From Bilabrum cf. latius (taxonomy: Eukaryota), in NCBI GenBank assembly GCA_965178125.1, contig OZ237743.1, positions 310,001 through 374,000 of the forward strand: a DNA stretch of 64,000 nucleotides. The letters are read 5' to 3'. The translations under genes and the position numbers were made by a program. Below, piece after piece: positions 1 through 64,000 of this stretch. The notes beneath the pieces were generated by a model that saw nothing but the letters and a program-made list of their open reading frames with translations, made no database searches and had not been told where the DNA came from. Within the stretch, counting starts at the first letter, position 1. Each line of letters opens with the position of its first letter.

Positions 1-1468
1 AGCCGGCCACCAGGAGGAGTGGCGGGTGCCAAGAGTCGTTGGAGCGCATCCAAACATCGTGGCAGTGAGGCACTCCTTCTTTGGTAGCTCCATGGCTTTG
101 GTTCCATGGGCAGGCGATTTTCTCATGTTTGGAGCTGTGGCGCGACGCACTACCTGGCTCGTCATGCCATTGTATCCCACCAGTCTGTAGTCCAGTACGA
201 AGAAAGTGCCTTGTTCTGGCCAGCGGGAGGCTGCGCTTTGGTTGCTGCAAGCGCTGCAAGCAACTCAGCACATGTTTCGCCGGGGGGCCGTCCATCGTGA
301 CATCAAGGCAGACAACTTTTTCCTAGCAGGGGATGGTCGTCTGGTGCTGGGCGATTTCGGGGCGGGCTGCCTTCTTTTCTACGGTGGACGAGCAGACGCG
401 TTGGAGCTAGAGTACCAGGAGCACCAGAGAGAGCAGGCGCTGGACCACGCAGCTGCAACGGGGGCAGGATCTGTGGCTTTCGATGAAGCCGGCAGGACAG
501 AGAGTGGCGGTGCCGAGGAAGCGGTGAGTGAAAGTGCATCAGATGGCACTGCAGCAGAGGCGGAAGAACAGGCGTTGCCGGAAGTTTTCGAAGGTGCTGG
601 AGAGGACGCCCTAGAGTTTCCATTCATGGTCTCTGTCACGAATTCTGGCGGCGCGTGGGACTGCCGAGCGCCTGAGCTGGTTGCAATGGGGCAACGGACG
701 CGACCGCTGAAGAAGGATTCGCACGGAAGGCCGCTCCGGACCTTGTCACAAGCCTACGAGATGGCGGATGCATGGGCCGCAGCAAAAACTGTGTGGATGC
801 TCCTTGCCAGCTCAGATTCTGCACAAACCTTTCCTAGCTCAGCGAAGCTGTACCGAAGCGAGGAGCTGCCAGCGCTTCCGAGCGCAGGACGGCAGCTTGA
901 GGCGATCCTTCGCGGGCTCCTGCAATCCAGGCCGAGCAATAGGCTTCGTCCAGAGGACGCAATCAGCGCACTGAAAGCTTTTCTCTACGGTCCAGGCACA
1001 CTGAAAGGCGTGGAGAGAGCCGCAGCGCCGGTTAGTTCCGTTCATACAGGTGTACTTTTGGCGCAACATGCCTCTGTACCGGCGGCCTCGGGTGCGGGTG
1101 CAGACAGCAGCGTCGGTGGTGCGCCAGATACGGCCTGGATGGTAGAGGAGGTTGAAGCACAGCTGCAGCTTTGCGCTGCTTTGGATGGCCCCGCAGGTAC
1201 CCATCGGGACGGTGCATCCAAGAGCATATGGTGGGGACTGGCCGGGCAGGCACGGTTTCTGCGGCTGCCCATAGGTGAGGATGCATACGACGCTTTTGGC
1301 TGGGGTGCGGCTCGGTGTGTCGACGGTGAGTCGAGCCTGTGGGACCGACAGATGAGGCGACAAACCCTGCTCAGAGGAGCGTGTCCCGCAGAGTCAGCAG
1401 CCGCTTTATCCAAGGACTGCAAGCAGCTGCTGGATGTCATCCGCAGGTATGCTCTTGGTGACTCGTGA
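1..1468 (+). CDS. Ser/Thr protein kinase, PINK1-like (5' end outside window; one in-frame TAG at 188-190)
   Basis: Frame from nt 2: HPNIV...WLVMPLYPTSL[TAG]S, HRDIKADN, DFG, GG..RAPE, ADAWA, ELPALP, LLQ..P..R; ends TGA. Confidence 0.8.
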
Positions 1469-1649
1469 GTAACCAAGAGAACAACATGTCTAGTCCACTG
1501 AATAAAGCTTGACCTGAAGAGCGCAGCCTCGACAGGCTTGCGACAAGGCCGGCAAATATTGCATCATTCCATCGGACTCCAGCATGCTATCTGAGAAAGT
1601 TACTGGCATCAATGCTCTATGGCATACAGTTCGGTCATTCGTTGCCGGG

Positions 1650-2620
1650 AACCCATACAGAGTGGTGACCTAGAGTAGCACTGGAGCCAAACGTCCACGC
1701 TCGGCCTACTAGACATTCGTGAGGCAATCCGGGGTCGGTAAACTTGTCCAATGCCGTCATTGCCGGCGGCGGCAGTCGCCACAAAACCGTAGCGCAACAG
1801 AATTTCGAATCGACATGCCAAGGACAAGGAGCGACGAGGAAGAGACAGGGGCTGCACCCGTCCCACTGCCACCAGCAGCACCTACACCTGAAGAGGCGCC
1901 TTCGCTGCATCCATCATGCCCTGCAAGTGCCTCGCGAATCCCATGTGCAAGCGCTCTCGCTTCCTGACCCGCCATGCCACCGCCACCCGGCACTGCCTCG
2001 GGCATGGCAAACACAACCACCGCCGATGCCAGTCGCAGCACGTCGTCGCGAGAGGCACCGCGCAGGAGCTCTCCCAGCGGAACCATCTCCAGCAGTCCCG
2101 CGGCCGTGCCATCTGCCACCGACTGCAGCACGCTCGTGTCAGCGTCGATGGCAAGCGACAGGTCCTTGCGCAGAGGCGAGGCCGCCGGGCTCATCGCGAT
2201 CAATCGAGTGTGCTTGGCCTGCTTGATTGCCGCAGCCGTGAAGCCATCGCTCTTCCCCCCAGCATCCACGGCGCTGTCTGCCTGCAGGAGCAGACGGGAG
2301 GACGGCGGCGTGCTTCTCATCGCAGCCGAAGCACCGCTGCCTGCCACCAGCCGGAGAGAAACGTCGCGCAGGACGTGTGTTCCCGCCCCACACAGGTCCA
2401 CAGCCGCCCATCGCATGCTGCTGGTGACCTGATCATCGAGCTCGTCCGACTGCCGCCAATAAGCGGTAGACCCAGCTACCACGGACCACGACTCATGAAG
2501 CGCGCTGCACAGCCAAGTGGCAGCCCAAGCTTGACTCAGTCGGACTTTCGTGAGGCTCCGGATGAGCCAGTTCGTTTGTGTCAGAAACGAACTATTGCAG
2601 CAGGCTGCAGTTCTCGCCAA
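1650..2620 (-). pseudogene. Truncated SAM-gene copy fused to a ~160-bp fragment of the subtilase gene
   Basis: 1810-2620 matches 12179-12989; 1650-1809 matches ~8680-8840; junction at shared CGAA; SAM domain lost, frame ends TGA at 1757. Confidence 0.75.
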
Positions 2621-2621
2621 T

Positions 2622-4218
2622 ATGGTGTACTATATGATACAAGAATAGCGCATACCTGATGCCTATCGCAGCCCGTACAGAAGCATCACCTCAATGGTGA
2701 GGAGCCAAGCAAGTCGAATAGCATCGCGTCTCATACGCGGAGTAATAGCAAGTCTTGTACATGATAGTATTATGTCAGCATGTATACTTACTCAAGTCTC
2801 TGCAGGTTTCATCTGACGGCATGCACGAGAGCTACAAGGTAGGCAGGAACGATTTTGCTCCCGAATGCACGTCGTTTTGGCATTTCCTGTGGGCGATCAG
2901 GCAGGGGTACTCCAGCGCCACAATGCCTTCCGGGTCGGGCATGGCAGGCTTGAAGCAGCTGCTGGCGCAGCTGCCTTCGGATGGCATCCGGTTGAAGTCG
3001 CTGCGGCTGGTTGACGAGACGATCGATGTTTCGGTCGCCAGGTTGCTTTGCGAGATGGTATGTTTGGACGTGGAGGGTCATAGCTTGTCTTGCTTGCATC
3101 TGAAGGACTGCATGTGGAAGCCAGGCGCCATGGCAGCACTGGCTCCGTCGATGCTGCACTCGGGGAGGTCGAATCGTCTGGAAGCACTCCTCTTGCAGAG
3201 CACTTCTGGCAAGCAATCGGTGAAAGGAGCCCATCAGGATCTGTTCGAGTCGCTCGGATAGGTGCTAGGAGACTCGCGGTGCAGTCTGTACGCGTTGAGT
3301 CTGGTGGGCATGCTCGGGTGGGACTCTTGTTCTGGAACCACTCAAGGGCCAGCCTATGTTGGCCTGTATCGGCAGAATGCCCCGATAGCGAAAGGCATGC
3401 TGAGCAACAGAAGCATTCGGTATTTGTCAACTGGGGACTGCGTGGTGAACATAGAGCAGCTGGTCGCGTGGGCCGATGCTCTGGCCAAGCATCGCTGGTT
3501 GCGGCAGCTGCTGATTTCCTTCCGGCCACACTCGCCCCAAGAATTTGTCACCTTCGGGGGTCCTGTAGCTAGGATTGTGCGTGAGAGCGTGAGCATCAGG
3601 CACCTGATGCTATTTTACAGTGTTGAGAGGTATCGGCGGACTGAAACGCCACCATTGGACCTATTGCGGGCTGCAGTGAGGCAGAACAGAGCGCTGCTGT
3701 CGATGTCGATTGGATGGAACGGCAGTGAGTATCACCGAAGACTTCAGTAGTTCAATCGTCAGCATAACATGAATTTGGAGGCGGTGACGGCCAATCCGCG
3801 GATGGTGTTCTACGACTGGTGCACGTTAGTCACTACCTACAAGAATGAGTATGTAGAGCCTGTGATGTTGCCAAGGCTCCAGGAGTACCAGTCCAGGCAG
3901 TCCAGGCTGTGGGCCTTGGTGCAGCATAGGACCGCTGCGCAGGCTCACCGGGATGCAAGGCTAGTGTGGCGAGCTGCAGCAGGGGGCAGGCCTCTAGAGC
4001 TCGCGAAGCGACTGAGGCTGGGGGTGATGGCAGGTGGGGCGGAACGGCAAGTGCTTGTGTCAGGCAGATTATTAAACGCGGCGCAAGCAGCCGAGGCAGG
4101 TGGGCATAGGGAATGCGCTCTGCTGGTGCGCCGGTCAGTAGCGCGGGAGCTGAACCGACGGGCAGTGTATTTTGGCAAGTTGGGATGCGTGCCAGGGTGT
4201 TCCTGCCTGGTGCTGTGA
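2622..4218 (+). CDS. LRR (RNI-like) + ankyrin-like protein type B1, copy 1; join(2622..2696,2806..4218), ~495 aa with TAG=Gln
   Basis: GTGAG...TGCAG phase-0 intron; LxxLxL repeats (LKSLRL, LSCLHL, LEALLL, IRYLST, LRQLLI, IRHLML); C-terminal AAQAAEAGGHRECALLV; ends TGA; further upstream exons possible. Confidence 0.7.
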
Positions 4219-5135
4219 GGCTGACCCGAATCATTTTAGATCCACGCAGCTTGACTACGGCCCAGCACACCTACATTTGCTTTAGTCGTCAGATCTCGGG
4301 TCGAGGCAGACTAGAAGCTGCTGCGGTTGCTGTTTGGTAAGAGTGTAGTCAAGCGGGCCATCGCACTCGGGAGAGAATGCAAGCTGGCCATGCCAATTAC
4401 TGACCGTGACGAGGCGGGCTTGAAGCTGGTTAATCCCCAGCTGCGGACCAAGCTGACGACAGGGGGGCATAGGACCTCAAAAAAGAGAGGAGCCATACAT
4501 GTTCGACGCCCAGGTGTGGCAATGTAGGGCACGGAATCGTTTGTGACAGCGGCTACAGTTCCAGACGGTGTCCACCACCCGACGATCGGAGCGAAGTAGA
4601 GGTTCTGGATCAGAAGGGAGCTGGCGATGAAGTGGACACATGGATGGATAGTTGGTACAAGCACGTCGGCCGATCATTGCATGCAGTCCTTCCGGGTATC
4701 GCCGTGGAGAGGAGCAAAGGAGGACAGTGGGGACACAGACGTTCTGCTTGGCTAGCGCATCAGTGCCTGAAGAAGTCATTGGACGAGCAGAGGCCAAAGA
4801 CATCGGGACATAGTTGAGGAAGAAGAAGGAGAGGAATATGGTTTGAGATACAATGCTAAAAGCAGAATGAAGTACGAGCTGCGACCTGCCACCGCGTCGG
4901 CCATTTCAGCCTCTGTTTGTCGGCGATCAGTATGTGCGACACAGGTGCAAGCGTCGACGGCATAGTACGCCGGCGGGGTCCAGCTCATGGGAATCTGAAT
5001 GCGACTTCGCTACAGCTTTTGACCTGTCATGGCCTAGCCCCCCACCCTGCATTGCTGGCAAATTGATTCTCCTTCTCAGATCTAGCTCTTTCAGAAATAT
5101 CTTTACAATTTTAGCGGTCTGCAGGCTTTGGCAGC

Positions 5136-6747
5136 ATGGTGGATTGCATTATACAGGAATGGCTACCACTCGATACCTATCGGAGCCCGTACAGAAGCAT
5201 CACCTCGATCGTGAGACGCCAGTTTCCGCCTCAAGTCGAACACGAACACTTTGCGAGAGAAGGAGCCCGCTGCACCGCATGCTTGCATGGGTTCCATTTC
5301 TTGATCTATAAGACAGTTGCCATTGCAATTTCTGCAGGTTTCATCTGACGGCATGCACGAGAGCTACAAGGTAGGCAGGAACGATTTTGCTCCCGAATGC
5401 CAATCCCTTCGGCAATTTCTGTGGGCGATCAGGCAGGGGTACTCCAGCGCCACAATGCCTTCCGGATCGGGCCTGGGAGGCTTGAAGCAGCTGCTGACGC
5501 TGCTGCCTTCGGATGGCATCCGGTTGAAGTCGCTGCGGCTGGTTGACGAGACGATCGATGTGCCGACAGCCAGGTTGCTTTGCGAGATGGTATGTTTGGA
5601 CGTGGAGGGTCATGGCTTGTCTTGCTTGCATCTGAAGGACTGCATGTGGAAGCCAGGCGCCATGGCAGCACTGGCTCCGTCGATGCTGCACTCGGGGAGG
5701 TCGAATCGTCTGGAAGCACTCCTCTTGCAGAGCACTGGCAAGCAATCGGTGAAAGGAGCCCATCAGGATCTGTTCGAGTCGCTCGGGTAGGTGCTAGGAG
5801 ACTCGCGGTGCAGCTTGTATGCGCTGAGTCTGGTGGGCATGCTCGGATGGAGTCACCCCTATGGTCCGGTTGAAGGTGTGGACTGGACTTGCATGTATCG
5901 GCGCAATGCCTTGGTGGCCAGGGGCATGCTGAGCAACACAAGCATTCGGTATTTGTCGACTGGGGACTGCGTAGTTGATACAGAGCAGCTGGTCGCGTGG
6001 GCCGATGCTCTGGCCACGAGCTATTCCTTGCGGCAGCTTCTTGTGTCGTTTCATCCTGTGACGAACGAAGCCCGCATTGCGCTCGGTGCACCAGTGGCAA
6101 GGATCGTGCGTGAGAACGTGAGCATCAGGCACCTGATATTGTTGTACGACATGGAGGACAAATGGGCGACGGTGCCGCCTCCGTTGGACCTGCTGCGGGC
6201 AGCAATCAAATAGAACAGAGCGCTGCTATCGGTATCGGTCGGATGTGATGGATGCGAGTTCTACGACAGTAGGAAAGTTTTTTATACAGAGCACGACAAG
6301 AATCTGGATGCCATTGCGATGAATTTCCGGGTCGTGTTTTACGACTGGTGCACGCGATCGATGACATTCAAGAACGAGAATGTCGAGCCTGTGATGTTGC
6401 CGAGACTCCAGGAGTACCAGTCCAGGCAGTCCAGGCTGTGGGCCTTGGTACAGCATAGGACCGCTGCGCAGGCTCACCGGGATGCAAGGCTAGTGTTGCG
6501 AGCTGCAGCGGAGGGCAGGCCCCTAGAGTTGGCGAAACGATTGCGGCTCGGGGTGATGGCAGGTGGCGCGGAACGGCAAGTGCTTGTATCAGGCAGCTTG
6601 CTAGACGCGGGGCAAGCGGCCGAGGCAGGCGGGCATAGGGAATGCGCTGTGCTAGTGCGCCGGTCGGTAGCGCGAGAGGTGAACCGAAGGACCATTCATC
6701 GTGGCCTGACAGAAGGTATGCCGACGTGGTCGTGCCTGATGTCTTAA
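5136..6747 (+). CDS. LRR + ankyrin-like protein type B2, copy 1; join(5136..5210,5338..6747)
   Basis: Paralog of B1 with the same intron position; in-frame TAG at 5788 and 6211; ends TAA. Confidence 0.7.
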
Positions 6748-7052
6748 TGCATTGTCTGAGTCAAGTAAGAATGTGTGTTCGCTAACATTCCCACGTCTTG
6801 AGAGTGGAACAAGTAATCCGGATGTTTTACGATCAGATTCCAAAGAATCCGGGAAAGCATGCGTGCAAAAGCGGCTCTCATGGAGCGGTTTTGCTTGCGG
6901 GGTGTAATTCTTGACCCAACTATCACCAAAGAATACCCCATCCGCTGGTCGAGACCCATAGAACGAGCAAAAGGCCACCGGTTCACAACATACAACCACA
7001 TGGTCTCTGGGTTTCAGTGCCACTGCGTGTTGCCGGGTCAGGCCAAAGCCTG

Positions 7053-10000
7053 TCAGGTGGCCTCCCTTTGCGCTAGCTAAGTGCTCGTTTGCCAAACAAG
7101 CTTGCCAGGCAGGTCTTCATCATCAGGTAAGTACACTCGGATGTACATCGTGTCAGTCACAGGAGACTTCACGAACCATCGGTTCAATCCACGTATGGCC
7201 TTGCAAGACTTGTGCCTGGACATAGGCTCCCCGCGAAGACCAGGCGTATCCTCCAGTGCTGCCCAGTGGGCCTTGAATGAGAAAGACTCAGGAGGATGGC
7301 GGAGATCGACAACGCTCTAACAGGAAGGGATCTGCACATTGAATGAAGAGAAGTGGCCTTTCTATTCTCCCGCCGACATCCACGGACAGTCATCGTACAG
7401 CTCCACAGCAGCCGCGATCTTGGGAGCTTCGGCCGGCTTGTCAGTTGTCGAGAGATAGCAGAGCCAGACGGACACCGTAGCGAATGCTTCAGATCGGAGG
7501 CCTCCTGGATTGCAATACACGTCACCGTTTCGCTGAGGAAATGCTGCTGTCGTGCTATGCTTCTGTTCCCGTGCGCGTGCTGTCGTACGGCCGCCAGCAG
7601 CAGCGCCTCCAGCACCAGTAGGCCAACCAGCAGCACGTTCAGCACCTCCAGCACCAGCACCAGCACCAGCACCAGCACCAGCACCAGCACCAGCACCAGC
7701 ACCAGCACCAGCACCAGCACCAGCACCAGCACCTGCAGACTACTCCATCTGCAAGTCACGAAACATGGCGTAGCTGAGCTCGACCGATACAATCACATCA
7801 CGGGTCTATAAGTTCAGAACTTTCTACGCGTTGCTTCGTGTAGAAGAAGTCGGGAGCCTAGGCAGACGTCCACTGATCCGTTCAGATCTCGCCTCGCGTG
7901 AGTCGACGAGTTCAGTGCGCAACAATGGGCGATATTCCGAACCGAGCAGGCCGCCAGAGCGTCCCCTTGCTGCCATTGGGTGACGGTCTTCAATGGCGGG
8001 CTTCAGGTACATCCGAAATAGCGGTGCATTCTCCGCAGCTACACAAATTCCACCCACAAGCTTCTAGAAGCAGCCGCAATGGCATGTCCTTAACAAGTCG
8101 TGGCAGCCTTGCCGCCCTGTGCTGCTCCCGGTTCGTGGACAGTATGCGCATCGCTTTGGAAGGAGGGATCCGGTCGGAATCGCCCATCCATCCATGGACT
8201 CGATATTGCCAAGAATTATCTTGCGAGTGCGCCCGGTGCACGTTAGCCGGAGTCTATCTGGAGCTGGGGTGTCGTCTTTCTTCATTAAAGGTTTGATTGG
8301 GGCAGCTAGTTTAGCATCGCGAGCGTTCGCCAGCAGAAGGTTGCGAGCGGGACCGCTGCCGGCTCGAACAGTCTGCAGGGCAGAAGCCATGATCGAAAGG
8401 GCCCTAGCAACCCTGGGGGCTGCAAACGATGTACCCTACGTAAAACGTGTCGGCCTGTCAACTGAGCACTCCGTGTCATCCACTGGATCCGGTGTAGCAC
8501 ATCCGCTGCCGCTGCACACTTCTGAAGGCTGAGGCGCCCTGGGCACAGTCGTGCATTTGAGCAACAGATCAGTTATGGACTCGCCGTGTGCGAACATATC
8601 GACGTAGTATCCCCAATCTGAGAAGCCAGACATGGGAATCTCCTCTCCTGCTTCGGTACGCCGGCTCAAGGTCTGCACGGAGCCCACACAGAGTGGTGAC
8701 CTAGAGTAGCACGGGAGCCAAACGTCCACGCTCGGCCTGCTAGACATTCGTGAAGCAATCCGGGGTCGCTTAACTTGTCCAATGCCGCCATTACCGGCGG
8801 CGGCAGTCGCCACAAAACCGTAGCGCAACAGAATCTCGAAGGATCTATCCACTTCTTTCATAGCCAGACCGTGAGACTGCACTTTCTCTCCAATGGAGAT
8901 CTAGACCACCCCGAGCACGGACTCCTCTCTATACGCGGACCCACGAGCGGCCCTGGTGACAGCCTGAATCCTCTGAGCCACCCTTTCGATCATTGCCAAG
9001 CCCCACCCAATGACGGATGCACGCCGCTCGGGTGTCGATAGGCACAGTCTGCTCCAGCACGACCCACTACCAGCAGGTAGCTCCAACTGATGGCCTTCGG
9101 CAGCGTCGGTCTCACCTTCGCTGAATATCGCGATTGGAACCACAATGGACTGAGTACCCCTAGCTGCTTCAGTTGCCACCACAGTGCCGTGGCTGTCGCG
9201 TTTGTCTCTTGGCGTATACGCCTTGTTCTCTCGGCCCGGTGTGTTCCAGAGTAGTCCCTCAACATCTGGCTGCCTCATGGCTGCACCTCGTGCCACTCGA
9301 CTCGTGGACCCTGGTACCACGTGCCCGCCCGCAATCGCGAAGATCTCTTCCTCCAGTCCAGTGAAGTCTCGTTTCTGCTGAAACTCATCATAGGAGTATA
9401 CGACCGCCGTATCCAGCACAAAAATCACCTGATTCAGCGCAAGTAGGCTTGAAGTAATGGGGAATTCGGTGGTTTCCTCACGAACGGCTTCATGTACACG
9501 CCACAGCGGACTCATAAAGGGCTGGCCAGCTGCGCTGTGGGATGGACCTGCTGCAGTACGAGAATCGTGGGCAGGGTCAGCACCACCGGGTACAGTGCCA
9601 CCGACTCTACCGGTAGTACCAGCCGCCACAGACGATCCTATCCCAGCGGTCCGTCCACCCGTCAGTGGACTTACCTATCTATGCACGCCATCAAGCAATG
9701 GAACACTCCCAGCCTTCGATGATGTCGCTGTCTGAATCAGATTGGTCCCTGCCTCGCTGTCTTTGCCTACAACAGGCGTTGAGTTCGGTTCCAGCTGCGT
9801 GCTCCCGAGACCAGAGCCGCTGCTGCACGGCGGCTCTGATGCGGTGCCGTTTGTACTCTCGGTCCCAACGGAGCATGCACAGCCAGAGCACGACTCCTCG
9901 CTGCCGCGCAGACCTGCCAGCTTCACGGGGTGGTCAGGGTAGTGCACGCGCACCAGCCCGCTCTTCACGATGAGTGCCTGCACCGTGGATCCCACACACG

Positions 10001-11108
10001 CTGCCATGCCGATGGACGACGGCTGTGGGATGAAGGCCCCGCTGGACATGCTGGCCTTGCCCAGCTGCTGGATGCCGCGCAGCACCTCTATCACGGCGCC
10101 AAGGCCAGCTACAGCCGGCTTGGGGGACGCGAGCTGGAAGGCGAGCTTGCGCCATGCGGTGTGAGCGAAGCTCCGGGGAGCTCCATGCTGGTCGTTGCGA
10201 TCCGGCCCGGGCGCGTAGCCGTTGATGTTGAGGTGCTGGATGTACTGCAGCCCGCCGTCCTGGGTCTCTGTGCCTCGGGCCAGTCGGTCGAGGTGGGCGG
10301 CGGCAGTAGCGAGGGCGGTCCTCTTGGCCTCTGCTGCCACGAGGCCCCACACCATCTCGGTGTCCGGGTGGCGGCTGCTGCTTGTCGCGAATGCCGAGGA
10401 CTGCAGAGCGGCCTGCACCTGGCACAGGGGCTTGAGGACAGGGGCGGCGTTGCCCGGCAGGCTGGTCATGGCAGCGAGCTTGCGGGCGCATCCAGCCGCG
10501 AAGCTCTGCAGGCCGAGCAGGTGAGCGGATGCACCGCTCGAGGTGGCGGCGCCGTCAGTGTGCTTGATGCCGATGATACCAGGAGCACCCGCGTGCTGCA
10601 GCTCATGCAGCGCTTCGATCAGCCCGCTCGCGGCGTCGTGCATGGCCTTGCCGACCTCTCTCGGGTCCATGTCCGTGACGAAGTCGACGAAGCGCTCCGC
10701 CGACAGCTCCTGTCCTTGATCCATCCAGTACATCATGTGCTTGCATTGATCATGCGCAGGCTGGGAGTCTGGCGCTGGAGGCGGATCGTGCTTGGATTTC
10801 CCCATTGTGAGAGGCTGCTGATTGTGGGTTCGCTCGGCGTTGGGGCCCGCGTCGTCTGCGATGAGAGCGAAGTCGGCGCAAGGATACGATGGATTACTTC
10901 ATATGATCAGCGAGCTAGTGAAGCAAGCCAATAATCTCTCACTGGCGTCTGACGGCATTGCGTCGAGCTTGGGATCAATAACCGACGGAGACTTCTTGAG
11001 CTCGGTTGTCCGAGTCCTGCGGCGCACTCGGTGGGCTCTTGATGGCAAGTCACCCAGAGCTAATGGCAACAGCACTGTGAGCAGACAAAGCGATGCCAGC
11101 GTGCGCAT
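7053..11108 (-). CDS. Secreted subtilisin-like S8 protease, copy 1; complement(join(7053..10855,10943..11108)), ~1322 aa with TAG=Gln
   Basis: Signal-like MRTLASLCLLTVLLPLALG; 87-nt GTGAG..GCAG intron; catalytic motifs FVLDTA, SHGTVVA, AAAGN, FSDWG..VDMFAHG, GTSFAAP in one frame separated only by TAG; ends TGA. Confidence 0.85.
7648..7731. repeat. (CCAGCA)14 coding microsatellite = (Gly-Ala)n linker of the protease; also 18009-18092
   Basis: Direct reading. Confidence 0.95.
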
Positions 11109-11681
11109 GGTAGCTGGAAATGAGTGGTTCTACCGGTCGCAAGCGTGATGCGTAGCGACCAACTCGGAATATTGCACCTTGATCGGAATGGCGTTCATGC
11201 CGCCATGAACATGGGATGATAAGCTTTTGGTTGTAATCATGGTCTATGCACATTTTGCAGAAGTGCACGCATGGAGCCGAGGCATGCATGAGACCTGGGT
11301 GGAGGTGAATTTCAGATACAAACGCAAAGATGCGATATATTGGGGAACGCTTGGGCTGCATGTCCTTCTTCATGGTACATTGGCAATCTGTGTTTGTTCT
11401 ATATGTGCTGCTTCGAGTGTCGGTAAGAGCGAGCAGGCGCTATCACTGATTGCTAGAAGTCTGACCGGGACCTAAGCTACTGGCAGGAGCAAGTGGGCCT
11501 GAAGATCTGCAGCCATGACAAGTGTTGGGGGATTGAATTGTATTAAGCTAATGTGACCGATTGTATCGCGGTCCTAAAGCCAGTTGTACTCGTGTCCACT
11601 CTATTGATACCCTCACGAGAACTTGAGCTGCTGCTTGCAGGATACATAATGCCAGCTGCGCACCTGGTATGAGCGAACGCA

Positions 11682-12989
11682 TCAAGCCGCCATCCTTGCA
11701 CACGCAAGCCGGACCGCAGCACGGTCCCCCACCCGCTTCAGTCCAAGAGCCTCCGCCAGCTCGCCATCCGTCGTGGCAGCCAGCTCCCACACAGACCTCA
11801 CATGCTGCTGCCGACACCGTGATGCGGCATCCGCAAGCCCAAGCGCCTCCAGGAGATCGCAGGCAGACCCAGAGGGCATGCCAGCAGCAGCCCCAGCAGG
11901 CGCATGCTCATGCTCCTACCCGTCGCCCTTGCCCTTGCCCTTGCCCTTGCCCTTGCCCTTGCCCTTGCCCTTGCCCTTGCCCTTGCCCTTGCCTACATGC
12001 TGGCTCTCGCCCGGCCCCTTGTCTCGATCCTCCGCGCTTTCCCCTCCAGCCAACCCTGACCCCTACAGCCTGTCCGGCTTGCACAGAGACTCGACGGTCT
12101 TGCTTACCAGCGATAGGCCCGATAATGACTCGCAGGCAGCGTGGCGGGAATCCAGGAGCCACCACTGCAGCTGCCGAATCGACATGCCAAGGACAAGGGG
12201 CGACGAGGAAGAGACAGGGGTCGCACCCGTCCCACTGCCACCACCAGCACCTACACCTGAGGAGGCGCCTTCGCTGCATCCATCATGCCCTGCAAGTGCC
12301 TCGCGAATCCCATGTGCAAGCGCTCTCGCTTCCTGACCCGCCATGCCACCGCCACCAGGCACTGCCTCGGGCATGGCAAACACAACCACCGCCGATGCCA
12401 GTCGCAGCACATCGTTGCGAGAGGCGCCGCGCAGGAGCTCTCCCAGCGGAACCATCTCCAGCAGTCCCGCGGCCGTGCCATCTGCCACCGACTGCAGCAC
12501 GCTCGTGTCAGCGTCGATGGCAAGCGACAGGTCCTTGCGCAGAGGCGAGGCCGCCGGACTCATCGCGATCAATCGAGTGCGCTTGGCCTGCTTGATTGCC
12601 GCGGCCGTCAAGCCATCACTGTTCCTCCCATCATCCACGGCACTGTCTGCCTGCAGGAGCAGACGGGAGGACGGCGGCGTGCTTCCCATCGCAGCCGAGG
12701 CACCGCTGCCTGCCACCAGCCGGAGAGAAACGTCGCGTAGGACGTGTGTTCCCACCCCACACAGGTCCACAGCCGCCCATCGCATGCTGCTGGTGACCTG
12801 ATCATTGAGCTCTTGCGACTGTTGCCAGTGAGCGGTAGACTCAGCTACCACGAACCATGACTCATGAAGCGCGCTGTACAGCCAAGTGGCAGCCCAAGCT
12901 TGATGAGCGGGCACATGCGTGAGGCTCCGGATGAGCCACTTCGTTTGTGTCAGAAACGAACTATTGCAGCAGGCTGCAGTTCTCGCCAA
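11682..12989 (-). CDS. Protein with (Gly-Lys)n tract and C-terminal SAM domain, copy 1 (start uncertain; first ATG in this interval at 12785)
   Basis: ORFs 12063..12989 and 11682..11879 are one frame across TAGs; LLEALGL...ELAATTDGELAEALGLKRVGDRAAV fits the SAM pattern; ends TGA. Confidence 0.65.
11925..11990. repeat. (GCCCTT)11 coding microsatellite; 9 units at 22286-22339, 12 imperfect units at 34702-34773
   Basis: Direct reading; encodes (GK)n on the minus strand. Confidence 0.95.
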
Positions 12990-12990
12990 T

Positions 12991-14603
12991 ATGGTGCACT
13001 ATATGATACAAGAATAGCGCATACCGGATGCCTATCGCAGCCCGTACAGAAGCATCACCTCAATCGTGAGGAGCCAAGCAAGTTTTGCTGGTATCATCGC
13101 GAATAGCATCGCGTCTCATACACGGGGCTATAGCAAGTCTTGTACATGATAGTATTATGTCAGCATGTGTATTTACTCAAGTCTCTGCAGGTTTCATCTG
13201 ACGGCATGCACGAGAGCTACAAGGAAGGCAGGAACGATTTTGCTCCCGAATGCACGTCGTTTTGGCATTTCCTGTGGGCGATCAGGCAGGGGTACTCCAG
13301 CGCCACAATGCCTTCCGGGTCGGGCATGGCAGGCTTGAAGCAGCTGCTGGCGCTGCTGCCTTCGGATGGCATCCGGTTGAAGTCGCTGCGGCTTGTGGAC
13401 GAGACGATCGATGTTTCGGTCGCCAGGTTGCTTTGCGAGATGGTATGTTTGGACGTGGAGGGCCATAGCTTGTCTTGCTTGCATCTGAAGGACTGCATGT
13501 GGAAGCCAGGCGCCATGGCAGCACTGGCTCCGTCGATGCTGCACTCGGGGAGGTCGAATCGCCTGGAAGCACTCCTATTGCAGAGCACTTCTGGCGAGCA
13601 ATCGGTGAAAGGAGCCCCTCAGGATCTGTTCGAGTCGCTCGGGTAGGTGGTAGGAGACTCGCGGTGCAGCTTGTATGCGCTGAGCCTGGTGGGCATGCTC
13701 GGATGGGATTCTTGTTCTGGAAACACTGAAGGGCCAGCCTATGTTGGCCTGTATCGGCGGAATGCCCCGATAGCGAAGGGCATGCTGAGCAACAGAAGCA
13801 TTCGGTATTTGTCGACTGGGGACTGCGTGGTGAACACAGAGCAGCTGGTCACGTGGGCCGATGCTCTGGCCAAGCATCGCTGGTTGCGGCAGCTGCTGAT
13901 TTCCTTCCGGCCAAACTCGCCCCAAGAATTTGTCACCTTCGGGGGTTCTGTAGCTAGGTTTGTGCGTGAGAGCGTTAGCATCAGGCACCTGATGCTATTT
14001 TACAGCGTTGAGAGGCATCGACGGACTGAACTGCCACCATTGGACCTATTGCGGGCTGCAGTGAGGCAGAACAGAGCGCTGCTGTCGATGTCGATTGGAT
14101 GGAATGGCAGTGAGTATCACCGAAGACTTCAGTAGTTCAATCGTCAGCATAACATGAATTTGGAGGCGGTGGCGGCCAATCCTCGGATGGTGTTCTACGA
14201 CTGGTGCACGTTAGTCACTACCTACAAGAATGAGAATGTCGAGCCAGTGATGTTGCCGAGGCTCCAAAAGTACCAATCCAGGCAGTCAAGGCTGTGGGCC
14301 TTGGTACAACATAGGACCGCTGCACAGGCTCACCGGGATGCGAGGCTAGTGTGGCGAGCTGCAGCAGAGGGCAGGCCTCTAGAGCTCGCGAAGCGACTGC
14401 GGCTCGGGGTGATGGCAGGTGGCGCGGAACGGAAAAGGCTGGTATCAGGCAGATTATTAAACGCGGCGCAAGCAGCGGAGGCAGGTGGGCATAGGGAATG
14501 CGCTCTGCTGGTGCGCCGGTCAGTAGCGCGGGAGCTGAACCGACGGGCAGTGTGTTTTGGCAAGTTGGGATGCGTGCCAGGGTGTTCCTGCCTGGTGCTG
14601 TGA
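12991..14603 (+). CDS. LRR + ankyrin-like B1, copy 2; join(12991..13065,13191..14603)
   Basis: Paralog of 2622..4218. Confidence 0.7.
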
Positions 14604-15496
14604 GGCTAACCCAAATCATTTTAGATCCACGCAGCTTGACTACGGCCCAGCACACCCACAGTTGAAGCAGACTAGTAGCTGCGGCGGTTGCTGTTTGGTA
14701 AGAGTGTAGTCAAGCGGGCCATCGTACTCGGGAGAGAATGCAAGCTGGCCATGCCAATTACTGACCGTGACGAGGCGGGCTTGAAGCTGGTTAATCCCCA
14801 GCTGCGGACCAAGCTGACGACAGGGGGGCATAGGACCTCAAAAAAGAGAAGAGCCGTACATGTTCGACGCCCAGGTGTGGCAATGTAGGGCACGGAATCG
14901 TTTGTGACAGCGGCTACAGTTCCAGACGGTGTCCACCACCCGATGATCCGAGCGAAGCAGAGGCTCTGGATCAGAAGGGAGCTGGCGATGAAGTGGACAC
15001 ATGGATGGATAGTTGGTACAAGCACGTCGGCCGATCATTGCATGCAGTCCTTCCGGGTATCGCCGTGGTGAGGAGCAAAGGAGGACAGTGGGGACACAGA
15101 CGTTCTGCTTGGCTAGCGCATCAGTGCCTGAAGAAGTCATTGGACGAGCAGAGGCCAAAGTCATCGGGACATAGTTGAGGAAGAAGAAGGAGAGGAATAT
15201 GGTTTGAGATACAATGCTAAAAGCAGAATGAAGTACGAGCTGCGACCTGCCACCGCGTCGGCCGTTTCAGCCTCTGTTTGTCGGCGATCAGTATGTGCGA
15301 CACAGGTGCAAGCGTCGACGGCATAGTACGCCGGCGGGGTCCAGCTCATGGGAATATAAATGCGACTTCGCTACAGCTTTTGACCTGCCACGGCCTAGCC
15401 CCCCACCCTGCATTGCTGGCAGATTGATTCTCCTTCTCAGATCTAGCTCTTTCAGAAATATCTTTACAATTTTAGCGGTCTGCAGGCTTTGGCAGC

Positions 15497-17108
15497 ATGG
15501 TGGATTGCATTATACAGGAATGGCTACCACTCGATACCTATCGGAGCCCGTACAGAAGCATCACCTCGATCGTGAGACGCCAGTTTCCGCCTCAAGTCGA
15601 ACACGAACAGTTTGCGAGAGAAGGAGCCCGCTGCACCGCATGCTTGCATGGGTTCCATTTCTTGATCTATAAGACAGTTGTCATTGCAATTTCTGCAGGT
15701 TTCTTCTGACGGCATGCACGAGAGCTACAAGAGAGGCAGGAACGATTTTGCTCCCGAATGCCAATCCCTTCGGCAATTTCTGTGGGCGATCAGGCAGGGG
15801 TACTCCAGCGCCACAATGCCTTCTGGATCGGGCATGGCAGGCTTGAAGCGGCTGCTGGCGCTGCTGCCTTCGGATGGCATCCGGTTGAAGTCGCTGCGGC
15901 TGGTTGACGAGACGATCGATGTTCCGGTCGCCAGGTTGCTTTGCGAGATGGTATGTTTGGACGTGGAGGGTCATGGCTTGTCTTGCTTGCATCTGAAGGA
16001 CTGCATGTGGAAGCCAGGCGCCATGGCAGCACTGGCTCCGTCGATGCTGCACTCGGGGAGGTCGAATCGTCTGGAAGCACTCCTCTTGCAGAGCACTGGC
16101 AAGCAATCGGTGAAAGGAGCCCATCAGGATCTGTTCGAGTCGCTCGGGTAGGTGCTAGGAGACTCGCGGTGCAGCTTGTATGCGCTGAGTCTGATGGGTA
16201 TGCTCGGATGGAGTCACCCCTATGGTCCGGTTGAAGGTGTGGACTGGACTTGCATGTATCGGCGCAATGCCTTGGTGGCCAGGGGCATGCTTAGAAACAC
16301 AAGCATTCGGTATTTGTCGACTGGGGACTGCGTAGTTGATACAGAGCAGCTGGTCGCGTGGGCCGATGCTCTGGCCACGAGCTATTCCTTGCGGCAGCTT
16401 CTTGTGTCGTTTCATCCTGTGACGAACGAAGCCCGCATTGCGCTCGGTGCACCAGTGGCAAGGATCGTGCGTGAGAACGTGAGCATCAGGCACCTGATAT
16501 TGTTGTACGACATGGAGGACAAATGGGCGACGGTGCCGCCTCCGTTGGACCTGCTGCGGGCAGCAATCAAATAGAACAGAGCGCTGCTATCGGTATCGGT
16601 CGGATGTGATGGATGCGAGTTCTACGACAGTAGGAAAGTTTTTTATACAGAGCACGACAAGAATCTGGATGCCATTGCGATGAATTTCCGGGTCGTGTTT
16701 TACGACTGGTGCACGCGATCGATGACATTCAAGAACGAGAATGTCGAGCCTGTGATGTTGCCGAGACTCCAGGAGTACCAGTCCAGGCAGTCCAGGCTGT
16801 GGGCCTTGGTACAGCATAGGACCGCTGCGCAGGCTCACCGGGATGCAAGGCTAGTGTTGCGAGCTGCAGCGGAGGGCAGGCCCCTAGAGTTGGCGAAACG
16901 ATTGCGGCTCGGGGTGATGGCAGGTGGGGCGGAACGGCAAGTGCTTGTATCAGGCAGCTTGCTAGACGCGGGGCAAGCGGCCGAGGCAGGCGGGCATAGG
17001 GAATGCGCTGTGCTAGTGCGCCGGTCGGTAGCGCGAGAGGTGAACCGAAGGACCATTCATCGTGGCCTGACAGAAGGTATGCCGACGTGGTCGTGCCTGA
17101 TGTCTTAA
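15497..17108 (+). CDS. LRR + ankyrin-like B2, copy 2; join(15497..15571,15699..17108)
   Basis: Paralog of 5136..6747. Confidence 0.7.
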
Positions 17109-17413
17109 TGCATTGTCTGAGTCAAGTAAGAATGTGTGTTCGCTAACATTCCCACGTCTTGAGAGTGGAACAAGTAATCCGGATGTTTTACGATCAGATT
17201 CCAAAGAATCCGGGAAAGCATGCGTGCAAAAGCGGCTCTCATGGAGCGGTTTTGCTTGCGGGGTGTAATTCTTGACCCAACTATCACCAAAGAATACCCC
17301 ATCCGCTGGTCGAGACCCATAGAACGAGCAAAAGGCCACCGGTTCACAACATACAACCACATGGTCTCTGGGTTTCAGTGCCACTGCGTGTTGCCGGGTC
17401 AGGCCAAAGCCTG

Positions 17414-20400
17414 TCAGGTGGCCTCCCTTTGCGCTAGCTAAGTGCTCGTTTGCCAAACAAGCTTGCCAGGCAGGTCTTCATCATCAGGTAAGTACACTCG
17501 GATGTACATCGTGTCAGTCACAGGAGACTTCACGAACCATCGGTTCAATCCACGTATGGCCTTGCAAGACTTGTGCCTGGACATAGGCTCCCCGCGAAGA
17601 CCAGGCGTATCCTCCAGTGCTGCCCAGTGGGCCTTGAATGAGAAAGACTCAGGAGGATGGCGGAGATCGACAACGCTCTAACAGGAAGGGATCTGCACAT
17701 TGAATGAAGAGAAGTGGCCTTTCTATTCTCCCGCCGACATCCACGGACAGTCATCGTACAGCTCCACAGCAGCCGCGATCTTGGGAGCTTCGGCCGGCTT
17801 GTCAGTTGTCGAGAGATAGCAGAGCCAGACGGACACCGTAGCGAATGCTTCAGATCGGAGGCCTCCTGGATTGCAATACACGTCACCGTTTCGCTGAGGA
17901 AATGCTGCTGTCGTGCTATGCTTCTGTTCCCGTGCGCGTGCTGTCGTACGGCCGCCAGCAGCAGCGCCTCCAGCACCAGTAGGCCAACCAGCAGCACGTT
18001 CAGCACCTCCAGCACCAGCACCAGCACCAGCACCAGCACCAGCACCAGCACCAGCACCAGCACCAGCACCAGCACCAGCACCAGCACCAGCACCTGCAGA
18101 CTACTCCATCTGCAAGTCACGAAACATGGCGTAGCTGAGCTCGACCGATACAATCACATCACGGGTCTATAAGTTCAGAACTTTCTACGCGTTGCTTCGT
18201 GTAGAAGAAGTCGGGAGCCTAGGCAGACGTCCACTGATCCGTTCAGATCTCGCCTCGCGTGAGTCGACGAGTTCAGTGCGCAACAATGGGCGATATTCCG
18301 AACCGAGCAGGCCGCCAGAGCGTCCCCTTGCTGCCATTGGGTGACGGTCTTCAATGGCGGGCTTCAGGTACATCCGAAATAGCGGTGCATTCTCCGCAGC
18401 TACACAAATTCCACCCACAAGCTTCTAGAAGCAGCCGCAATGGCATGTCCTTAACAAGTCGTGGCAGCCTTGCCGCCCTGTGCTGCTCCCGGTTCGTGGA
18501 CAGTATGCGCATCGCTTTGGAAGGAGGGATCCGGTCGGAATCGCCCATCCATCCATGGACTCGATATTGCCAAGAATTATCTTGCGAGTGCGCCCGGTGC
18601 ACGTTAGCCGGAGTCTATCTGGAGCTGGGGTGTCGTCTTTCTTCATTAAAGGTTTGATTGGGGCAGCTAGTTTAGCATCGCGAGCGTTCGCCAGCAGAAG
18701 GTTGCGAGCGGGACCGCTGCCGGCTCGAACAGTCTGCAGGGCAGAAGCCATGATCGAAAGGGCCCTAGCAACCCTGGGGGCTGCAAACGATGTACCCTAC
18801 GTAAAACGTGTCGGCCTGTCAACTGAGCACTCCGTGTCATCCACTGGATCCGGTGTAGCACATCCGCTGCCGCTGCACACTTCTGAAGGCTGAGGCGCCC
18901 TGGGCACAGTCGTGCATTTGAGCAACAGATCAGTTATGGACTCGCCGTGTGCGAACATATCGACGTAGTATCCCCAATCTGAGAAGCCAGACATGGGAAT
19001 CTCCTCTCCTGCTTCGGTACGCCGGCTCAAGGTCTGCACGGAGCCCACACAGAGTGGTGACCTAGAGTAGCACGGGAGCCAAACGTCCACGCTCGGCCTG
19101 CTAGACATTCGTGAAGCAATCCGGGGTCGCTTAACTTGTCCAATGCCGCCATTACCGGCGGCGGCAGTCGCCACAAAACCGTAGCGCAACAGAATCTCGA
19201 AGGATCTATCCACTTCTTTCATAGCCAGACCGTGAGACTGCACTTTCTCTCCAATGGAGATCTAGACCACCCCGAGCACGGACTCCTCTCTATACGCGGA
19301 CCCACGAGCGGCCCTGGTGACAGCCTGAATCCTCTGAGCCACCCTTTCGATCATTGCCAAGCCCCACCCAATGACGGATGCACGCCGCTCGGGTGTCGAT
19401 AGGCACAGTCTGCTCCAGCACGACCCACTACCAGCAGGTAGCTCCAACTGATGGCCTTCGGCAGCGTCGGTCTCACCTTCGCTGAATATCGCGATTGGAA
19501 CCACAATGGACTGAGTACCCCTAGCTGCTTCAGTTGCCACCACAGTGCCGTGGCTGTCGCGTTTGTCTCTTGGCGTATACGCCTTGTTCTCTCGGCCCGG
19601 TGTGTTCCAGAGTAGTCCCTCAACATCTGGCTGCCTCATGGCTGCACCTCGTGCCACCCGACTCGTGGACCCTGGTACCACGTGCCCGCCCGCAATCGCG
19701 AAGATCTCTTCCTCCAGTCCAGTGAAGTCTCGTTTCTGCTGAAACTCATCATAGGAGTATACGACCGCCGTATCCAGCACAAAAATCACCTGATTCAGCG
19801 CAAGTAGGCTTGAAGTAATGGGGAATTCGGTGGTTTCCTCACGAACGGCTTCATGTACACGCCACAGCGGACTCATAAAGGGCTGGCCAGCTGCGCTGTG
19901 GGATGGACCTGCTGCAGTACGAGAATCGTGGGCAGGGTCAGCACCACCGGGTACAGTGCCACCGACTCTACCGGTAGTACCAGCCGCCACAGACGATCCT
20001 ATCCCAGCGGTCCGTCCACCCGTCAGTGGACTTACCTATCTATGCACGCCATCAAGCAATGGAACACTCCCAGCCTTCGATGATGTCGCTGTCTGAATCA
20101 GATTGGTCCCTGCCTCGCTGTCTTTGCCTACAACAGGCGTTGAGTTCGGTTCCAGCTGCGTGCTCCCGAGACCAGAGCCGCTGCTGCACGGCGGCTCTGA
20201 TGCGGTGCCGTTTGTACTCTCGGTCCCAACGGAGCATGCACAGCCAGAGCACGACTCCTCGCTGCCGCGCAGACCTGCCAGCTTCACGGGGTGGTCAGGG
20301 TAGTGCACGCGCACCAGCCCGCTCTTCACGATGAGTGCCTGCACCGTGGATCCCACACACGCTGCCATGCCGATGGACGACGGCTGTGGGATGAAGGCCC

Positions 20401-21469
20401 CGCTGGACATGCTGGCCTTGCCCAGCTGCTGGATGCCGCGCAGCACCTCTATCACGGCGCCAAGGCCAGCTACAGCCGGCTTGGGGGACGCGAGCTGGAA
20501 GGCGAGCTTGCGCCATGCGGTGTGAGCGAAGCTCCGGGGAGCTCCATGCTGGTCGTTGCGATCCGGTCCGGGCGCGTAGCCGTTGATGTTGAGGTGCTGG
20601 ATGTACTGCAGCCCGCCGTCCTGGGTCTCTGTGCCTCGGGCCAGTCGGTCGAGGTGGGCGGCGGCAGTAGCGAGGGCGGTCCTCTTGGCCTCTGCTGCCA
20701 CGAGGCCCCACACCATCTCGGTGTCCGGGTGGCGGCTGCTGCTTGTCGCGAATGCCGAGGACTGCAGAGCGGCCTGCACCTGGCACAGGGGCTTGAGGAC
20801 AGGGGCGGCGTTGCCCGGCAGGCTGGTCATGGCAGCGAGCTTGCGGGCGCATCCAGCCGCGAAGCTCTGCAGGCCGAGCAGGTGAGCGGATGCACCGCTC
20901 GAGGTGGCGGCGCCGTCAGTGTGCTTGATGCCGATGATACCAGGAGCACCCGCGTGCTGCAGCTCATGCAGCGCTTCGATCAGCCCGCTCGCGGCGTCGT
21001 GCATGGCCTTGCCGACCTCTCTCGGGTCCATGTCCGTGACGAAGTCGACGAAGCGCTCCGCCGACAGCTCCTGTCCTTGATCCATCCAGTACATCATGTG
21101 CTTGCATTGATCATGCGCAGGCTGGGAGTCTGGCGCTGGAGGCGGATCGTGCTTGGATTTCCCCATTGTGAGAGGCTGCTGATTGTGGGTTCGCTCGGCG
21201 TTGGGGCCCGCGTCGTCTGCGATGAGAGCGAAGTCGGCGCAAGGATACGATGGATTACTTCATATGATCAGCGAGCTAGTGAAGCAAGCCAATAATCTCT
21301 CACTGGCGTCTGACGGCATTGCGTCGAGCTTGGGATCAATAACCGACGGAGACTTCTTGAGCTCGGTTGTCCGAGTCCTGCGGCGCACTCGGTGGGCTCT
21401 TGATGGCAAGTCACCCAGAGCTAATGGCAACAGCACTGTGAGCAGACAAAGCGATGCCAGCGTGCGCAT
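17414..21469 (-). CDS. Secreted S8 protease, copy 2 (near-identical to copy 1, offset 10361)
   Basis: Identical ORF translations in the track. Confidence 0.85.
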
Positions 21470-22042
21470 GGTAGCTGGAAATGAGTGGTTCTACCGGTCG
21501 CAAGCGTGATGCGTAGCGACCAACTCGGAATATTGCACCTTGATCGGAATGGCGTTCATGCCGCCATGAACATGGGATGATAAGCTTTTGGTTGTAATCA
21601 TGGTCTATGCACATTTTGCAGAAGTGCACGCATGGAGCCGAGGCATGCATGAGACCTGGGTGGAGGTGAATTTCAGATACAAACGCAAAGATGCGATATA
21701 TTGGGGAACGCTTGGGCTGCATGTCCTTCTTCATGGTACATTGGCAATCTGTGTTTGTTCTATATGTGCTGCTTCGAGTGTCGGTAAGAGCGAGCAGGCG
21801 CTATCACTGATTGCTAGAAGTCTGACCGGGACCTAAGCTACTGGCAGGAGCAAGTGGGCCTGAAGATCTGCAGCCATGACAAGTGTTGGGGGATTGAATT
21901 GTATTAAGCTAATGTGACCGATTGTATCGCGGTCCTAAAGCCAGTTGTACTCGTGTCCACTCTATTGATACCCTCACGAGAACTTGAGCTGCTGCTTGCA
22001 GGATACATAATGCCAGCTGCGCACCTGGTATGAGCGAACGCA

Positions 22043-23338
22043 TCAAGCCGCCATCCTTGCACACGCAAGCCGGACCGCAGCACGGTCCCCCACCCGCTTC
22101 AGTCCAAGAGCCTCCGCCAGCTCGCCATCCGTCGTGGCAGCCAGCTCCCACACAGACCTCACATGCTGCTGCCGACACCGTGATGCGGCATCCGCAAGCC
22201 CAAGCGCCTCCAGGAGATCGCAGGCAGACCCAGAGGGCATGCCAGCAGCAGCCCCAGCAGGCGCATGCTCATGCTCCTACCCGTCGCCCTTGCCCTTGCC
22301 CTTGCCCTTGCCCTTGCCCTTGCCCTTGCCCTTGCCCTTGCCTACATGCTGGCTCTCGCCCGGCCCCTTGTCTCGATCCTCCGCGCTTTCCCCTCCAGCC
22401 AACCCTGACCCCTACAGCCTGTCCGGCTTGCACAGAGACTCGACGGTCTTGCTTACCAGCGATAGGCCCGATAATGACTCGCAGGCAGCGTGGCGGGAAT
22501 CCAGGAGCCACCACTGCAGCTGCCGAATCGACATGCCAAGGACAAGGGGCGACGAGGAAGAGACAGGGGTCGCACCCGTCCCACTGCCACCACCAGCACC
22601 TACACCTGAGGAGGCGCCTTCGCTGCATCCATCATGCCCTGCAAGTGCCTCGCGAATCCCATGTGCAAGCGCTCTCGCTTCCTGACCCGCCATGCCACCG
22701 CCACCAGGCACTGCCTCGGGCATGGCAAACACAACCACCGCCGATGCCAGTCGCAGCACATCGTTGCGAGAGGCGCCGCGCAGGAGCTCTCCCAGCGGAA
22801 CCATCTCCAGCAGTCCCGCGGCCGTGCCATCTGCCACCGACTGCAGCACGCTCGTGTCAGCGTCGATGGCAAGCGACAGGTCCTTGCGCAGAGGCGAGGC
22901 CGCCGGACTCATCGCGATCAATCGAGTGCGCTTGGCCTGCTTGATTGCCGCGGCCGTGAAGCCATCGCTGTTCCTCCCATCATCCACGGCACTGTCTGCC
23001 TGCAGGAGCAGACGGGAGGACGGCGGCGTGCTTCCCATCGCAGCCGAGGCACCGCTGCCTGCCACCAGCCGGAGAGAAACGTCGCGTAGGACGTGTGTTC
23101 CCACCCCACACAGGTCCACAGCCGCCCATCGCATGCTGCTGGTGACCTGATCATTGAGCTCTTGCGACTGTTGCCAGTGAGCGGTAGACTCAGCTACCAC
23201 GAACCATGACTCATGAAGCGCGCTGTACAGCCAAGTGGCAGCCCAAGCTTGATGAGCGGGCACATGCGTGAGGCTCCGGATGAGCCACTTCGTTTGTGTC
23301 AGAAACGAACTATTGCAGCAGGCTGCAGTTCTCGCCAA
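22043..23338 (-). CDS. SAM-domain protein, copy 2
   Basis: Paralog of 11682..12989. Confidence 0.65.
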
Positions 23339-23339
23339 T

Positions 23340-24952
23340 ATGGTGCACTATATGATACAAGAATAGCGCATACCGGATGCCTATCGCAGCCCGTACAGAA
23401 GCATCACCTCAATCGTGAGGAGCCAAGCAAGTTTTGCTGGTATCATCGCGAATAGCATCGCGTCTCATACACGGGGCTATAGCAAGTCTTGTACATGATA
23501 GTATTATGTCAGCATGTGTATTTACTCAAGTCTCTGCAGGTTTCATCTGACGGCATGCACGAGAGCTACAAGGAAGGCAGGAACGATTTTGCTCCCGAAT
23601 GCACGTCGTTTTGGCATTTCCTGTGGGCGATCAGGCAGGGGTACTCCAGCGCCACAATGCCTTCCGGGTCGGGCATGGCAGGCTTGAAGCAGCTGCTGGC
23701 GCTGCTGCCTTCGGATGGCATCCGGTTGAAGTCGCTGCGGCTTGTGGACGAGACGATCGATGTTTCGGTCGCCAGGTTGCTTTGCGAGATGGTATGTTTG
23801 GACGTGGAGGGCCATAGCTTGTCTTGCTTGCATCTGAAGGACTGCATGTGGAAGCCAGGCGCCATGGCAGCACTGGCTCCGTCGATGCTGCACTCGGGGA
23901 GGTCGAATCGCCTGGAAGCACTCCTATTGCAGAGCACTTCTGGCGAGCAATCGGTGAAAGGAGCCCCTCAAGATCTGTTCGAGTCGCTCGGGTAGGTGCT
24001 AGGAGACTCGCGGTGCAGCTTGTATGCGCTGAGTCTGGTGGGCATGCTCGGGTGGGACTCTTGGTCTGATACCACTGAAGGGCCAGCCTATGTTGGCCTG
24101 TATCGGCGGAATGCCCCGATAGCGAAGGGCATGCTGAGCAACAGAAGCATTCGGTATTTGTCGACTGGGGACTGCGTGGTGAACACAGAGCAGCTGGTCG
24201 CGTGGGCCGATGCTCTGGCCAAGCATCGCTGGTTACGGCAACTGCTGATTTCCTTCCGGACACACTCGCCGCAAGGATTTGTCACCTTCGGGGGTCCTGT
24301 AGCTAGGATCGTGCGTGAGAGCGAGAGTATCAGGCACCTGATGCTATTTTACAATGTTGAGAGGCATCGACGGCCTGAACTGCCACCATTGGACCTATTG
24401 CGGGCTGCAGTGAGGCAGAACAGAGCGCTGCTGTCGATGTCGATTGGATGGCACGGCAGTGAGTATCACAGAAGAAAGCAGCAATTTTACCGCTAGCACG
24501 ATGAAAACCTTGAGGCGGTGGTGGCCAATCCTTGGATGGTGTTCTACGACTGGTGCACGTTAGACTTGACCTACAAGAATGAGAATGTCGAGCCAGTGAT
24601 GTTGCCAAGGCTCCAAAAGTACCAATCCAGGCAGTCCAGGCTGTGGGCCTTGGTACAGCATAGGACCACTGCGCAGGCTCACCGGGATGCGAGGCTAGTG
24701 TGGCGAGCTGCAGCAGAGGGCAGGCCCCTAGAGTTGTTGAAGCGACTGAGGCTCGGGGTGATGGCAGGTGGGGCGGAACGGAAAGGGCTCGTGTCAGGCA
24801 GGTCATTAAACGCGGCGCAAGCAGCGGAGGCAGGTGGGCACATGGAATGTGCTCTGCTGGTGCGCCGGTCAGTAGCGCGGGAGCTGAACCGACGGGCAGT
24901 GTATTTTGGCAAGTTGGGATGCGTGCCAGGGTGTTCCTGCCTGGTGCTGTGA
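23340..24952 (+). CDS. LRR + ankyrin-like B1, copy 3; join(23340..23414,23540..24952)
   Basis: Paralog; TAG at 23993 and 24494; ends TGA. Confidence 0.7.
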
Positions 24953-27706
24953 GCTGCAGCTTCCTACCAGAACCACGTTTACAAAGCCACACAATAATGT
25001 GCAGGGCTAGCACTTCGTAGTTTAGGGGACGAGTTGGTCAGCCCTCGTAGCCTGGAAGACCGAGGTCGGTCTCATGATATGCATTTCAATGAGAGTGTAG
25101 CTATGGTGCGGTGCACTCATTGACAGCACCATGTTGAGGACAGTAGATGCAAGTGCATCCCAGTGGGCAAGTGCAGCCGGACGGTCACTGCTGCGAGGAA
25201 GTAGCCAACGATGATGAACAAGGCGAACCCGGGGACCGGTTGAGGCAGGAGGAAAAGGTATCGGATGGGTGGCGCGGTGAGTCGCGTGGGGTGGAGATAG
25301 ACGATAGGATAGGATGACTTTGCGGAGAGAACCGTTCACTTGGCAAGGTAGGTGGATGGCAGGCGAGCCGCCAGTAGCAGAGATCCCACAGCCCAGGCAG
25401 GTACGCGTATCATGTAGATTGAATAGTCACCTGTGCAATGGCGCTTGGTAGCCAATGTACAAAGAAAGTTTGCCACTGCAAAGACAACTCACGAGCTTTC
25501 AGGGACTTTAACACTGGTTTGCCAGACAAGCTTGCTCGGCAGGGACCAGGTGAAGTACCCACTCGGGGGACGCACGTGGATATACATCGTGTCAGTCACA
25601 GGAGACTTCACGAACCACCGTGCCCTCTCTTCTGAAACCTTGCATGACCTATACTTGGACATCGGCGTCCCGCGCAAGCCAGGCGCATCCTCCAGCGGTG
25701 CCCAGTGAGCCTGAAATGAGAAGGTGACAGGCCATGCAGCGGGATCAGCGATGAAGCTTGAGCAAGCAGGTATCTTCACGTTGATTGAAGCAAAGAATCC
25801 TTTCTGCACTCCATCCAGCACCCACGGGCAGTCGTCGTAGAGCTCCACCACGGCCCCAAACGAACCACCGGCTGACAGAAGCGCCCCGGATGCAGGGTAG
25901 CAGAGCGAGACAGATACGGTGGTAAACGACTCTGTTCGAGAGTCAGCTGCATTGCATTGCACACTGCCGCCTCGTTGCAGCTGTGCGGCTGTCCTACCGT
26001 CCTAATCACCACTTTCCCTATCCCTGTCTCTGTCCCTGCCCCCACTAAACTAGCTAGCACCAGTACCAGCACCAGCACCAGCACCAGCAGCACCAGCAGC
26101 AGCACCGACTCCACCAGAACTAGGAGCTCCGCTAACATCTGTAGTCAAAGAAGCCTCTTCAATGCGCGGACGAGCAGCACCTCCACCTCCACCTGTCTGA
26201 AAGCCTCGAAACATATCGTAGCTAAGCTCAACGGCGACAAGCAAGCCGCCATTGTGAAGGCCCAGCACTTTCTAGGCGGTGCTTGTTGAGGCAGAAGACG
26301 GGAGCTAAGGCGGGCGCTCACCGTCCGATGCGGTAACAGTTCCACGCGTTGCTTGTAGAACAACGCTCAACTACGGTTGAGCGCTATGTCCGCGTGCAGT
26401 GGATATGCTTGCTCTTTCCCGCACCGGCTTCAACTGCATCTCAAGGCTGGGGCTGTTCTCTGCATCTATACATTCGTCGGCTTCAAGTCGCTGAAAGCAG
26501 CCGCAGTGACAAGTCTTGTACACGTTGTGACAGGCTTGCTATCCAGTGTCGCCATCAGACGCTGGACACTGCGAGCACTCCTGCGGCAAAACTGCGTCAG
26601 CAGGGACACGCCACCGGTCCTGCTACTCCACTGCGCCAAGGATGATATTGGGATTGCCATCAATGAGGGTTAGGCGGAGTCTCTCAGAAGCTGTCACCGT
26701 ACGTGTAGCAGTAGGGTATGGCACTGGTAGAACCGCTTCCTCTAGTTCAGCATCTCGAGCGTTCGCATGAAGCAGGTGAATAGCCGGGCCACTGTCAGCT
26801 CGAAGGATTTGCAGGCCTGATGCCACGATTGTGAGGGCCCTGGCCACCTTTGGGGCTGCGTATGAGGTTCCTCGGGACTGGCCTGTTCGAACTGCGACAG
26901 AGTATACGTCGTCCTCAACCGGATTTGGGTCAACACGCCCACCAGCACACCCGGGAGTAGGTGCACGTCCATCGCTCTCCCGCGGGCATGTGCCGCTTTT
27001 TTCTAGTGCTATATCTGGAGTTGCTTCCTCATTCGCAAATATTGTCACTTCAGGGCCCCAGTTTGACATCCATGACATGCGAATTTCTCCGCGAGTGGTA
27101 GAGCGTGGATCGTACGCCTCAGCAGAACCGACACAAATGGTCGTGGACAAAACGCAAGGCGTTGTGACCCTCCCTTCCTCACGTGTCGCTCTTGGCGAGG
27201 CCGGAAGGGGGCTCCGAATGACTTGAAAGCCGTTGTTGCCTGCCGCAACAGACGCCACAAAACCAAAGTCACGAAGTATATGCAGGGACCTGTCGTGCTC
27301 CTTGATCGCTGGGTCGCCAGCCTTTGTGTCGATCTCTACGGAGATTTGGACCACTCCAAGCATGGACCCCTTTCTAAATGCGGACCCACGGGCGGCTTTG
27401 ATGACGGCCTGAATGCGCTGTGCCATCCCCTCGACGACGGCCAAACCCCATCCTGGTATTAAGGAGACAGAGTCTGATTCGTTGTTGACGTCAAATGAGA
27501 TGATAAGCGTCTGTGCGATGAGGATGGCTCTGCGAAGAAGGAGAACGCCGCAACACCTTATCCGTAGGTGGGAAGAGGAATTGTAGCGTTAGACATCGTA
27601 ATCTGATTAACGGAAGAGGCAGGCCACGAAGAGTGGAGGTTGGCATTTCTCCAGTCAATCGCCTCCATTCGGGGTGGAAGAGCTCAGGACTGACAGATCG
27701 TCTTGA

Positions 27707-30145
27707 ATTCTTTTTGTTGTGGTCTCATGGCAGCTCTGCAAGCCAGTAGTGGACCGTAAGCGGCCCCTGCTGTCCTTCGCAGCGTGTCAGGTGCTACATC
27801 GAGGCATCGGGAACAATCATTCCCACGCCTTGGTGGATCCCACTGCCGGGGGCAGTGGTTGGGTCCTCCGAGCCTGGAGCTCGGAGAGGTAGGGCGTGAG
27901 TTCAGATCTGAGCAGTTCTCCATCGGAGGAGGACGAGCTGCTGGGCTCAAGCCAAGGAAATACGTGGGGCACTTCTGACTGGGCCGAATGGCTATCCGCC
28001 TCGTCTGTCGTGCCAGTGGAACCGTGGGTTCCTAGCAGTTGGGATGACTCAGCTGCGCCATCGCAAACGTGGGCAGCCTGGATGCGATCCCTGCAGGATG
28101 CGGAGGGGCGCAGTCGTGCCAAAGAGGCACCGCCAGCGCTTGGTAGACAGCACCAGCGACTGGTGGCCCACCTGACAGCGGACCCCATGGTGCTCACGGG
28201 CGACCCCGAAGCAGCACGCGCCACCAGAGCGAAGCAGGTGCAGTGGGCTACGTACCTGCGTGCAGCGTGCCCGCCTCGTACCTTCCGAGCCAAGGACTGG
28301 AAGGCCATGTCACCGGCTGAGCGGACGCTGTGTGGATTTGCCCACGGTTTCCCGATGGGCCGCACAGCAGCTGTCCAGCAGCAGGTCAAGCTGCCGACAA
28401 ACTCCATCCCGACTGAGGCTGCGGCTGCAGTGCACTGCGAGCTGGGAGCCAGCCTGCGTGAGTCGCGTCGGTTGGCCATCGCAGCGTCATCTGCACCGAG
28501 CACCCCGGTAAGCGCGGTGGTGGCGATCCCTAAGAAGAAGGTTGGCGACTATCGGCTCTTGCTGGATGCATCGGACAAGCGGGCGGGCACCCTGTTGGGG
28601 GCCAACGTGGCAGTCGAATACGAGCGCTGGACGAGTGCCCCGATGGCATCGATCGGCGAGCTGATGCGCAAGGCCGTGCGCATCTCGCAGCACACCTCCG
28701 AGCCCCTGGCGGGCCTGACAATTGACCTCAGCAAGGCCTTCTGGTAGTTCCCGCTGGCTGTTGGTGACATTCCGTATCAGCAATTGCGCATCGGCGACAT
28801 GGTGCTGCTCGGCACGCGCCTCGGCATGGGCAACAAGAGCAGCCCTGGTCACGTCACCACGGCGACGACATGCTTCGGTGACGCCTTTGAGGAGCGCTGG
28901 AATTTCGATCCTGTGCGGCCCACGACTGCAACGTCGACCTTCGTGGATGATTTTGGTTTAGTGGCACCGTTGACGCGGATTGATCACTTGGCCATGTAGT
29001 TCGTGCATGATGCTGCGCGAGTGGGCCTCCAAGTCAGCGAGTCGAAAGCACTGGAAGTGGGCACCCCGGGGCCTCGGTTCGATTTCCTGGGGTACACGGT
29101 AGCGCTGGATGAGTTCAAGGTGTACGTGCAGCCGTCCAAGGTCACGAAGGCGGTCGGGCTCATTGACGGCATCTTGGGGGCCACCCAGGCTGGGATCCGT
29201 CGGTCAACGGGAGAATCGCTGGTGGGCCTGCTGTGCTACGTGGCAGAAGCCATCCTGCCTGCCAAACCGCGCTGCAGACCTCTGTTCTCGTGGCTGCATG
29301 CCAACGAGCACGCCTCGGTACTCTCCGTTCCAGCCGAGGTTCAGCGGACCCTGCGATGGTGGCGACATGCCCTGCTGCACCAGGATGGCCGCTCGTTCCC
29401 GCGACAGCACGATCCCGAACGCGATCCAGTGATGTTCACGGACGCATCGCTGCATGGATGGGGTGGCTACTTGGTCTGGCCCTCAGGTGCCACGTAGGCC
29501 ATCTACGGCACGTGGCCGGATTCTACCTGCCTACTGTCCAACGACATCTCGGCTCTCGAACTCGGATGCATTGAGATCCTGTGTGATCAGTGGAAGAACG
29601 AACTGCGGGGACATGTGTTGCTTGTGCGGTGTGACAACTCCGCCTCTGTGCATTGTTTGCGTCGTGGGTTTTGTCGTAGTGTCCGCATGGCTCGCATCCT
29701 CTCTGACCTGTTCACCACCCTCTGCTCCCACGACGTGTAGGTTTGGAGCCGGCACATACCAGGGTTAGAGAACACCTGGGCCGACCGCTTGTCCAGGGAA
29801 GGTCACCCGACAAACTTGCCGCCGCACTGGGCATCGGTGAGGGAGCTCCCGACGCCTACGAGGACTTGGTCGAACTTGCGGCCATCAAGGCCGCCTCGAG
29901 CATCGAGGCGAATGGCACCACGGCACTTCGGCACTGGGCAGCGTACGGCCGCAGATACGGCCTCGACCTGGCGCCACCGGCCTTTGGCTCCATCGGTCCG
30001 GCACGCAACGAGGCCTTCGAAGTGGAACTCGGCAGATTCATCACGTACGTGGCGGCGGCCGAGCCGGGCATCAGCGGCGCCTCCGCAAGCCAGTACGCAG
30101 CGCAAGTGGCGTCCTTGTACAAACGACTAGGAGGAGTCGCAGTGA
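27707..30145 (+). CDS. Ngaro reverse transcriptase + RNase H (open frame; start uncertain, first ATG 28082)
   Basis: YRLLLD, DLSKAFW[TAG]FP, LGMG..SSP, FVDDF, FLGY, FTDAS..GWGG, ISALEL, CDN, HIPG.EN..ADRLSR; ends TGA. Confidence 0.9.
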
Positions 30146-30993
30146 AAGGACTCGGTGACTTTGGCCATGCAGTGGCCAGGCACTACACGGCAGCCAAGCC
30201 AACCCTTGCGAGTCTGCACCGCACGCCCATCCCGTTGTCGGCAGTGCGGCGCTTCTTTGAGTTCCAGCCATCCACCCCCGGCGAAAGTGCGGCCCAGTTG
30301 GCGGGTGCACTGGCCTTTGGGGGGACCATGCGCCTGGGCGAGGCCACCGGAGAGGCACGGGCTGCCTCTGACCCGCATCGCCTCAGGCATGTATCCTGGG
30401 CAATCGAGGACAATCAGGTGATCAGCTGCTCCCTGCACCTGCGGTTCACCAAGGCGGGTGGACCAGCCACGGTGGCTATTGCAGCCCGATCCCCTGTGTA
30501 GGTGGACGAAGGCGGGGTACAGGGCAGCACATGCTGCCCTGTTTACCTTCTCGTCCGGCACGTCGTGACAAGGTTGACCTCGGCGGGAATCCCGGTCACC
30601 TCGCCCCACCACCTGCACAACGCCTGCCAGAACAGTCAGGTGTTGTTGTTCCCGGAGATCGCATCGCCAGGTCGCCGTAAGACGCGGCACATCGTCGCAG
30701 CCGATGTCGTACGCCTGGTGCGGAGCTGTGCAAGCCACCACGATGATGCGAGTGGGTGGCATGGGCACAGTTTCCGCATCACCAGCACCACCACAATGGT
30801 GCGACTGGGCATCGAGCACGGCATTGTGCAGCGTCTTGGACGGTGGGCTTCCACCAAGAGCATGAACACCTACATCCGGCAGGAGGCCGACGGGCTGCCA
30901 GCGATCGATATTGGTTGGACGCACCTTGAGCTGCAGCGAGCACCACAGGCGGCGCTGCTCGAGGCGGTGGCACAAGCTCGGGCGTCCGACTAA
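29743..30993 (+). CDS. Ngaro tyrosine recombinase (one TAG at 30499; start uncertain)
   Basis: MRLGE (R), FTK (K), HSFR, LGRW, MNTYIR (Y); ends TAA. Confidence 0.9.
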
Positions 30994-33900
30994 TCCCAAC
31001 TAACTTGGAGACACTTTGCTTTGCTTCAACGAGACCACCCTCTGCAACCTCCCGTAAGGAAGATATGGTAAGACATGGAGAATTCGTTGTGTGTCTCCGC
31101 TGGTGGACAAATCCATCGGTGGATTCAGGCACATGGCGACGGCTCTGTGTTCGATGCCATGTCTGGTTGTATTTGGGCGGTTGAGTCTGTAAAAGAAGCT
31201 TTCATGGAAGTCACGATGTCATGGTATTAAGGAGACAGAGTCTGATTCGTTGTTGACGTCAAATGAGATGATAAGCGTCTGTGCGATGAGGATGGCTCTG
31301 CGAAGAAGGAGAACGCCGCAACACCTTGTCCGTAGGTGGGAAGAGGAATTGTAGCGTTAGACATCGTAATCTGATTAACGGAAGAGGCAGGCCACGAAGA
31401 GTGGAGGTTGGCATTTCTCCAGTCAATCGCCTCCATTCGGGGTGGAAGAGCTCAGGACTGACAGATCGTCTTGAATTCTTTTCCCACCCGCCCGGGCCCG
31501 GAGAATTCGTTGTGTGTCTCCGCTGGTGGACAAATCCATCGGTGGATTCAGGCACATGGCGACGGCTCTGTGTTCGATGCCATGTCTGGTTGTATTTGGG
31601 CGGTTGAGTCTGTAAAAGAAGCTTTCATGGAAGTCACGATGTCAGATAAATGTCTAGCGGCTGCCAGGCGGTGAGGAATCTGATGAGCCACACCGGGCTC
31701 CTACGTCAGGCTAATGGGGAAGAGTCAGCTGCATCTCGGTGCACTTTCCTATAGCATCCCACCTGTGACTGTCAATCTTGATCGGAACCACGATCGAATG
31801 GGTGCCTCTTGCTGCCTCGGTCGCCACCTTGGTCCCGTGGGTGTCTCTGATATCATAGGGCATGTAGGCCTTGCCTTCGCGGCCAGGTACTGGCTTTGAG
31901 GATTCAGCAGGAACCGCATCTGGCTCCCTCATGGCTGCACCTCGTGCTACTCGACTCGTGGACCCTGGCTCCACGTGACCGCCCGCAATCACGAAGATCT
32001 CTTCCTCCAGTCCAGTGAAGTCTCGGTTCAGCTGAAACTCCTCGTACGTGTACACGACCGCTTCGTCCAGCACAAAGACAACCTGGTACTGACTCATTGC
32101 GCTGACAACCTAGTCATCGATCTCACCTGCATCGGCAACATCGGTAGGATCCGTTTCGCCAGCATCGGCATCCTCACCGCCAGCAACAGCAGTAGCAGAC
32201 GAAGCTGAAGCACCTGCATCAGCTGCTGCTGCAGCCGCTCCTCCAGCGCCAACATCGCTTGCAGCACGATCTCGTACTGGAGGATCGTCTAGGCGATAGA
32301 ATGGGTTTACAATTGAGTACTCAGCTACGCCATCGCCTGCACCACTGCTTCGGTCGCCCGCTGAAGCAGCACCACCGGAGGCAGAACCTGTGCCTGCACC
32401 AGCATGACTGTCGGCTGAGGATGCTCCAGTCCCAGCCGAGCTGACAGGTGGCACTGGCTTGTGCACGCCATCAAGCAATGGAACACTCCCAGCCTTTGAT
32501 AGTTCTGAGGTCTGAACAAGCTCAACTCCAGTCACGCTGCTTTTGCCATTTGAAGAGACAGCTCGTGGTCTATGCTGCGACAAACTAGCTACGTCGTGCA
32601 GCTGCGAATGTGGCCGCACAGTTTCTACCGTACTAGCGGTCCCACCGGAGCATACACAGCCAGAGCACGACTCCTCGCTGCCGCGCAGACCTGCCAGCTT
32701 CACGGGGTGGTCAGGGTAGTGCGCCCGCACCAGCCCGCTCTTCACGATGAGTGCCTGCACCGTGGATCCCACACACGCTGCCATGCCGATGGACGACGGC
32801 TGAGGGATGAAGGCCCCGCTAGACATGCTGGCCTTGCCCAGCTGCTGAATGCCGCGCAGCACCTCTATCACAGCGCCAAGGTCAGCTGTAGCCGGCTTGG
32901 GGGACGCGAGCTGGTAGGCGAGCTTGTGCCATGCGGTGTGGGCGAAGCTCCGGGGAGCTCCATGCTGGTCGTTGCGATCCGGTCCGGGCGCGTAGCCGTT
33001 GATGTCGAGGTGCTGGATGTACTGCAGCCCGCCGTCCTGGGTCTCTGTGCCTCGGGCCAGTCGGTCGAGGTGGGCGGCGGCAGTAGCGAGGGCGGTCCTC
33101 TTGGCCTCTGCTGCCACGAGGCCCCACACCATCTCGGTGTCCGGGTGGCGGCTGCTGCTTGTCGCGAATGCCGAGGACTGCAGAGCGGCCTGCACCTGGC
33201 ACAGGGGCTTGAGGACAGGGGCGGCGTTGCCCGGCAGGCTGGTCATGGCAGCGAGCTTGCGGGCGCATCCAGCCGCGAAGCTCTGCAGGCCGAGCAGGTG
33301 AGCGGATGCACCGCTCGAGGTGGCGGCGCCGTCCGTGTGCTTGATGCCGTCGGCATCAGGAGCATCCGCGTGCTGCAGCTCATGCAGCGCTTCGATCAGC
33401 CCGCTCGCGGCGTCGTGCATGGCCTTGCCGACCTCTCTCGGGTCCATGTCCGTGACGAAGTCGACGAAGCGCTCCGCCGACAGCTCCTGTCCTTGATCCA
33501 TCCAGTACATCATGTGCTTGCATTGATCATGCGCAGGCTGGGAGTCGGGCGCTGCAGGCGGATCGGGCTTGGATTTCCCCATTGTGAGAGGCTGCTGATT
33601 GTGGGTTCGCGCGGCGTTGGGGCCCGCATCGTCTGCGATGAGAGCGAAGTCGGCGCAAACATACGATGTCTTACTTCATATGATCAGCGAGCTAGCAAAG
33701 GAAGCCAATAATCTCTCACTGGCGTCTGACGGCATTGCGTCGAGCTTGGGATCAATAACCGACGGAGACTTCTTGAGCTCGGTTGTCCGAGTCCTGCGGC
33801 GCACTCGGTGGGCTCTCGATGGCGAGTCACCCAGAGCTAATGGCAACAGCACTGTGAGCAGACAAAGCGATGCCAGCGTGCGCATGGTAGCTGGAAATGA

Positions 33901-34458
33901 GTGGTTCTACCGGTCGCATGTGTGATGCGTAGCGACCAACTCGGAATATTGCACCTTGATCGGAATGGCGTGCATGGCGCCATGAACATCGGATGATAAG
34001 CTTTTAGTTGTAATCATGGTCTATGCACATCGTATGAAGGGCACGCATGGAGCCGAGGCATGCATGAGACCTGGGTGGAGGTAAATTCAGATACAAACGC
34101 GAAGATGCGATATATTGGGGAACGCTTGGGCTGCATGTCCTTCTTCATGGTACATTGGCAATCTGTGTTTGTTCTATATGTGCTGCTTCGAGTGTCGGTA
34201 AGAGCGAGCAGGCGCTATCACTGATTGCTCGAAGTCTGACCAGGACCCAAGCTGCTGGCAGGAGCAAGTGGGCCCGAAGATCTGCAGCCATGACAAGTGT
34301 TGGGGGGGTGTATTGTATTACGCTGATATGATCGATTGTATCGTGGTCCTCCGGCCAGTCGCAGTCGTGTCCACTCTATTGATGCCCTCGCAAGAACTTG
34401 GGCTGCTGCTTGCAGGATACGCACAATGCCAGCTGCGCACCTGGCATGAGCGAACACA

Positions 34459-35754
34459 TCAAGCCGCCATCCTTGCACACGCAAGCCGGACCGCAGTACG
34501 GTCCCCCACCTGCTTCAGCCCAAGAACCTCCGCCAGCTCGCCATCCGTCGTGGCAGCCAGCTCCCATACAGACCGCACATGCTGTTGCCGACACCGTGCT
34601 GCGGCATCCGCAAGTCCAAGCGCCCCTAGGAGATCGCAGGCAGACCCAGAGGGCATGCCAGCAGCAGCCGCAGCAGGCGCATGCTCATATTTCTACCCGT
34701 CGCCCTTGCCCTTGCCCTTGCCCTTGCCCTTGCCCTTACCCTTACCCTTGCCCTTGCCCTTGCCCTTGCCCTTGCCCATATGCTGGCTCTCGCCTGGCCC
34801 CTTGTCTCGATTCTCCGCGCTTTGCCCTCCAGCCAACCCTGACCCCTACGACCTGTCCGGCTTGCACAGAGACTCGACGGCCTTGCTTACCAGCGATAGG
34901 CCTGATAATGACTCGCTGGCAGCGTGGCGGGAATCCAGGAGCCACCACTGCAGCTGCCGAATCGACATGCCAAGGACAAGGGGCGAGGAGGAAGAGACAG
35001 GGGCTGCACCCGTCCCACTGCCACCACCAGCACCTACACCTGAAGAGGCGCCTTCGCTGCATCCATCTTGCCCTGCAAGTGCCTCGCGAATCCCATGTGC
35101 AAGCGCTCTCGCTTCCCGCCCTGCCATGCCACCGCCACCCGGCACTGCCTCGGGCATGGCAAACACAACCGATGCCAGTCGCAGCACGTCGTCGCGAGAG
35201 GCGCCGCGCAGGAGCTGTCCCAGCGGAACCATCTCCAGCAGTCCCGCGGCCATGCCATCTGCCACCGACTGCAGCACGCTCGTGTCAGCGTCGATGGCAA
35301 GCGACAGGTCCTTGCGCAGAGGCGAGGCCGCCGGGCTCATCGCGATCAATCGAGTGTGCTTGGCCTGCTTGATTGCCGCAGCCGTGAAGCCATCGCTGTT
35401 CCCCCCAGCATCCACGGCGCTGCCTGCCTGCAGGAGCAGACGGGAGGACGGCGGCGTGCTTCTCATCGCAGCCGAAGCACCGCTGCCTGCCACCAGCCGG
35501 AGAGAAACGACGCGCAGGACGTGTGTCCCCACCCCACACAGGCCCACAGCCGCCCATCGCATGCTGCTGGTGACCCGATCATCGAGCTCGTCCGACTGCC
35601 GCCAATAAGCGGTAGACCCAGCTACCACGGACCATGACTCATGAAGCGCGCCAAGTGGCAGCCCAAGCTTGAGCGGGGACCTGGTGAGGCTCCGGATGAG
35701 CCAGTTCGTTTGTGTCAGAATCGAACAATTGCAGCAGGCTGCAGTTCTCGCCAA
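34459..35754 (-). CDS. SAM-domain protein, copy 3
   Basis: Paralog of 11682..12989. Confidence 0.65.
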
Positions 35755-35755
35755 T

Positions 35756-37352
35756 ATGGTGTACTATATGATACAAGAATAGCGCATACCGGATGCCTAT
35801 CGCAGCCCGTACAGAAGCATCACCTCAATCGTGAGGAGCCAAGCAAGTCGAATAGCATCGCGTCTCATACGCGGAGTAATAGCAAGTCTTGTACATGATA
35901 GTATTATGTCAGCATGCATTTTTACTCAAGTCTCTGCAGGTTTCATCTGACGGCATGCACGAGAGCTACAAGGTAGGCAGGAACGATTTTGCTCCCGAAT
36001 GCACGTCGTTTTGGCATTTCCTGTGGGCGATCAGGCAGGGGTACTCCAGCGCCACAATGCCTTCCGGATCGGGCATGGCAGGTTTGAAGCAGCTGCTGGC
36101 GCTGCTGCCTTCGGATGGCATCCGTTTGGAGTCGCTGCGGCTTGTGGACGAGACGATCGATGTTTCGGTCGCCAGGTTGCTTTGCGAGATGGTATGTTTG
36201 GACGTGGAGGGCCATGGGTTGTCTTGCTTGCATCTGAAGGACTGCATGTGGAAGCCAGGCGCCATGGCAGCACTGGCTCCGTCGATGCTGCACTCGGGGA
36301 GGTCGAATCGCCTGGAAGCACTCCTCTTGCAGAGCACTTCTGGCGAGCAATCGGTGAAAGGGGGCCCTCAGGATCTGTTCGAGTCGCTCGGGTAGGTGCT
36401 AGGAGACTCGCGGTGTAGTCTGTATGCGCTGAGTCTGGTGGGCATGCTCGGATGGGATTGGCGTTCTGGAACCACTGAAGGGCCAGCCTATGTTGGCCTG
36501 TATCGGCGGAATGCCCCGATAGCGAAGGGCATGCTGAGCAACAGAAGCATTCGGTATTTGTCGACTGGGGACTGCGTGGTGAACACAGAGCAGCTGGTCG
36601 CGTGGGCCGATGCTCTGGCCAAGCATCGCTGGTTGCGGCAGCTGCTGATTTCCTTCCTGCCAAACTCGCCCCAAGCATTTGTCACCTTCGGGGGTTCTGT
36701 AGCTAGGATCGTGCGCGAGAGCGTGAGCATCAGGCACATGATGCTATTTTACGACATTGAGCAATATTGGAGGCCTGAACTGCCACCATTGGACCAATTG
36801 CGGGCTGCAGTGAGGCAGAACAGGGCGCTGCTGTCGATGTCGATTGGATGGAATGGCAGTGAGTATCACAGAAGGCTTCAGTAGTTCAATCGTCAGCATA
36901 ACATGAATTTGGAGGCGGTGGTAGCCCATCCGCGGATGGTGTTCTACGACTGGTGCACACTAGACGTGACCTACAAGAATGAGTATGTAGAGCCTGCGAT
37001 GTTGCCGAGGCTCCAGGAGTACCAATCCAGACAGTCCAGGCTGTGGGCCTTGATACAAAATAGGACCGCTGCGCAAGCTCACCGGGATGCGAAGCTAGTG
37101 TGGCGAGCTGCAGCAGAGGGCAGACCCCTAGAGTTGGCGAAGCGACTGCGGCTCGGGGTTATGGCAGGTGGGGCAGAACGGAAAGGGCTCGTGTCAGGCA
37201 GATTATTAAACGCGGCGCAAGCAGCGGAGGCAGGTGGGCATAGGGAATGCGCTCTGCTAGTGCGCCGGTCAGTAGCGCGGGAGCTGAACCGACGGGCAGT
37301 GTATTTTGGCAAGTTGGGATGCGTGCCAGGGTGTTCCTGCCTGGTGCTGTGA
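35756..37352 (+). CDS. LRR + ankyrin-like B1, copy 4; join(35756..35830,35940..37352)
   Basis: Paralog. Confidence 0.7.
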
Positions 37353-38245
37353 GGCTAACCCGAATCATCTTAGATCCACGCAGCTTGACTACGGCCCAGC
37401 ACACCCACAGTTGAAGCAGACTAGTAGCTGCGGCGGTTGCTGTTTGGTAAGAGTGTAGTCAAGCGGGCCATCGTACTCGGGAGAGAATGCAAGCTGGCCA
37501 TGCCAATTACTGACCGTGACGAGGCGGGCTAGAAGCTGGTTAATCCCCAGCTGCGGACCAAGCTGACGACAGGGGGGCATAGGACCTCAAAAAAGAGAAG
37601 AGCCATACATGTTCGACGCCCAGGTGTGGCAATGTAGGGCACGGAATCGTTTGTGACAGCGGCTACAGTTCCAGACGGTGTCCACCACCCGATGATCCGA
37701 GCGAAGTAGAGGCTCTGGATCAGAAGGGAGCTGGCGATGAAGTGGACACATGGATGGGTAGTTGGTACAAGCACGTCGGCCGATCATTGCATACAGTCCT
37801 TCCGGGTATCGCCGCGGTGAGGAGCAAAGGAGGACAGTGGGGACACTGACGTTCTGCTTGGCTAGCGCATCAGTGCCTGAAGAAGTCATTGGACGAGCAG
37901 AAGCCAAAGTCATCGGGACATAGTTGAGGAAGAAGAAGGAGAGGAACATGGTTTCAGATACAATGCTGAAAGCAGAATGAAGTACGAGCTGCGACCTGCC
38001 ACCGCGTCGGCCGTTTTAGCCTCTGTTTGTCGGCGATCGGTATGTGCGACACAGGTGCAAGCGTCGACGGCATACTACGCCGGCGGGGTCCAGCTCATGG
38101 GAATCTGAATGCGACTTCGCTACAGCTTTTGACCTGTCATGGCCTAGCCCCCCACCCTGCATTGCTGGCCAATTGATTCTCCTTCTCAAATCTAGCTCTT
38201 TCAGAAATATCTTTACAATTTTAGCGGTCTGCAGGCTTTGGCAGC

Positions 38246-39683
38246 ATGGTGGATTGCATTATACAGGAATGGCTACCACTCGATACCTATCGGAGCCCGT
38301 ACAGAAGCATCACCTCAATCGTGAGACGCCAGTTTCCGCCTCAAGTCGAACACGAACAGTTTGCGAGAGAAGGAGCCCGCTGCACCGCATGCTTGCATAG
38401 GTTCCATTTCTTGATCTATAAGACAGATGCCATTGCAATTTCTGCAGGTTTCATCTGACGGCATGCACGAGAGCTACAAGAGAGGCAGGAACGATTTTGC
38501 TCCCGAATGCCAATCCCTTCGGCAATTTCTGTGGGCGATCAGGCAGGGGTACTCCAGCGCCACAATGCCTTCCGGATCGGGCATGGCAGGCTTGAAGCAG
38601 CTGCTGGCGCTGCTGCCTTCGGATGGCATCCGGTTGAAGTCGCTGCGGCTGGTTGACGAGACGATCGATGTTCCGACAGCCAGGTTGCTTTGCGAGATGG
38701 TATGTTTGGACGTGGAGGGCCATGGGTTGTCTTGCTTGCATCTGAAGGACTGCATGTGGAAGCCAGGCGCCATGGCAGCACTGGCTCCGTCGATGCTGCA
38801 CTCGGGGAGGTTGAATCGCCTGGATGCACTCCTCTTGCAGAGCACTGGCAAGCAATCGGTGAAAGGAGCCCATCAGGATCTGTTCGAGTCGCTCGGGTAG
38901 GTGCTAGGAGACTCGCGCTGCAGCTTGTATGCGCTGAGCCTGATGGGTATGCTCGGATGGAATCACCGATATGGTCCGGTTCAAGGTGTGGACTGGACTT
39001 GCATGTATCGGCGCAATGCCTTGGTGGCCAGGGGCATGCTTAGAAACACAAGCATTCGGTATTTGTCGACTGGGGACTGCGTAGTTGATACAGAGCAGCT
39101 GGTCGCGTGGGCCGATGCTCTGGCCACGAGCTATTCCTTGCGGCAGCTTCTTGTGTCGTTTCATCCTGTGACGAACGAAGCCCGCATTGCGCTCGGTGCA
39201 CCAGTGGCAAGGATCGTGCGTGAGAACGTGAGCATCAGGCACCTGATATTGTTGTACGACATGGAGGACAAATGGGCGACGGTGCCGCCTCCGTTGGGCC
39301 TGCTGCGGGCAGCAATCAAATAGAACAGAGCGCTGCTATCGGTATCGGTCGGATGTGATGGATGCGAGTTCTACGACAGTAGGAAAGTTTTTTATACAGA
39401 GCACGACAAGAATCTGGATGCCATTGCGATGAATTTCCGGGTCGTGTTTTACGACTGGTGCACGCGATCGATGACATTCAAGAACGAGAATGTCGAGCCT
39501 GTGATGTTGCCGAGACTCCAGGAGTACCAGTCCAGGCAGTCCAGGCTGTGGGCCTTGGTACAGCATAGGACCGCTGCGCAGGCTCACCGGGATGCAAGGC
39601 TAGTGTTGCGAGCTGCAGCGGAGGGCAGGCCCCTAGAGTTGGCGAAACGATTGCGGCTCGGGGTGATGGCAGGTGGGGCGGAA
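38246..39683 (+). pseudogene. LRR + ankyrin-like B2, copy 3, broken by the viral insertion at ...VMAGGAE|
   Basis: Matches B2 up to GGGGCGGAA(C), then switches to C10 and unrelated sequence. Confidence 0.9.
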
Positions 39684-40297
39684 CCCCCCCCCCGACGGCT
39701 GACGGCAGAGCAGAGATAAATCTCTACTCCTTGTCGCCAATGATAGAGAAGTAAAGCCTTACGGCTTTTCTTCTCGTGGTTCCATCTACTGGTTCTCCTT
39801 CCGACCTTCCCATCTACGAGTGAGAGGGTCATCGTCCCGATAGGGGCGAGAGCCTCTCCATCAAATGGATTCTCCTGATGTCTCCTTCTCATTTCTTGAC
39901 ACTTTAACACGACACCACACTATAAAAGTATTTCAAGTTAAAATTTAATCATCTACTTGAACAGGTTTTGTCGGCTGTGTTGTGTGTCTGGTGGTGTGCT
40001 GGGCAGCTGCTCCATTTTTTTTTGGCGAAAATCACGGCTAGTGAATGGATTCTAGCAAGGTGGGAGGGTGTGTTCCCAACTGATAGCATCTACCAAACAA
40101 TGGAACCACAAAACGGGAACTATGTGTCAGCATAGGGTAGGATATTAGACTACTAGTTGCCGTTGCCGGAAGAGATACTTGGTTCAGACGAGTCTCAGGC
40201 AATGGCTCGTTCAGTCTGGGAGTACAGGATGCTTTTTGCCTGTGATTGAATTAATTATAAAAGCTTGTATCCAATTGTGTGCTATAAAAATCGTTGT

Positions 40298-40420
40298 GTC
40301 CGTGGACGCCCATCATCCGTCCGAGGACGCTGACCTCCCGTCCGTGGACAGCGAACCTTTGTCCGTGGACAGCGAACCTTTGTCCGTGGACGCTCACCAC
40401 CCGTCCGTGGACGCTCACTC
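40298..40420. repeat. Six 21-bp tandem units with a GTCCGTGGAC core in the outer element's terminal non-coding region
   Basis: Direct reading; the core is an interrupted palindrome GTCC-NN-GGAC. Confidence 0.9.
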
Positions 40421-40632
40421 CAAAAATTATACTTTTTTTACTCCATATTATTACTAAACATTACTAAACATCAAATAAATTATATTTGGTGCTTGGATTT
40501 GTTTTTTGGTGGCTAGAAACTCAGAAGCAGACCCAACAGAATCCAACCGACTATGACTAGTATTTTACAACCTCATTAAATTATACCTTGTAAAAATAAG
40601 GGGCTTAAAGAAAAAATATCTATCTATGTATA

Positions 40633-42198
40633 ATGAGATTTTCAAATTATCTGAAATCAGGTGCCTTCCTCAAAATTGAAAAAGAAGACTTATCGTCTAT
40701 TCTGGCAGAAGAAATAGCCACTGCTCTTGATGAGGAATTAATCATAGCGAACAATAAAATTTACAAACGGAATAAATCGTTCCTGTTTGAAGAAATTGGT
40801 GATGCCAGAAGTGATACACTAATTGGAATTGTCGTTCAATACCTGACAAACAGCTACCAAAAATTAAGCGAGCAAGAAAAAAATAATCTATCACTTGCTT
40901 TGATGAAATTATACCCAGAGATGACCACGAAAAAAATTATGAATGGGTTCAAAAAAAAATTAAATGAGTCCTATGTAAAGTCCAATATTAATACCATTAA
41001 GCACAGCCTTACTAAAACGAATATTACCTTTGACTATGATATGAATGGAATCCACTTCCTCAACGGCAGGTTTAACCTCCAAACAAATAAGCTAGAACCT
41101 AGGAAACAAGGACATTATATCACCAAGTTCATCAATCGCAATTACGAGAAACCCACGAAAAAAAGTGTGAAACGAATCCAAGCAATTATCGCAAAATTAT
41201 TTCGTGAAGCAGAAGCTAAAAAATACATCCTACGATTATTGGGAAGTGTTCTGTCTGGTGATTCCGTCCAGCTCCAACGATTCCTAATCAACTACGGAAA
41301 AGGGTCAGCGGGCAAATCCTCTTTACTCAATATAATTTATTCATCCATTGGTGATGCTTATTTTAAGTATTTACAGAACGACGGATTATCCAAAAAGAAC
41401 CAAAAAAAGGACAAGGTGCTTAACTCATTTAATCCTGCTGTGAGATTCTACATCATTAACGAAGTAGACACAAGCACTATAGACACAAACCTAATCAAGC
41501 AAATTGCCGAGGGATGTATTCAAACCACAAAACTATACCAAGATGGTAGTCATACAATACATATCAGAGGGACATTAATATTTATTTCAAACCATATGCT
41601 AACCTTTCCACCAGACACAGGAATTAATCGCCGTTTGGTTGGCTACGAATACAAAAATAAATTCACCGATGAAGAGGATGAAATAGACAACGAGACCGTT
41701 TTCCAAAAGGACGAAGCTATTTTCAAAGGTGATTTCTCCGATGACGAAAAAAATGCTATCTTCTACATCTTCGCCAAGGAATGCTTCAGGCACCTCCAAA
41801 ATAAAAAGATTCAGAAGCCCGAATGTATGAAGGAGGTAGAGGAAGACCTTGTTGATGCCAACGACTACTTTAAAAAATTCATTGAAGACCATCTTATAAA
41901 AAAGGACGGGGCTAAAGTATCCATAGATGAGATAGTCAAGCTTATCCGTGAGAGTGAATCAACCAAGAGGAATATTCAAAGGACTCAAGTAATCAGCGAA
42001 TTAAAAGATAGAGGCATAGAATACAACAGACAGCTTCGTGTCAATGGTAGTTCACGAGGTGTCATTTTAGGATATGACTGGAAAGATGATTTTACTGATG
42101 GTGAAACCAAAAAGCATCATCCATTAGAATACGAAGACCTGAAGTTAGAGAACCAAAAACTCAGGGAGCTACTCAAGAAACACAATATTAAGTTATAA
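40633..42198 (+). CDS. SF3 (D5-like) helicase, outer element, 521 aa
   Basis: HFLNG..NL.T (D5_N-like), Walker A GKGSAGKS, Walker B IINE, motif C IFISN, GINRR. Confidence 0.9.
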   Translation: MRFSNYLKSGAFLKIEKEDLSSILAEEIATALDEELIIANNKIYKRNKSFLFEEIGDARSDTLIGIVVQYLTNSYQKLSEQEKNNLSLALMKLYPEMTTKKIMNGFKKKLNESYVKSNINTIKHSLTKTNITFDYDMNGIHFLNGRFNLQTNKLEPRKQGHYITKFINRNYEKPTKKSVKRIQAIIAKLFREAEAKKYILRLLGSVLSGDSVQLQRFLINYGKGSAGKSSLLNIIYSSIGDAYFKYLQNDGLSKKNQKKDKVLNSFNPAVRFYIINEVDTSTIDTNLIKQIAEGCIQTTKLYQDGSHTIHIRGTLIFISNHMLTFPPDTGINRRLVGYEYKNKFTDEEDEIDNETVFQKDEAIFKGDFSDDEKNAIFYIFAKECFRHLQNKKIQKPECMKEVEEDLVDANDYFKKFIEDHLIKKDGAKVSIDEIVKLIRESESTKRNIQRTQVISELKDRGIEYNRQLRVNGSSRGVILGYDWKDDFTDGETKKHHPLEYEDLKLENQKLRELLKKHNIKL

Positions 42199-42236
42199 AA
42201 TCTAATTACAATTCAAATAAATTCAAATTAGATTTT

Positions 42237-42890
42237 TTATAGACTCACACGAAGGGAAGCTGTTTTGACCTTGGGTCTCTCGTCAACTCCAGATTTTTTC
42301 AGCATTGATAAATTCATTTTTCTGACCTTTTTCACAGGCATACTATCACTTTGAGGCTCTACCTTCACACTATCAAACTTATAAAAATATTTTCTGTCTT
42401 TTCCTAGACCGTTTCGCACTCGTTTTACTCCAGCTTCCTTCATCCTCCTCCCAAATTTATTTTTGGTGATTGGACAATCGGAAAAACCACAGTATAATTT
42501 ATACACATCATCAACAACGATTCTTTTACTATCCGGTTGGAATTGCTCCAAAAATAAAATTACATCTTGTGTTTTATCGGGCTTAGCAGGGGTGGCACTG
42601 CCTTTATAAAAATTGAGATTGATGTATTTTTTATCTCCATCTTGCCAAGTCAATTCCCCGCTAGTTGCTGGATAGTAAACATCAGACATGAAGCAAGGAG
42701 TAAGAACAGTATATTTTGGAATATAGAACTGAATTTTCTCGAATGGTATCAACCTGATGGTTTGACCTAACACATCGTTAAAATATATTCCATCATAGGA
42801 GTAGTAAAAAAATTGCTTGATGTAGTCGTCGGGGCTTTTGGATAATTCTTTTTTTGCTTGTTGGTATTCAGATACTTTAAAGAAGCTCAT
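42237..42890 (-). CDS. 217-aa protein: helicase N-terminal-like domain plus D5-type winged-helix-like C-terminus, no ATPase core
   Basis: YIKQFFY..DGIYF, DVY, KYINL resemble the inner helicase N-terminus; DVYKLYCGF...TKNKFGRRMK. Confidence 0.6.
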   Translation of the reverse strand: MSFFKVSEYQQAKKELSKSPDDYIKQFFYYSYDGIYFNDVLGQTIRLIPFEKIQFYIPKYTVLTPCFMSDVYYPATSGELTWQDGDKKYINLNFYKGSATPAKPDKTQDVILFLEQFQPDSKRIVVDDVYKLYCGFSDCPITKNKFGRRMKEAGVKRVRNGLGKDRKYFYKFDSVKVEPQSDSMPVKKVRKMNLSMLKKSGVDERPKVKTASLRVSL

Positions 42891-42988
42891 TATATATAAC
42901 TAGAGATTTATATTCCCTTAAACCAATTTTTAAAATTCACTCTAGGGTTTTTTTAAGGGGGTTAAAGATAAAATTCTAATACTATATA

Positions 42989-44767
42989 ATGTCAGAACTA
43001 CTTGAAAAAATTACAATAAATGAACAAGCACCAAGCCATACCAAACTAAAATATAATGGGAAGCAAATCAACCAATATATTTTTGATACGACTCAAAAAA
43101 CAAATCAGAAACAAGCCCAAGAAATAACCCAAGGACTAATTGATAACTTGGAGGAGTTTGAAAACAAGCTAGTGAAAGTCGTTTTTAAATACAACAATAA
43201 ATGGCTGACTGTATCAGATTTTGAAGTATCAGACAATGAAATCGTTTTTAAAGATATCGCATCCGAATCAGATATGGAAATCAACGACAATATAAAATCA
43301 ATTGCTATATATTATGTGAATAAGCCTCCCACATCTGGTGGGGCTTCTAAAAATAATATGTGTTTGGTAGATATAATTAAAAATGCCTTCCCTTTAAAAA
43401 AGATATCCGCCCGAACCATCAAGAAAAAATGCGATGTCGAATTTCGTGAGCCTATCCCCTACAAAAAATTACCAGTGCTAGAAGATTATTTAAAATGTCG
43501 TCTTCATTGCTCAGGTGATTATACTTATATCTCAACCAAAAACTATGACCAAGAGATTTTTTTAAAGCTAAAGGATGGTCATTATACCCGTAAGGTGGGG
43601 AAGGTTTTCCACCAGTTAGGACAAGCATTTTTAACATCCTATAAACCTTTACCTCTTGTTGTTTATCATCAGCTAGCAAATAAAATTATTTATTGTGATG
43701 GTTCTAAAGTATGGGAATCCACTAAAAAATACGATATTAAAAAATTCTGTCTGGTTCAATCGGAAGACCTTGACCAGAATTTAATGGATTATCACAAACA
43801 GAAAAAAGAAGAGTTTGATGAGCTTCACAAAAAATCGGATGGGTTCATTAATATGTATTGTCAAAGCGGGAGATATTCACAAGTAGGAAAATCACTTGTC
43901 TATATGCTATATCAAAATCATACTTTGGACGATGTTCAACCCAACGAAGCAGAATTTATAAGAAATGCCTTTCGTTCCGGGTTTAGATATGCTAAGGCTG
44001 GAACCTATAAACATTCTTATCAGTATGATATTAACAGTTATTACCCTTATCTAATCCAAAAATATCTAATGCTTCCCACAAGCTCACCAATGTATGAAAT
44101 AATTTCTAAGCTACCAGAAAAATTACCTAAGCTATCCATTATCCGTTGTAAGATAGAGGCACCTGATAACGAATTCCATAAAAATCCTAGGAATCACTAT
44201 ACATTTTTAGAAGTGGACTTTGCCAGAGAAAACAATTTTAAAGTGGAACTCATCCAAGACGGGAAGCCTAACCTGATGAAATACGAAAAATACTCAATGT
44301 TCTCAAGCAGGATTAAGAAATTCATCTTGTCTCTGTATAAATTAAAATTGGATGGAGTCAACGGTGCTAAGAAAATCTTAAACTCAATGTGGGGAGGTCT
44401 TGCTCAGAAAAATCTCAAGAAGGCTTCAACATATGATTTTGAGTCAATAGAAATTGGAAATATAGACGAAATAGATATTTTAGATAATGGAAAACATCAC
44501 CGAGTAATTCAATACGATAATGACAAGTTCTATAAAACTGATTTCATCCGAATGATTCCCTTCTTGACCGCTATGGGTAGAATTAGCATCATTAAACAAA
44601 TAGGAAAGGATAACCTGAAACACATTAAATATATCAATACAGATGGCTTTGTATCAACCAAGAAACTAGACCATTTAGAAATAGCCCCTGATATTGGATG
44701 TTGGAAATTGGAAGCAGATAATAAAACGATAGAAGTTATAAACAAAAACCACAAGCACATACAATAA
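42989..44767 (+). CDS. Protein-primed family B DNA polymerase, outer element, 592 aa
   Basis: YDINSYYP, KKILNSMWG, YINTDG, IGCWKLE. Confidence 0.92.
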   Translation: MSELLEKITINEQAPSHTKLKYNGKQINQYIFDTTQKTNQKQAQEITQGLIDNLEEFENKLVKVVFKYNNKWLTVSDFEVSDNEIVFKDIASESDMEINDNIKSIAIYYVNKPPTSGGASKNNMCLVDIIKNAFPLKKISARTIKKKCDVEFREPIPYKKLPVLEDYLKCRLHCSGDYTYISTKNYDQEIFLKLKDGHYTRKVGKVFHQLGQAFLTSYKPLPLVVYHQLANKIIYCDGSKVWESTKKYDIKKFCLVQSEDLDQNLMDYHKQKKEEFDELHKKSDGFINMYCQSGRYSQVGKSLVYMLYQNHTLDDVQPNEAEFIRNAFRSGFRYAKAGTYKHSYQYDINSYYPYLIQKYLMLPTSSPMYEIISKLPEKLPKLSIIRCKIEAPDNEFHKNPRNHYTFLEVDFARENNFKVELIQDGKPNLMKYEKYSMFSSRIKKFILSLYKLKLDGVNGAKKILNSMWGGLAQKNLKKASTYDFESIEIGNIDEIDILDNGKHHRVIQYDNDKFYKTDFIRMIPFLTAMGRISIIKQIGKDNLKHIKYINTDGFVSTKKLDHLEIAPDIGCWKLEADNKTIEVINKNHKHIQ

Positions 44768-44799
44768 TTATAATTATCATTTAACAATACTAATTATAA

Positions 44800-45297
44800 T
44801 TATCCCATAAGATAAACTACAGGGAGTAATTTTTCTGTTTCGTCATCTTCCCATTTAACATCACATAAGGCTTTAGCGACTGTCTTTTTGTCTACAGCTT
44901 GAACAGATTTTTTCGTAGCTGAACCGTCAGAATGTGTGATTAGATAATCACCAGCTTTAATATCACCGCAAGTTTCTTTTTTAACTAATACCCCACCTTC
45001 ACCTACAGCATTAGCTTTTGCTTTTCCCTCTTTAGTTTTTCCAGCATAGACACCAAAAGGCAGAGCTACATCATCACATTTTTTTAATTCGTATTCGTTA
45101 TCACTGACAGAAACAGATTGAACCGATTGAATGGCTAAAATTGTTCCAAGCTCCAAGTCTTCCTCTAAACTTCCGATATGGGAGCCAGTGAAAGGGGTAT
45201 AAGTTCCTCCATCAAGTAAAGTACAATCACCCCTTAAGGTGAGACTTGCGTGATTACCGTTGTTAGAAAATTCAATGAACGAAGCATTAACACTGGC
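44800..45297 (-). pseudogene. 3' half of an outer-element fibre/chaperone-like gene split by the inner virophage
   Basis: Joins in frame to 63024..63254 (GKN|ASVNAS) giving 242 aa; FTGSH, AVGEG, AGDYL motifs shared with 55639..56814. Confidence 0.85.
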
Positions 45298-45302
45298 ATT
45301 CT

Positions 45303-45755
45303 GGGGGGGGTCAAGTGTGATGAGCGGGGCTCCACAGCAATATAGAGGAGACGCTTCGCGCCTCTCTACTCCTCTTAAGTCTCCTAGTAGAATTCCGTAG
45401 CGTGTCTCATAGTCCATGTCTCATAAAACAGACTACTTTTTATCTCCTACAAAGTAGGGGAATTTAAAGTTTATCTTTTATTTCTACTCCTATATTTCTC
45501 CTACAGCAATGACAGAGATGTTTTTATAAAAGTGTCAGAAGAAATTTGAAGAATCCAACGGCCTCCCAAAAACATCCCTGTGTTTGCTGTTAGAGGGATA
45601 CGGGAGCCGAAGGAACGAATTTGTCCCTACTTCGCAGGGCAAAACTCAATTTTAGACTTACTGAAGAGTTTCTACATCGGTCTCCATCTAGAGTCATGAC
45701 GGGAGCCGAGGGAACGTCTGGTCTTTCTCCGAAGCGAAGGTTCCCAAGACTTTCC
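45303..45755 (+). repeat. Left TIR of the inner virophage (begins G8-TCAAGTG)
   Basis: Reverse complement of 62571..63023 with about 4 mismatches seen. Confidence 0.95.
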
Positions 45756-45909
45756 TACAGCACTCCAGGTGTTCCCCAAGAAATCCCACCTTTTCCCCTC
45801 GGTTCTCGCACTGCGTGCTCCGCTTCCGAGAAATCCCAGTGCTTTCCATGCGATGCCCGCACTGCCTACGCCTTTCCCCACGGTTTTCCTACCGACCCCT
45901 ATAGTAAGA

Positions 45910-46113
45910 ATGGAAATAAAATTTATAAGCGATTCACTCTCTAAATTACCCAAAGAGGTTGACACGTTTCCTAACAAGAACACGAAGCGATTCTATCGTG
46001 CCCTTATGACTGATTCTCTTGTCAAAAAAATCAATCCAGTAATATGGAACAAACTCAAGATTAAATTGGAAACGTTTAGGGGGAACGAACGAGGAACGTA
46101 GTCAAACCAATAA
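45910..46113 (+). CDS. Small basic hypothetical protein, 67 aa
   Basis: ATG after TATAGTAAGA; one TAG, ends TAA. Confidence 0.5.
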
Positions 46114-46122
46114 AACCATACT

Positions 46123-47319
46123 TTAGTCGTTAGCAAACATTTTCCAAGCCATTCCCAAGGCTTTCTTGTTGCTTATCCCTTGTCCCCGGAGAATTGACGC
46201 CATTTTCATCACCCTTGAACGCTTTTCCGAAGACTTCCCTTTTCCAAACATTTCCACCCATGCTCCACTGACAGGGTCATCAACCACGGAATGAATTCCC
46301 TTCATGATAGGGACTCCCACGGTCTTTGTAGCCAAATCCCAGCCCTCCTTGAACTCTTTCCCAAAGTCCCTTTCTGTGTTCTACTTGTGTTTGGACTGAT
46401 TTTTCCTCAAAGCTTTCCTAATTTTAGGCGGTAGGCTGTCTATCTTATTTTTTTGGTCAAGCTTTTTCCCAAAAAGCTCACCTTTTCCAAATAGTTTGGA
46501 AGTCCAACCAGCTAAATCCGTAGCGACATTGGCGATTCCCTTGAACGCGGGGCTCATCTATGTTGCGATTTCAGCGACGGGCTACATAATGAACGACTCT
46601 AGGGAGGACGTTAAAAGCTTATTCACTTTTAGTATATCGCGGATGAACCTCTAGCAGTTCAAATCAAACGCTCTGTATTGGTAAAAATTGTATTCCCCTA
46701 TGCTTTCCAGGGTGTTTCCCAACAGTTCGTTTGCGGTTATAACACGGCCTTTCAAATCCACGTCCATCGTTTGACTGCGTTTATCCTTCTTATAGGTAAA
46801 CCCAACACTAACCCTCTCATTTTTCTCCATCACTAGCGGTTTTCCAGAGCCAATATTGGCGACAAGGTAGAGATGGAAATAGTCGCTAAATTTGTATTTC
46901 TTCTTCATCCGTTTCATCTTCCCGAAACTCATGACATTTAACAAGCGATTCAAACCAGACGACAAAGGAGTTCTTACAATCTTCAGGGAGAAAATCTAAC
47001 GATTTCCATACTTTTCCAAGGTTTTCCGAGTCGCGTTTGTGTGTCCCACGACAAGTCCGCCACACATACAACCACCCCTTTGAGTCATATATGAGTCCAA
47101 TGTATTGGATTGTATTTCTTTTTGTTTTCTAGGCCTTCCCCGATTAGATTTCTTAATATCCAATGATTTCTAGATGCTTTCCAGCATTTCCTTGGAGTAT
47201 GGGTGTTTTCCCTTCCAAGCCACCTAGGTTGCCTCATTAGGTTTTCTCACGGAAAGCATCGTTTTGATAAATCCCGTGTCTCGTTTGCCTCCTGAAAGCT
47301 CGTAAAATGACTCCGCCAT
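46123..47319 (-). CDS. 398-aa protein with an AT-hook-like RGRPRK and a permuted papain-like (PPPDE/LRAT-like) domain
   Basis: Single frame across TAGs; FHLYLV, MEKNE, YRAFDLNC[TAG]RFI (=NCQ); ends TAA. Confidence 0.65.
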
Positions 47320-47388
47320 GTTTAGTATAGATTTCCATACTTTTCCAACCTTGGGGTTTAAGTATATTTTAGCAGTCTATAGTATAGA

Positions 47389-47664
47389 ATGGTATTTGAG
47401 AGAGAACTGGAAGGATTCACATTTGTTGCCCCCTCCAAATAGAAAGGGAAGAAGTATGATGTGTATGACGAAGATGGTGAGTATATTACCAGCTTCGGAA
47501 GTAATTCCCACGAGCAGTATTTTGACCGTGTCGGGTATTATTCCCATTTAGACCACAAGGACGACGACCGAATGCGACGATTTCACCTTAGATTTAAAAC
47601 CCATAGCAATCCACCGAAGCCTAGAAGCCCCTTATGGTTTTCCAGTTATTATTTGTGGATATAA
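47389..47664 (+). CDS. 91-aa small protein of a type common in virophages/giant viruses (DUF5754-like)
   Basis: KKYDV..SFG....QY......DH.D..R..RF..R......SP.WFS..YLW; ATG after TATAGTATAGA. Confidence 0.65.
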
Positions 47665-47825
47665 ACGGTTTCCCCTTGGTTTCCCCTCGGTTTCCCCTCG
47701 GTTCTCGCACTGCGTGCTCCGCTTCCGACGGTTTCCAAGATTTCCCAGACTTTTCCCCTCGGTAAAAAGCTTCCTTGGAAAAGGGATATTTGATTTCCCA
47801 TTGAATAACTCTTCGTCTAAACAGC

Positions 47826-48446
47826 TCAGAGACGGTTTCCCAAGTCAAAGGTTTGCCGAATGAAGTTTTCCAACTGACTAAATGATGAAAACACCGTGTA
47901 GTGCGATTTGTCTAACTGGCTAATCAGACCGATTCGGCTTCTTTCCACTGCGTCCAAGATATCCTTGGACTCGGATTTAATATCCTCAAACAGGGAATGA
48001 CTTGGAACACACACGAAAATGCTTTCCAGCTTGAATAAATCTTTTCCAAGCTCAATATCACTACAGAAGACAATGATGCGACGACCTTTCTTGGTTAGCC
48101 AACGACTCTTCACGTCCTCATATACTTTCTTACAATGTCCGTAGTAAGTAAGACGGTGAGTAGACTCATCTCCGCTCTCAATCATTTTGTCTAACTTTCT
48201 TATTTCATCCGTTTTAAGGTGTGCCCTAACGACCTCGTCCAAATCCACTAGAAGTAGATTCTTATCCACGGATTCCAATTCCCTGACTAGGTGAGTCTTT
48301 CCCGCTCGTCTGGGAACCACTACACACACCTTCTAACGCTGATGGGGTAATTTAGTGGCCCATCCATACACACACTTGGATCCTTGGTAAGCCAAAGGCA
48401 CCATGGTTCCGATCACGGTCGCTCCAGTAAGAATTGCTGAAGCCAT
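47826..48446 (-). CDS. 206-aa P-loop NTPase/kinase-like protein
   Basis: VVVPRRAGKT followed by LLVDLDE; one TAG; ends TGA. Confidence 0.6.
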
Positions 48447-48503
48447 TCTGTCGTTTTATATAATATAAGACAACACAATATATTTATTTAGTCGCTAATT
48501 GAA

Positions 48504-50273
48504 TCACTGCGACATAATCTGGAGCAACTGATTACGAGACAACTATTTTCCTCCTGTTAAACCGGCGGCAGTCATACCGGCAGCAGTCATTCCTCGCCCC
48601 TTCTTTCCTTTCCCCATTCCCACCATCTTGGCGACCTGTGTTCCAGTCTATACTACATCACCCACGGTCTTGAGTAATTGTTTAGCTTTTCCACTCTTCA
48701 CATAATCCGCTACTTTCCTCAAAGCGTGCCTAATCTTGCGACCAAGATGCCTCCTCTTGCCACCATGAAGACCACTGATTTGACTCTCGTAAACCGTAGG
48801 AAGTTTCTGTGCGGAAAGCACATCAGCACGACTGATGACACCCTGGGAATAAGAATACTTCGTTCCCTCGGAAAGATTTAGAACGCCTTCATACAGTCCC
48901 ACGATCACCAGCTCTACACCACCTGCGGGGTAGTCCTCCAAGTCGTTGTTCTGAACCTGAGCGGTGATGGAAATCTCGTTGGAACCGTTAGAACCGTTCG
49001 TCTAATCCACATCAAGACTCAAGTCCTTGGCGGGATCAAGACAGATGAGCCCACCGCTTAATACCTTGTCTCCAAACTTTCTCATGACCCACTCTTCATA
49101 CTCCTGTTCCAAGCCGTTTGTTCTGGATAAGTCCCACAGTTGCTCTCGTGATGCGTCCGCGAGGAGACCCGAACGGTTATTCATCTGGACGGAAAGCGAT
49201 TGAATCGCTAGGAATGTGTTCCCCTTGTCCGTAGGAAGAGTGTTGGGCGACCGCCTTGCGAACACGAAAATGCGAGAAGGAACGGAATTGGAAAGCTTGT
49301 TGTTGTTATTTACCAGAGTAGCCGTGGCTCCGCTTGGAATGCCAGCACCATGTGCCTAGACATACTGCGTCATTTCAAAGACGTCGTAGGAAACTTGCTT
49401 GGGTAGGGTAAAGCCGACCTTGGGGGTAAGCATTTCAAGCATTAGCCTGGGGTTCATTACCTTGACATCCGAGACGCTCACGGAAGCCCCCTGAGGAAGA
49501 AAGTGAGACCAAAGGGTATTGCGAAGATTGGCAAAGTTCACATCTAATTCAAGGGTTTCCAGACCGAATAAGGCGGGTTGCTCTTCCTTGGTTTCATAGT
49601 GGAAAGGGGGAACCATAATACATTCGGCTACGGTGAACCTCACGGTCCGCTGTGCCGTGCCTGGACCCTATGCTGCTGCGGCGGGAACTGGGGTATTGTC
49701 TGGGGTGTTCTCCAACTGGAAATACCCGACACCACGCCCTGGACTCTGATACATACCGTCAGAATACGACCGAAGAGGGTTATTGGAAGCAGCATTCATC
49801 ATTGAATAACTGGGACAATTATCACGGCGATATACGGAATTCAGGCAGTTTACCTTGTGGACTTCGTCGTCAAGACAGTGATTGACTACATCCATGATTT
49901 GAGCGTTATTCTGGGTAAAGCGAACGGAATCAAGCGTTGCGGTTTGGGTGGCGATAGAACGGTTCAAGGGGTATGCCCTGGGGGCGTAAGTGTCTTCTCC
50001 AAATGGAACAACTGTTGCTGCGTTCGTGTTGCTGAAGTCAAGAGTTAGTTCAAAGGTTGCGGACATATACCCACGGCGACTGACACCGACCCCTGAGGGA
50101 ATGGAAAGCGACCAATTCACGCCCGAGGAATAGTCTCCGGCAGACCCTGAAGGTGCGTAGGAACGGAAGGTTCGGTTGGCGTATCCAGTATCCACGGCGT
50201 AGGGTTTGGCGGTGATGTCAAGGGAGGCGGGTTCAATTTTGACTGGCTCCAATGCGTGAATATTGAGGCTCAT
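48504..50273 (-). CDS. Virophage major capsid protein, 589 aa
   Basis: Four track ORFs in one frame joined by TAG; YAV..G, PS...VSRR, AYPL, GL..LEL..NF, VPSRIFVFAR, NNRSGLLA; basic C-tail after LHGG; ends TGA. Confidence 0.9.
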
Positions 50274-50391
50274 TGTCTGTTATACTATACACTCCGTTTT
50301 AATTTCTGATATTCCTTTCAAGAAATATCAAACAAATCATTTCCAATGTATTCCAATGTTTTCCAATGTTTTCCAATGCTTTTCTAAAGGA

Positions 50392-51501
50392 TTACCCGTG
50401 TCGGGAAAACTTAAATTTCACCGATGCGGAACCATGCCGAAGATATAGGGGGTGCGTCTCTCCGTAGGAATCTTTCCAATACAAATTAAACTGTAGCGTG
50501 TCAATACTAGAAGCGTTGAGAAGATCTATGGTGTGTTCTATCTTGGGCTGATACTGGAGAACGGCCTGGTTAATCATCTGGGAATCATCTAGGACACAAT
50601 CCATATCCACCAAAACACTTTCCGTGCCTCCTGTAGAACTAATGGACTAATTCGTGGAAAATCCAAAGGGAGTTTTGGCTGATACCCCCTCGCTTCGCAC
50701 TGGAAGACTGCTCGTTGTGAAAACGACTCCGCGGAACACCTGGAAATGTGCTAGACTGCCCCTATCCTGGGTCATTTTGAGTCTGTAAGGGGACTAGGGT
50801 ATAGTTTCCGTGTATGTGATTGGTGCGAATCCATCATCATCGTTTTCCACCAAATAGTTTGTGCCTAGGGATTTGAAAAGAACGGAGGAAAACACGTCTG
50901 GGTTCGTGTCTTGGATTCGCTGGACTGGGAAACCGCTTAAAAGTTCTCCCAATGGTTCATTCAATACTAATCTGTATTTCTGAGAAGGTTGTCCTTCGTG
51001 ATAGCTGGAATCCGCGAACAGGGAAAACTTTCCGTCGTCATAGGTAAGCGTTGGCGTGGTTGCTACTGCTGACTAGGGAAACTTCTCCATGGTCTCATTA
51101 AAGAGACTGACAAAGTGTTCTATCGTGTATAAATAATAATATCTTGTAAATGCCTGGGGGGACTACCAACTCGGCTACGGTTCTGCGATTAACTAGGGTT
51201 TCCAAATGATGGGTTGCGTTCCAATCATGCTCCCGTCCTCCACGTCTTGGATGCTGATTCTGTAGATGGTTTGGTCTGGATTCTTGCTGGGATTTGTGGA
51301 AAGGTCTATATCTATGTGGGGAATCCATACGGGAATTGTATTGGTGGATATGGTGAATCGTTGGACGCTCAATTTGTAATCCTCTACATTTCCGCTTAAG
51401 ATTGGCTTTTTCCTCACCTCATTGTATTGGGCGGGCTGATAGGAGTCTTCATTATTGCGTATATTTGCGTTGATATAGAAGTAGTCAGGTTGTCTAGACA
51501 T
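50392..51501 (-). CDS. Virophage minor capsid (penton) protein, 369 aa
   Basis: YNEVRKKPIL...DYKLSVQRFTI...IPVWIP, YYYLYT, VVFTTSSLPV, YWKD.YG...L....SASVKF.F. Confidence 0.9.
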
Positions 51502-51732
51502 TTACTATACTATAACTTTTTAAGAAAAAGTAATCCTTTTAAGAAAAGAATAAGCAAAAGAGCGGAGCGCGCTTAAGCGCGAGCATCTTGACTAAAAACA
51601 GTGAACGGGAGGGGTTTTCATTTCAACCCTTTGGGAAATGGTCGGAAGTCTTGGGAAATGGGTAGGAAACACTTGGGAATTGCTAAAAAACATTCTAAAG
51701 ATATACTAAGTGGTTTTTCTGAAAAAGTAACT

Positions 51733-52263
51733 ATGGACTACGCCCTAAGTGATACAGATGTAAGGAATATGTGCGGGAATCCGCCCAGAGTGAAGGGGTT
51801 CAAGGCGTGTGCCGTCTCCATTATACCATATGAGAACTTGGAAAGGGTGGAAAGCATAGATAGAATCGTTTCACCGTCCAAGCCTTGTATTTTGTTGTAT
51901 TAGGAAAGTCCTAATTCAGGTCATTGGGTTGCCTTGTTTCGTCGTGGGAAAACCCTGTGTTTCTTTGACCCCTACGGCGTGAAGCCCGATATGTAGCAGA
52001 CTCTAATGAGTTCTAAAGTGCGGAAACGATTCTATGAAAACCCACACCTCGCTAGGCTCATGTATGAATGTCCTTACTCTATAGATTACAATTAGTATCC
52101 TTTCCAAGCCGATGGAGACGACATAGCAACATGTGGGAGACACTGCGTGGTCCGCCTTTGGAATCGTGGGAAAAGCACGGAAATGTATGGGAAATATGTG
52201 GAAAAGGTGTGTAAATCATAGGAAATAAATCCGGATGAATTAGTGTTCTTATTGACGACTTAA
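51733..52263 (+). CDS. Virophage maturation cysteine protease, 176 aa (alternative start 51658)
   Basis: SGHWVAL, FFDPYG, FQ.....ATCGRHC; four TAGs; ends TAA. Confidence 0.92.
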
Positions 52264-52337
52264 AGCGTTTTCCATTTTCGTCAAAACTGTATGCGTCCAG
52301 TGAAACACTATTATCGTTATCTATACTATAGAAGGAA

Positions 52338-53249
52338 ATGCCCTCATTCACTTGGACTCACACTTCAGACACCATACCAATTGCGAAAGACACAGAATAG
52401 AACAGGATATTGTTTCTAGATAAGAGGGACGACCATGAGACGAAGTTTGGCGACAACGACGACATGACAGCGGAAGATTTAGAGCTCACGGAAGTTCTTA
52501 AGAATAAAGTGTCAATGAAGCGTTTGGATTTACTCCGCAAACATTTAATCCAGTCTGTAGAACCTTTGGATAGCGATATGAAGCGGTTCTATGACTTGGC
52601 GTAGGAAAAGAAGCGAAAGGAAGTCAGTCTGCGGAAAGGACAATTTGACCCAATGCCGAGTGGGAAAGGGCGGGAAGTGATATATATTACTGCTCCAAGC
52701 GGTGCGGGGAAGTCTACATGGGTTTCCAAGTATTCCAGGAACTATTCCAGACTTTTCCCAGACCAAAAAATTGTCTTGTTCTCACGCTTGGAAGACGATG
52801 AGGTGTTAGACGCGATCCCGTCTCTCGTGAGAATCCAATTAGATGAAGAATTAGTAGAGAATCCCATTGACATTCACACCGAATTAAAGGACTGTCTGGT
52901 GATTCTAGACGATATTGACACGGTGAATGACAAGAAAATCCGTTTGGCATTGGAATAGTTGTAGGACGACTGTCTGTAGACCGGAAGGCACTCAAACACT
53001 TCTTGTTTAATTACCAGTCATTTAAGCACCAATTATAAGAGCACCAGGATAGTGTTAGCGGAATCCCACAAAGTGGTTATTTTTCCAAGGGCTTCCAGCG
53101 CTCACTCTTTGCGTTATTTGTTGAATAAATACGTTGGACTTGAGAAACAAGACATTTCTAAAGTGATGAAATTACCGAGCCGTTGGGTGTGTATCCATAG
53201 GAATTATCCTAGATATGTTTTAGGCGAGAGGTAGGCATACATAGTGTAA
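52338..53249 (+). CDS. FtsK/HerA-type genome packaging ATPase, 303 aa
   Basis: YITAPSGAGKS, LVILDD, L[TAG]TGRH, SRWVCI...YP; ends TAA. Confidence 0.92.
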
Positions 53250-53257
53250 AAGCTTTT

Positions 53258-53725
53258 TCAAAATAAATTTTGCTCCTTTACATATTTACTTGCTTGTGGA
53301 AGAGACATGCCAGTCTGCTCCATTACCGCCTTTACTACTTTATTCCTTTGTTTCATTTTCTCACTTATTTTCCTCTTACGCCCTTCCGTGGGCTTTTGGG
53401 AAAAGCTCTTACGTTTTCCAGAACCGCCCAGAGATAATCCACCGATATTGGATAAATCCTCTACTGGGGTTCGGAGATTGTCAAAACTGCCGACATGAAA
53501 AGGGGTTTTCTCTTGCTTTCCCGCCAGTTTCTTCCAGATCTGTTTGCCCTTGGCGACTACACCTTGTCCCAAGGTCTTAAATATGAACTTCATCGCCTTG
53601 GCATCATCCGTCCATTTTCCGCCTTGGAGATTGGGGGACACTTGGGCGATTCTCTCGTTGGCGTCCTTCTGTTTCTGCTACACTAGCTATGCCGTCCGCT
53701 TCCTAATGTATTCGTCAATATCCAT
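53258..53725 (-). CDS. 155-aa basic putative virion core/DNA-binding protein
   Basis: Several GG motifs; C-terminal RNKVVKAVMEQTGMSLPQASKYVKEQNLF resembles a motif recurrent in virophage proteins. Confidence 0.65.
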
Positions 53726-53934
53726 TATAGTATAGAATGAGTTTTTTTTAAAGAAATATGCTCTTTCATTGTTTTCCATTGCTTTCCATAGATTTCCAAA
53801 CATTTCCCTCGGTTTTCCACCCATTTCCAATCCGCTTGAAAAACGCTTGGAAAACAAGATGCTCGGCCTTTGGCCTCCGCTCTTTCCATTCTTTTCAAAA
53901 GGATCTTTATTAAAACGTAATCTTATAGTAAAGC

Positions 53935-55278
53935 ATGTCATTCCAATCACCAAACGTCCAAGCACTCATACAACAAGCCCTTGGAAAACAGCTAGACTGG
54001 GCGAAATTGTAGGATTTAGAAGCAAAAGACACCGCCGACCTGGAAAGCGAATACGCTTCCTATATTAGGTAGAAAAGTAAAATAGAACGATTGAAGGAGA
54101 GTGGAAAATATGGAACGCCTTCTATGAGGAAGAAAGCGGACCAAACCAACTAGGAAATCGTGGGGAAATCCATCGCTGGGATCATGAAGGGAGTGGTTGA
54201 GGGAGAGCTGGGAAAAGCGCGGAAAGCGACGGAAGCTTTAAAACAGTTCTTGGGAAGCATCAACGTGAGTGGGGAAATGAAGGAATACTTGGGGAGACAA
54301 ATTGTAAACATAGCGACCCTTGCGAGGAAGGGATACGCAGGCTTGCGTAAAGTCCCATCAGAAGATATGAAAATCTTGAATAACCTTAGAGAAATTGTTT
54401 AGAGTTCAGCAGGATAGCCGCATACTATACCACGAGGACTTCGTGAAACACCAGAACGGACTGTTGAGAGAACACCGCAGTTGCGAGAAGAAGAGGCAGA
54501 AAGGGACGACGAAGACAACGACGAAAGACCTGAGCCGACAAGAACGAACAGGCAATTGCGAACCATCCTAAAAGATATGGGAAAAGCAAATATTGATACA
54601 AGCCAATTACTTCGTTTAAGAGACGCAAAAGACCAGCGACTAGCAGCCCGCATTTGGGACGCAAACAGAGACCAAGGGATAGAGTATGCTTTACAATTCG
54701 CCAGCGGCTCCACGGTATCACCAGCCAAAACACGAGCAAGACGACAAAAGGAAGCAGACATTCCACTGGAAGACCCGCCAGCGCAGCCTCAACCACAAAG
54801 AAAGTTCCGACCACAGAAAGAGATAGAGAAAGATATGGATAACGCATATCAGGCAGGATTCATTACAGAGGATGAAGTTAGACTATTCCAGCGAATTAAA
54901 GATTCCAGCGACAGGAAGGTGGTGCGAGCGTTTTGGGATAGGCATAAAAATTTACCGCTTAAACGAGCCATTCAAATTGTAGACCCGCAGTTGTGGACTG
55001 AAGAAGAGGCGGAAGTGAGACGAATGTAGCGGGAGGGACGGGCTCCAAGTTTCGCATCACCTATACAGAAAGGAGCCAAGAAAGGAGCCAAGAAGGGAGC
55101 CAGGAAAGGAGCCGTGCGAGGGCGCGGACGATTAAATCCATAGGAATCACACCTTTTCCAGACCGCTAAGAATGTTTCCAAGAAGGTAAAGGGAGCGACC
55201 AAAGACATTCAAGACTAGGTTGCGGACGAAGTGATTTCTCTACTTAAATCTACTGCTATACTATATAGCACAGAATGA
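53935..55278 (+). CDS. 447-aa charged/coiled-coil hypothetical protein with KGAK repeats
   Basis: One frame across several TAGs; ends TGA overlapping the next ATG. Confidence 0.7.
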
Positions 55279-55487
55279 CGGAAGAATGGAGTTACAATAA
55301 ATACTATTACGAGAAAAATAAGGAACGCTTAAAGAAAAAGGTGGAGTGCGGGTGCGGTTCCAAAGTAGCTCGCTACAATTTGTAGCACCACAGGAAAACC
55401 AAGAAACACATGGCGTGGGAAACCGATGAAACCAAGCAGGAAATCCAACGACTCAAGGACGAGTTAAAATGCTTGAAGCATGAATAA
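55275..55487 (+). CDS. 70-aa zinc-finger protein
   Basis: YYEKNKE...VECGCG......NL[TAG]HHRKTKKH. Confidence 0.75.
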
Positions 55488-55638
55488 AAGAGCTTTTTAG
55501 GAAAAACCTCAGCCAAAAAGAATTCAGAGAGTCCTTAAGTAGTTTTGGTTAAGCAAGATGCTCGGCCTTTGGCCTCCGCTCTTTTCATTCTTTTTGAAAG
55601 GATAATCTTAAAAGCTTACTATATATATATATAAACGT

Positions 55639-56814
55639 ATGTCCGTCTCTAATCTATTAGTGCCGAACTCATATAGGTTGTATTGTCAGAGTATAACACC
55701 CGTTGAAGGTGGTGGAGGTGGCGGAACACCGAGTCTATCAAGTGTTCTACAGGTGGGAAATGATGCTGGAAATACTACAATCACAAATGTTGCCCTTCCA
55801 GTCAATAACCAAGATGTTGCTACGAAGCAATATGTGGATTCCACGAGTGGCGGAGGAGGTGGTGGAGGAGTAACACCAAACCTAACTGCTGTGCTGACAC
55901 AAAGTGGAGACGCGGGAAACCTTACCATATCAAATCTAAAGTCTCTGCGAATGGCAACAGGAGGCAACGGGGAAATCCAAACACCTTTTTCGGGGAACGC
56001 CTCTTTGGGATACACCCGTTAGACAGATGAAAGTGCTTTGTTTGAATACTATGCGAACTATGGAACGGGAAGTAAGAACCCTATGACACGACTTTATACA
56101 GGAAACGGGAACGAAGATGGAACGAACGCCGAATTTATGGTGTATGGGACAATTGAGTCTAACAAAGGGGTCATGGGGGGTATGACGCTCACAGGTGCGA
56201 TTGACGGAGATAAACAAAGAGAACAACCCACCATCACACTTCAAACCACACCAAGTCCTCTCAAGAACCAAATAGAGGGAAGGAATACAAATGGAACTCC
56301 AGCAAACAACTTCATTCAATTCTGGATTGATGATGGTAGTGGAAATCTGGTAGGCACAGCACAGATACGTGGAGATGGAACTATGTTCGTGTAGAATGGA
56401 GTTGTTCCTTTCACGGGAGCACACGTGGGAACGCTGGGAAGCGGTCCGAAACCAAAGATTGGGTAGGTTATGTCAGTAAGAACTGCGACGGTAAACGATG
56501 TGTCTAATTGCGAGTTTTCATTCAGGGTTTGCGATCACACAAGCGTTCCATTTGGAGTCTTTAGCGGAGAGGGAAAGGATGGGGAAATACGGGTGAATTC
56601 CGTGGGAGAAGGTGCTGTCCTTTGTCTGCGAGATGACAGCGTTCCTATTTTGGCAGGGGACTATCTGTCTATCTCAAGAACGAAAAAAGGATATGTGGAA
56701 AAGTCCAGGAGTTCTCAATTTTCTAAATGGGTCGTTGGGAAAGCAATCGTAGATGTTGAGTGGGACGACGAGGAGGAGGAAAAGTTAATTCCAGTGGTAT
56801 ATTATTGCGGATAA
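55639..56814 (+). CDS. Fibre-like protein with a C-terminal chaperone-like domain, 391 aa
   Basis: VLQVGNDAG..ITNV..P...QDVATKQYVD repeat; FTGAH..VGEG..AGDYL..PVVYYCG; three TAGs. Confidence 0.7.
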
Positions 56815-56848
56815 ACGAAAAAAGCGGAGACTATAGTATATACACAAT

Positions 56849-57373
56849 ATGAGTCTTTCCAACATCCTTCAAGACAACAGTTTCGCACTCAAGTGTGCTT
56901 CTCTCACGACTGAAGCAATCTATGGACTACAAGGAAAGGATTTGACGATTCAAACCACAAGGGCGGATTCTGGCGACGATGGATATGCTGTGGTGCTGAA
57001 AGCGTCAAATTCTACCACTACTGAAACGTGTGATATTCGGTTTGGAAATGGCGAGCTTGGAACAGCCTCGGCTCGTATTTACGCAAGGCAAGGCGGACAA
57101 ACTCAACAAGATGACATAGATGGGTCGTATTTCCTTGGTGGGTATTGTGTTCTTTCCAAAGGGGGGGCGGGTCTTGGTCTTCCAGTAAGGACTGCGACCT
57201 AGATTGGAGACTCCACGGATACTTGTAATAAAACAGGTCGTCCAGAAGACACAAAACGAGCGGGTGTGCTTCTGTTTAATTCTACAGATTCTATTGTGAT
57301 GGTTTCCGTAGGTGATGACTCTACGAGTGCTTGGAAGGAAGTGGGTGGAACAACCACCATAACACCATCATGA
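56849..57373 (+). CDS. Second fibre-like protein, 174 aa
   Basis: N-terminus MSLSNILQDNSFALKCASLT parallels MSVSNLLVPNSYRLYCQSIT; one TAG; ends TGA. Confidence 0.55.
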
Positions 57374-57467
57374 TGTATCTCCAAAGAACCCTAAGGGCTT
57401 TTTGTAGAATACCTATCCGGTAGTTCAATACAATCACTATTGTAAGGAAATCATTCTATTGACTCCT

Positions 57468-59312
57468 TCACTATAGGAACACCTTTTTCTTCGCGTGAGT
57501 AATCACACACTCCCCCTGAGTCTCTAATTTCCACTCTCCGAGGTTTTCCGAGAGTTTCAAGGGGATTTCCACATCGCTCACAAATCCGTCCGTATTCACA
57601 TAGTGGATTCTATCTAGGTGCGGTTCTATCACCTTGGAAAGTTTCCGCCGACCAAATGCTGTTAGGAAAGGGCCTAGACGAGCATAGCAAGTTCTATAGG
57701 TATATGTTTGTGTCGCTAGAATGCCTTTTACCCTTCTTCCACCGTCCTACATGAAGGCGTCCTTAAGCGTTCTGAAGTCCACAACTTCGTCGTCGCTGGA
57801 AATGGTCTTTACTACCTAATTCTTTTGACACAACGCACCCCATACAGAATTAAGCAGTTGTTTTGCTGTTTTAAATCCTTTCTTTTTATATCCAAAGAGT
57901 CGCTCCACCAAACCCTTGAAGAGACTGACTGCCTTGATTCGCCTGTCTTTCTCGTAGATTAGGGCATTCGCCTGACCGTCTTGAATGATGGAAAAGGTCG
58001 CCCCTGTTTCCTACGCCCTTACTATATCGTGGTGAGTCCAATAATCGTTTTTGCGTGGCTGGATAAGCTTGGGATTTAGGTGTTCCACCTTTACCCTGTA
58101 AATCCCGAATTTCCAACCGAAGTCCTCTGGGGTCTGGGAAAGCGTCTGGAAATCTCCGGAAAGGATTGGAAACTACATCTATGACTTCAATATGCTTGGA
58201 TAGAAGCTATTCATGTCGTATTGGTATGCTTTCTCCAGTTTCGTGTCGTTGTTCGCCCAGTTCAGTCCGCCACCAGACGCCTTGGAAATCCACTCCGCCT
58301 CTTTGCGCCCCAAAGGCTCGGCTGGGAAAAGCTTGGAAAACTTGGAAAAGTAATGCTTTACGTAGTAGGAAGGTCTATATCCATATTTAGATAGATCCAT
58401 ATACCCACCAGTCTCTTGAGAGAGTGTCTCGGCGTCCTCGTGGATTCGCCTCCAGGTCGGTTCTAGGTCTTCCTCTACAGAGACTTTCCAAAGACTCTTT
58501 GTATGTATATCTGTTCTTAATCGTGATTCAATATGTCTAGTTGCTCCGTCATACATGATATATTCGCTTTCCGCCTTTTTCCAGTAGGTGATTAGGCGAA
58601 CTGACTCCTTCGTGGGAATACACATTAAATCTTTCTGGGATTCTGGGGAAATGAACTCGTAATGTCCGTTTGTAAGGGAGATGCTCGCCAAGGGGTCGTA
58701 AGACTTTCCAGATGTGTAGGAAAAGTCTCCAGTCAGATGAATGCGGATCTTCAGGTAATCCTCTACCTCGGGAATTCTCTTGTAGTGGATTGGTTCGCTC
58801 CGTCCTAGGTTCAGTTGGGACTTTAGCTGGGCGGGGGAAATCCTATGGAAACCACTTTTATACTTGCCATTTACCTTCTTGTTTCCTCTAAATCCTACTT
58901 GGAAGGGAAAAGCCTTCTTTAGGGCGTTATACAGACAGTCGTTATTCTCGTCCTTTCCGCCCCTCGGATTGTCCTTGGGAAGCAAAAGAAGTTCAAATGT
59001 GTTTAGTCTGCGGTGTTCCTACTCATCTACATCCTCGTCTTCGTATCCCTTCCACAGAGAGGTAGTTTCCTTCAAGTCTTCCGTGGTGATCCAAGCACTC
59101 CTTGTCCGCCACCCTTCCTCCACAAAATTGAGGTTTATCTTGAACTTGTATCCGTCAAAGGGATTCTCTCCGTCCTCGTCGTAGTCCTTGATAAAATCCA
59201 TCACATCCTTTACAGTGATTAGCTCGTCCGCATGGAACCTAACGCTCCAAATTGGAACGCCGTTGAGTCTCAAGTTGGTCCTCTCGGGTTCGCCGAAATC
59301 AATCTCAACCAT
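57468..59312 (-). CDS. Protein-primed family B DNA polymerase, inner virophage, 614 aa
   Basis: YDMNSFYP, KQLLNSVWG, YVNTDG, LGEWKLE; collinear with 42989..44767; ends TAG-TGA. Confidence 0.92.
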
Positions 59313-59453
59313 TCTAGAGTATATAATATACTATAGACTACCAAATTATACTTAATGTGTGAGCCTCACGATGCCCTTCCGTGGGCAGACTACGGGTGAA
59401 ACGAGAAGCAACGCTTCTCCGCTATGGGTTTTGCTGTCCTTTTCTGAAAAGGA

Positions 59454-61136
59454 TTACGCCTCGTCAATTTTACACAGAGACAGTTTCAGAGATTTCCCAC
59501 GCTTTCCAAGGGGTTTTCCTTTGGGTTTTGGTGGGTTTTCCTTCATCCATGCGGTGATTGCTACACATGACTCGGCCGACAGTTTCTTCTATGTTTTCCT
59601 GTGGAAAAGCTAATTGTCGTCCATTTCCCTCTCCAGTTCCAACTCTTCTATGCGTTCCGTTTGCTCCTGTAGTTTCTTCTACATTTCCTATAGTTGTTCT
59701 CGTAGCAGTTCCACCTCGGTCTTGGCTTTCTCTACCTCTGCTTCTTGGCGGAGAGCTTTGAACTTCTTCCGAAACCCTTCCAATAGGTCTTTGTGCTTAA
59801 CCTTAAACTCTTGTTTTCTCTGTGAGTTCATCGTGGAATACACACCTACTTCCGCCAACTGTTCCTTAATCTTCGGCGTGGAGAGGTTCTTGATTTGTCC
59901 CTTCAGTTCGTCCTTTAGGTAGTTGCGGAAGGCCATCACGGAAATGTGGAAATCTTTTCTCTCGTCCAACCACTCTTCCTTTAGCGTCCGCAGGATAGGG
60001 TGTGCCCCTTGTAAAATCCCCTTATGGAAATTCTAGGATTTCGGAGCGTATAGTCCCTTGAACTCAGGTGAGTCGTCGTAGACTTTCGCGAGGTATAGGA
60101 AGAACGCCCTCGCCACCTCTTTGCTCTCCGTTGCTTCCTTGAGTTTCTTAAAGTATTCCTTGTCGCCTTTCCTGGATGTGTTTACATCCAACACGCAATA
60201 TCTGCGGATTTCCTCTGTAATTTTGATGGGTGCGTCGTTCGTGTCAATAACGAGGTTGAAGGTGTTGGGACGGCTCTCGGTCTTGACGAATTTCTCATTA
60301 CAGGAAAAGGTCTTCTCGGTAATTAGATTGCGTAGGGTCGCCTACATAGCGTTCCATCTAGTATTGGAAGCTTTTGGAATCTCATTGAAGTTCACAAGTA
60401 GTTTTCCATCTAGGATAGAGTTGAAGGCATCGGGCTGAAGCATGGCGTTCGTGAGCGTCTGGAGCGTCAGGGTGTATCCAAGGAGTTTTCTCATAAGGAA
60501 CGTAATGATGATAGATTTACCAGTTCCCTACGGAGACTTTAGATACAGGGCGGTCTGGAGTTTTTCCCCGCCTACAATCACGTGTGCCAGCCACTTCATC
60601 ACGAAGTCAAACTGGGTGTCGTCCTCGCTCGTCCAGACCTTGTGGATATGTTCGGAAATACGAATCACGCCTTCCCGTGCGTCTTCAGGCACGTCTTCTA
60701 GGTTTCCGCAGTTTTCCCGAGTCATCAGGGGTTTTCCCATGAGGTTAATCGTTTGCTTCTCGTAGTCCACAGTGGGTGCGTTGAATCGTCTCACCACCCG
60801 AAAAACATCTGTGTTCTCGTTAAAGAACCAATCACGAGCAGACCAATCCTTCACCTTCCTATTGTTTACCATTCGGTAGATACAGTGTCCGCCAATTAGG
60901 TAGTTCTCGCTGATGTTTCGGTTCGCCAAGAACTACCAAACTGGTTTCTAGGGATTCTCGTCGGAAATGTTCTAGCGGTTCAGTTCATCCCCCTAGAGGA
61001 AATACACGCCTCCACCTTGGTCGTGGGTGCGGTAGAAATATTGTTGAATGTATTTGATACAATCCTCCTGATTTCCAGTATCACAGAGTTGCTTGAGGGT
61101 TCTGGCGGAAAAGGCAACGGTTGGCATCTGAGACAT
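59454..61136 (-). CDS. SF3 helicase, inner virophage, 560 aa
   Basis: LYLKSP[TAG]GTGKS, LLVNFNE, VIDTN, EIRRY; ends TAA. Confidence 0.9.
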
Positions 61137-61347
61137 TTTCTGTTGGTTATACTATATACTACCAAAATATACTTAAGTGCTGATGCGTCAATTTTCCAGA
61201 GAGTCATCTGAGACATTTCCAGAGATTTTCAGAGGTTTCCAAAGATTTCCAAGAGATTTCCATAGCTTTCCAACGATTGGAAAAATATAGGTAGTGCGTT
61301 AGTCTTAAGGTATGGAATTTTCCCCACTCATCTTCATTGTTCGCCAC

Positions 61348-62427
61348 TTATGTCAGGTCTATTGGGGCTATCCCAAACTCCGCTGGAAGTTGCTTTTTGG
61401 CGTCTTCTAGGGTTTCCCACGTCCAATCCTTTTCGTTTGGAAGACCGTCCCATTCCACTTTGACTCTCGTTGGTTCTCGGGTATGGACTTTCTTCATATC
61501 CTTTCTGCGGATTGCCTTGGTGTTGTGGAGCTCATCGTCGTCAATTATCTATAGTTCTTCCTTTGTGTAGGCTACTTTGTGTTTCTAATCCACGACATAT
61601 AAAGGGGGCTACCCTGGTCGCAGAAGCACCTTGGTAATTTGTCGCTCGGTCGGGTCGTAGCGTAAATCACTGGCTCTAAATGAACCCATGAGTTTCTTGG
61701 AGAGTTTGTAGGCCTCTCTAGGTTCTTCCAATGGAATCCTAACAATTGTTCCCTTTTCCAAGATATCGCAAGCCTTTCCCCTACAGTGGGTCGCTCCAAA
61801 GTCAGTCGTGGGAATGGGTGGGTTTTCTTTGAGTTTCTCTTTCTGGAATTCGTTGTAATCATTGACAATCGTAGGTATTAAATCCACCCAACGTCGTTCT
61901 ACTTTTCCCTTGGCTATTTCCTCTACATTCTGGACGGAATTGATGACGATTCCAAACAGCTTGTTTAGGTTTTCCACCACGGCCTGTTGTTTGTGTCGCC
62001 CTGGCTTGTTTCGGCGCACGTAAATAGGCCTTTCCTATTCTTGTAGGTGCCTTGCCAATTCGTTAAATTCATTTCCGTTGTCTATTTCTAGCCTCACGGT
62101 GGGTTGCTAGACATTTCCCCGCATGAATATCTAGAGAGCTTTTTCATAGGTTTCTTTCTGGGTTTTCTTCAATAGCGGTTCTGCGTCTATTAATTTGGTG
62201 TGTAAATCCACAGCAGTTAAAAGGTATTTATATCCTTGGTCGTTCGGCAATTGGAGTAAATCCATCTGAACGACTGCGTTTGGCTGCGGGACGTTCACCT
62301 TGGGTCTGTTCTTGCCCTTGGGTTTCTTTGGGCGTTTCATTAAATTGCGGATTCTAGAGTCCTAGGGTATGTGAACCCCTTGGAGAACATATTGGAGAAC
62401 ATTCGGGTATTCTTTCAGGATTTCCAT
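61348..62427 (-). CDS. Retroviral-type (rve, DDE) integrase with a C-terminal chromodomain-like region, 359 aa
   Basis: QMDLL..YKYLLTAVD, IDNGNEF, QAVVENLN, VKVEWDG.P...WTWE; seven TAGs; ends TAA. Confidence 0.92.
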
Positions 62428-62570
62428 TTACTATAAGGGTCGGTAGGGAAACCGTGGGAAAATCTTGGGAAATGGTGGGATACCTTGGGAAACACCAGGG
62501 ACTTCTTTGGAAAAGGTGGGATTTCTTTGGATGCTGTATGAAATTGATTGGAAACCGAGGGGAAACCTTG

Positions 62571-63023
62571 GGAAAGTCTTGGGAACCTTCGCTTCGGAGA
62601 AAGACCAGACGTTCCCTCGGCTCCCGTCTTGACTCTAGATGGAGACCGATGTAGAAACTCTTCAGTAAGTCTAAAATTGAGTTTTGCCCTGCGAAGTAGG
62701 GACAAATTCGTTCCTTCGGCTCCCGTATCCCTCTAACAGCAAACACAGGGATGTTTTTGGGAGGCCGTTGGATTCTTCAAATTTCTTCTGACACTTTTAT
62801 AAAAACATCTCTGTCATTGCTGTAGGAGAAATATAGGAGTAGTAATAAAAGATAAACTTTAAATTCCCCTACTTTGTAGGAGATAAAAAGTAGTCTGTTT
62901 TATGAGACATGGACTATGAGACACGCTACGGAATTCTACTAGGAGACTAAAGAGTAGTAGAGAGGCGCGAAGCGTCTCCTCTATATTGCTGTGGAGCCCC
63001 GCTCATCACACTTGACCCCCCCC
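62571..63023 (-). repeat. Right TIR of the inner virophage
   Basis: Reverse complement of 45303..45755. Confidence 0.95.
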
Positions 63024-63254
63024 ATTCTTTCCTAAGTAAATTCTTCCATTACCGCCATCACTGGTAATGAATGGTACACCTTTTCCGTCAGCTTGACTGA
63101 AAGAAATTCCAGCATTGCTTGCCAAGTCTCCATTACCATCAAGTGTTGATATTAAATTAAAACGATTAGTATTTATAATACTATGACCTTGGCAATCTAA
63201 TTGTTTGGCTATATTTAAATAACCGATGGTTGAAAAGGGCATATTATCCGACAT
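63024..63254 (-). pseudogene. 5' half (77 codons) of the split outer-element gene
   Basis: MSDNMPF...RIYLGKN then the TIR; continues at 45297. Confidence 0.85.
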
Positions 63255-63283
63255 ATTACAAGACTATAGATTATTTTTTTAAA

Positions 63284-64000
63284 TTAAGGTGGAGCCGATA
63301 TGGGGTCAAGTGGTGTGGGTGGTAAGTTGGCAGCGGTTATATTCCCCATAACTACTAAATTACCATTTGTTAAGTTCAGGCGGAATAAATTAAATTGACT
63401 TAACTTATCAGTTATGCGGATATGGTTATCATCATCACATTCAATGAAACATTTTATATCACCATTGTTCTGAATAGCAATTTGAGAACCGGCTTGAAAA
63501 GTTGTAGCATCAATAAAATTGGCATTTACTATATTATTATTGCCAGCATCATCACCAACAGTTAAAACTTGGGTTAGATTCTGAGGACTTCCACCTCCTC
63601 CCGATTGTGAATCAACATAAGCTTTTGTGGCTACATCCTGAGCATTGGTAGGATTCCCTATATTTACGATTGATTGACCTCCTCCGTCATTTCCTTGATT
63701 TAATACTTGGGTAAGATTCTTATTAGAAGCATTATCAACATATGATTTAGTTGCGGCATCCGTTGAATCTGAGGGTTGTGAGAGGTTTTTGATTTGCTGA
63801 TTTCCCGCATCGTTTCCAACGGTTAACACTTGGGATAGATTCTGAGAACTTCCTCCGCCACCCGATTGTGAATCAACATAAGCTTTTGTGGCTACATCTT
63901 GGTCATTAGTTGGGTCATTGACATCAGTTATTTTGTTATTTCCTGCCGAATTTCCAACGGCTAACACTTGGGTTAAATTTTGATTGGTTCCTCCGCTTCC
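63284..64000 (-). CDS. Outer-element fibre-like repeat protein (5' end outside window)
   Basis: Tandem QNLTQVLxVGNDAG..I.....PT..QDVATKAYVD..SGGGG repeats; ends TAA. Confidence 0.75.
   Translation of the reverse strand, partial: GSGGTNQNLTQVLAVGNSAGNNKITDVNDPTNDQDVATKAYVDSQSGGGGSSQNLSQVLTVGNDAGNQQIKNLSQPSDSTDAATKSYVDNASNKNLTQVLNQGNDGGGQSIVNIGNPTNAQDVATKAYVDSQSGGGGSPQNLTQVLTVGDDAGNNNIVNANFIDATTFQAGSQIAIQNNGDIKCFIECDDDNHIRITDKLSQFNLFRLNLTNGNLVVMGNITAANLPPTPLDPISAPP

What the first reader, a model, noticed from the sequence alone, without database searches (positions are those of the whole stretch)
1..39683. Host nuclear code reads TAG as Gln while TAA stays a stop
Seen: TAG aligns to Gln codons between paralogs, in both directions: AAIK[TAG]NRALL (6211) vs AAVRQNRALL; RLQ[TAG]FNRQH (3748) vs RKQQFYR[TAG]H (24494); LGVV[TAG]IS (8901) vs LGVVQIS; CGCF[TAG]K (8064) vs CGCFQR; GE[TAG]KG vs GVQKG. 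It also occupies the conserved Gln of the RT motif DLSKAFW-Q-FP. In the frames I translated, internal stops were always TAG and genes ended in TAA or TGA. Known: TAA and TAG are usually reassigned together in nuclear codes, and TAG-only Gln is rare (reported e.g. for Iotanema). Inference: the virophage+Ngaro content recalls Cafeteria-like bicosoecids, so this may be an undescribed code change in such a lineage.
Basis: partly seen in the sequence, partly recalled or inferred. Interest (0 to 1): 0.88.

Follow-up and report, generated by a model that had tools for sequence, protein, structure and literature searches.

The report
TAG codon read as glutamine
In this piece of a microbial eukaryote's genome, and in a virophage inserted in it, the usual stop signal TAG sits inside genes where glutamine belongs, while TAA and TGA still end genes: a rare variant of the genetic code that has been seen before in a few other lineages.

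Summary

- **TAG is sense.** In 4,886 non-redundant host-like codons there are 31 in-frame TAG, 0 TGA and 0 TAA. Off-frame counts are 93-110 TGA and 7-10 TAA.
A 17.7-kb virophage with terminal inverted repeats (45302-63024) has 69 in-frame TAG in 13 genes and no TAA or TGA. Only TAG=sense opens its genes.
- **Relatives share the trait.** Metagenome relatives L009-L015 and L017 show the same signature.
- **The amino acid is Gln.** Against L009, 28 of 80 TAG columns pair with Gln, against a 3.7% background (P=3e-20). This matches ordinary Gln columns at 39%. Two integrase TAGs fall on Gln kept in 85 and 113 of 147 distant homologues.
- **TAA and TGA are stops.** Gene ends at TAA or TGA coincide with the relatives' ends.

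Not shown: tRNA-Gln(CUA), eRF1, RNA, peptides or the host's identity, because no genome is held. The code type is already known from Iotanema and some ciliates. A virophage clade that uses it appears unreported in my searches.

The parts
2..1468 (+). Protein-kinase-like ORF, cut by the window start. One in-frame TAG at 188-190; ends TGA.
   Evidence: The Pfam Pkinase match (2e-10, residues 8-124) spans the TAG at residue 63.
2761..4218 (+). Family-A paralogue copy 1 (485 aa, no Pfam family). TAGs at 3259 and 3748; ends TGA. Further A copies lie at 13146-14603, 23495-24952 and 35895-37352.
   Evidence: Alignment of 7 copies. dN/dS is 0.13-0.39 in segments before and after the TAGs.
5353..6747 (+). 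Family-B paralogue copy 1 (464 aa). TAGs at 5788 and 6211; ends TAA. Further B copies lie at 15714-17108 and 38427-39719; the last is truncated at about 39684.
   Evidence: The breakpoint was read.
7053..10805 (-). Subtilase-like ORF copy 1 (1250 aa). It has 10 in-frame TAGs, two of them inside the S8 domain; ends TGA. Copy 2 at 17414-21166 gives an identical protein.
   Evidence: The Pfam Peptidase_S8 match (1.8e-7, residues 460-829) spans the TAGs at residues 635 and 790. Contigs of runs X1 and X6 cover 7750-8823 and 7750-9354 with 0 differences.
25489..27426 (-). C-terminal part of diverged subtilase copy 3 (7 TAGs). Its N-terminal part lies at 31642-33582 (3 TAGs). The gene is split by the retroelement.
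27451..31482 (+). Ngaro/DIRS-like tyrosine-recombinase retroelement. It has 264-nt direct repeats (27451-27714 and 31219-31482), an RT ORF at 28082-30145 (5 TAGs) and a recombinase ORF at 30328-30993 (1 TAG).
   Evidence: Repeat family D19. RVT_1 scores 22.8 bits, below Pfam's cut-off of 29.6. Phage_integrase scores 28.9 bits, above the cut-off of 27.1.
39685..45301 (.). AT-rich (33-41% GC) virophage- or polinton-like element 2, left part. It holds a D5-like helicase (40633-42198), a PolB-like ORF (42989-44767) and a fibre C-terminal ORF (44800-45417). There are no in-frame TAGs and all 4 ORFs end TAA. It continues at 63025-64000 and runs off the window.
   Evidence: Its PolB is 26% identical to the virophage PolB.
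45302..63024 (.). Integrated virophage with 454-nt terminal inverted repeats (45302-45755 and 62571-63024) and a 5-bp flanking duplication ATTCT. It has 13 ORFs with 69 in-frame TAGs; 7 end TAA and 6 end TGA.
   Evidence: Inverted repeat I1; flanks read; codon counts; ORF-length test.
48504..50273 (-). Virophage major capsid protein (5 TAGs).
   Evidence: Pfam Sputnik_MCP_1st 1.2e-22 and MCP_V20_C 2e-24. BLASTP gives 69% identity to the L009 ORF.
50392..51501 (-). Virophage minor capsid (penton) protein (6 TAGs).
   Evidence: Pfam V18-19 3e-11. 63% identical to L009.
51658..53249 (+). Protease-like ORF (51658-52263, 4 TAGs) and packaging-ATPase-like ORF (52338-53249, 6 TAGs).
   Evidence: They are 65% and 75% identical to L009 ORFs. 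The only Pfam matches are AAA families below their cut-offs; the protease-like ORF has none.
57468..59312 (-). Protein-primed family-B DNA polymerase (7 TAGs; the last sense codon is TAG, followed at once by TGA).
   Evidence: Pfam DNA_pol_B_2 2.4e-7. About 55% identical to 7 metagenome loci. C-terminus read.
59454..61136 (-). D5-like primase-helicase (11 TAGs, one in SP[TAG]GTGKS just before the P-loop).
   Evidence: Pfam DUF5906 1.1e-14; alignment; 56-58% identical to 7 loci over the whole protein, plus 53% to the fragment L017.
61348..62427 (-). rve-type integrase (7 TAGs).
   Evidence: Pfam rve 4.9e-9. The TAG273 column has Q in 85 of 147 homologues and the TAG293 column in 113 of 147.

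Best explanation
The organism that carries this locus translates UAG as glutamine and ends translation at UAA and UGA (the NCBI table-15 type of code). Its own genes, a retroelement and an integrated virophage have all drifted into using TAG as a third Gln codon. TAG makes up about 29% of Gln codons in the virophage genes and about 15% in the host-like ORFs.

Shown:
- TAG is tolerated in frame, while TAA and TGA are excluded.
- TAG columns behave like Gln columns.
- TAA and TGA ends match the homologues' ends.
- The virophage is a true insertion.

Inferred from what is established for such codes (passages of PMC5304391): a tRNA-Gln with anticodon CUA reads UAG but not UAA, and eRF1 has lost or weakened UAG recognition. 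The virophage and its metagenomic relatives carry the same usage because host ribosomes translate them.
For: 1. Only TAG=sense opens the virophage genes: 10 ORFs of 300 aa or more, against 0 under the standard code, TAA=sense or TGA=sense.
2. In-frame against off-frame counts:
 - virophage: TAG 69, TAA 0, TGA 0, against 43-92, 84-87 and 114-118 off-frame;
 - host-like: TAG 31, TAA 0, TGA 0, against 39-47, 7-10 and 93-110 off-frame.
3. At DNA level against L009 there are 80 TAG-versus-residue columns in 10 genes. Q fills 28, against a 3.7% background (P=3e-20). lnL is -202.5 for Q and -251.9 for E. True Gln columns are conserved at 39%.
4. With L014 added there are 108 columns, Q in 37.
5. The partner codons are CAA 19 and CAG 18. 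CAA is two steps from TAG, so mutational nearness does not explain the pairing.
6. The integrase TAG273 and TAG293 columns have Q in 85 and 113 of 147 distant homologues.
7. There are 10 shared TAG-TAG columns with L009.
8. C-termini at TAA or TGA coincide with the relatives' C-termini.
9. TAG is not depleted near gene ends: 5 of 69 TAGs lie in the last 20 codons, against 11 of 173 CAA/CAG codons.
10. Host side:
 - Pfam S8, Pkinase and (below cut-off) RVT_1 matches span TAGs.
 - dN/dS is 0.23-0.43 in segments downstream of TAGs.
 - One TAG is kept in 7 of 7 paralogues.
11. No tRNA is encoded in the window or in the 8 related loci.
12. Five TAGs are confirmed in a contig of a run from another study (X6).
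Against: - No tRNA-Gln(CUA), eRF1, transcript or peptide was seen, and no genome is held.
- From host paralogues alone Gln is only marginally best: Q 6 of 21, lnL -66.7 against K -68.9. About 12 Q would be expected if TAG columns were as conserved as CAA/CAG Gln columns.
- Fourteen of those 21 columns involve subtilase copy 3, which the retroelement disrupts and which may be decaying.
- In PolB only 2 of 13 TAG columns pair with Q.
- The host-like families have no homologues outside the window. Their 'host gene' status rests on modest Pfam matches and on selection between paralogues.
- A second element in the same locus has 0 in-frame TAGs in 1,773 codons.
- TAA as a host stop rests on one paralogous family (B). 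Because TAA is rare in this GC-rich DNA, the absence of in-frame TAA in host-like genes is a weaker test than in the virophage.
Confidence: 0.85

Rival explanations
1. Virus-restricted recoding, as in code-15 bacteriophages. The cell would use the standard code, and a suppressor tRNA supplied by a helper giant virus or by the element would let TAG-rich viral genes be read only during infection. The GC-rich ORFs would then be viral or decaying DNA.
For: - Phages with TAG=Gln infect standard-code hosts (abstract starts of PMC9523058 and 10.1101/2021.08.26.457843 in the listings).
- The metagenomic relatives show TAG=sense with no host context.
- A neighbouring element avoids TAG altogether.
- The host-only amino-acid signal is weak.
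Against: - Kinase-, subtilase-, family A/B and retroelement ORFs carry 31 in-frame TAGs with 0 TGA or TAA.
- Those ORFs are under purifying selection past their TAGs.
- No tRNA is found in the window or in 8 related loci.
- All 13 virophage genes carry TAG, so there is no early/late block structure.
- No viral hallmark was found in the ORFs of the GC-rich part that were scanned.
Confidence: 0.05
2. [quoted passage not shown]
For: - In host paralogues K is nearly as likely as Q.
- PolB ends with TAG directly before TGA.
- Only about 30 gene ends could be inspected.
- Dual-meaning codes exist in Condylostoma and Blastocrithidia (passages of PMC5304391).
Against: - Q beats the next residue by 49 lnL units with L009 alone and by 67 with L014 added.
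- Conserved-Gln columns are seen in 147 integrases.
- The TAG fraction in the last 20 codons (5 of 69) is like that of CAA/CAG (11 of 173).
- No compared gene needs TAG as its end.
Confidence: 0.05
3. The TAGs are nonsense mutations in dead copies, assembly or sequencing errors, or are removed or changed in RNA by introns or U-to-C editing.
For: - CAG to TAG is a single transition, and CAG is the commonest Gln codon here.
- Subtilase copy 3 is disrupted.
- Bellas et al. warn that many stops in endogenous viral elements are assembly artefacts (passages of PMC10120064).
- No RNA was available.
Against: - Decay would also produce TGA, TAA and frameshifts. None occurs in 4,886 host-like or 4,914 virophage codons.
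- dN/dS is below 0.45 on both sides of TAGs, and the residues directly flanking TAGs align.
- Independent contigs carry the same TAGs.
- Relatives from 7 metagenome data sets share the trait, including 10 shared TAG positions.
Confidence: 0.03

Closest known systems
Nuclear code of Iotanema spirale (Fornicata): UAG = Gln, UAA the main stop (PMC5304391; abstract and passages read)
   Same: Same assignment. UAG is decoupled from UAA, in-frame TAGs fall on Gln columns, and true ends are UAA or UGA.
   Different: That case rests on transcriptomes of conserved genes, with eRF1 inspected. Here there is only a 64-kb genomic window with lineage-specific genes and mobile elements. This host's identity is unknown. 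Its 55-63% GC and long intron-free ORFs give no link to Iotanema.
Ciliates with UAG = Gln only: Protocruzia tuzeti, Hartmannula sinica, Trochilia petrani (NCBI table 15; PMC11687900, passages read)
   Same: Same code table. The tests are also the same in kind: C-terminal alignments, and TAG distributed along genes like the Gln codons.
   Different: No sign of ciliate genome architecture was seen here. That ciliate genomes are typically AT-rich is recalled, not tested.
Endogenous viral elements of Streblomastix strix that use their host's TAA/TAG = Gln code (PMC10120064, passages read)
   Same: Integrated DNA viruses that have taken on the host's variant code, read there as a sign of long association.
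   Different: In that case both TAA and TAG are Gln, and the elements belong to a Metamonada capsid group. Here only TAG is sense, and the element is a Sputnik-type-capsid virophage with rve integrase and PolB.
Code-15 bacteriophages (crAss-like and Lak phages; abstract starts only, listings)
   Same: TAG = Gln in a virus. Automated gene callers already translate the related metagenome contigs that way: P0002, P0003 and P0009 carry Q at every TAG.
   Different: Those phages infect standard-code hosts and often carry suppressor tRNAs. Here the flanking cellular-type genes share the code, and no tRNA is encoded.
Mavirus-like endogenous virophages and Ngaro retrotransposons of Cafeteria
   Same: An rve-integrase plus PolB virophage with terminal inverted repeats, integrated in a protist genome beside a tyrosine-recombinase retroelement.
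   Different: No sequence relationship to Cafeteria elements was tested. I recall that the standard code is used there (not checked). Here the retroelement sits in a subtilase gene, not in the virophage.

Membership tests
Table-15-type nuclear code (UAG=Gln; UAA and UGA stop) | In-frame TAG in genes that are otherwise intact and under selection | tested here: met
   There are 31 TAGs in 4,886 host-like codons and 69 in 4,914 virophage codons, with 0 TAA or TGA. dN/dS is 0.23-0.43 past the TAGs. Pfam domains span TAGs.
Table-15-type nuclear code (UAG=Gln; UAA and UGA stop) | TAG columns correspond to Gln in homologues | tested here: met
   Virophage genes: Q in 28 of 80 columns, P=3e-20, lnL lead of 49. 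Integrase: Q in 85 and 113 of 147 homologues. Host paralogues alone are inconclusive: 6 of 21, lead of 2.2.
Table-15-type nuclear code (UAG=Gln; UAA and UGA stop) | UAA and UGA are kept as terminators and never occur in frame | tested here: met
   Seven TAA and 6 TGA ends in the virophage coincide with the relatives' C-termini. In-frame TAA is 0 against 84-87 off-frame. On the host side, family B ends in TAA.
Table-15-type nuclear code (UAG=Gln; UAA and UGA stop) | UAG is no longer used as a terminator | tested here: inconclusive
   No compared gene needs TAG as its end, and TAG is not depleted near ends. Only about 30 ORFs from one locus were seen.
Table-15-type nuclear code (UAG=Gln; UAA and UGA stop) | Cognate tRNA-Gln(CUA) and altered eRF1 in the nuclear genome | not testable with these tools
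   No genome is held. No tRNA or other Rfam family is found in the window.
Table-15-type nuclear code (UAG=Gln; UAA and UGA stop) | UAG present in mature mRNA and Gln in the peptides | not testable with these tools
   No run on record as RNA was listed. There are no proteome data.
Virophage, integrating mavirus-like type | Sputnik-type major and minor capsid proteins | tested here: met
   Pfam Sputnik_MCP_1st, MCP_V20_C and V18-19, all above their cut-offs.
Virophage, integrating mavirus-like type | Packaging ATPase and cysteine protease | tested here: inconclusive
   The ATPase-like ORF matches AAA families only below their cut-offs, and the protease-like ORF has no Pfam match. Both are conserved in L009 at 75% and 65%.
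Virophage, integrating mavirus-like type | rve integrase, protein-primed PolB, terminal inverted repeats and a target-site duplication | tested here: met
   rve and DNA_pol_B_2 score above their cut-offs. The terminal inverted repeats are 454 nt and 99% complementary. ATTCT lies on both flanks.
Ngaro/DIRS-like tyrosine-recombinase retroelement | Reverse transcriptase plus tyrosine recombinase between repeats | tested here: inconclusive
   Phage_integrase scores 28.9 bits, above the 27.1 cut-off. RVT_1 scores 22.8 bits, below 29.6. The direct repeats are 264 nt and 99% identical. The subtype (Ngaro or DIRS) was not tested.
Phage-style code-15 recoding with a virus-borne suppressor tRNA | Suppressor tRNA on the element; host genes use the standard code | tested here: not met
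   There are 0 tRNAs in the window and in 8 related loci. The flanking cellular-type genes also use TAG in frame.

The most novel reading that the evidence does not exclude
This is an undescribed protist lineage, neither a ciliate nor a fornicate, that has reassigned UAG alone to Gln. It supports a whole clade of virophages, found in at least 7 metagenome data sets, that have co-adapted to that code. In-frame TAG would then be a sequence tag linking uncultured virophages to their cellular host lineage. The TAG-free neighbouring element would be an invader that crosses code boundaries by using TAG neither as sense nor as stop.
Probability: 0.45. Interest if true: 0.8.

Novelty: new member of a known kind. 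Interest (0 to 1): 0.7.

Why it matters
UAG and UAA almost always change meaning together. Cases where they are decoupled are few: one fornicate, one rhizarian, one green alga and a handful of ciliates (PMC11687900 passages). Each new case bears on how eRF1 and tRNA(CUA) allow the split.

Here the same code is visible at once in cellular-type genes, a retroelement and an integrated virophage, and in free-standing metagenomic relatives of that virophage. My searches found no paper that describes a virophage with a reassigned stop codon (judged from listings). Streblomastix endogenous viral elements with TAA/TAG=Gln are the nearest precedent.

In practice, standard-code gene calling shatters these genes. 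P0024 is a 136-aa piece of the integrase lying between two TAGs. In-frame TAG could also serve to assign uncultured virophages to a host lineage.

Tried and rejected
- **Whole genome:** not held, so there was no genome-wide codon scan and no tRNA, eRF1 or rRNA search.
- **RNA:** no RNA holder was listed. The laid runs are contigs and show neither transcription nor editing.
- **Run X10:** its row, labelled as a metagenome, held a 0.09 share. I did not lay it, and it is not used for habitat or host.
- **Host-gene homologues:** the subtilase domain had none at E<=1e-5 in the protein collection. Neither it nor the RT matched any PDB chain.
- **The protein-atlas search:** it gave no answer for the kinase ORF.
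- **Other virophage relatives:**
  - The capsid protein alone and a two-row capsid alignment found nothing in viral contigs.
  - The capsid protein found nothing in the phage collection.
  - The helicase alignment found only 23-32%-identical loci, L001-L008, in viral contigs. They show no TAG-specific gain in ORF length, and 6 of the 8 have long ORFs that end at TAG.
- the helicase alignment against database proteins first looked like independent support for Gln. P0002, P0003 and P0009 proved to be translations that already carry Q at every TAG of near-identical contigs.
- **Aphelid lead:** I recalled that the aphelid Amoeboaphelidium has a variant code. Passages read (PMC6299283; PMC5304391) say that both TAG and TAA encode Gln there, which does not fit TAA=stop here. 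Nothing in the window tests the lead, so it was dropped.
- **Supplements:** supplementary tables of the code papers were closed. They may list further taxa with this code.

Full report
**What the window holds.**
- Bases 1 to about 39684 are GC-rich, 55-63%. They form about 10.36-kb tandem units.
- Each unit carries:
  - a 1250-aa subtilase-like ORF on the minus strand (Pfam Peptidase_S8, 1.8e-7);
  - two paralogous ORFs on the plus strand, called family A and family B here, with no Pfam match.
- A kinase-like ORF is cut by the window start (Pkinase, 2e-10).
- The third subtilase copy is split by a retroelement. That element has 264-nt direct repeats, an RT-like ORF and a tyrosine-recombinase ORF.
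- At about 39684 the fourth family-B copy breaks off into AT-rich DNA. This AT-rich element 2 carries a D5-like helicase and a PolB-like ORF.
- Inside element 2 sits a 17.7-kb element (45302-63024) with 454-nt terminal inverted repeats. ATTCT lies on both flanks.
- The 17.7-kb element encodes Sputnik-type major and minor capsid proteins, PolB, a D5-like helicase and an rve integrase. It is an integrated virophage.

**Check of the observation.**
- The partner codons are CAG at 308 and 334, CAA at 330 and 635, and CAG at 914 and 1148.
- One TAG, at residue 167, is kept in 7 of 7 family A/B copies.
- The RT motif DLSKAFW[TAG]FP exists. Whether that column is a conserved Gln was not tested.

**More than chance.**
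- In 4,886 non-redundant host-like codons the reading frame holds 31 TAG, 0 TGA and 0 TAA. The two other frames hold 39-47 TAG, 93-110 TGA and 7-10 TAA.
- So TAG is tolerated at near-background level, while TGA is fully excluded.
- In the virophage's 4,914 codons the frame holds 69 TAG, 0 TAA and 0 TGA. The other frames hold 43-92, 84-87 and 114-118.
- Reading TAG as sense opens 10 virophage ORFs of 300 aa or more. The standard code, TAA=sense and TGA=sense each open 0.
- In the GC-rich part the ORF-length test alone does not decide, because TGA=sense also lengthens ORFs there.

**Which amino acid.**
- A scan of metagenome contigs with the helicase alignment returned 13 loci. Eight of them (L009-L015 and L017) are 53-58% identical over the helicase.
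- The 8 loci show the same TAG-only gain in ORF length.
- L009 carries collinear genes 39-75% identical to the window's, with 2-9 in-frame TAGs per gene; the PolB ORFs of L013-L015 have 10.
- At DNA level against L009, 10 genes give 80 columns with TAG on one side only:
  - Q fills 28, followed by T 7, E 7, A 6 and K 5.
  - Background Q frequency is 3.7%, giving P=3e-20.
  - The log-likelihood is -202.5 for Q and -251.9 for E.
  - Ordinary Gln columns in the same alignments are conserved at 39%.
  - Ten further columns have TAG on both sides.
- Adding PolB and helicase of L014 gives 108 columns with Q in 37. That count uses those two window genes twice.
- The partner codons are CAA 19 and CAG 18. 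CAA is two substitutions away from TAG. Other one-step neighbours are rare: AAG 4, GAG 3, TGG 1, TTG 1.
- Against 147 distant integrases, TAG273 and TAG293 fall on columns with Q in 85 and 113 of 147. The other five TAGs lie in variable columns, one of them mostly G.

*Results against this reading.*
- PolB contributes only 2 Q in 13 columns.
- Host paralogues alone give Q in 6 of 21 columns and barely separate Q from K (lnL -66.7 against -68.9). About 12 would be expected if these columns were as conserved as CAA/CAG Gln columns.
- The early helicase alignment is not independent evidence. P0002, P0003 and P0009 already carry Q at every TAG of near-identical contigs.

**TAA and TGA.**
- Seven virophage genes end in TAA and six in TGA.
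- BLAST end coordinates and printed C-termini show that these ends coincide with those of the L009 and L014 genes within a few residues for 8 of 10 genes. The integrase and orf447 tails differ in sequence but not much in length.
- TAG is as frequent in the last 20 codons (5 of 69) as CAA/CAG (11 of 173), which gives no hint of a dual meaning.
- On the host side, TGA ends the kinase, family-A and subtilase ORFs, and TAA ends family B.

**Host code or virus-only recoding.**
- Three cellular-type gene families and a retroelement use TAG in frame. Pfam S8 and Pkinase matches run across TAGs.
- Segments downstream of TAGs have dN/dS of 0.23-0.43.
- No tRNA is encoded in the window (ARAGORN, Rfam) or in the 8 related loci.
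- All 13 virophage genes carry TAG.
- A contig of run X6, from a different study than X1, covers 7750-9354 with no differences. It therefore carries five of the subtilase TAGs. X1 covers 7750-8823, but it may be the source assembly.
- These points favour a cellular code over phage-style suppression.
- The missing pieces are tRNA-Gln(CUA), eRF1, RNA and peptides.

**Mechanism (inferred).** As set out in passages of PMC5304391:
- a tRNA with anticodon CUA reads UAG without touching UAA;
- an anticodon UUA would read both by wobble;
- eRF1 must lose UAG recognition.

That is the likely basis here, but none of it was seen.

**Comparison with what is known.**
- UAG=Gln with UAA kept as a stop is reported for Iotanema spirale, Protocruzia tuzeti, Hartmannula sinica and Trochilia petrani (PMC11687900 passages; PMC5304391).
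- Endogenous viral elements that share their host's TAA/TAG=Gln code are reported for Streblomastix (PMC10120064 passages).
- Searches for virophages with variant codes and for further UAG=Gln eukaryotes listed no matching paper. This rests on listings of a library that lacks most subscription journals, and supplements were closed.

**Verdict.**
- The host lineage and the 'undescribed' status remain open.
- The code is of a known kind, so this is a new member of it. The added finding is a virophage clade that shares the code.

Noticed in passing
window 39685-45301 and 63025-64000: AT-rich element 2 has a D5-like helicase, a PolB-like ORF and fibre-like ORFs. It has 0 in-frame TAGs in 1,773 codons, against 12-49 off-frame, and its 4 complete ORFs all end TAA. 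It would read the same under the standard code and under TAG=Gln. Its left end starts with a C-run, like the virophage termini.
   Followed up: partly
window 45296-45310 and 63016-63030: Nested insertion. The virophage lies inside element 2 with ATTCT on both flanks. Element 2 in turn truncates family-B copy 4 at about 39684.
   Followed up: partly
window 1-39684: Tandem array of about 10.36-kb units. Subtilase copies 1 and 2 give identical proteins. Copy 3 is 48-75% identical to copy 1 and is split by the retroelement. Word depth in the runs is high and uneven, as expected for a multi-copy family.
   Followed up: partly
L013 4063-6816; L014 from about 4000: After PolB, these metagenomic relatives carry two tandem 457-aa ORFs. 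The DNA is 20-25% GC, against 41-45% for the rest of the element. Each ORF has one TAG. By eye they look like methyltransferases (an NPPY motif), but no family search was run.
   Followed up: no
proteins P0002, P0003, P0009, P0024: Public protein entries for the related contigs are full-length and carry Q at every TAG, so some pipeline already applied a TAG=Gln code. P0024 is a 136-aa fragment, 99% identical to integrase residues 137-272, which lie between two TAGs.
   Followed up: partly
window 57468-57473: The virophage PolB ends ...FL-TAG-TGA. The relatives end ...FLET or ...F[TAG]ET and then TAA.
   Followed up: no
window 7648-7737 and 11925-11993: Hexanucleotide arrays: (CCAGCA)x15, which encodes the (AG)n stretch inside the subtilase ORF, and (GCCCTT)x11.5.
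   Followed up: no

What the first reader, a model, noticed from the sequence alone, without database searches (positions are those of the whole stretch)
39684..64000. Two nested viruses with opposite codon strategies: recoded versus code-neutral
Seen: outer-element genes (521, 217, 592, 242 and >230 aa, about 1800 codons, many Gln) have zero in-frame TAG and all end in TAA, so they translate identically under either code. The inner element uses TAG freely and looks less AT-rich. Their pPolBs and fibres are clearly homologous. Inference: the outer is a generalist or recent arrival that avoids the ambiguous codon, the inner a long-term specialist, so the genetic code may act as a host-range filter among virophages.
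Basis: partly seen in the sequence, partly recalled or inferred. Interest (0 to 1): 0.85.

Follow-up and report, generated by a model that had tools for sequence, protein, structure and literature searches.

The report
Amber-recoded virophage nested in amber-free virophage
In a protist that reads the stop codon TAG as glutamine, a complete virophage that uses TAG freely has inserted into a gene of a second, AT-rich virophage-like element with no in-frame TAG at all, so one locus shows a virus adapted to the changed code beside one that is not.

Summary
The host flank (GC about 58%) has long ORFs that open only if TAG is sense. One is a 1281-codon ORF with a subtilase domain and 10 in-frame TAG.

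**Inner element.** It spans 45303-63023 (17,721 bp) and is a complete virophage: Sputnik-type capsid and penton, pPolB, helicase and rve integrase. It has 453-nt inverted ends and a 5-bp target duplication (ATTCT). It carries 72 in-frame TAG in 5041 codons, and TAG aligns mostly with Gln in relatives.

**Outer element.** The inner element sits inside a fibre-like gene of the outer element. Removing it restores a 242-codon ORF. The outer element runs from 39685 to beyond 64000. It has 0 in-frame TAG in 1815 codons, against 50 and 13 in the other two frames. All its stops are TAA.

**Interpretation.** It is only partly supported. "Code-neutral" need not be a strategy. In AT-rich environmental relatives, 109 of 146 ORFs end in TAA, and 18 of 25 loci have no ORF ending in TAG. 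The outer element looks like an ordinary standard-code element whose lineage has spent little time under the TAG=Gln code. The generalist reading cannot be tested here: no close relative was found and the rest of the element lies outside the window.

Nested virophages and endogenous viruses that follow a host's variant code are both already published.

The parts
1..39684 (.). Host flank, GC about 55-63%. It holds about 10-kb repeated units with subtilase-like and other genes that carry in-frame TAG. The last gene copy is cut off at 39684 by the outer element.
   Evidence: ORF 7053..10898(-) has 10 in-frame TAG and a Peptidase_S8 match at E 8e-8.
39685..40632 (.). Outer element, non-coding left arm. 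It starts with a run of 9 C and holds five 21-bp tandem copies at 40297-40433.
   Evidence: Alignment with two host paralogues breaks at 39684|39685.
40633..42198 (+). Outer D5-like helicase/primase, 521 aa, no TAG, stop TAA.
   Evidence: PF08706 D5_N, E 1.3e-6.
42237..42890 (-). Outer ORF of 217 aa, no family match, no TAG, stop TAA.
42989..44767 (+). Outer protein-primed DNA polymerase B, 592 aa, no TAG, stop TAA.
   Evidence: (E 2e-59 to the inner pPolB, which matches PF03175).
44800..45297 (-). 3' part (165 codons plus TAA) of the outer 242-aa fibre-like gene that the inner element splits.
45298..45302 (.). Left copy of the 5-bp target site duplication ATTCT.
45303..63023 (.). Inner virophage, 17,721 bp, GC 45%. 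Its inverted ends are 45303-45755 and 62571-63023 (453 nt, 4 mismatches) and start with G8 / end with C8.
46123..47547 (-). Inner ORF of 474 aa, unknown function, 8 TAG.
47826..48446 (-). Inner ORF of 206 aa, unknown function, 1 TAG.
48504..50273 (-). Inner major capsid protein, 589 aa, 5 TAG.
   Evidence: PF21915 E 8e-23, PF22031 E 9e-25.
50392..51501 (-). Inner penton (minor capsid) protein, 369 aa, 6 TAG.
   Evidence: PF21507, E 1.4e-12.
51658..52263 (+). Inner ORF of 201 aa in the position of the virophage cysteine protease. The function is inferred from position only. 4 TAG.
   Evidence: no Pfam match.
52338..53249 (+). Inner P-loop ATPase, 303 aa, probably the packaging ATPase, 6 TAG.
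   Evidence: AAA_22/AAA_16 matches, below the curated cut-offs.
53935..55278 (+). Inner ORF of 447 aa, unknown function, 8 TAG.
55639..56814 (+). Inner fibre-like protein, 391 aa, 3 TAG, homologous to both outer fibre ORFs.
56849..57373 (+). Inner second fibre-like ORF, 174 aa, 1 TAG.
57468..59312 (-). Inner protein-primed DNA polymerase B, 614 aa, 7 TAG.
   Evidence: PF03175, E 9e-8.
59454..61136 (-). Inner DUF5906/VapE-type helicase, 560 aa, 11 TAG.
   Evidence: PF19263, E 1.5e-15.
61348..62427 (-). Inner rve integrase, 359 aa, 7 TAG.
   Evidence: PF00665, E 1.3e-9.
63024..63028 (.). Right copy of the target site duplication ATTCT.
63024..63254 (-). 5' part (77 codons from the ATG at 63254) of the split outer 242-aa fibre-like gene.
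63284..64000 (-). Outer fibre repeat ORF, more than 238 aa, open at the window end, no TAG, stop TAA.

Best explanation
These are two endogenous virophage-type elements in the nuclear DNA of a GC-rich protist that reads TAG as glutamine and stops at TAA and TGA.

The outer, AT-rich element integrated first and cut a host gene at 39684. A complete 17.7-kb virophage then inserted into one of the outer element's fibre-like genes. The insertion was most likely made by the inner element's own rve integrase and left a 5-bp duplication.

The inner lineage has lived long under the changed code. C-to-T changes at CAG give TAG, which is synonymous in this host, and TAG has risen to 29% of its Gln-type codons. 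Such a virus can no longer be translated in a standard-code cell.

The outer lineage has evolved with TAG acting as a stop. It looks like any AT-rich standard-code relative and has spent little time under the new code. Because it stops almost only at TAA, it reads the same under both codes. This is a by-product of its base composition, not an evolved strategy.

Shown: the nesting, the host code, and the TAG statistics. Inferred: the order of lineage arrival, the integrase mechanism, and the absence of selection on TAG.
For: **Host code**
- Long host ORFs open only with TAG as sense. One is a 1281-codon ORF with a subtilase domain and 10 TAG.
- In 7 long host ORFs the counts are TAG 32, CAG 140, CAA 42.

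**TAG = Gln**
- The nearest homologue has Q at 7 of 16 aligned TAG columns: MCP 3 of 5, penton 1 of 6, helicase 3 of 5. No other residue is found at more than 3.
- Standard-code gene calls in the database that are 100% identical to the inner helicase end exactly before TAG codons (P0020, P0028).

**Nesting**
- Inverted ends of 453 nt with 4 mismatches, an ATTCT duplication, and an intact 242-codon ORF after excision.
- A 674-nt contig from a run of a second study crosses the right junction with 68 nt on the inner side and no differences.

**Outer element**
- TAG by frame is 0/50/13, matching the pattern of TGA at 0/30/87.
- P(0) is 1e-11 at the inner density and 8e-6 at the host density.
- No extra gene appears when TAG is read as sense.

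**Default state of relatives**
- 25 loci of at least 4 kb had ORFs of at least 120 aa. Of their 146 ORFs, 109 end in TAA, 25 in TGA and 12 in TAG. 18 of the 25 loci have no TAG stop.
- L001 has 12 of 12 TAA stops and a virophage-like gene set.

**Residence**
- GC3 is 0.33 for the outer element, 0.50 for the inner and 0.63 for the host. RSCU correlation with the host is -0.48 for the outer and -0.09 for the inner.
- In run X1 the depth is about 100-147 over the inner element and 33-38 over the outer. Many inner variants at 90-99% identity were laid.
- Exact inner protein fragments are in the 15-billion-protein collection. The three outer proteins are not.
- pPolB relatives from hosts with other codes are saturated with the reassigned codon: L045 and L046 have 16 TAA and 3 TAG against 1 CAA.
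Against: - Only about 6.6 kb of the outer element is visible. Its capsid genes and right end lie beyond the window.
- No relative closer than 33% identity was found, so no standard-code host is shown for its lineage.
- TAG load varies among recoded relatives. Some members of the 90%-identity MCP cluster are full-length 587-aa standard-code calls with no TAG. At a density of 0.2% of codons, zero TAG in 1810 codons has P = 0.027. A resident with a low TAG load is therefore not excluded.
- The outer fibre proteins are closer to the inner ones (37-58% identity) than the polymerases are (27%). One of four outer genes carries the TATAGT motif before its start codon that 7 of 13 inner genes have. This hints at a shared helper virus and host, which fits a newcomer from elsewhere less well.
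- At this locus the outer element is the older insertion.
Confidence: 0.6

Rival explanations
1. True generalist. The outer lineage moves between hosts with the standard code and hosts with TAG=Gln. Purifying selection keeps it free of TAG both in frame and as a stop, so that one genome gives the same proteins in both.
For: 0 TAG in 1815 codons against 19.5 expected from positional base frequencies, and all 5 stops are TAA. The element did integrate in a TAG=Gln host, and its ORFs are intact.
Against: The same pattern is the default in AT-rich relatives: 18 of 25 loci have no TAG stop. No selection is therefore needed to explain it. No relative from any named host was found. Five stops are too few to show avoidance: (109/146)^5 is about 0.23.
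Confidence: 0.2
2. Resident with a low TAG load. The outer lineage is as old in this host as the inner one, but AT pressure and few CAG codons (17) have kept TAG from building up.
For: TAG can arise synonymously only from CAG, which is rare in the outer element (17 CAG against 65 CAA). Some recoded relatives have whole 587-aa MCP genes without TAG. The two elements share a fibre type, and a TATAGT-like motif sits before some genes of both.
Against: T is not disfavoured against C at synonymous first positions in the outer element (TTA 57 against CTA 27, TTG 15 against CTG 14). At equilibrium TAG should at least equal CAG. P(0) is 8e-6 at the host density. Long-term residents of other variant codes are saturated with the reassigned codon (L045, L046).
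Confidence: 0.12
3. Relic or artefact. Either the outer element predates the host's code change, or the nesting is an assembly chimera.
For: The source-run contigs reach only 29 nt into the inverted ends at both junctions, and no single contig spans the stretch.
Against: All four complete outer ORFs are intact, and GC is still 36% in a 58% host. Host genes and a host retroelement are full of TAG, so the code change is old. The 5-bp duplication and the exact restoration of a 242-codon ORF are not what a chimera gives. A contig from a second study crosses the right junction without a difference.
Confidence: 0.04

Closest known systems
Endogenous viral elements of Streblomastix strix that use the host's TAA/TAG=Gln table (Bellas, Hackl et al. 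2023, PMC10120064; passages read)
   Same: An integrated capsid-encoding element in a protist with a variant nuclear code carries the reassigned stop codons in frame. The authors took this as a sign of long association.
   Different: Here only TAG is reassigned. The element is a Sputnik-type virophage. A second element that has not taken up the codon sits at the same locus. Supplementary files of that paper could not be seen.
Nested endogenous virophages and polinton-like viruses in Halocafeteria seosinensis (bioRxiv 10.64898/2026.07.28.741278; passages read)
   Same: Virophages lie inside other virophages or PLVs, with inverted ends and target duplications. Elements with GC closer to the host are read as older acquisitions.
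   Different: No variant genetic code is mentioned there ('genetic code', 'stop codon' and 'TAG' have 0 occurrences). Here codon state adds a second and sharper mark of residence time.
Mavirus-like endogenous virophages (EMALEs) of Cafeteria burkhardae (PMC8547959; search listing and start of abstract only)
   Same: AT-rich virophage genomes of about 20 kb with rve integrase, pPolB and inverted ends, integrated in a GC-rich flagellate genome (gene set recalled from general knowledge, not read here).
   Different: That host uses the standard code (recalled). The nested elements reported there are retrotransposons, as cited in PMC12220804.
TAG=Gln (code 15) recoded bacteriophages such as crAss-like phages (PMC9523058 and bioRxiv 10.1101/2022.01.06.475225; abstracts in listings)
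   Same: A virus genome with many in-frame TAG read as glutamine.
   Different: Those phages differ from their standard-code hosts. Here the host itself is recoded: the inner virus matches it, and the outer one is readable under either code. No suppressor tRNA gene is in the window.
Alternative genetic codes as barriers to viruses: Shackelton and Holmes 2008 (seen only as a reference in PMC13524828) and recoded E. coli (PMC6207430, abstract in listing)
   Same: The idea that a changed meaning of a stop codon limits which viruses and mobile elements can work in a cell.
   Different: Those are theory and an engineered bacterium. This is a natural eukaryotic locus that holds both states.

Membership tests
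Virophage (Sputnik/mavirus-type, class Maveriviricetes) - inner element | Double jelly-roll major capsid protein of the virophage type | tested here: met
   PF21915 E 8e-23 and PF22031 E 9e-25, both above the curated cut-offs.
Virophage - inner element | Penton (minor capsid) protein | tested here: met
   PF21507 Sputnik V18/19, E 1.4e-12, 47.6 bits against a cut-off of 27.
Virophage - inner element | FtsK/A32-type packaging ATPase and cysteine maturation protease | tested here: inconclusive
   The ATPase gives only generic AAA matches below the cut-offs. The 201-aa ORF in the protease position has no Pfam match.
Virophage - inner element | Replication depends on a giant virus | not testable with these tools
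   No giant-virus sequence is in the window. The shared TATAGT motif before 7 of 13 genes is only a hint of a common promoter.
Virophage or polinton-like virus - outer element | Capsid genes (MCP, penton) | not testable with these tools
   They lie outside the window if present, and no genome is held. The visible genes are pPolB, a D5-like helicase and two fibre ORFs.
rve-integrase-mediated insertion | Element encodes an rve integrase and is flanked by inverted ends and a short target duplication | tested here: met
   PF00665 E 1.3e-9. Inverted ends of 453 nt with 4 mismatches. 5-bp ATTCT on both sides, and the host ORF is restored on excision.
TAG=Gln nuclear code (as in NCBI table 15) - host and inner element | In-frame TAG in conserved genes; TAA and TGA still stop | tested here: met
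   In-frame TAG: 72 in 14 inner ORFs and 32 in 7 host ORFs. No in-frame TAA or TGA other than the terminal stops. Table 6 fuses neighbouring genes.
TAG=Gln nuclear code | TAG columns align with glutamine in homologues | tested here: met
   Q at 7 of 16 columns in the nearest homologue, with the next residue (S) at 3. Cluster mates end just before a Q of full-length members.
TAG=Gln nuclear code | tRNA-Gln with anticodon CUA, and an altered eRF1 | not testable with these tools
   No tRNA gene is in the window, and no genome is held.

The most novel reading that the evidence does not exclude
The outer lineage is a real shuttle. It circulates between standard-code hosts and TAG=Gln hosts, and selection keeps it free of TAG in frame and at gene ends. 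The inner lineage has passed a one-way valve and is locked into the recoded host. On this reading a stop-to-sense reassignment sorts virophages into free and captive lineages, and TAG load dates the capture.
Probability: 0.15. Interest if true: 0.8.

Novelty: new member of a known kind. Interest (0 to 1): 0.55.

Why it matters
Whether a changed genetic code shields a cell from viruses, or traps the viruses it already has, is an old question with little natural evidence in eukaryotes. This locus holds both states side by side in one host. One virophage would be cut short 72 times in a standard-code cell. The other reads the same under either code.

This suggests an asymmetry. AT-rich viruses that stop at TAA can enter a TAG=Gln host at little cost. 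Return becomes impossible once TAG builds up. Counting TAG in all integrated elements of this genome and its relatives would turn the idea into a measurable clock and a direct test.

The elements themselves, the nesting, and viruses following a host's variant code are ordinary and already described.

Tried and rejected
- **Whole genome.** Not held. The rest of the outer element and a census of all elements could not be done.
- **Close relatives of the outer element.** None in IMG/VR with the single protein. One distant locus was found with the 13-sequence alignment. 46 distant loci were found in metagenomes. The best protein hits were 28-33% identical. IMG/VR also held no relative of the inner MCP.
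- **Metagenome scan with the 13-sequence alignment.** A 5-sequence alignment was used instead.
- **TAG meaning from the pPolB alignment.** Uninformative at 21-30% identity.
- **RNA evidence.** No RNA holder was listed, so nothing can be said on expression.
- **Empty site.** No contig joins 45302 to 63029 in the 4 runs laid. This shows nothing either way.
- **Junction cover in the likely source run.** Contigs reach only 29 nt into the inverted ends at each junction, under the 31-nt rule.
- **Earlier notes of this scan.** None on this genome or sequence, and one unrelated phage note.
- **tRNA.** None in the window.
- **Chance or base composition as the cause of the TAG-free frames.** Rejected.
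- **Table 6 (TAA also sense).** Rejected because it fuses the inner pPolB and helicase genes.
- **Supplementary files of papers.** Not available. Element tables in PMC10120064 and the Halocafeteria preprint may hold cases that bear on novelty.
- **Literature searches for a recoded or TAG-free virophage.** Searches found only the S. strix case.

Full report
**What is in the window.** Base composition splits the window into three parts:
- about 55-63% GC up to about 39.7 kb;
- 33-38% GC from there to 45.3 kb, and about 41% again at the far end;
- about 45% GC between 45.3 and 63.0 kb.

Under the standard code the middle part has no ORF longer than 201 aa. With TAG read as sense it fills with ORFs of 174-614 aa on both strands. 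With table 6 (TAA also sense) neighbouring genes fuse, so TAA still stops.

**The host reads TAG as sense.** The GC-rich flank has long ORFs that exist only if TAG is read through. One is a 1281-codon ORF with 10 TAG, present in two repeat copies, and it holds a subtilase domain. A DIRS-like retroelement at 27.7-31 kb (reverse transcriptase plus tyrosine recombinase) also carries in-frame TAG. In seven long host ORFs (4934 codons) the in-frame counts are TAG 32, CAG 140 and CAA 42. TAA (1) and TGA (6) occur in frame only as the ORF ends. No tRNA gene is in the window.

**The inner element is a complete virophage.** It spans 45303-63023 (17,721 bp). Its inverted ends are 453 nt long with 4 mismatches, starting with G8 and ending with C8.

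Its genes:

| Gene | Evidence |
|---|---|
| Major capsid protein | Sputnik-type, PF21915 and PF22031 |
| Penton | PF21507 |
| P-loop ATPase | generic AAA matches below the cut-offs |
| pPolB | PF03175 |
| Helicase | DUF5906 |
| Integrase | rve, PF00665 |
| Two fibre-like ORFs | homologous to the outer fibre ORFs |

Its 14 ORFs hold 72 in-frame TAG in 5041 codons, with CAA 101 and CAG 75. They end in TAA (8) or TGA (6) and never in TAG.

**TAG means glutamine.** At the 16 TAG columns that can be aligned with a near homologue (55-72% identity), the homologue has Q at 7. That is 3 of 5 in the capsid, 1 of 6 in the penton and 3 of 5 in the helicase. The next most frequent residue, S, appears at 3.

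The protein collection also holds two gene calls that are 100% identical to the inner helicase (114 and 82 aa). Both end just before a TAG codon. A 64%-identical relative ends exactly where the inner gene has its sixth TAG. In the 90%-identity capsid cluster of that relative, two 109-aa members stop just before a residue that is Q in the three full-length 587-aa members. The clade of the inner virophage therefore carries TAG at Gln sites, and the number of TAG varies between close variants.

**The nesting is real.**
- The same five bases, ATTCT, flank both ends of the inner element.
- Removing the element and one copy in silico joins 63254..63024 and 45297..44800 on the minus strand into an intact 242-codon ORF.
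- The C-terminal part of that ORF is 37% identical to the end of the inner fibre protein, E 4e-34.
- The upstream outer ORF (63284..64000, open at the window end) shares the fibre's N-terminal repeats, E 8e-16.
- In public runs, a 674-nt contig from a second study crosses the right junction, with 68 nt on the inner side and no difference.
- Contigs of the likely source run reach only 29 nt into the inverted ends on each side, which is under the 31-nt rule for a bridge.
- No contig shows the empty site.

**The outer element.**
- The host sequence breaks off at 39684|39685 when aligned with two paralogous gene copies. The element starts with a run of C.
- A 950-bp non-coding arm with 21-bp tandem copies follows. 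After it come a D5-like helicase (521 aa), an unknown ORF (217 aa), a pPolB (592 aa) and the two fibre ORFs.
- The outer pPolB is 27% identical to the inner one, E 2e-59.
- Its capsid genes, if any, lie beyond the window, so it cannot be called a virophage in the strict sense.

**The TAG test.**
- In 1815 outer codons, TAG occurs 0 times in frame but 50 and 13 times in the other two frames. This is the same pattern as TGA (0/30/87).
- Positional base frequencies predict 19.5 in-frame TAG.
- The chance of zero is 1e-11 at the inner density, 8e-6 at the host density, 7e-4 at 0.4% of codons and 0.027 at 0.2%.
- T is not disfavoured against C at synonymous first positions (TTA 57 against CTA 27; TTG 15 against CTG 14). 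At equilibrium under TAG=Gln, TAG should therefore be at least as common as CAG (17).
- Reading TAG as sense adds no credible gene and moves no ORF end.
- All five visible stops are TAA.

**Is this a strategy?** I fetched 47 environmental loci with a related pPolB. Of these, 27 are at least 4 kb long. Two of the 27 (L045, L046) have no ORF under the standard code, which leaves 25.
- In the 25, the 146 ORFs of at least 120 aa end in TAA 109 times, TGA 25 times and TAG 12 times.
- 18 of the 25 have no ORF ending in TAG, and 8 use TAA only. Some loci look like near-duplicates (L007/L008, L011/L019).
- L001, at 27% GC, has 12 of 12 TAA stops. Its gene set is virophage-like: helicase, rve-chromo integrase, pPolB and an A32-like ATPase.

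Most AT-rich relatives would therefore already read the same under TAG=Gln. Five TAA stops in a row has a chance of about 0.23 at 109/146. The outer element is indistinguishable from an ordinary standard-code element.

Relatives from hosts with other codes look different. In L045 and L046 the pPolB match has 16 TAA and 3 TAG in frame against 1 CAA. L044 has 2 in-frame TGA. 43 of the 47 matches have no in-frame stop.

**Residence.** Several measures make the inner lineage look settled and the outer one look new or rare.

| Measure | Outer | Inner | Host |
|---|---|---|---|
| GC3 | 0.33 | 0.50 | 0.63 |
| RSCU correlation with the host | -0.48 | -0.09 | - |
| Depth in run X1 | 33-38 | about 100-147 | - |
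| Exact proteins in the 15-billion-protein collection | 0 of 3 looked up | 2 exact fragments, from an 18,878-nt contig | - |

In run X1, 204 contigs were laid on the stretch: 116 at 99% identity or more, 46 at 95-99% and 42 at 90-95%. The Halocafeteria preprint likewise reads GC closer to the host as older acquisition.

**Points against a simple newcomer story.**
- The fibres of the two elements are more alike than their polymerases.
- A TATAGT motif lies within about 40 nt before the start codon of 7 of 13 inner genes and 1 of 4 outer genes, with similar AT-rich strings before two more. Both elements may therefore use the same helper virus.
- TAG load varies within the inner clade, down to whole capsid genes without TAG.
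- At this locus the outer element is the older insertion.

**Verdict.** The nesting and the recoded state of the host and the inner virus are shown. The claim of two opposed strategies goes too far. The outer element is best read as a lineage with little history under the TAG=Gln code, and it is readable in both codes because AT-rich viruses stop at TAA.

The code then acts as a one-way valve: easy to enter, and hard to leave once TAG builds up. That part is inference. Nested virophages, endogenous viruses that follow a host's variant code and alternative codes as virus barriers are all in print. My searches found no report of a TAG-recoded virophage, or of a recoded and an unrecoded element in one nest.

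Noticed in passing
window 1-39684: The host flank is built of repeat units of about 10 kb (for example 7053-10898 and 17414-21259 give the same 1281-codon subtilase-like ORF). It also holds several copies of a 480-580-codon gene with no family match. The last copy is the one the outer element cuts.
   Followed up: partly
window 27707-30993: A DIRS-like retroelement (RVT_1 reverse transcriptase plus a Phage_integrase tyrosine recombinase) with 7 in-frame TAG. The host's own mobile elements are therefore recoded too.
   Followed up: partly
window 47358-62470, upstream of inner genes: The motif TATAGT(A) lies within about 40 nt before the start codon of 7 of 13 inner genes (MCP, penton, the 447-aa and 174-aa ORFs, pPolB, helicase, integrase) and of the outer 242-aa gene. 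It is possibly a shared late promoter. The inner intergenic regions also hold runs of TTTCC/GGAAA units spaced 10-11 nt apart.
   Followed up: partly
window 39685-39693, 45303-45310, 63016-63023: Both elements end in homopolymer runs. The outer left end starts with C9. The inner ends are G8 and C8.
   Followed up: no
window 40297-40433: Five tandem 21-bp GC-rich copies (core GTCCGTGGAC) in the non-coding left arm of the outer element.
   Followed up: no
L045:3082-3900 and L046:4479-5297: pPolB relatives at 19-20% GC with 16 TAA and 3 TAG in frame and only 1 CAA. They have no ORF under the standard code, so they are elements of a host with a ciliate-type code. L044:5197-5838 has 2 in-frame TGA.
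   Followed up: partly
proteins P0001, P0180-P0187, P0019: Within one 90%-identity capsid cluster, some standard-code gene calls are full length (587 aa). Others stop just before a Gln site or restart after one. P0019 ends where the inner helicase has a TAG. This looks like CAG/TAG polymorphism among close virophage variants seen in many metagenome contigs.
   Followed up: partly
window 63284-63254: In the outer element the fibre repeat part and the fibre C-terminal part are two ORFs 29 nt apart. In the inner element they form one 391-aa gene.
   Followed up: no
window 61348-62427: The C-terminal end of the inner integrase resembles the chromodomain found in the integrase of relative L001 (PF00385 match there). 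If real, it could steer insertion into silenced DNA such as an older viral insert.
   Followed up: no

Follow-up and report, generated by a model that had tools for sequence, protein, structure and literature searches.

A virophage that probably reads TAG as glutamine interrupts a gene of another virus-like element

Viral elements nested within other viral elements have been described previously. According to the main text of a report on Halocafeteria, five polinton-like viruses (PLVs) and nine virophages are embedded there in other viral elements; as in the locus described here, virophages lie inside other virophages or PLVs and are marked by TIRs and target-site duplications (TSDs), some genes are common to both kinds of element and the insertions occur in repeat-rich regions, whereas that host has 47% GC against ~57% in our case (10.64898/2026.07.28.741278). 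The terms 'genetic code', 'stop codon' and 'TAG' are absent from that text; the sites of insertion and the genes hit may be given in its supplements. Mavirus and the EMALEs of Cafeteria burkhardae are described as integrated virophages of 15-20 kb that share with our element TIRs, an rve integrase, a protein-primed polymerase (pPolB), short TSDs, multiple variant copies and the ability to interrupt genes; their integration is not sequence-specific, their TSDs are mostly 3-5 bp, and they are themselves struck by other mobile elements, the nested parasites reported in Cafeteria being Ngaro retrotransposons (PMC8547959). Compared with the EMALEs as described, the present virophage differs in that it appears to need TAG as Gln and in that it interrupts a viral element, not a host gene. 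In Streblomastix strix, the non-standard nuclear code of the host is also used by integrated small DNA viruses, endogenous polinton-like elements (Metamonada MCP group) with both TAA and TAG as Gln, and the published account takes the shared code as a sign of long association (PMC10120064). Here, in contrast, TAG alone would be reassigned, with TAA ending seven of 13 genes, and a Sputnik-type virophage lies beside an element free of TAG. Nested virophage and PLV insertions are, as far as these texts go, already in print and the TAG recoding is the new aspect; no report of a virophage with TAG as Gln was found in the literature.

In the window, which is the whole 64-kb stretch of DNA analysed, a virophage has integrated into a protein-coding gene of another virus-like element that encodes a pPolB of its own, and this outer element in turn lies in eukaryotic chromosomal DNA rich in repeats (Table 1). 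The host array has a period of ~10.36 kb (spacings of 10,361-10,369) and a third unit of ~12.4 kb (12,400-12,434), and its ORFs include subtilase-like, kinase-like and RT-like products (Pfam Peptidase_S8 and Pkinase; RVT_1 below threshold). Homology to the other host repeat units ends after 39684, and the following 948 nt of non-coding sequence, which include a 21-bp tandem repeat (40297-40433) and resemble the inner TIR only in a homopolymer run and one 11-mer, could be the TIR of the outer element or a remnant of yet another element.

Table 1. Features of the locus in window positions (TAG, in-frame TAG codons)
Feature	Position	Strand	Basis or remark
Eukaryotic host DNA, ~57% GC, tandem array	1..39684		Composition, repeat spacing
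Left terminal non-coding region, GC 44%, starts with C9 run	39685..40632		Host homology break; attributed to outer element
Outer D5_N-type helicase/primase-like protein, 521 aa, 0 TAG, stop TAA	40633..42198	+	Pfam D5_N 1.3e-6
Outer ORF, 217 aa, no Pfam family	42237..42890	-	ORF list, Pfam search
Outer pPolB	42989..44767	+	Nearest Atlas clusters with DNA_pol_B_2, score 0.97
Interrupted outer gene, 3' part, 165 codons + stop	44800..45297	-	Head-fibre-base/capsid-decoration-like domain
TSD ATTCT, left copy	45298..45302		Direct junction read
Inner element, complete virophage, 17,721 bp, ~45% GC, TAG read as Gln	45303..63023
Left TIR of virophage	45303..45755		Starts 5'-GGGGGGGG
ORF, at most 474 aa, 8 TAG	46123..47547	-	Real start probably more internal; in L001-L004, 47-57% identity
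ORF, 206 aa, 1 TAG, P-loop-like motif	47826..48446	-	AAA matches sub-threshold only
Major capsid protein, 589 aa, 5 TAG	48504..50273	-	Pfam Sputnik_MCP_1st 8.1e-23, MCP_V20_C 9.4e-25
Minor capsid (penton) protein, 369 aa, 6 TAG	50392..51501	-	Pfam V18-19 1.4e-12
ORF, 201 aa, 4 TAG	51658..52263	+	Occupies virophage cysteine protease position; relatives 47-65%
P-loop ATPase, 303 aa, 6 TAG	52338..53249	+	Walker A APSGAGKST, Walker B LVILDD in translation
ORF, 227 aa, 2 TAG, no assigned function	53258..53941	-	Translation, Pfam search
ORF, 447 aa, 8 TAG, charged, low-complexity	53935..55278	+	Translation, Pfam search, relatives
Inner fibre-like protein, 391 aa, 3 TAG	55639..56814	+	Pairwise likeness to two outer genes
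ORF, 174 aa, 1 TAG, no assigned function	56849..57373	+	Translation, Pfam search
Inner pPolB	57468..59312	-	Pfam DNA_pol_B_2 9.1e-8; homology with outer pPolB
DUF5906/VapE-like (superfamily 3 type) helicase, 560 aa, 11 TAG	59454..61136	-	Pfam DUF5906 1.5e-15, VapE-like 3.1e-6
rve integrase, 359 aa, 7 TAG	61348..62427	-	Pfam rve 1.3e-9
Right TIR of virophage	62571..63023		Closes with CCCCCCCC-3'
TSD ATTCT, right copy	63024..63028		Direct junction read
Interrupted outer gene, 5' part, 77 codons	63024..63254	-	ATG start at 63254
Outer fibre-repeat protein, at least 238 aa, continues past window end	63284..64000	-	Phage_T7_tail sub-threshold

An earlier note on this DNA had taken the inner element for a virophage, and the Pfam matches of its capsid, penton and integrase proteins confirm this. 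The major capsid protein, with homologues P0001-P0005, matched Sputnik V20 (PDB 3j26) at 6.1e-25 and is closer to it than to chains 6g43/6g45 (1.3e-3 and weaker), which we take to be the mavirus MCP. The best conserved virophage gene encodes the 206-aa product, with 74% identity to relatives. The 303-aa P-loop ATPase is, judging from its motifs, a probable packaging ATPase; that family is unconfirmed by Pfam, which gave AAA_22, AAA_16 and AAA_14 below threshold only. Likewise, the 201-aa ORF had no Pfam match and its cysteine protease family is unconfirmed. A WD40 identity for this ORF, raised by PDB matches, proved spurious. In the integrase the D,D35E triad is intact (D56, D116 and E152, invariant in 31 of 31 aligned sequences), and the family profile matched the PFV integrase core at 7.4e-11. 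The window contains 20 copies of the near-palindromic motif TATAGTA where 1.93 would be expected; 16 copies are inside the virophage, and the motif stands upstream of seven of the 13 virophage genes. It may be the virophage promoter, presumably recognised by a helper giant virus. Sliding back is known from the protein-primed replication of PRD1 and phi29, and by analogy the homopolymer ends of the virophage, G8 on the left and C8 on the right, may serve protein-primed replication in the same manner.

As shown by direct reading, the left joint is ...GGCATTCT/GGGGGGGGTCAAG, with ATTCT followed by G8 (45303-45310), and the right joint is CTTGACCCCCCCC/ATTCTTTCC, with C8 (63016-63023) followed by ATTCT, which upholds the exact TSD claimed earlier. 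A repeat search returned inverted arms at 45302-45755 and 62571-63024 (454 nt, 99% complementary), and the TIR arms differ at four of 453 positions (69, 75, 181 and 395 counted from the ends). When the element and one ATTCT were excised in silico, a single minus-strand ORF of 242 aa was restored (...RIYLGKN/ASVNASF...), as the note had also stated, the remaining two frames across the joint being open for 39 aa at most; the target gene is split after codon 76 of 242, and its unbroken DNA would read ...GGCATTCTTTCC... at the insertion site. P0006, an uninterrupted homologue of 238 aa from public data, is colinear across the joint without a gap (LGKN/AGINASF against LGKN/ASVNASF in the restored ORF), with 75% identity of its residues 1-73 to the 63024-63254 piece and 86% identity of residues 73-238 to the 44803-45300 piece. 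By our own arithmetic, an exact 5-bp match of the flanks has a chance probability of ~0.0016 at a composition of roughly 33% GC, and a chance origin is untenable given the restored ORF and this empty-site homologue. We favour a TSD of 5 bp over one of 6 bp (CATTCT), since the G8 and C8 ends are symmetric; the fused product fits both. A length of 5 bp is consistent with rve integration, as had been argued for 5-6 bp, and the anatomy as a whole, with full-length TIRs, a staggered cut and repair to a 5-bp ATTCT, is what rve-integrase strand transfer would be expected to leave.

The surrounding genes bear out the claim that the interrupted gene belongs to another virus. The outer and inner pPolB share 28% identity over their full length (E 7e-61), the outer element has a D5_N helicase without pairwise similarity to the inner helicase, and its fibre modules recur in the virophage: the inner 391-aa protein carries N-terminal repeats like those of the outer fibre-repeat ORF (59% identity over 69 aa) and a C-terminal domain like the 44800-45297 product (36% identity, E 7e-27). 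The capsid genes and right end of the outer element lie beyond the window, and it may be a virophage or a PLV. This AT-rich element avoids TAG altogether, with no in-frame TAG in 1,809 visible codons (CAG 17, CAA 65) against 63 out-of-frame TAG in 3,606 positions. For the uninterrupted homologue of the split gene, the C-terminal 128 residues gave a predicted fold with pLDDT >94 that resembles phage capsid decoration/cement proteins and the base by which the phi29 head fibre gp8.5 binds the capsid (Foldseek E ~1e-4; 1.4e-4 to 9e-4 for PDB 6qyy, 6qvk, 9kmg and 8hdt, target-normalised TM at most 0.61), although sequence identity is 12-19%, the elements here are known from genes, with no virion seen, and the base is N-terminal in phi29 but the domain C-terminal in the homologue. 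The same domain also ends proteins carrying PB4_spike or Phage_Tail_Tip. The naming of the target as a probable virion fibre gene is partly supported, by this fold and by the inner homologue, which joins the domain to T7-tail-fibre-like repeats; the product of the split gene may have been a fibre or decoration protein anchored in the capsid of the outer element, in which case this copy would now be inactive.

The virophage cannot be read in the standard code, a point missing from the earlier note. Under table 11 its longest ORF is 279 aa from stop to stop, and ORFs of 625, 591 and 572 aa appear once TAA and TGA alone count as stops. That the element has decayed and its TAGs are nonsense mutations, or that they encode a residue other than glutamine, is very improbable. 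Such a reading could appeal to the finding of no tRNA gene within the 64-kb window, and to the many TAG sites in variable columns (five of seven in the integrase are variable or gapped), in which Gln is no commoner than Lys, Glu and other residues. Nevertheless, the 13 virophage genes, which end in TAA (7) or TGA (6), contain TAG in frame 69 times but never TAA or TGA; the pattern is common to six of six related metagenome loci and to the host, where ORFs of 1281, 812, 699 and 677 aa are open only with TAG as sense. Across 10 genes orthologous with the related locus L003, 52 window TAG sites faced TAG 13 times, Gln 12, Lys 5 and others, and 32 L003 TAG sites faced Gln 10 times, Lys 5 and others; in the pooled comparison Gln was the commonest non-TAG partner (22 of 71 cells; Leu 0, Tyr 0, Trp 1). 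Integrase TAG sites 273 and 293 also fall in conserved columns, where 20 and 18 of 30 homologues, respectively, have Gln, and TAG sites of host paralogues pair with CAG (19) and CAA (5) among 55 non-TAG cells that are not independent. The evidence for Gln is in part non-independent, as L001, L002, L003 and L005 are near-identical, and Gln in the virophage-lineage database proteins P0001, P0002 and P0152 may itself be TAG, since these were evidently called with TAG read-through. Codon-position divergence between the virophage and L003 (0.32 / 0.21 / 0.60 over 3,593 codons) is of the kind expected when genes are under purifying selection. The frames show that TAG is a sense codon in the host genes, in the virophage and in all six of its metagenomic relatives, where TAA and TGA terminate translation, and the aligned residues make glutamine most probably its meaning. 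This agrees with NCBI genetic code table 15, the number we take to denote TAG as Gln with TAA and TGA as stops; here the meaning was derived from alignments alone.

Overall, a TAG-sense virophage nested by rve-type insertion in a gene of a TAG-free element is, with high probability, the best explanation of the locus. A mis-assembly of repeats that joined the virophage to the outer element seems extremely improbable, for although endogenous viral regions are described as assembling badly (PMC10120064) and the virophage family is multi-copy with variants, such an error would not leave the 5-bp duplication perfect, both TIRs complete and the ORF exactly restorable. Moreover, Logan k-mer contigs were available for four runs, which share one sample and one study and may be the data behind the assembly; they match 44100-45331 and 62995-63629 without a mismatch and do not branch at either joint, and a joint skipping 45303-63028 is not listed among them. 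These contigs cross both joints but enter the element by only 29 nt each, just short of the 31 letters that count as bridging, and no full-length spanning read of 17.7 kb was seen; the unbroken P0006 represents an empty site, and no empty-site allele was seen. In the same four runs, summed contig depth is ~3 times as high over the virophage as over the flanks and variant contigs are numerous, so the family is multi-copy in the sample and a chromosomal source for a local hop is available. This speaks against the reverse order of events, in which the virophage first inserted into an outer-virus genome that was free or replicating, for instance during co-infection of a cell, and both then entered the chromosome together. 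That order is improbable, as a composite of at least 24 kb of outer and inner DNA with a broken fibre or decoration gene would have had to replicate and integrate, and nested chromosomal arrangements are reported to be frequent in another protist; in its favour, neither insertion can be dated from the window, all visible outer ORFs are still open, so that the outer element shows no sign of greater age, and the inner TIRs have already diverged. As to the landing site, endogenous viral elements and repeats are found in silenced chromatin, and chromodomains reportedly direct retrotransposons to heterochromatin, an established idea. The C-terminus of the integrase family profile matched HP1/CBX chromodomains (1.4e-9 and weaker), the window's integrase can be aligned to this family chromodomain at its own C-terminus, PF00385 is present in 13 of 30 integrase homologues, and the locus combines a tandem array, an RT-like ORF and two viral elements. 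We nevertheless regard it as rather unlikely that the site was chosen, whether by such tethering or by selection for knocking out a competitor's virion gene, the kind of motive that the note had proposed beside an AT-rich target preference: the window's own integrase has no Pfam Chromo match at E up to 1 and, in the alignment, lacks the first cage aromatic residue found in most relatives, a single insertion site of the family is visible, none of the six related loci having termini, and Cafeteria EMALEs are described as lacking site specificity and as often lying within host exons (PMC8547959).

Nesting by rve-type insertion would, in our view, most likely have occurred without sequence specificity, with a possible contribution from a C-terminal chromodomain of the integrase family that may tether it to silenced chromatin; the insertion would have persisted because the host loses nothing when the element that is hit is itself a parasite. 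The virophage proteins would be made on host ribosomes, their expression being impossible in a cell with the standard code, and the virophage lineage may have long been adapted to hosts with a TAG-sense code.

The insert at 45303-63023 shows the anatomy of an rve-type integration, an intact integrase gene included. The description of its junctions in the earlier note holds: on the left, the flank ends in GGCATTCT and is followed by a G8 run (45303-45310), and on the right a C8 run (63016-63023) is followed by ATTCTTTCC. Between the junctions lie 17,721 bp, with inverted-repeat arms of 454 nt and 99% identity according to an automated repeat search, or of 453 nt with four mismatches (positions 69, 75, 181 and 395) when counted base by base. 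The target-site duplication (TSD) is ATTCT; a short TSD (~5-6 bp) and terminal inverted repeats (TIRs), as expected of rve-type integration, were both found. When the insert and one ATTCT were excised in silico, the joined flanks gave a single 242-aa ORF on the minus strand (start ATG at 63254, stop TAA at 44800), with no more than 39 aa in the remaining two frames of the joint, and GGCATTCTTTCC is the sequence expected at the insertion site of this intact gene. The strongest check is P0006, a public homologue of 238 aa from a 1,378-nt contig in which the counterpart of the split gene is uninterrupted, a test that the earlier note had asked for. Its residues 1-73 are 75% identical to the upstream piece of the split gene and residues 73-238 are 86% identical to the downstream piece, in a colinear alignment that is gapless at the joint. 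The fibre-like protein of the insert was rejected as a homologue bridging the joint, as its similarity to the interrupted gene begins there (aa 77). Two predicted ORFs cross the borders of the insert: an ATG within the left TIR opens a 205-aa chimeric ORF (44800-45417, minus strand) that reads from the TIR into the whole C-terminal domain of the split gene, and the upstream piece extends five codons into the right TIR (63006-63254, 82 aa).

The outer flank is present in four public runs (X1-X4), all from one sample and one study and possibly the assembly's own source data. Logan contigs of the four runs span 44100-45331 and 62995-63629 with no mismatches, each going 29 nt past its joint and narrowly missing a 31-letter rule for bridging, which fits k-mer contigs that halt where a multi-copy repeat starts. 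Summed contig depth over the virophage is about three times that of the flanks (in X1, roughly 83-149 versus 33-38) and many variant contigs of 90-99% identity are placed over it, so the virophage family is multi-copy in that sample. No joint skipping 45303-63028 was found among the contigs of the four runs; since such contigs drop rare variants, this does not establish its absence. One contig, seen in X1-X4, tracks the right TIR to 62989 and then continues into a different 24-nt end, also with a C-run, which suggests that the family has a further copy or subtype whose terminus differs.

Judged by its predicted proteins, the insert is a Sputnik-type virophage. Under the standard code its longest ORF has 279 aa and the element looks dead; when only TAA and TGA are taken as stops, ORFs reach 625, 591, 572 and 474 aa, and with TAG as sense 13 long genes occupy 83% of its length. 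Capsid and penton proteins were recognized above the family cut-offs, and residues 39-497 of the capsid protein match Sputnik V20 in the PDB (3j26, 6.1e-25), whereas the FtsK/HerA-type ATPase and the protease are only putative. A PDB sequence search with the putative packaging ATPase gave no informative match, and the 201-aa ORF in the protease position had no Pfam match and spurious matches in the PDB. A further ORF of 91 aa (47389-47664, plus strand, one TAG), preceded by TATAGTA at 47378, overlaps an implausible N-terminal extension of the opposite-strand 474-aa ORF; it is probably a fourteenth virophage gene, the 474-aa ORF starting further in. No virophage relative was obtained from IMG/VR with the capsid protein or its alignment as query, nor from GTDB genomes with the alignment; blastn of the TIR against six related metagenome loci found nothing, and no inverted repeats were found within three of these loci, L001, L003 and L004.

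Features of the host DNA, the virophage and the outer element, with positions in the window
Feature	Position	Element	Length	Details
Subtilase-like ORF		host, present twice	1281 aa	10 TAG
Kinase-like ORF		host		
RT-like ORF	27707-30145	host, third unit	812 aa	6 TAG
Major capsid protein, Sputnik-type double-jelly-roll		virophage		Pfam Sputnik_MCP_1st 8.1e-23, MCP_V20_C 9.4e-25, both above cut-off
Penton (minor capsid) protein, V18/19 type		virophage		Pfam V18-19 1.4e-12, 47.6 bits (cut-off 27)
P-loop ATPase		virophage		Walker A and B motifs visible; AAA_22/16/14 matches sub-threshold only
ORF in virophage cysteine-protease position	51658-52263	virophage	201 aa	conserved in relatives
Fibre-like protein		virophage	391 aa	
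Protein-primed PolB		virophage		Pfam 9e-8
DUF5906/VapE-type helicase		virophage		Pfam 1.5e-15
rve integrase		virophage		Pfam rve 1.3e-9
TATAGTA(TA) copies (examples)	50283, 51503, 53924, 56832, 59329, 61150, 62429	virophage		
TTTCC/GGAAA arrays	45760-45900, 47660-47770, 51630-51660, 53780-53820, 62450-62590	virophage		
D5_N helicase		outer element		
217-aa ORF		outer element	217 aa	
Protein-primed PolB		outer element	592 aa	nearest-cluster atlas match
Fibre-repeat gene	runs past window end	outer element, beyond insert		

Comparison of the coding sequences makes it almost certain that TAG is read as Gln in the virophage. Its 13 genes (4,914 codons) contain 69 in-frame TAG and neither TAA nor TGA in frame, seven of them stop at TAA and six at TGA, and TAG makes up 28% of the Gln codons. 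The same pattern was found in all six metagenome loci, whose capsid proteins are 41-69% identical to that of the window. Across ten genes orthologous with locus L003, divergence at codon positions 1, 2 and 3 is 0.32, 0.21 and 0.60, a signature of coding constraint; a decayed element carrying nonsense TAGs was rejected, since decay would be expected to introduce TAA and TGA as well. In these genes, the 52 TAG sites of the window face TAG 13 times, Gln 12 times and Lys five times, with other residues fewer, and the 32 TAG sites of L003 face Gln 10 times and Lys five times. When the partner is not TAG, it is most often Gln (22 of 71 cells), never Leu or Tyr, and once Trp. Two TAG sites of the integrase fall in conserved columns, 273 and 293, with Gln in 20 and 18 of 30 homologues, respectively, and the other five lie in variable or gapped columns. 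A looser all-against-all count, which included non-independent pairs and some antisense ORFs, gave CAG in 60 and CAA in 50 of 275 non-TAG partner cells. The Gln residues at TAG sites of the closest database proteins are not independent of this evidence, because those proteins are members of this very lineage, evidently predicted from genes in which TAG was treated as sense. Taking TGA or TAA as sense yielded no coherent gene set, and with both TAA and TAG as sense the helicase and PolB simply run together into one frame of 1,239 aa. These two genes (57468-61136, minus strand) share one frame, with a TAA and 47 codons between them, which we regard as coincidence because TAA ends seven genes. 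ARAGORN detected no tRNA gene in the window, and Rfam gave no match at all.

The virophage shares this code with its host. The DNA at 1-39684, with ~57% GC, consists of tandem units repeating every ~10.36 kb, whose ORFs are open only with TAG as sense; they contain 32 TAG in 4,927 codons (15% of the Gln codons), and between paralogous copies TAG pairs with CAG in 19 and with CAA in five of the 55 non-TAG cells. The array has internal sub-repeats of ~2.5 kb, and its third unit, of ~12.4 kb, is rearranged and contains the RT-like ORF together with diverged halves of the subtilase-like ORF. Virophages borrow their transcription machinery from a giant virus and are translated by the cell, so a code common to virophage and host makes sense.

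The outer element, seen from its left border (39684/39685) to the window end at 64000, which lies inside it, is a relative within the polinton-like virus (PLV) and virophage world, as indicated by the genes it shares with the insert; the window does not extend to its capsid genes, integrase or right end. It encodes both a protein-primed PolB and a replicative helicase, as expected of such elements. The PolB is 28% identical to that of the virophage over the full length (E 7e-61), the repeat of its fibre-repeat gene is 59% identical to the N-terminus of the virophage 391-aa protein, and the C-terminal domain of the interrupted gene is 36% identical to the C-terminus of that same protein (E 7e-27). 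No similarity was detected between the outer and inner helicases, and IMG/VR returned no relative with the outer PolB as query. Similarity between the host repeat units ends after 39684, where foreign sequence opens with a C9 run, and ~0.95 kb of non-coding DNA (39685-40632) with a 21-bp tandem repeat precedes the AT-rich genes. The polarity of the C9 run is opposite to the 5'-G8 of the virophage. This non-coding stretch has 44% GC, versus 33% in the following genes, and five copies of the 21-bp repeat with a palindromic core, GTCCGTGGAC; it could be the TIR of the outer element or the remnant of a third element. Apart from the homopolymer run, the outer left terminus has no more than one 11-mer (E 0.09) in common with the inner TIR. 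The outer genes contain no in-frame TAG in 1,809 codons, with 17 CAG and 65 CAA. Out of frame, these genes contain TAG at 63 places, and each of their five visible stop codons is TAA. If TAG made up 10% of Gln codons, its absence from the 82 Gln codons would have a probability of ~2e-4.

The earlier note had called the disrupted gene a probable virion fibre gene. A profile-free search with P0006 gave 145 proteins with E up to 1e-3, in which its last ~160 residues recur at the C-terminus of proteins from ~80 to >4,000 aa; scans of ten of these proteins revealed a PB4 spike domain in one and a phage tail-tip fibre domain in another. From an alignment of 54 sequences, AlphaFold modelled P0006 with pLDDT >94 at residues 111-238 and poorly over the N-terminal 110 residues. 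According to Foldseek searches of the PDB, the confident domain resembles two kinds of phage protein at E 1.4e-4 to 9e-4 and 12-19% identity: phi29 gp8.5, through the capsid-binding base of this head fibre, and decoration or cement proteins on the capsids of several tailed phages. On this structural model, a capsid-anchored fibre or decoration protein is a fair reading, and 'fibre' alone is slightly too specific. The insertion point lies after codon 76, upstream of this domain.

Only one insertion site of this virophage family is visible. Published studies found no sequence specificity of integration in Cafeteria (PMC8547959) and frequent nesting in Halocafeteria (10.64898/2026.07.28.741278). 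Therefore, by analogy with these systems, we favour an unspecific insertion, which would have persisted as only another parasite is harmed. A tethering of the integrase to silenced chromatin through an HP1-like chromodomain is a less probable but serious alternative, as the integrase family carries such a domain: its profile matches HP1/CBX chromodomains and PF00385 is present in 13 of 30 homologues. The integrase of the window, however, is itself divergent from its relatives in this region and has no Pfam Chromo match at E up to 1. Its catalytic core is conserved, with the D,D35E triad (D56, D116 and E152) invariant in all 31 sequences (the window integrase and 30 homologues) and a family profile that matches the PFV integrase core at 7.4e-11.

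With respect to replication, the G8/C8 ends of the virophage would suit a protein-primed mechanism with sliding back, by analogy with PRD1 and phi29, the basis for this idea. The window has 20 copies of the near-palindromic TATAGTA where 1.9 are expected; 16 of them are in the virophage, and the motif lies at most 100 nt upstream, on the coding strand, of seven of the 13 genes. From its position and excess, it is a candidate virophage promoter; as a motif shared upstream of genes, it is also the only, and indirect, sign that replication may depend on a co-infecting giant virus. The extended TATAGTA(TA) stands 2-20 nt before most virophage start codons. Further copies of TATAGTA precede the outer PolB (42980) and lie close to where the split outer gene starts; a single transcription system may serve both elements. 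Short repeat arrays rich in TTTCC/GGAAA (such as TTGGGAAATGGTGGGATACCTTGGGAAA), in both orientations, occupy the sub-terminal and intergenic regions of the virophage and could be where a replication or regulatory protein binds.

Nested virophage and PLV arrangements with TIRs and TSDs (10.64898/2026.07.28.741278) and retrotransposons nested in virophages or PLVs, some within fibre genes (PMC8547959; PMC12220804), are already in print. The nesting alone is thus a clean and well-resolved further example, marked by an exact TSD, a restorable ORF and an uninterrupted homologue. What is added is the code, since a whole virophage lineage, the six metagenome contigs included, reads TAG as sense, and standard gene callers and virus-detection pipelines would shred it into fragments. 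The nearest items in the literature are one virophage clade with an ochre-suppressor tRNA (PMC6905037) and the endogenous polinton-like elements of Streblomastix strix, which share the TAA/TAG=Gln code of their host (PMC10120064). We found in the literature neither a virophage lineage in which TAG alone encodes Gln nor a TAG-free element beside a TAG=Gln virophage; supplements may hold relevant site lists.

The presence, in one host, of a TAG-using virophage beside a TAG-free element makes it testable how a change of code shapes the entry of viruses and their hyperparasites into a host, and it also predicts a helper giant virus in which TAG is read, or can at least be tolerated, as Gln. It is possible, albeit doubtful, that the two nested hyperparasites of this chromosome follow different codon regimes. 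C-to-T drift in the AT-rich outer DNA should have yielded many TAG, yet there are none; the outer element would be either a recent immigrant from standard-code hosts or an element kept code-neutral, with TAA stops only, and movable between both host codes. If this is true, the virophage would be locked to TAG=Gln hosts, because translation in a standard-code cell would hit 69 premature stops, and the same code would have to apply to any giant virus that it exploits. Stop-codon reassignment would then be a measurable barrier and filter in networks of host, giant virus and virophage, and the locus would capture a code-adapted parasite disabling a code-naive one.

What the first reader, a model, noticed from the sequence alone, without database searches (positions are those of the whole stretch)
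45303..63023. A complete virophage recoded to TAG=Gln
Seen: every core gene (MCP, penton, ATPase, protease, pPolB, helicase, integrase) contains in-frame TAGs, dozens in total, including inside the helicase Walker A SP[TAG]GTGKS and NC[TAG]RF. In what I translated there were no frameshifts or internal TAA/TGA. Inference: an intact eukaryotic DNA virus adapted to a non-standard host code, unable to express its genes in standard-code hosts. Its helper giant virus must also cope with this code. Standard gene callers would shred and miss it.
Basis: partly seen in the sequence, partly recalled or inferred. Interest (0 to 1): 0.92.

Follow-up and report, generated by a model that had tools for sequence, protein, structure and literature searches.

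The report
Integrated virophage written with TAG as glutamine
An intact virophage is integrated in a protist-like genome, and both it and its host read the stop codon TAG as glutamine, so it belongs to a virus lineage that ordinary gene finders cut to pieces.

Summary
Window 45303-63023 is a 17.7-kb element with 453-nt terminal inverted repeats (4 mismatches) and a 5-bp target duplication (ATTCT). It carries 13 intact ORFs: 4817 codons, 69 in-frame TAG, no in-frame TAA or TGA. Stops are TAA or TGA only.

It encodes a Sputnik-type major capsid protein and penton, an A32/B204-like packaging ATPase and an adenain-like protease. It also encodes protein-primed PolB, a D5-type helicase and an rve integrase.

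Metagenomic relatives (41-73% capsid identity) have the same genes and also carry in-frame TAGs. Between relatives, TAG aligns mostly with TAG or Gln codons, including in the helicase Walker A motif.

The 58%-GC flank also needs TAG as sense (subtilase ORF with 10 TAGs; paralogues TAG↔CAG). There, TAA and TGA terminate. So the virophage follows its host's TAG=Gln code rather than a code of its own.

New context: the element sits inside a fibre-like gene of a second, AT-rich, related element with no TAG in 1734 codons.

Precedent exists: polinton-like insertions in Streblomastix use the host's TAA/TAG=Gln code. I rate this a new variant of a known kind. Giant-virus dependence and expression remain untested.

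The parts
1..40433 (.). Host-like flank, 58% GC, also read with TAG as sense (TAA/TGA stop)
   Evidence: GC 0.581. The longest TAA/TGA-free frame is 1281 codons against 521 under the standard code. The subtilase ORF 7053-10898(-) has 10 TAG, two of them inside the Pfam S8 match. In paralogues TAG pairs with TAG 96 times and Gln 21 times of 145. A TAA stop aligns with a TGA stop in paralogues.
40434..45297 (.). Left part of the outer, AT-rich, TAG-free virophage-like element: D5-type helicase 40633-42198(+), 217-aa ORF 42237-42890(-), pPolB-like 42989-44767(+), 3' part of a fibre-like gene 44800-45302(-)
   Evidence: GC 0.344. D5_N and PHROG primase hits. Its pPolB is 28% identical to the inner pPolB, E 1e-60. 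It has 0 TAG in 1734 codons and all 5 stops are TAA. The left boundary is placed by the composition shift only.
45298..45302 (.). Target-site duplication, left copy (ATTCT)
45303..45755 (+). Left terminal inverted repeat
   Evidence: 454 nt, 99%. (453 nt, 4 mismatches).
46123..47547 (-). ORF of up to 474 aa, unknown function, 8 TAG. The true start is probably further in.
   Evidence: 59% identical to a 306-aa ORF of L003, with three TAGs at shared positions.
47826..48446 (-). 206-aa ORF, unknown function, 1 TAG
   Evidence: 74% identical to L003.
48504..50273 (-). Major capsid protein, Sputnik type, 589 aa, 5 TAG
   Evidence: Pfam PF21915 81.3 bits and PF22031 87.4 bits, cut-off 27. PDB Sputnik V20 3j26_A at 6e-25 and mavirus MCP 6g43 at 1.3e-3.
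50392..51501 (-). Penton (minor capsid) protein, 369 aa, 6 TAG
   Evidence: Pfam PF21507 47.6 bits. PDB 3j26_N at 4.8e-12.
51733..52263 (+). Adenain/Ulp1-like (clan CE) cysteine protease, 176 aa, 4 TAG
   Evidence: No Pfam hit. Invariant GHW, Q125 and C134-G135 in 12 sequences. Model pLDDT 88.6. Foldseek hits OtDUB at 2.5e-5 and adenovirus protease at 5e-5.
52338..53249 (+). Packaging ATPase (FtsK/HerA-A32 type), 303 aa, 6 TAG
   Evidence: Walker A G124-K125 and Walker B D191-D192 are invariant in 40 sequences. Model pLDDT 91.6. The best fold match is the STIV2 B204 packaging NTPase, 3.6e-7. Pfam gives only sub-threshold AAA hits.
53258..53725 (-). 155-aa ORF, unknown function, 2 TAG
   Evidence: TATAGTA lies directly upstream.
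53935..55278 (+). 447-aa ORF, unknown function, 8 TAG
   Evidence: 38% identical to L003.
55639..56814 (+). Fibre-like protein, 391 aa, 3 TAG
   Evidence: PHROG tail-fibre repeats at 3.9e-5. 61% identical to L003.
56849..57373 (+). 174-aa ORF, unknown function, 1 TAG
57468..59312 (-). Protein-primed family-B DNA polymerase, 614 aa, 7 TAG
   Evidence: Pfam PF03175 31.9 bits, cut-off 25.8. phrog_1907 at 3.5e-15.
59454..61136 (-). D5/VapE-type SF3 helicase, 560 aa, 11 TAG, one of them in Walker A
   Evidence: Pfam DUF5906 58.3 bits. phrog_1156 at 3.9e-22. The Walker A TAG pairs with CAA (Gln) in L003.
61348..62427 (-). rve-family integrase, 359 aa, 7 TAG
   Evidence: Pfam PF00665 38.7 bits, cut-off 32.6.
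50283..50289 (-). One example of the promoter-like motif TATAGTA, 10 nt upstream of the MCP start. Other copies lie just upstream of penton (51503-51514), ATPase (52324-52330), p155 (53726-53732), p447 (53924-53930), fibre (55617-55623), p174 (56832-56838), pPolB (59329-59335), helicase (61150-61156) and integrase (62429-62435).
   Evidence: 20 matches in the window against 1.93 expected, and 0 of 100 shuffles reach 20. Positions. The same motif lies upstream of helicase, pPolB, penton, MCP and p206 in L003.
62571..63023 (-). Right terminal inverted repeat
63024..63028 (.). Target-site duplication, right copy (ATTCT)
63029..64000 (-). Right part of the outer element: 5' part of the interrupted fibre-like gene, and an upstream fibre-repeat ORF 63284-64000 that runs off the window
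   Evidence: Removing 45303-63023 and one ATTCT in silico gives one 242-aa ORF across the junction. Its C-terminal part matches the inner fibre protein (36%, E 4.6e-26).

Best explanation
This is a complete, recently integrated endogenous virophage. Its capsid module is Sputnik-like. Its replication and integration module is mavirus/polinton-like (protein-primed PolB, D5-type helicase, rve integrase, long TIRs, 5-bp target duplication).

Its genes are written in the nuclear code of its eukaryotic host, where UAG is decoded as glutamine and UAA/UGA terminate.

Shown:
- the anatomy of the element;
- TAG used as sense in all 13 genes;
- Gln as the best meaning of TAG;
- the same TAG usage in the flanking host genes;
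- a deep clade of environmental relatives with the same property;
- insertion into a gene of a second, related, TAG-free element.

Inferred:
- Host ribosomes, with a host tRNA-Gln(CUA) and a release factor that ignores UAG, translate the virophage mRNAs.
- Its genes are transcribed from the TATAGTA motif found directly upstream of at least 10 of 13 genes. By analogy with Sputnik and mavirus (recalled), that motif would be the late promoter of a helper giant virus.
- Such a helper virus would have to be compatible with the same code.
- In a standard-code cell every gene of the element would be truncated.
For: Anatomy:
- TIRs and target duplication.
- Capsid genes by Pfam and PDB.
- Protease by fold and invariant His/Gln/Cys.
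- ATPase by fold and invariant Walker motifs.
- pPolB, helicase and integrase by Pfam or PHROG.

Code:
- 69 TAG, 0 TAA and 0 TGA in 4817 codons. Stops are TAA or TGA only.
- Window against L003 in 10 gene pairs: of 56 aligned window TAGs, 13 face TAG and 13 face Gln. Of 48 L003 TAGs, 13 face TAG and 11 face Gln.
- Gln scores best by BLOSUM62.
- The Walker A TAG pairs with CAA in L003.
- Protease TAG57 and TAG88 pair with Gln in L003 and P0151.
- In L005 (41% MCP identity), 2 of 3 TAGs face window Gln in conserved motifs.
- Orthologues swap TAA and TGA at the same ends.

Host:
- Long frames appear only with TAG as sense.
- TAGs lie inside the S8 domain match and inside a weak, sub-threshold RVT_1 match.
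- In paralogues, TAG pairs with Gln at 21 of 49 non-TAG partners.
- A TAA stop aligns with a TGA stop in paralogues.

Clade: 5 TAG-bearing MCPs and 4 close database proteins form one branch (SH-like 100, stem length 0.91) apart from 38 other virophage MCPs plus P0042, which joins them only at 93.

Integration is real:
- Excision restores a 242-aa ORF.
- A contig of run X5, from another study, crosses the right junction with 0 differences, 68 nt on the inner side and 606 nt on the outer side.
Against: - There is no RNA or protein evidence. No RNA run was listed.
- No tRNA is found in the window, so the decoding agent is unseen.
- At distant homologues the TAG columns are not Gln. MCP columns are dominated by N, T, E, gap and K/M. 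ATPase columns are dominated by D, gap, A, R, E and G. The window's own CAA/CAG Gln codons behave the same way.
- 30 of 43 non-TAG partners in L003 are not Gln.
- Giant-virus dependence is not shown. The replication module is shared with polintons.
- Contigs of run X1 reach only 29 nt into the TIR at either junction, below the tool's 31-nt bridging rule.
- The host/outer-element junction near 40434 was not checked with reads.
Confidence: 0.85

Rival explanations
1. It is a self-synthesising polinton/Maverick-type transposon, or a polinton-like virus, that does not depend on a giant virus. It would share the host's TAG=Gln code but would not be a true virophage.
For: rve integrase, protein-primed PolB, TIRs and a 5-bp duplication are the polinton module. 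The element is multi-variant in several runs. No giant-virus sequence is in the window.
Against: MCP and penton match the Sputnik-specific Pfam families well above cut-off, and match the Sputnik structure. A short motif sits directly upstream of most genes and is conserved in L003, as expected of a viral promoter rather than host promoters.
Confidence: 0.12
2. The recoding is the virus's own, as in code-15 phages. The host would use the standard code, and the virus would bring or induce a suppressor tRNA, perhaps to time late-gene expression.
For: TAG=Gln recoding of this kind is known in crAss-like and other phages (PMC9523058 and the preprint 10.1101/2021.08.26.457843, search listings only). 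The TAG share differs between genes, from 12% to 67% of Gln codons.
Against: The host flank needs TAG as sense. TAG is in all 13 genes, including integrase and polymerase. There is no tRNA gene in the element or the window.
Confidence: 0.03
3. TAG is sense but is not glutamine (Glu or Lys), or is read ambiguously.
For: Glu and Lys are the next best scores, 66 and 44 against 116 for Gln. K and E are frequent partners.
Against: Gln is the commonest non-TAG partner in both directions and in host paralogues. The codon partners are CAA/CAG: 13 of 43, 11 of 35 and 21 of 49. K, E, S and T are also the usual replacements of ordinary Gln codons here.
Confidence: 0.05
4. It is a decayed, dead insertion whose TAGs are mutational stops.
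For: Under the standard code every gene is broken.
Against: Only TAG occurs in frame, 69 against 0 TAA and 0 TGA, P about 1e-41. There are no frameshifts. 13 TAGs sit at the same sites in a relative with 38-76% protein identity. TIRs are 99% identical.
Confidence: 0.01
5. It is an assembly chimera: a free virophage genome wrongly joined to other contigs.
For: The element is multi-copy or multi-variant, which breaks short-read assemblies. X1 contigs stop 29 nt inside each TIR.
Against: There is an exact 5-bp duplication, and an ORF is restored on excision. A contig from a second study crosses the right junction without a difference.
Confidence: 0.03

Closest known systems
Mavirus and the endogenous mavirus-like elements (EMALEs) of Cafeteria (recalled; Koslova et al. 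2024 seen only in a reference list)
   Same: Integrated virophage with rve integrase, protein-primed PolB, long TIRs, a 5-6-bp target duplication, and the four capsid-morphogenesis genes. A short promoter motif sits in front of the genes.
   Different: Standard code there, TAG=Gln here. By sequence the MCP is much nearer Sputnik V20 (6e-25) than mavirus MCP (1.3e-3). The promoter-like motif here is TATAGTA.
Sputnik virophage capsid proteins (PDB 3j26)
   Same: MCP and penton are homologous and match the Sputnik Pfam families.
   Different: As recalled, Sputnik has no protein-primed PolB or rve integrase of this type. It uses the standard code. Identity to full-length database MCPs outside the clade is only 24-31%.
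Polinton-like/Maverick insertions of Streblomastix strix that use the host's TAA/TAG=Gln code (Bellas et al. 2023, PMC10120064, passages read)
   Same: An integrated DNA virus of this realm is written in the host's variant nuclear code, which the authors read as a sign of long association.
   Different: There both TAA and TAG are Gln, and the MCPs fall in a 'Metamonada' polinton-like group. Here only TAG is reassigned, TAA is a working stop, and the capsid is of virophage type, with free-standing metagenomic relatives.
Code-15 (TAG=Gln) bacteriophages (PMC9523058, search listing)
   Same: The same codon has the same meaning, and standard gene callers fail in the same way.
   Different: In those phages the code differs from the host's. 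Here virus and host agree.
Eukaryotes with UAG=Gln but UAA as stop: Iotanema spirale (PMC5304391, abstract), Hartmannula sinica and Trochilia petrani (PMC11687900, abstract)
   Same: The host flank shows the same rare pattern: TAG sense, best read as Gln, with TAA and TGA terminating.
   Different: The host here is unidentified. Its 58% GC would be unusual for ciliates (recalled). No virophage is reported for those organisms in the papers I searched.

Membership tests
Virophages (class Maveriviricetes; four morphogenesis hallmark genes, definition recalled) | Virophage-type double-jelly-roll major capsid protein | tested here: met
   PF21915 and PF22031 at 81-87 bits, cut-off 27. Sputnik V20 at 6e-25.
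Virophages (class Maveriviricetes) | Penton (minor capsid) protein | tested here: met
   PF21507 at 47.6 bits. 3j26_N at 4.8e-12.
Virophages (class Maveriviricetes) | FtsK/HerA-type packaging ATPase | tested here: met
   Best fold match is STIV2 B204 at 3.6e-7, TM 0.62 on the target. Walker A and B are invariant. Sequence profiles give only generic P-loop hits.
Virophages (class Maveriviricetes) | Clan CE (adenain/Ulp1-like) cysteine protease | tested here: met
   Foldseek hits adenovirus protease at 5e-5 and OtDUB at 2.5e-5. His64, Gln125 and Cys134 are invariant. No Pfam hit. The PDB profile search gave only E 0.66.
Virophages (class Maveriviricetes) | Replication depends on a co-infecting giant virus | not testable with these tools
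   There is only the indirect hint of a shared upstream motif.
Mavirus-like endogenous virophage / polinton-type integration module | rve integrase, protein-primed PolB, TIRs and a short target-site duplication | tested here: met
   PF00665. PF03175 and phrog_1907. 453-nt TIRs. ATTCT duplication, with the flanking ORF restored on excision.
Genetic code with TAG=Gln and TAA/TGA stop (NCBI table 15 pattern) | TAG in frame throughout intact genes, never used as terminator | tested here: met
   69 TAG in 13 ORFs. 13 of 13 stops are TAA or TGA. The same holds in L001-L005.
Genetic code with TAG=Gln and TAA/TGA stop | TAG positions correspond to Gln in relatives | tested here: met
   24 of 78 non-TAG partners are Gln, the top residue. 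Gln is the best BLOSUM62 score. Distant homologues are uninformative.
Genetic code with TAG=Gln and TAA/TGA stop | Suppressor tRNA-Gln(CUA) and altered eRF1 in the organism | not testable with these tools
   No tRNA in the window. No whole genome is held.
Virus-specific stop-codon recoding (phage code-15 type) | Host uses the standard code while the virus does not | tested here: not met
   Host-flank genes carry in-frame TAG that pairs with CAG/CAA in paralogues.

The most novel reading that the evidence does not exclude
A whole giant virus-virophage-host system runs on UAG=Gln in an unidentified GC-rich eukaryote. The code acts as a gate on which mobile viruses can work there.

The TAG-rich virophage clade has long been locked into this host lineage. 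29% of its Gln codons are TAG, and TAGs are shared across relatives with 41-73% capsid identity.

The TAG-free sibling element it landed in uses only TAA stops, so it is readable under both codes. It would be either a recent arrival from standard-code hosts or an element kept code-neutral so that it can cross between them.
Probability: 0.3. Interest if true: 0.8.

Novelty: new variant of a known kind. Interest (0 to 1): 0.6.

Why it matters
- It shows that virophages, not only polinton-like insertions, have followed a host into a variant nuclear code. A whole environmental clade of them is invisible to, or fragmented by, standard-code gene calling. The closest database capsid hits are pieces of 133-270 aa.
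- It points to a eukaryote with the rare UAG-only reassignment, and to a giant virus that should be compatible with it. The TATAGTA motif gives a concrete handle for finding that virus.
- Two related elements in one locus, one TAG-rich and one TAG-free, offer a natural comparison of how long each has lived under the variant code.

Tried and rejected
- Whole genome of the window: none is held.
- IMG/VR scans found no relatives. I tried the MCP alone, an MCP alignment, and the outer pPolB.
A smaller alignment worked on metagenomes.
- tblastn of the MCP against the phage-record collection gave no match, so I have no named virophage reference and no named tree.
- Distant homologues could not decide the meaning of TAG. 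The sites lie in variable columns in 150 MCPs and 39 ATPases.
- The PDB sequence search with the protease gave only repeat artefacts from WD40 proteins. A profile search gave E 0.66. The fold search was needed.
- Sequencing runs: no RNA holder was listed, so nothing can be said on expression.
- X1 contigs do not formally bridge the junctions, with 29 nt on the TIR side.
- A first maximum-likelihood tree of 82 rows did not finish. I report a FastTree of 48 rows. It used 37 of the 150 best MCP hits (P0004-P0044, at least 500 aa), plus P0163-P0167 and 5 translated loci. Fragments were left out.
- Literature searches found no paper describing a Sputnik/mavirus-type virophage with TAG-only recoding. 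The library lacks most subscription journals, and supplements were closed. The SI tables of Bellas et al. 2023 may list further variant-code insertions that I could not see.

Full report
**What is in the sequence**

The window has two parts by composition. Bases 1 to about 40400 have 58% G+C. The rest has 34-48%.

Within the second part, the repeat finder reports inverted arms 45302-45755 and 62571-63024. Read base by base, the repeat runs from the G-run at 45303 to the C-run at 63023. It is 453 nt with 4 mismatches. It is flanked on both sides by ATTCT, at 45298-45302 and 63024-63028.

Under the standard code the 17.7 kb between the tips holds only short ORFs, the longest 268 aa. With TAG read through, 12 long ORFs appear. 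I added a 13th at 53258-53725 on the minus strand.

Over the 13 ORFs there are 4817 codons with 69 TAG, no TAA and no TGA. Seven end in TAA and six in TGA. Each of the 13 has at least one TAG.

Off-frame in the same genes the three stop trinucleotides occur 228 (TGA), 162 (TAA) and 134 (TAG) times. A decaying element would not show TAG alone; P is about 1e-41.

**What the genes are**

- **Capsid.** The 589-aa protein matches both Sputnik MCP Pfam families (81 and 87 bits, cut-off 27). The 369-aa protein matches the Sputnik V18/19 penton family at 47.6 bits. Against solved structures they hit Sputnik V20 (6e-25), the Sputnik minor virion protein (4.8e-12) and, weakly, the mavirus MCP (1.3e-3).
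- **Protease.** The 176-aa protein has no Pfam hit. In an alignment of 12 sequences it keeps GHW, Gln125 and Cys134-Gly135 invariant. It folds with pLDDT 88.6. Its fold neighbours are clan-CE proteases: OtDUB, adenovirus protease, Ulp1 and ASFV pS273R.
- **ATPase.** The 303-aa P-loop protein has invariant Walker A and B in 40 sequences and pLDDT 91.6. Its best fold match is the STIV2 B204 genome-packaging NTPase (3.6e-7).
- **Replication and integration.** The element encodes a protein-primed PolB (PF03175, phrog_1907), a D5/VapE-type helicase (DUF5906, phrog_1156) and an rve integrase (PF00665).

So all four virophage morphogenesis genes are present, together with a mavirus/polinton-type replication and integration module. 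Six further ORFs are of unknown function; one of them is fibre-like.

**Meaning of TAG**

No close relative was found in IMG/VR. One metagenome scan returned five loci, L001-L005, with 41-69% identity to the MCP in the tblastn best segment. In the tree alignment the highest identity is 73%.

L003 is 13.8 kb. It has the same genes in the same order, and each carries in-frame TAGs and TAA/TGA stops. L002 and L003 share an identical MCP gene, and L001 is 97% identical. These three therefore count as one lineage.

I aligned 10 gene pairs codon by codon between the window and L003, at 38-76% protein identity:
- 56 window TAGs face TAG 13 times, Gln 13 times (8 CAA, 5 CAG), Thr 5, Lys 4, Glu 4 and others 17.
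- 48 L003 TAGs face TAG 13 times, Gln 11, Lys 6, Glu 4, Trp 1 and others 13.
- For comparison, ordinary window Gln codons face Gln 54 times of 132 and TAG 11 times.

Summed BLOSUM62 scores rank Gln first (116), then Glu (66) and Lys (44). Trp scores -187.

Individual sites:
- The helicase Walker A SP[TAG]GTGKS faces SIQGTGKS with CAA. NC[TAG]RF has TAG in both elements.
- Protease TAG57 and TAG88 face Gln in L003 and in P0151. L003's TAG89 faces a window Gln.
- In L005, the most distant relative, 2 of 3 TAGs face window Gln in the conserved motifs NGLE-Q-E and YES-Q-IS.

Against this, distant homologues say nothing. The five MCP and six ATPase TAG columns are variable and are not Gln-rich in 150 and 39 sequences. 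The window's CAA/CAG Gln columns behave the same way.

TAA and TGA swap at identical C-termini between orthologues. TAA is therefore a working stop, and the code is TAG-only.

**The code is the host's**

In the 58%-GC flank the longest frame free of TAA/TGA is 1281 codons. It is 521 under the standard code.

The 1281-aa frame is a subtilase (PF00082, 32.3 bits, cut-off 21.8) with 10 TAGs. Two of them lie inside the domain match. An 812-aa frame with 6 TAGs has a weak reverse-transcriptase match (25.2 bits, below the 29.6 cut-off).

The flank holds gene families. Among paralogues, 145 TAGs face TAG 96 times and Gln 21 times (17 CAG, 4 CAA). Val follows with 10. Gln is again the best score.

Two paralogues end in TAA exactly where four others end in TGA.

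So the nuclear genes beside the element use TAG as sense, most likely Gln, with TAA and TGA as stops. In the papers I could see, this rare pattern is reported for Iotanema spirale, Hartmannula sinica and Trochilia petrani (abstracts).

The TAG share of Gln codons is 29% in the virophage and about 15% in the host frames (my sum of the counts). There is no tRNA gene in the window.

**Integration and nesting**

The sequence on both sides of the element is not host-like. It is AT-rich (34-37% G+C). It encodes a D5-type helicase, a 217-aa protein, a pPolB 28% identical to the inner one (E 1e-60) and fibre-like sequences. Helicase, pPolB and fibre stand in the same order as in the inner element.

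Removing 45303-63023 and one ATTCT in silico gives a continuous 242-aa ORF across the junction. Its C-terminal 166 residues match the inner fibre protein (36%, E 4.6e-26). The virophage therefore inserted into a gene of a related element.

That outer element has no TAG in 1734 codons, and all five stops are TAA. With 79 Gln codons, zero TAG has P about 3e-6 at the host's TAG share. As written, it is readable under both codes. Its left boundary near 40434 rests on the composition shift only.

**Read evidence (contigs only)**

- A contig of run X5 comes from a different study than the best holder. It covers 62956-63629 without a difference, so it crosses the right junction.
- X1 contigs stop 29 nt inside each TIR.
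- Runs X7 and X8 hold many 90-99% variants of the inner element but nothing of the flanks.
- No RNA run was listed.

**A clade, and a promoter-like motif**

In a FastTree of 48 MCPs, the five TAG-bearing sequences and four close database proteins (P0163-P0166, whose DNA I did not see) form one branch. It has SH-like support 100 and a stem of 0.91. The 38 other rows fall outside it, as does P0042, which joins it only at 93.

The best hits in the 1.8-billion-protein library are fragments of 133-270 aa. Two end at NGLE, just before a TAG that I could see in L005. This shows the shredding by standard-code gene calling.

TATAGTA occurs 20 times in the window against 1.9 expected, and 16 of these are in the element. 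Copies lie within about 25 nt upstream of the starts of MCP, penton, ATPase, p155, p447, fibre, p174, pPolB, helicase and integrase. The motif lies upstream of five genes of L003 in otherwise diverged spacers.

By analogy with Sputnik and mavirus, whose genes carry their giant virus's late promoter (recalled), this is a candidate helper-virus promoter. That step is inference.

**Comparison with what is known**

The principle is in print. Bellas et al. 2023 state that polinton-like insertions in Streblomastix strix use that host's TAA/TAG=Gln table (PMC10120064, passages read). Paez-Espino et al. 2019 took an ochre-suppressor tRNA in one virophage clade as a hint of host stop reassignment (PMC6905037, passage read).

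Five searches found no description of a Sputnik/mavirus-type virophage with TAG-only recoding. The library is incomplete and supplements were closed.

**Verdict**

The element is a new variant of a known kind. It is an intact endogenous virophage of a deep, environmentally spread clade that shares its host's UAG=Gln code, and it is nested in a TAG-free relative.

Untested: expression, the decoding tRNA, the identity of the host, and the existence and code of a helper giant virus.

Noticed in passing
window 40434-45302 and 63024-64000: A second, AT-rich (34-37% G+C) virophage-like element surrounds the finding. It has a D5-type helicase, a pPolB 28% identical to the inner one, and fibre genes. 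It has no TAG in 1734 codons and only TAA stops, so it is readable under both the standard and the TAG=Gln code. Its fibre-like gene is split by the inner element.
   Followed up: partly
window 1-40400: The host-like flank itself uses TAG as sense, best read as Gln, with TAA and TGA as stops. This is a rare nuclear code pattern. The organism is unidentified.
   Followed up: partly
window 7053-10898 and 17414-21259: Two identical 1281-aa subtilase frames lie 10,361 nt apart, with neighbouring ORFs repeated at the same spacing. This is a large tandem duplication of a gene-family block. Several further paralogues of three families fill the flank.
   Followed up: no
window 27707-30993: An 812-aa frame has a weak reverse-transcriptase match (RVT_1, 25.2 bits, below cut-off) and 6 TAGs. 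It overlaps a 428-aa frame. This may be a retroelement written in the same code.
   Followed up: no
window 47666-47703, 50340-50384, 53763-53798, 61211-61278, 62446-62531: Arrays of 10-11-nt tandem units with a TTTCC/GGAAA core sit in the spacers upstream of several virophage genes and next to the right TIR. They may be binding sites. Their function is unknown.
   Followed up: no
window 53852-53919 and 55551-55618: A 68-nt block, 84% identical, precedes both the 447-aa gene and the fibre gene. A similar stretch precedes the penton gene. It looks like a shared upstream regulatory region.
   Followed up: no
window 40297-40433: About 5.8 copies of a G+C-rich 21-nt tandem unit lie exactly at the shift from 58% to 34% G+C, where the outer element seems to begin.
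   Followed up: no
window 61348-61500 (C-terminus of the integrase): By eye, the last 40 or so residues (…VKVEWDGLPNEKDWTWETLEDA…) look like a chromodomain. No Pfam match was listed at E ≤ 0.01.
   Followed up: no
window 45335-63343 in runs X1, X7, X8: Summed contig depth over the inner element is 2-5 times that of the flanks in X1. Other runs hold many 90-99% variants, some with small deletions in spacers and alternative TIR tips. The element is probably multi-copy and polymorphic, but contig depth is not a copy number.
   Followed up: partly
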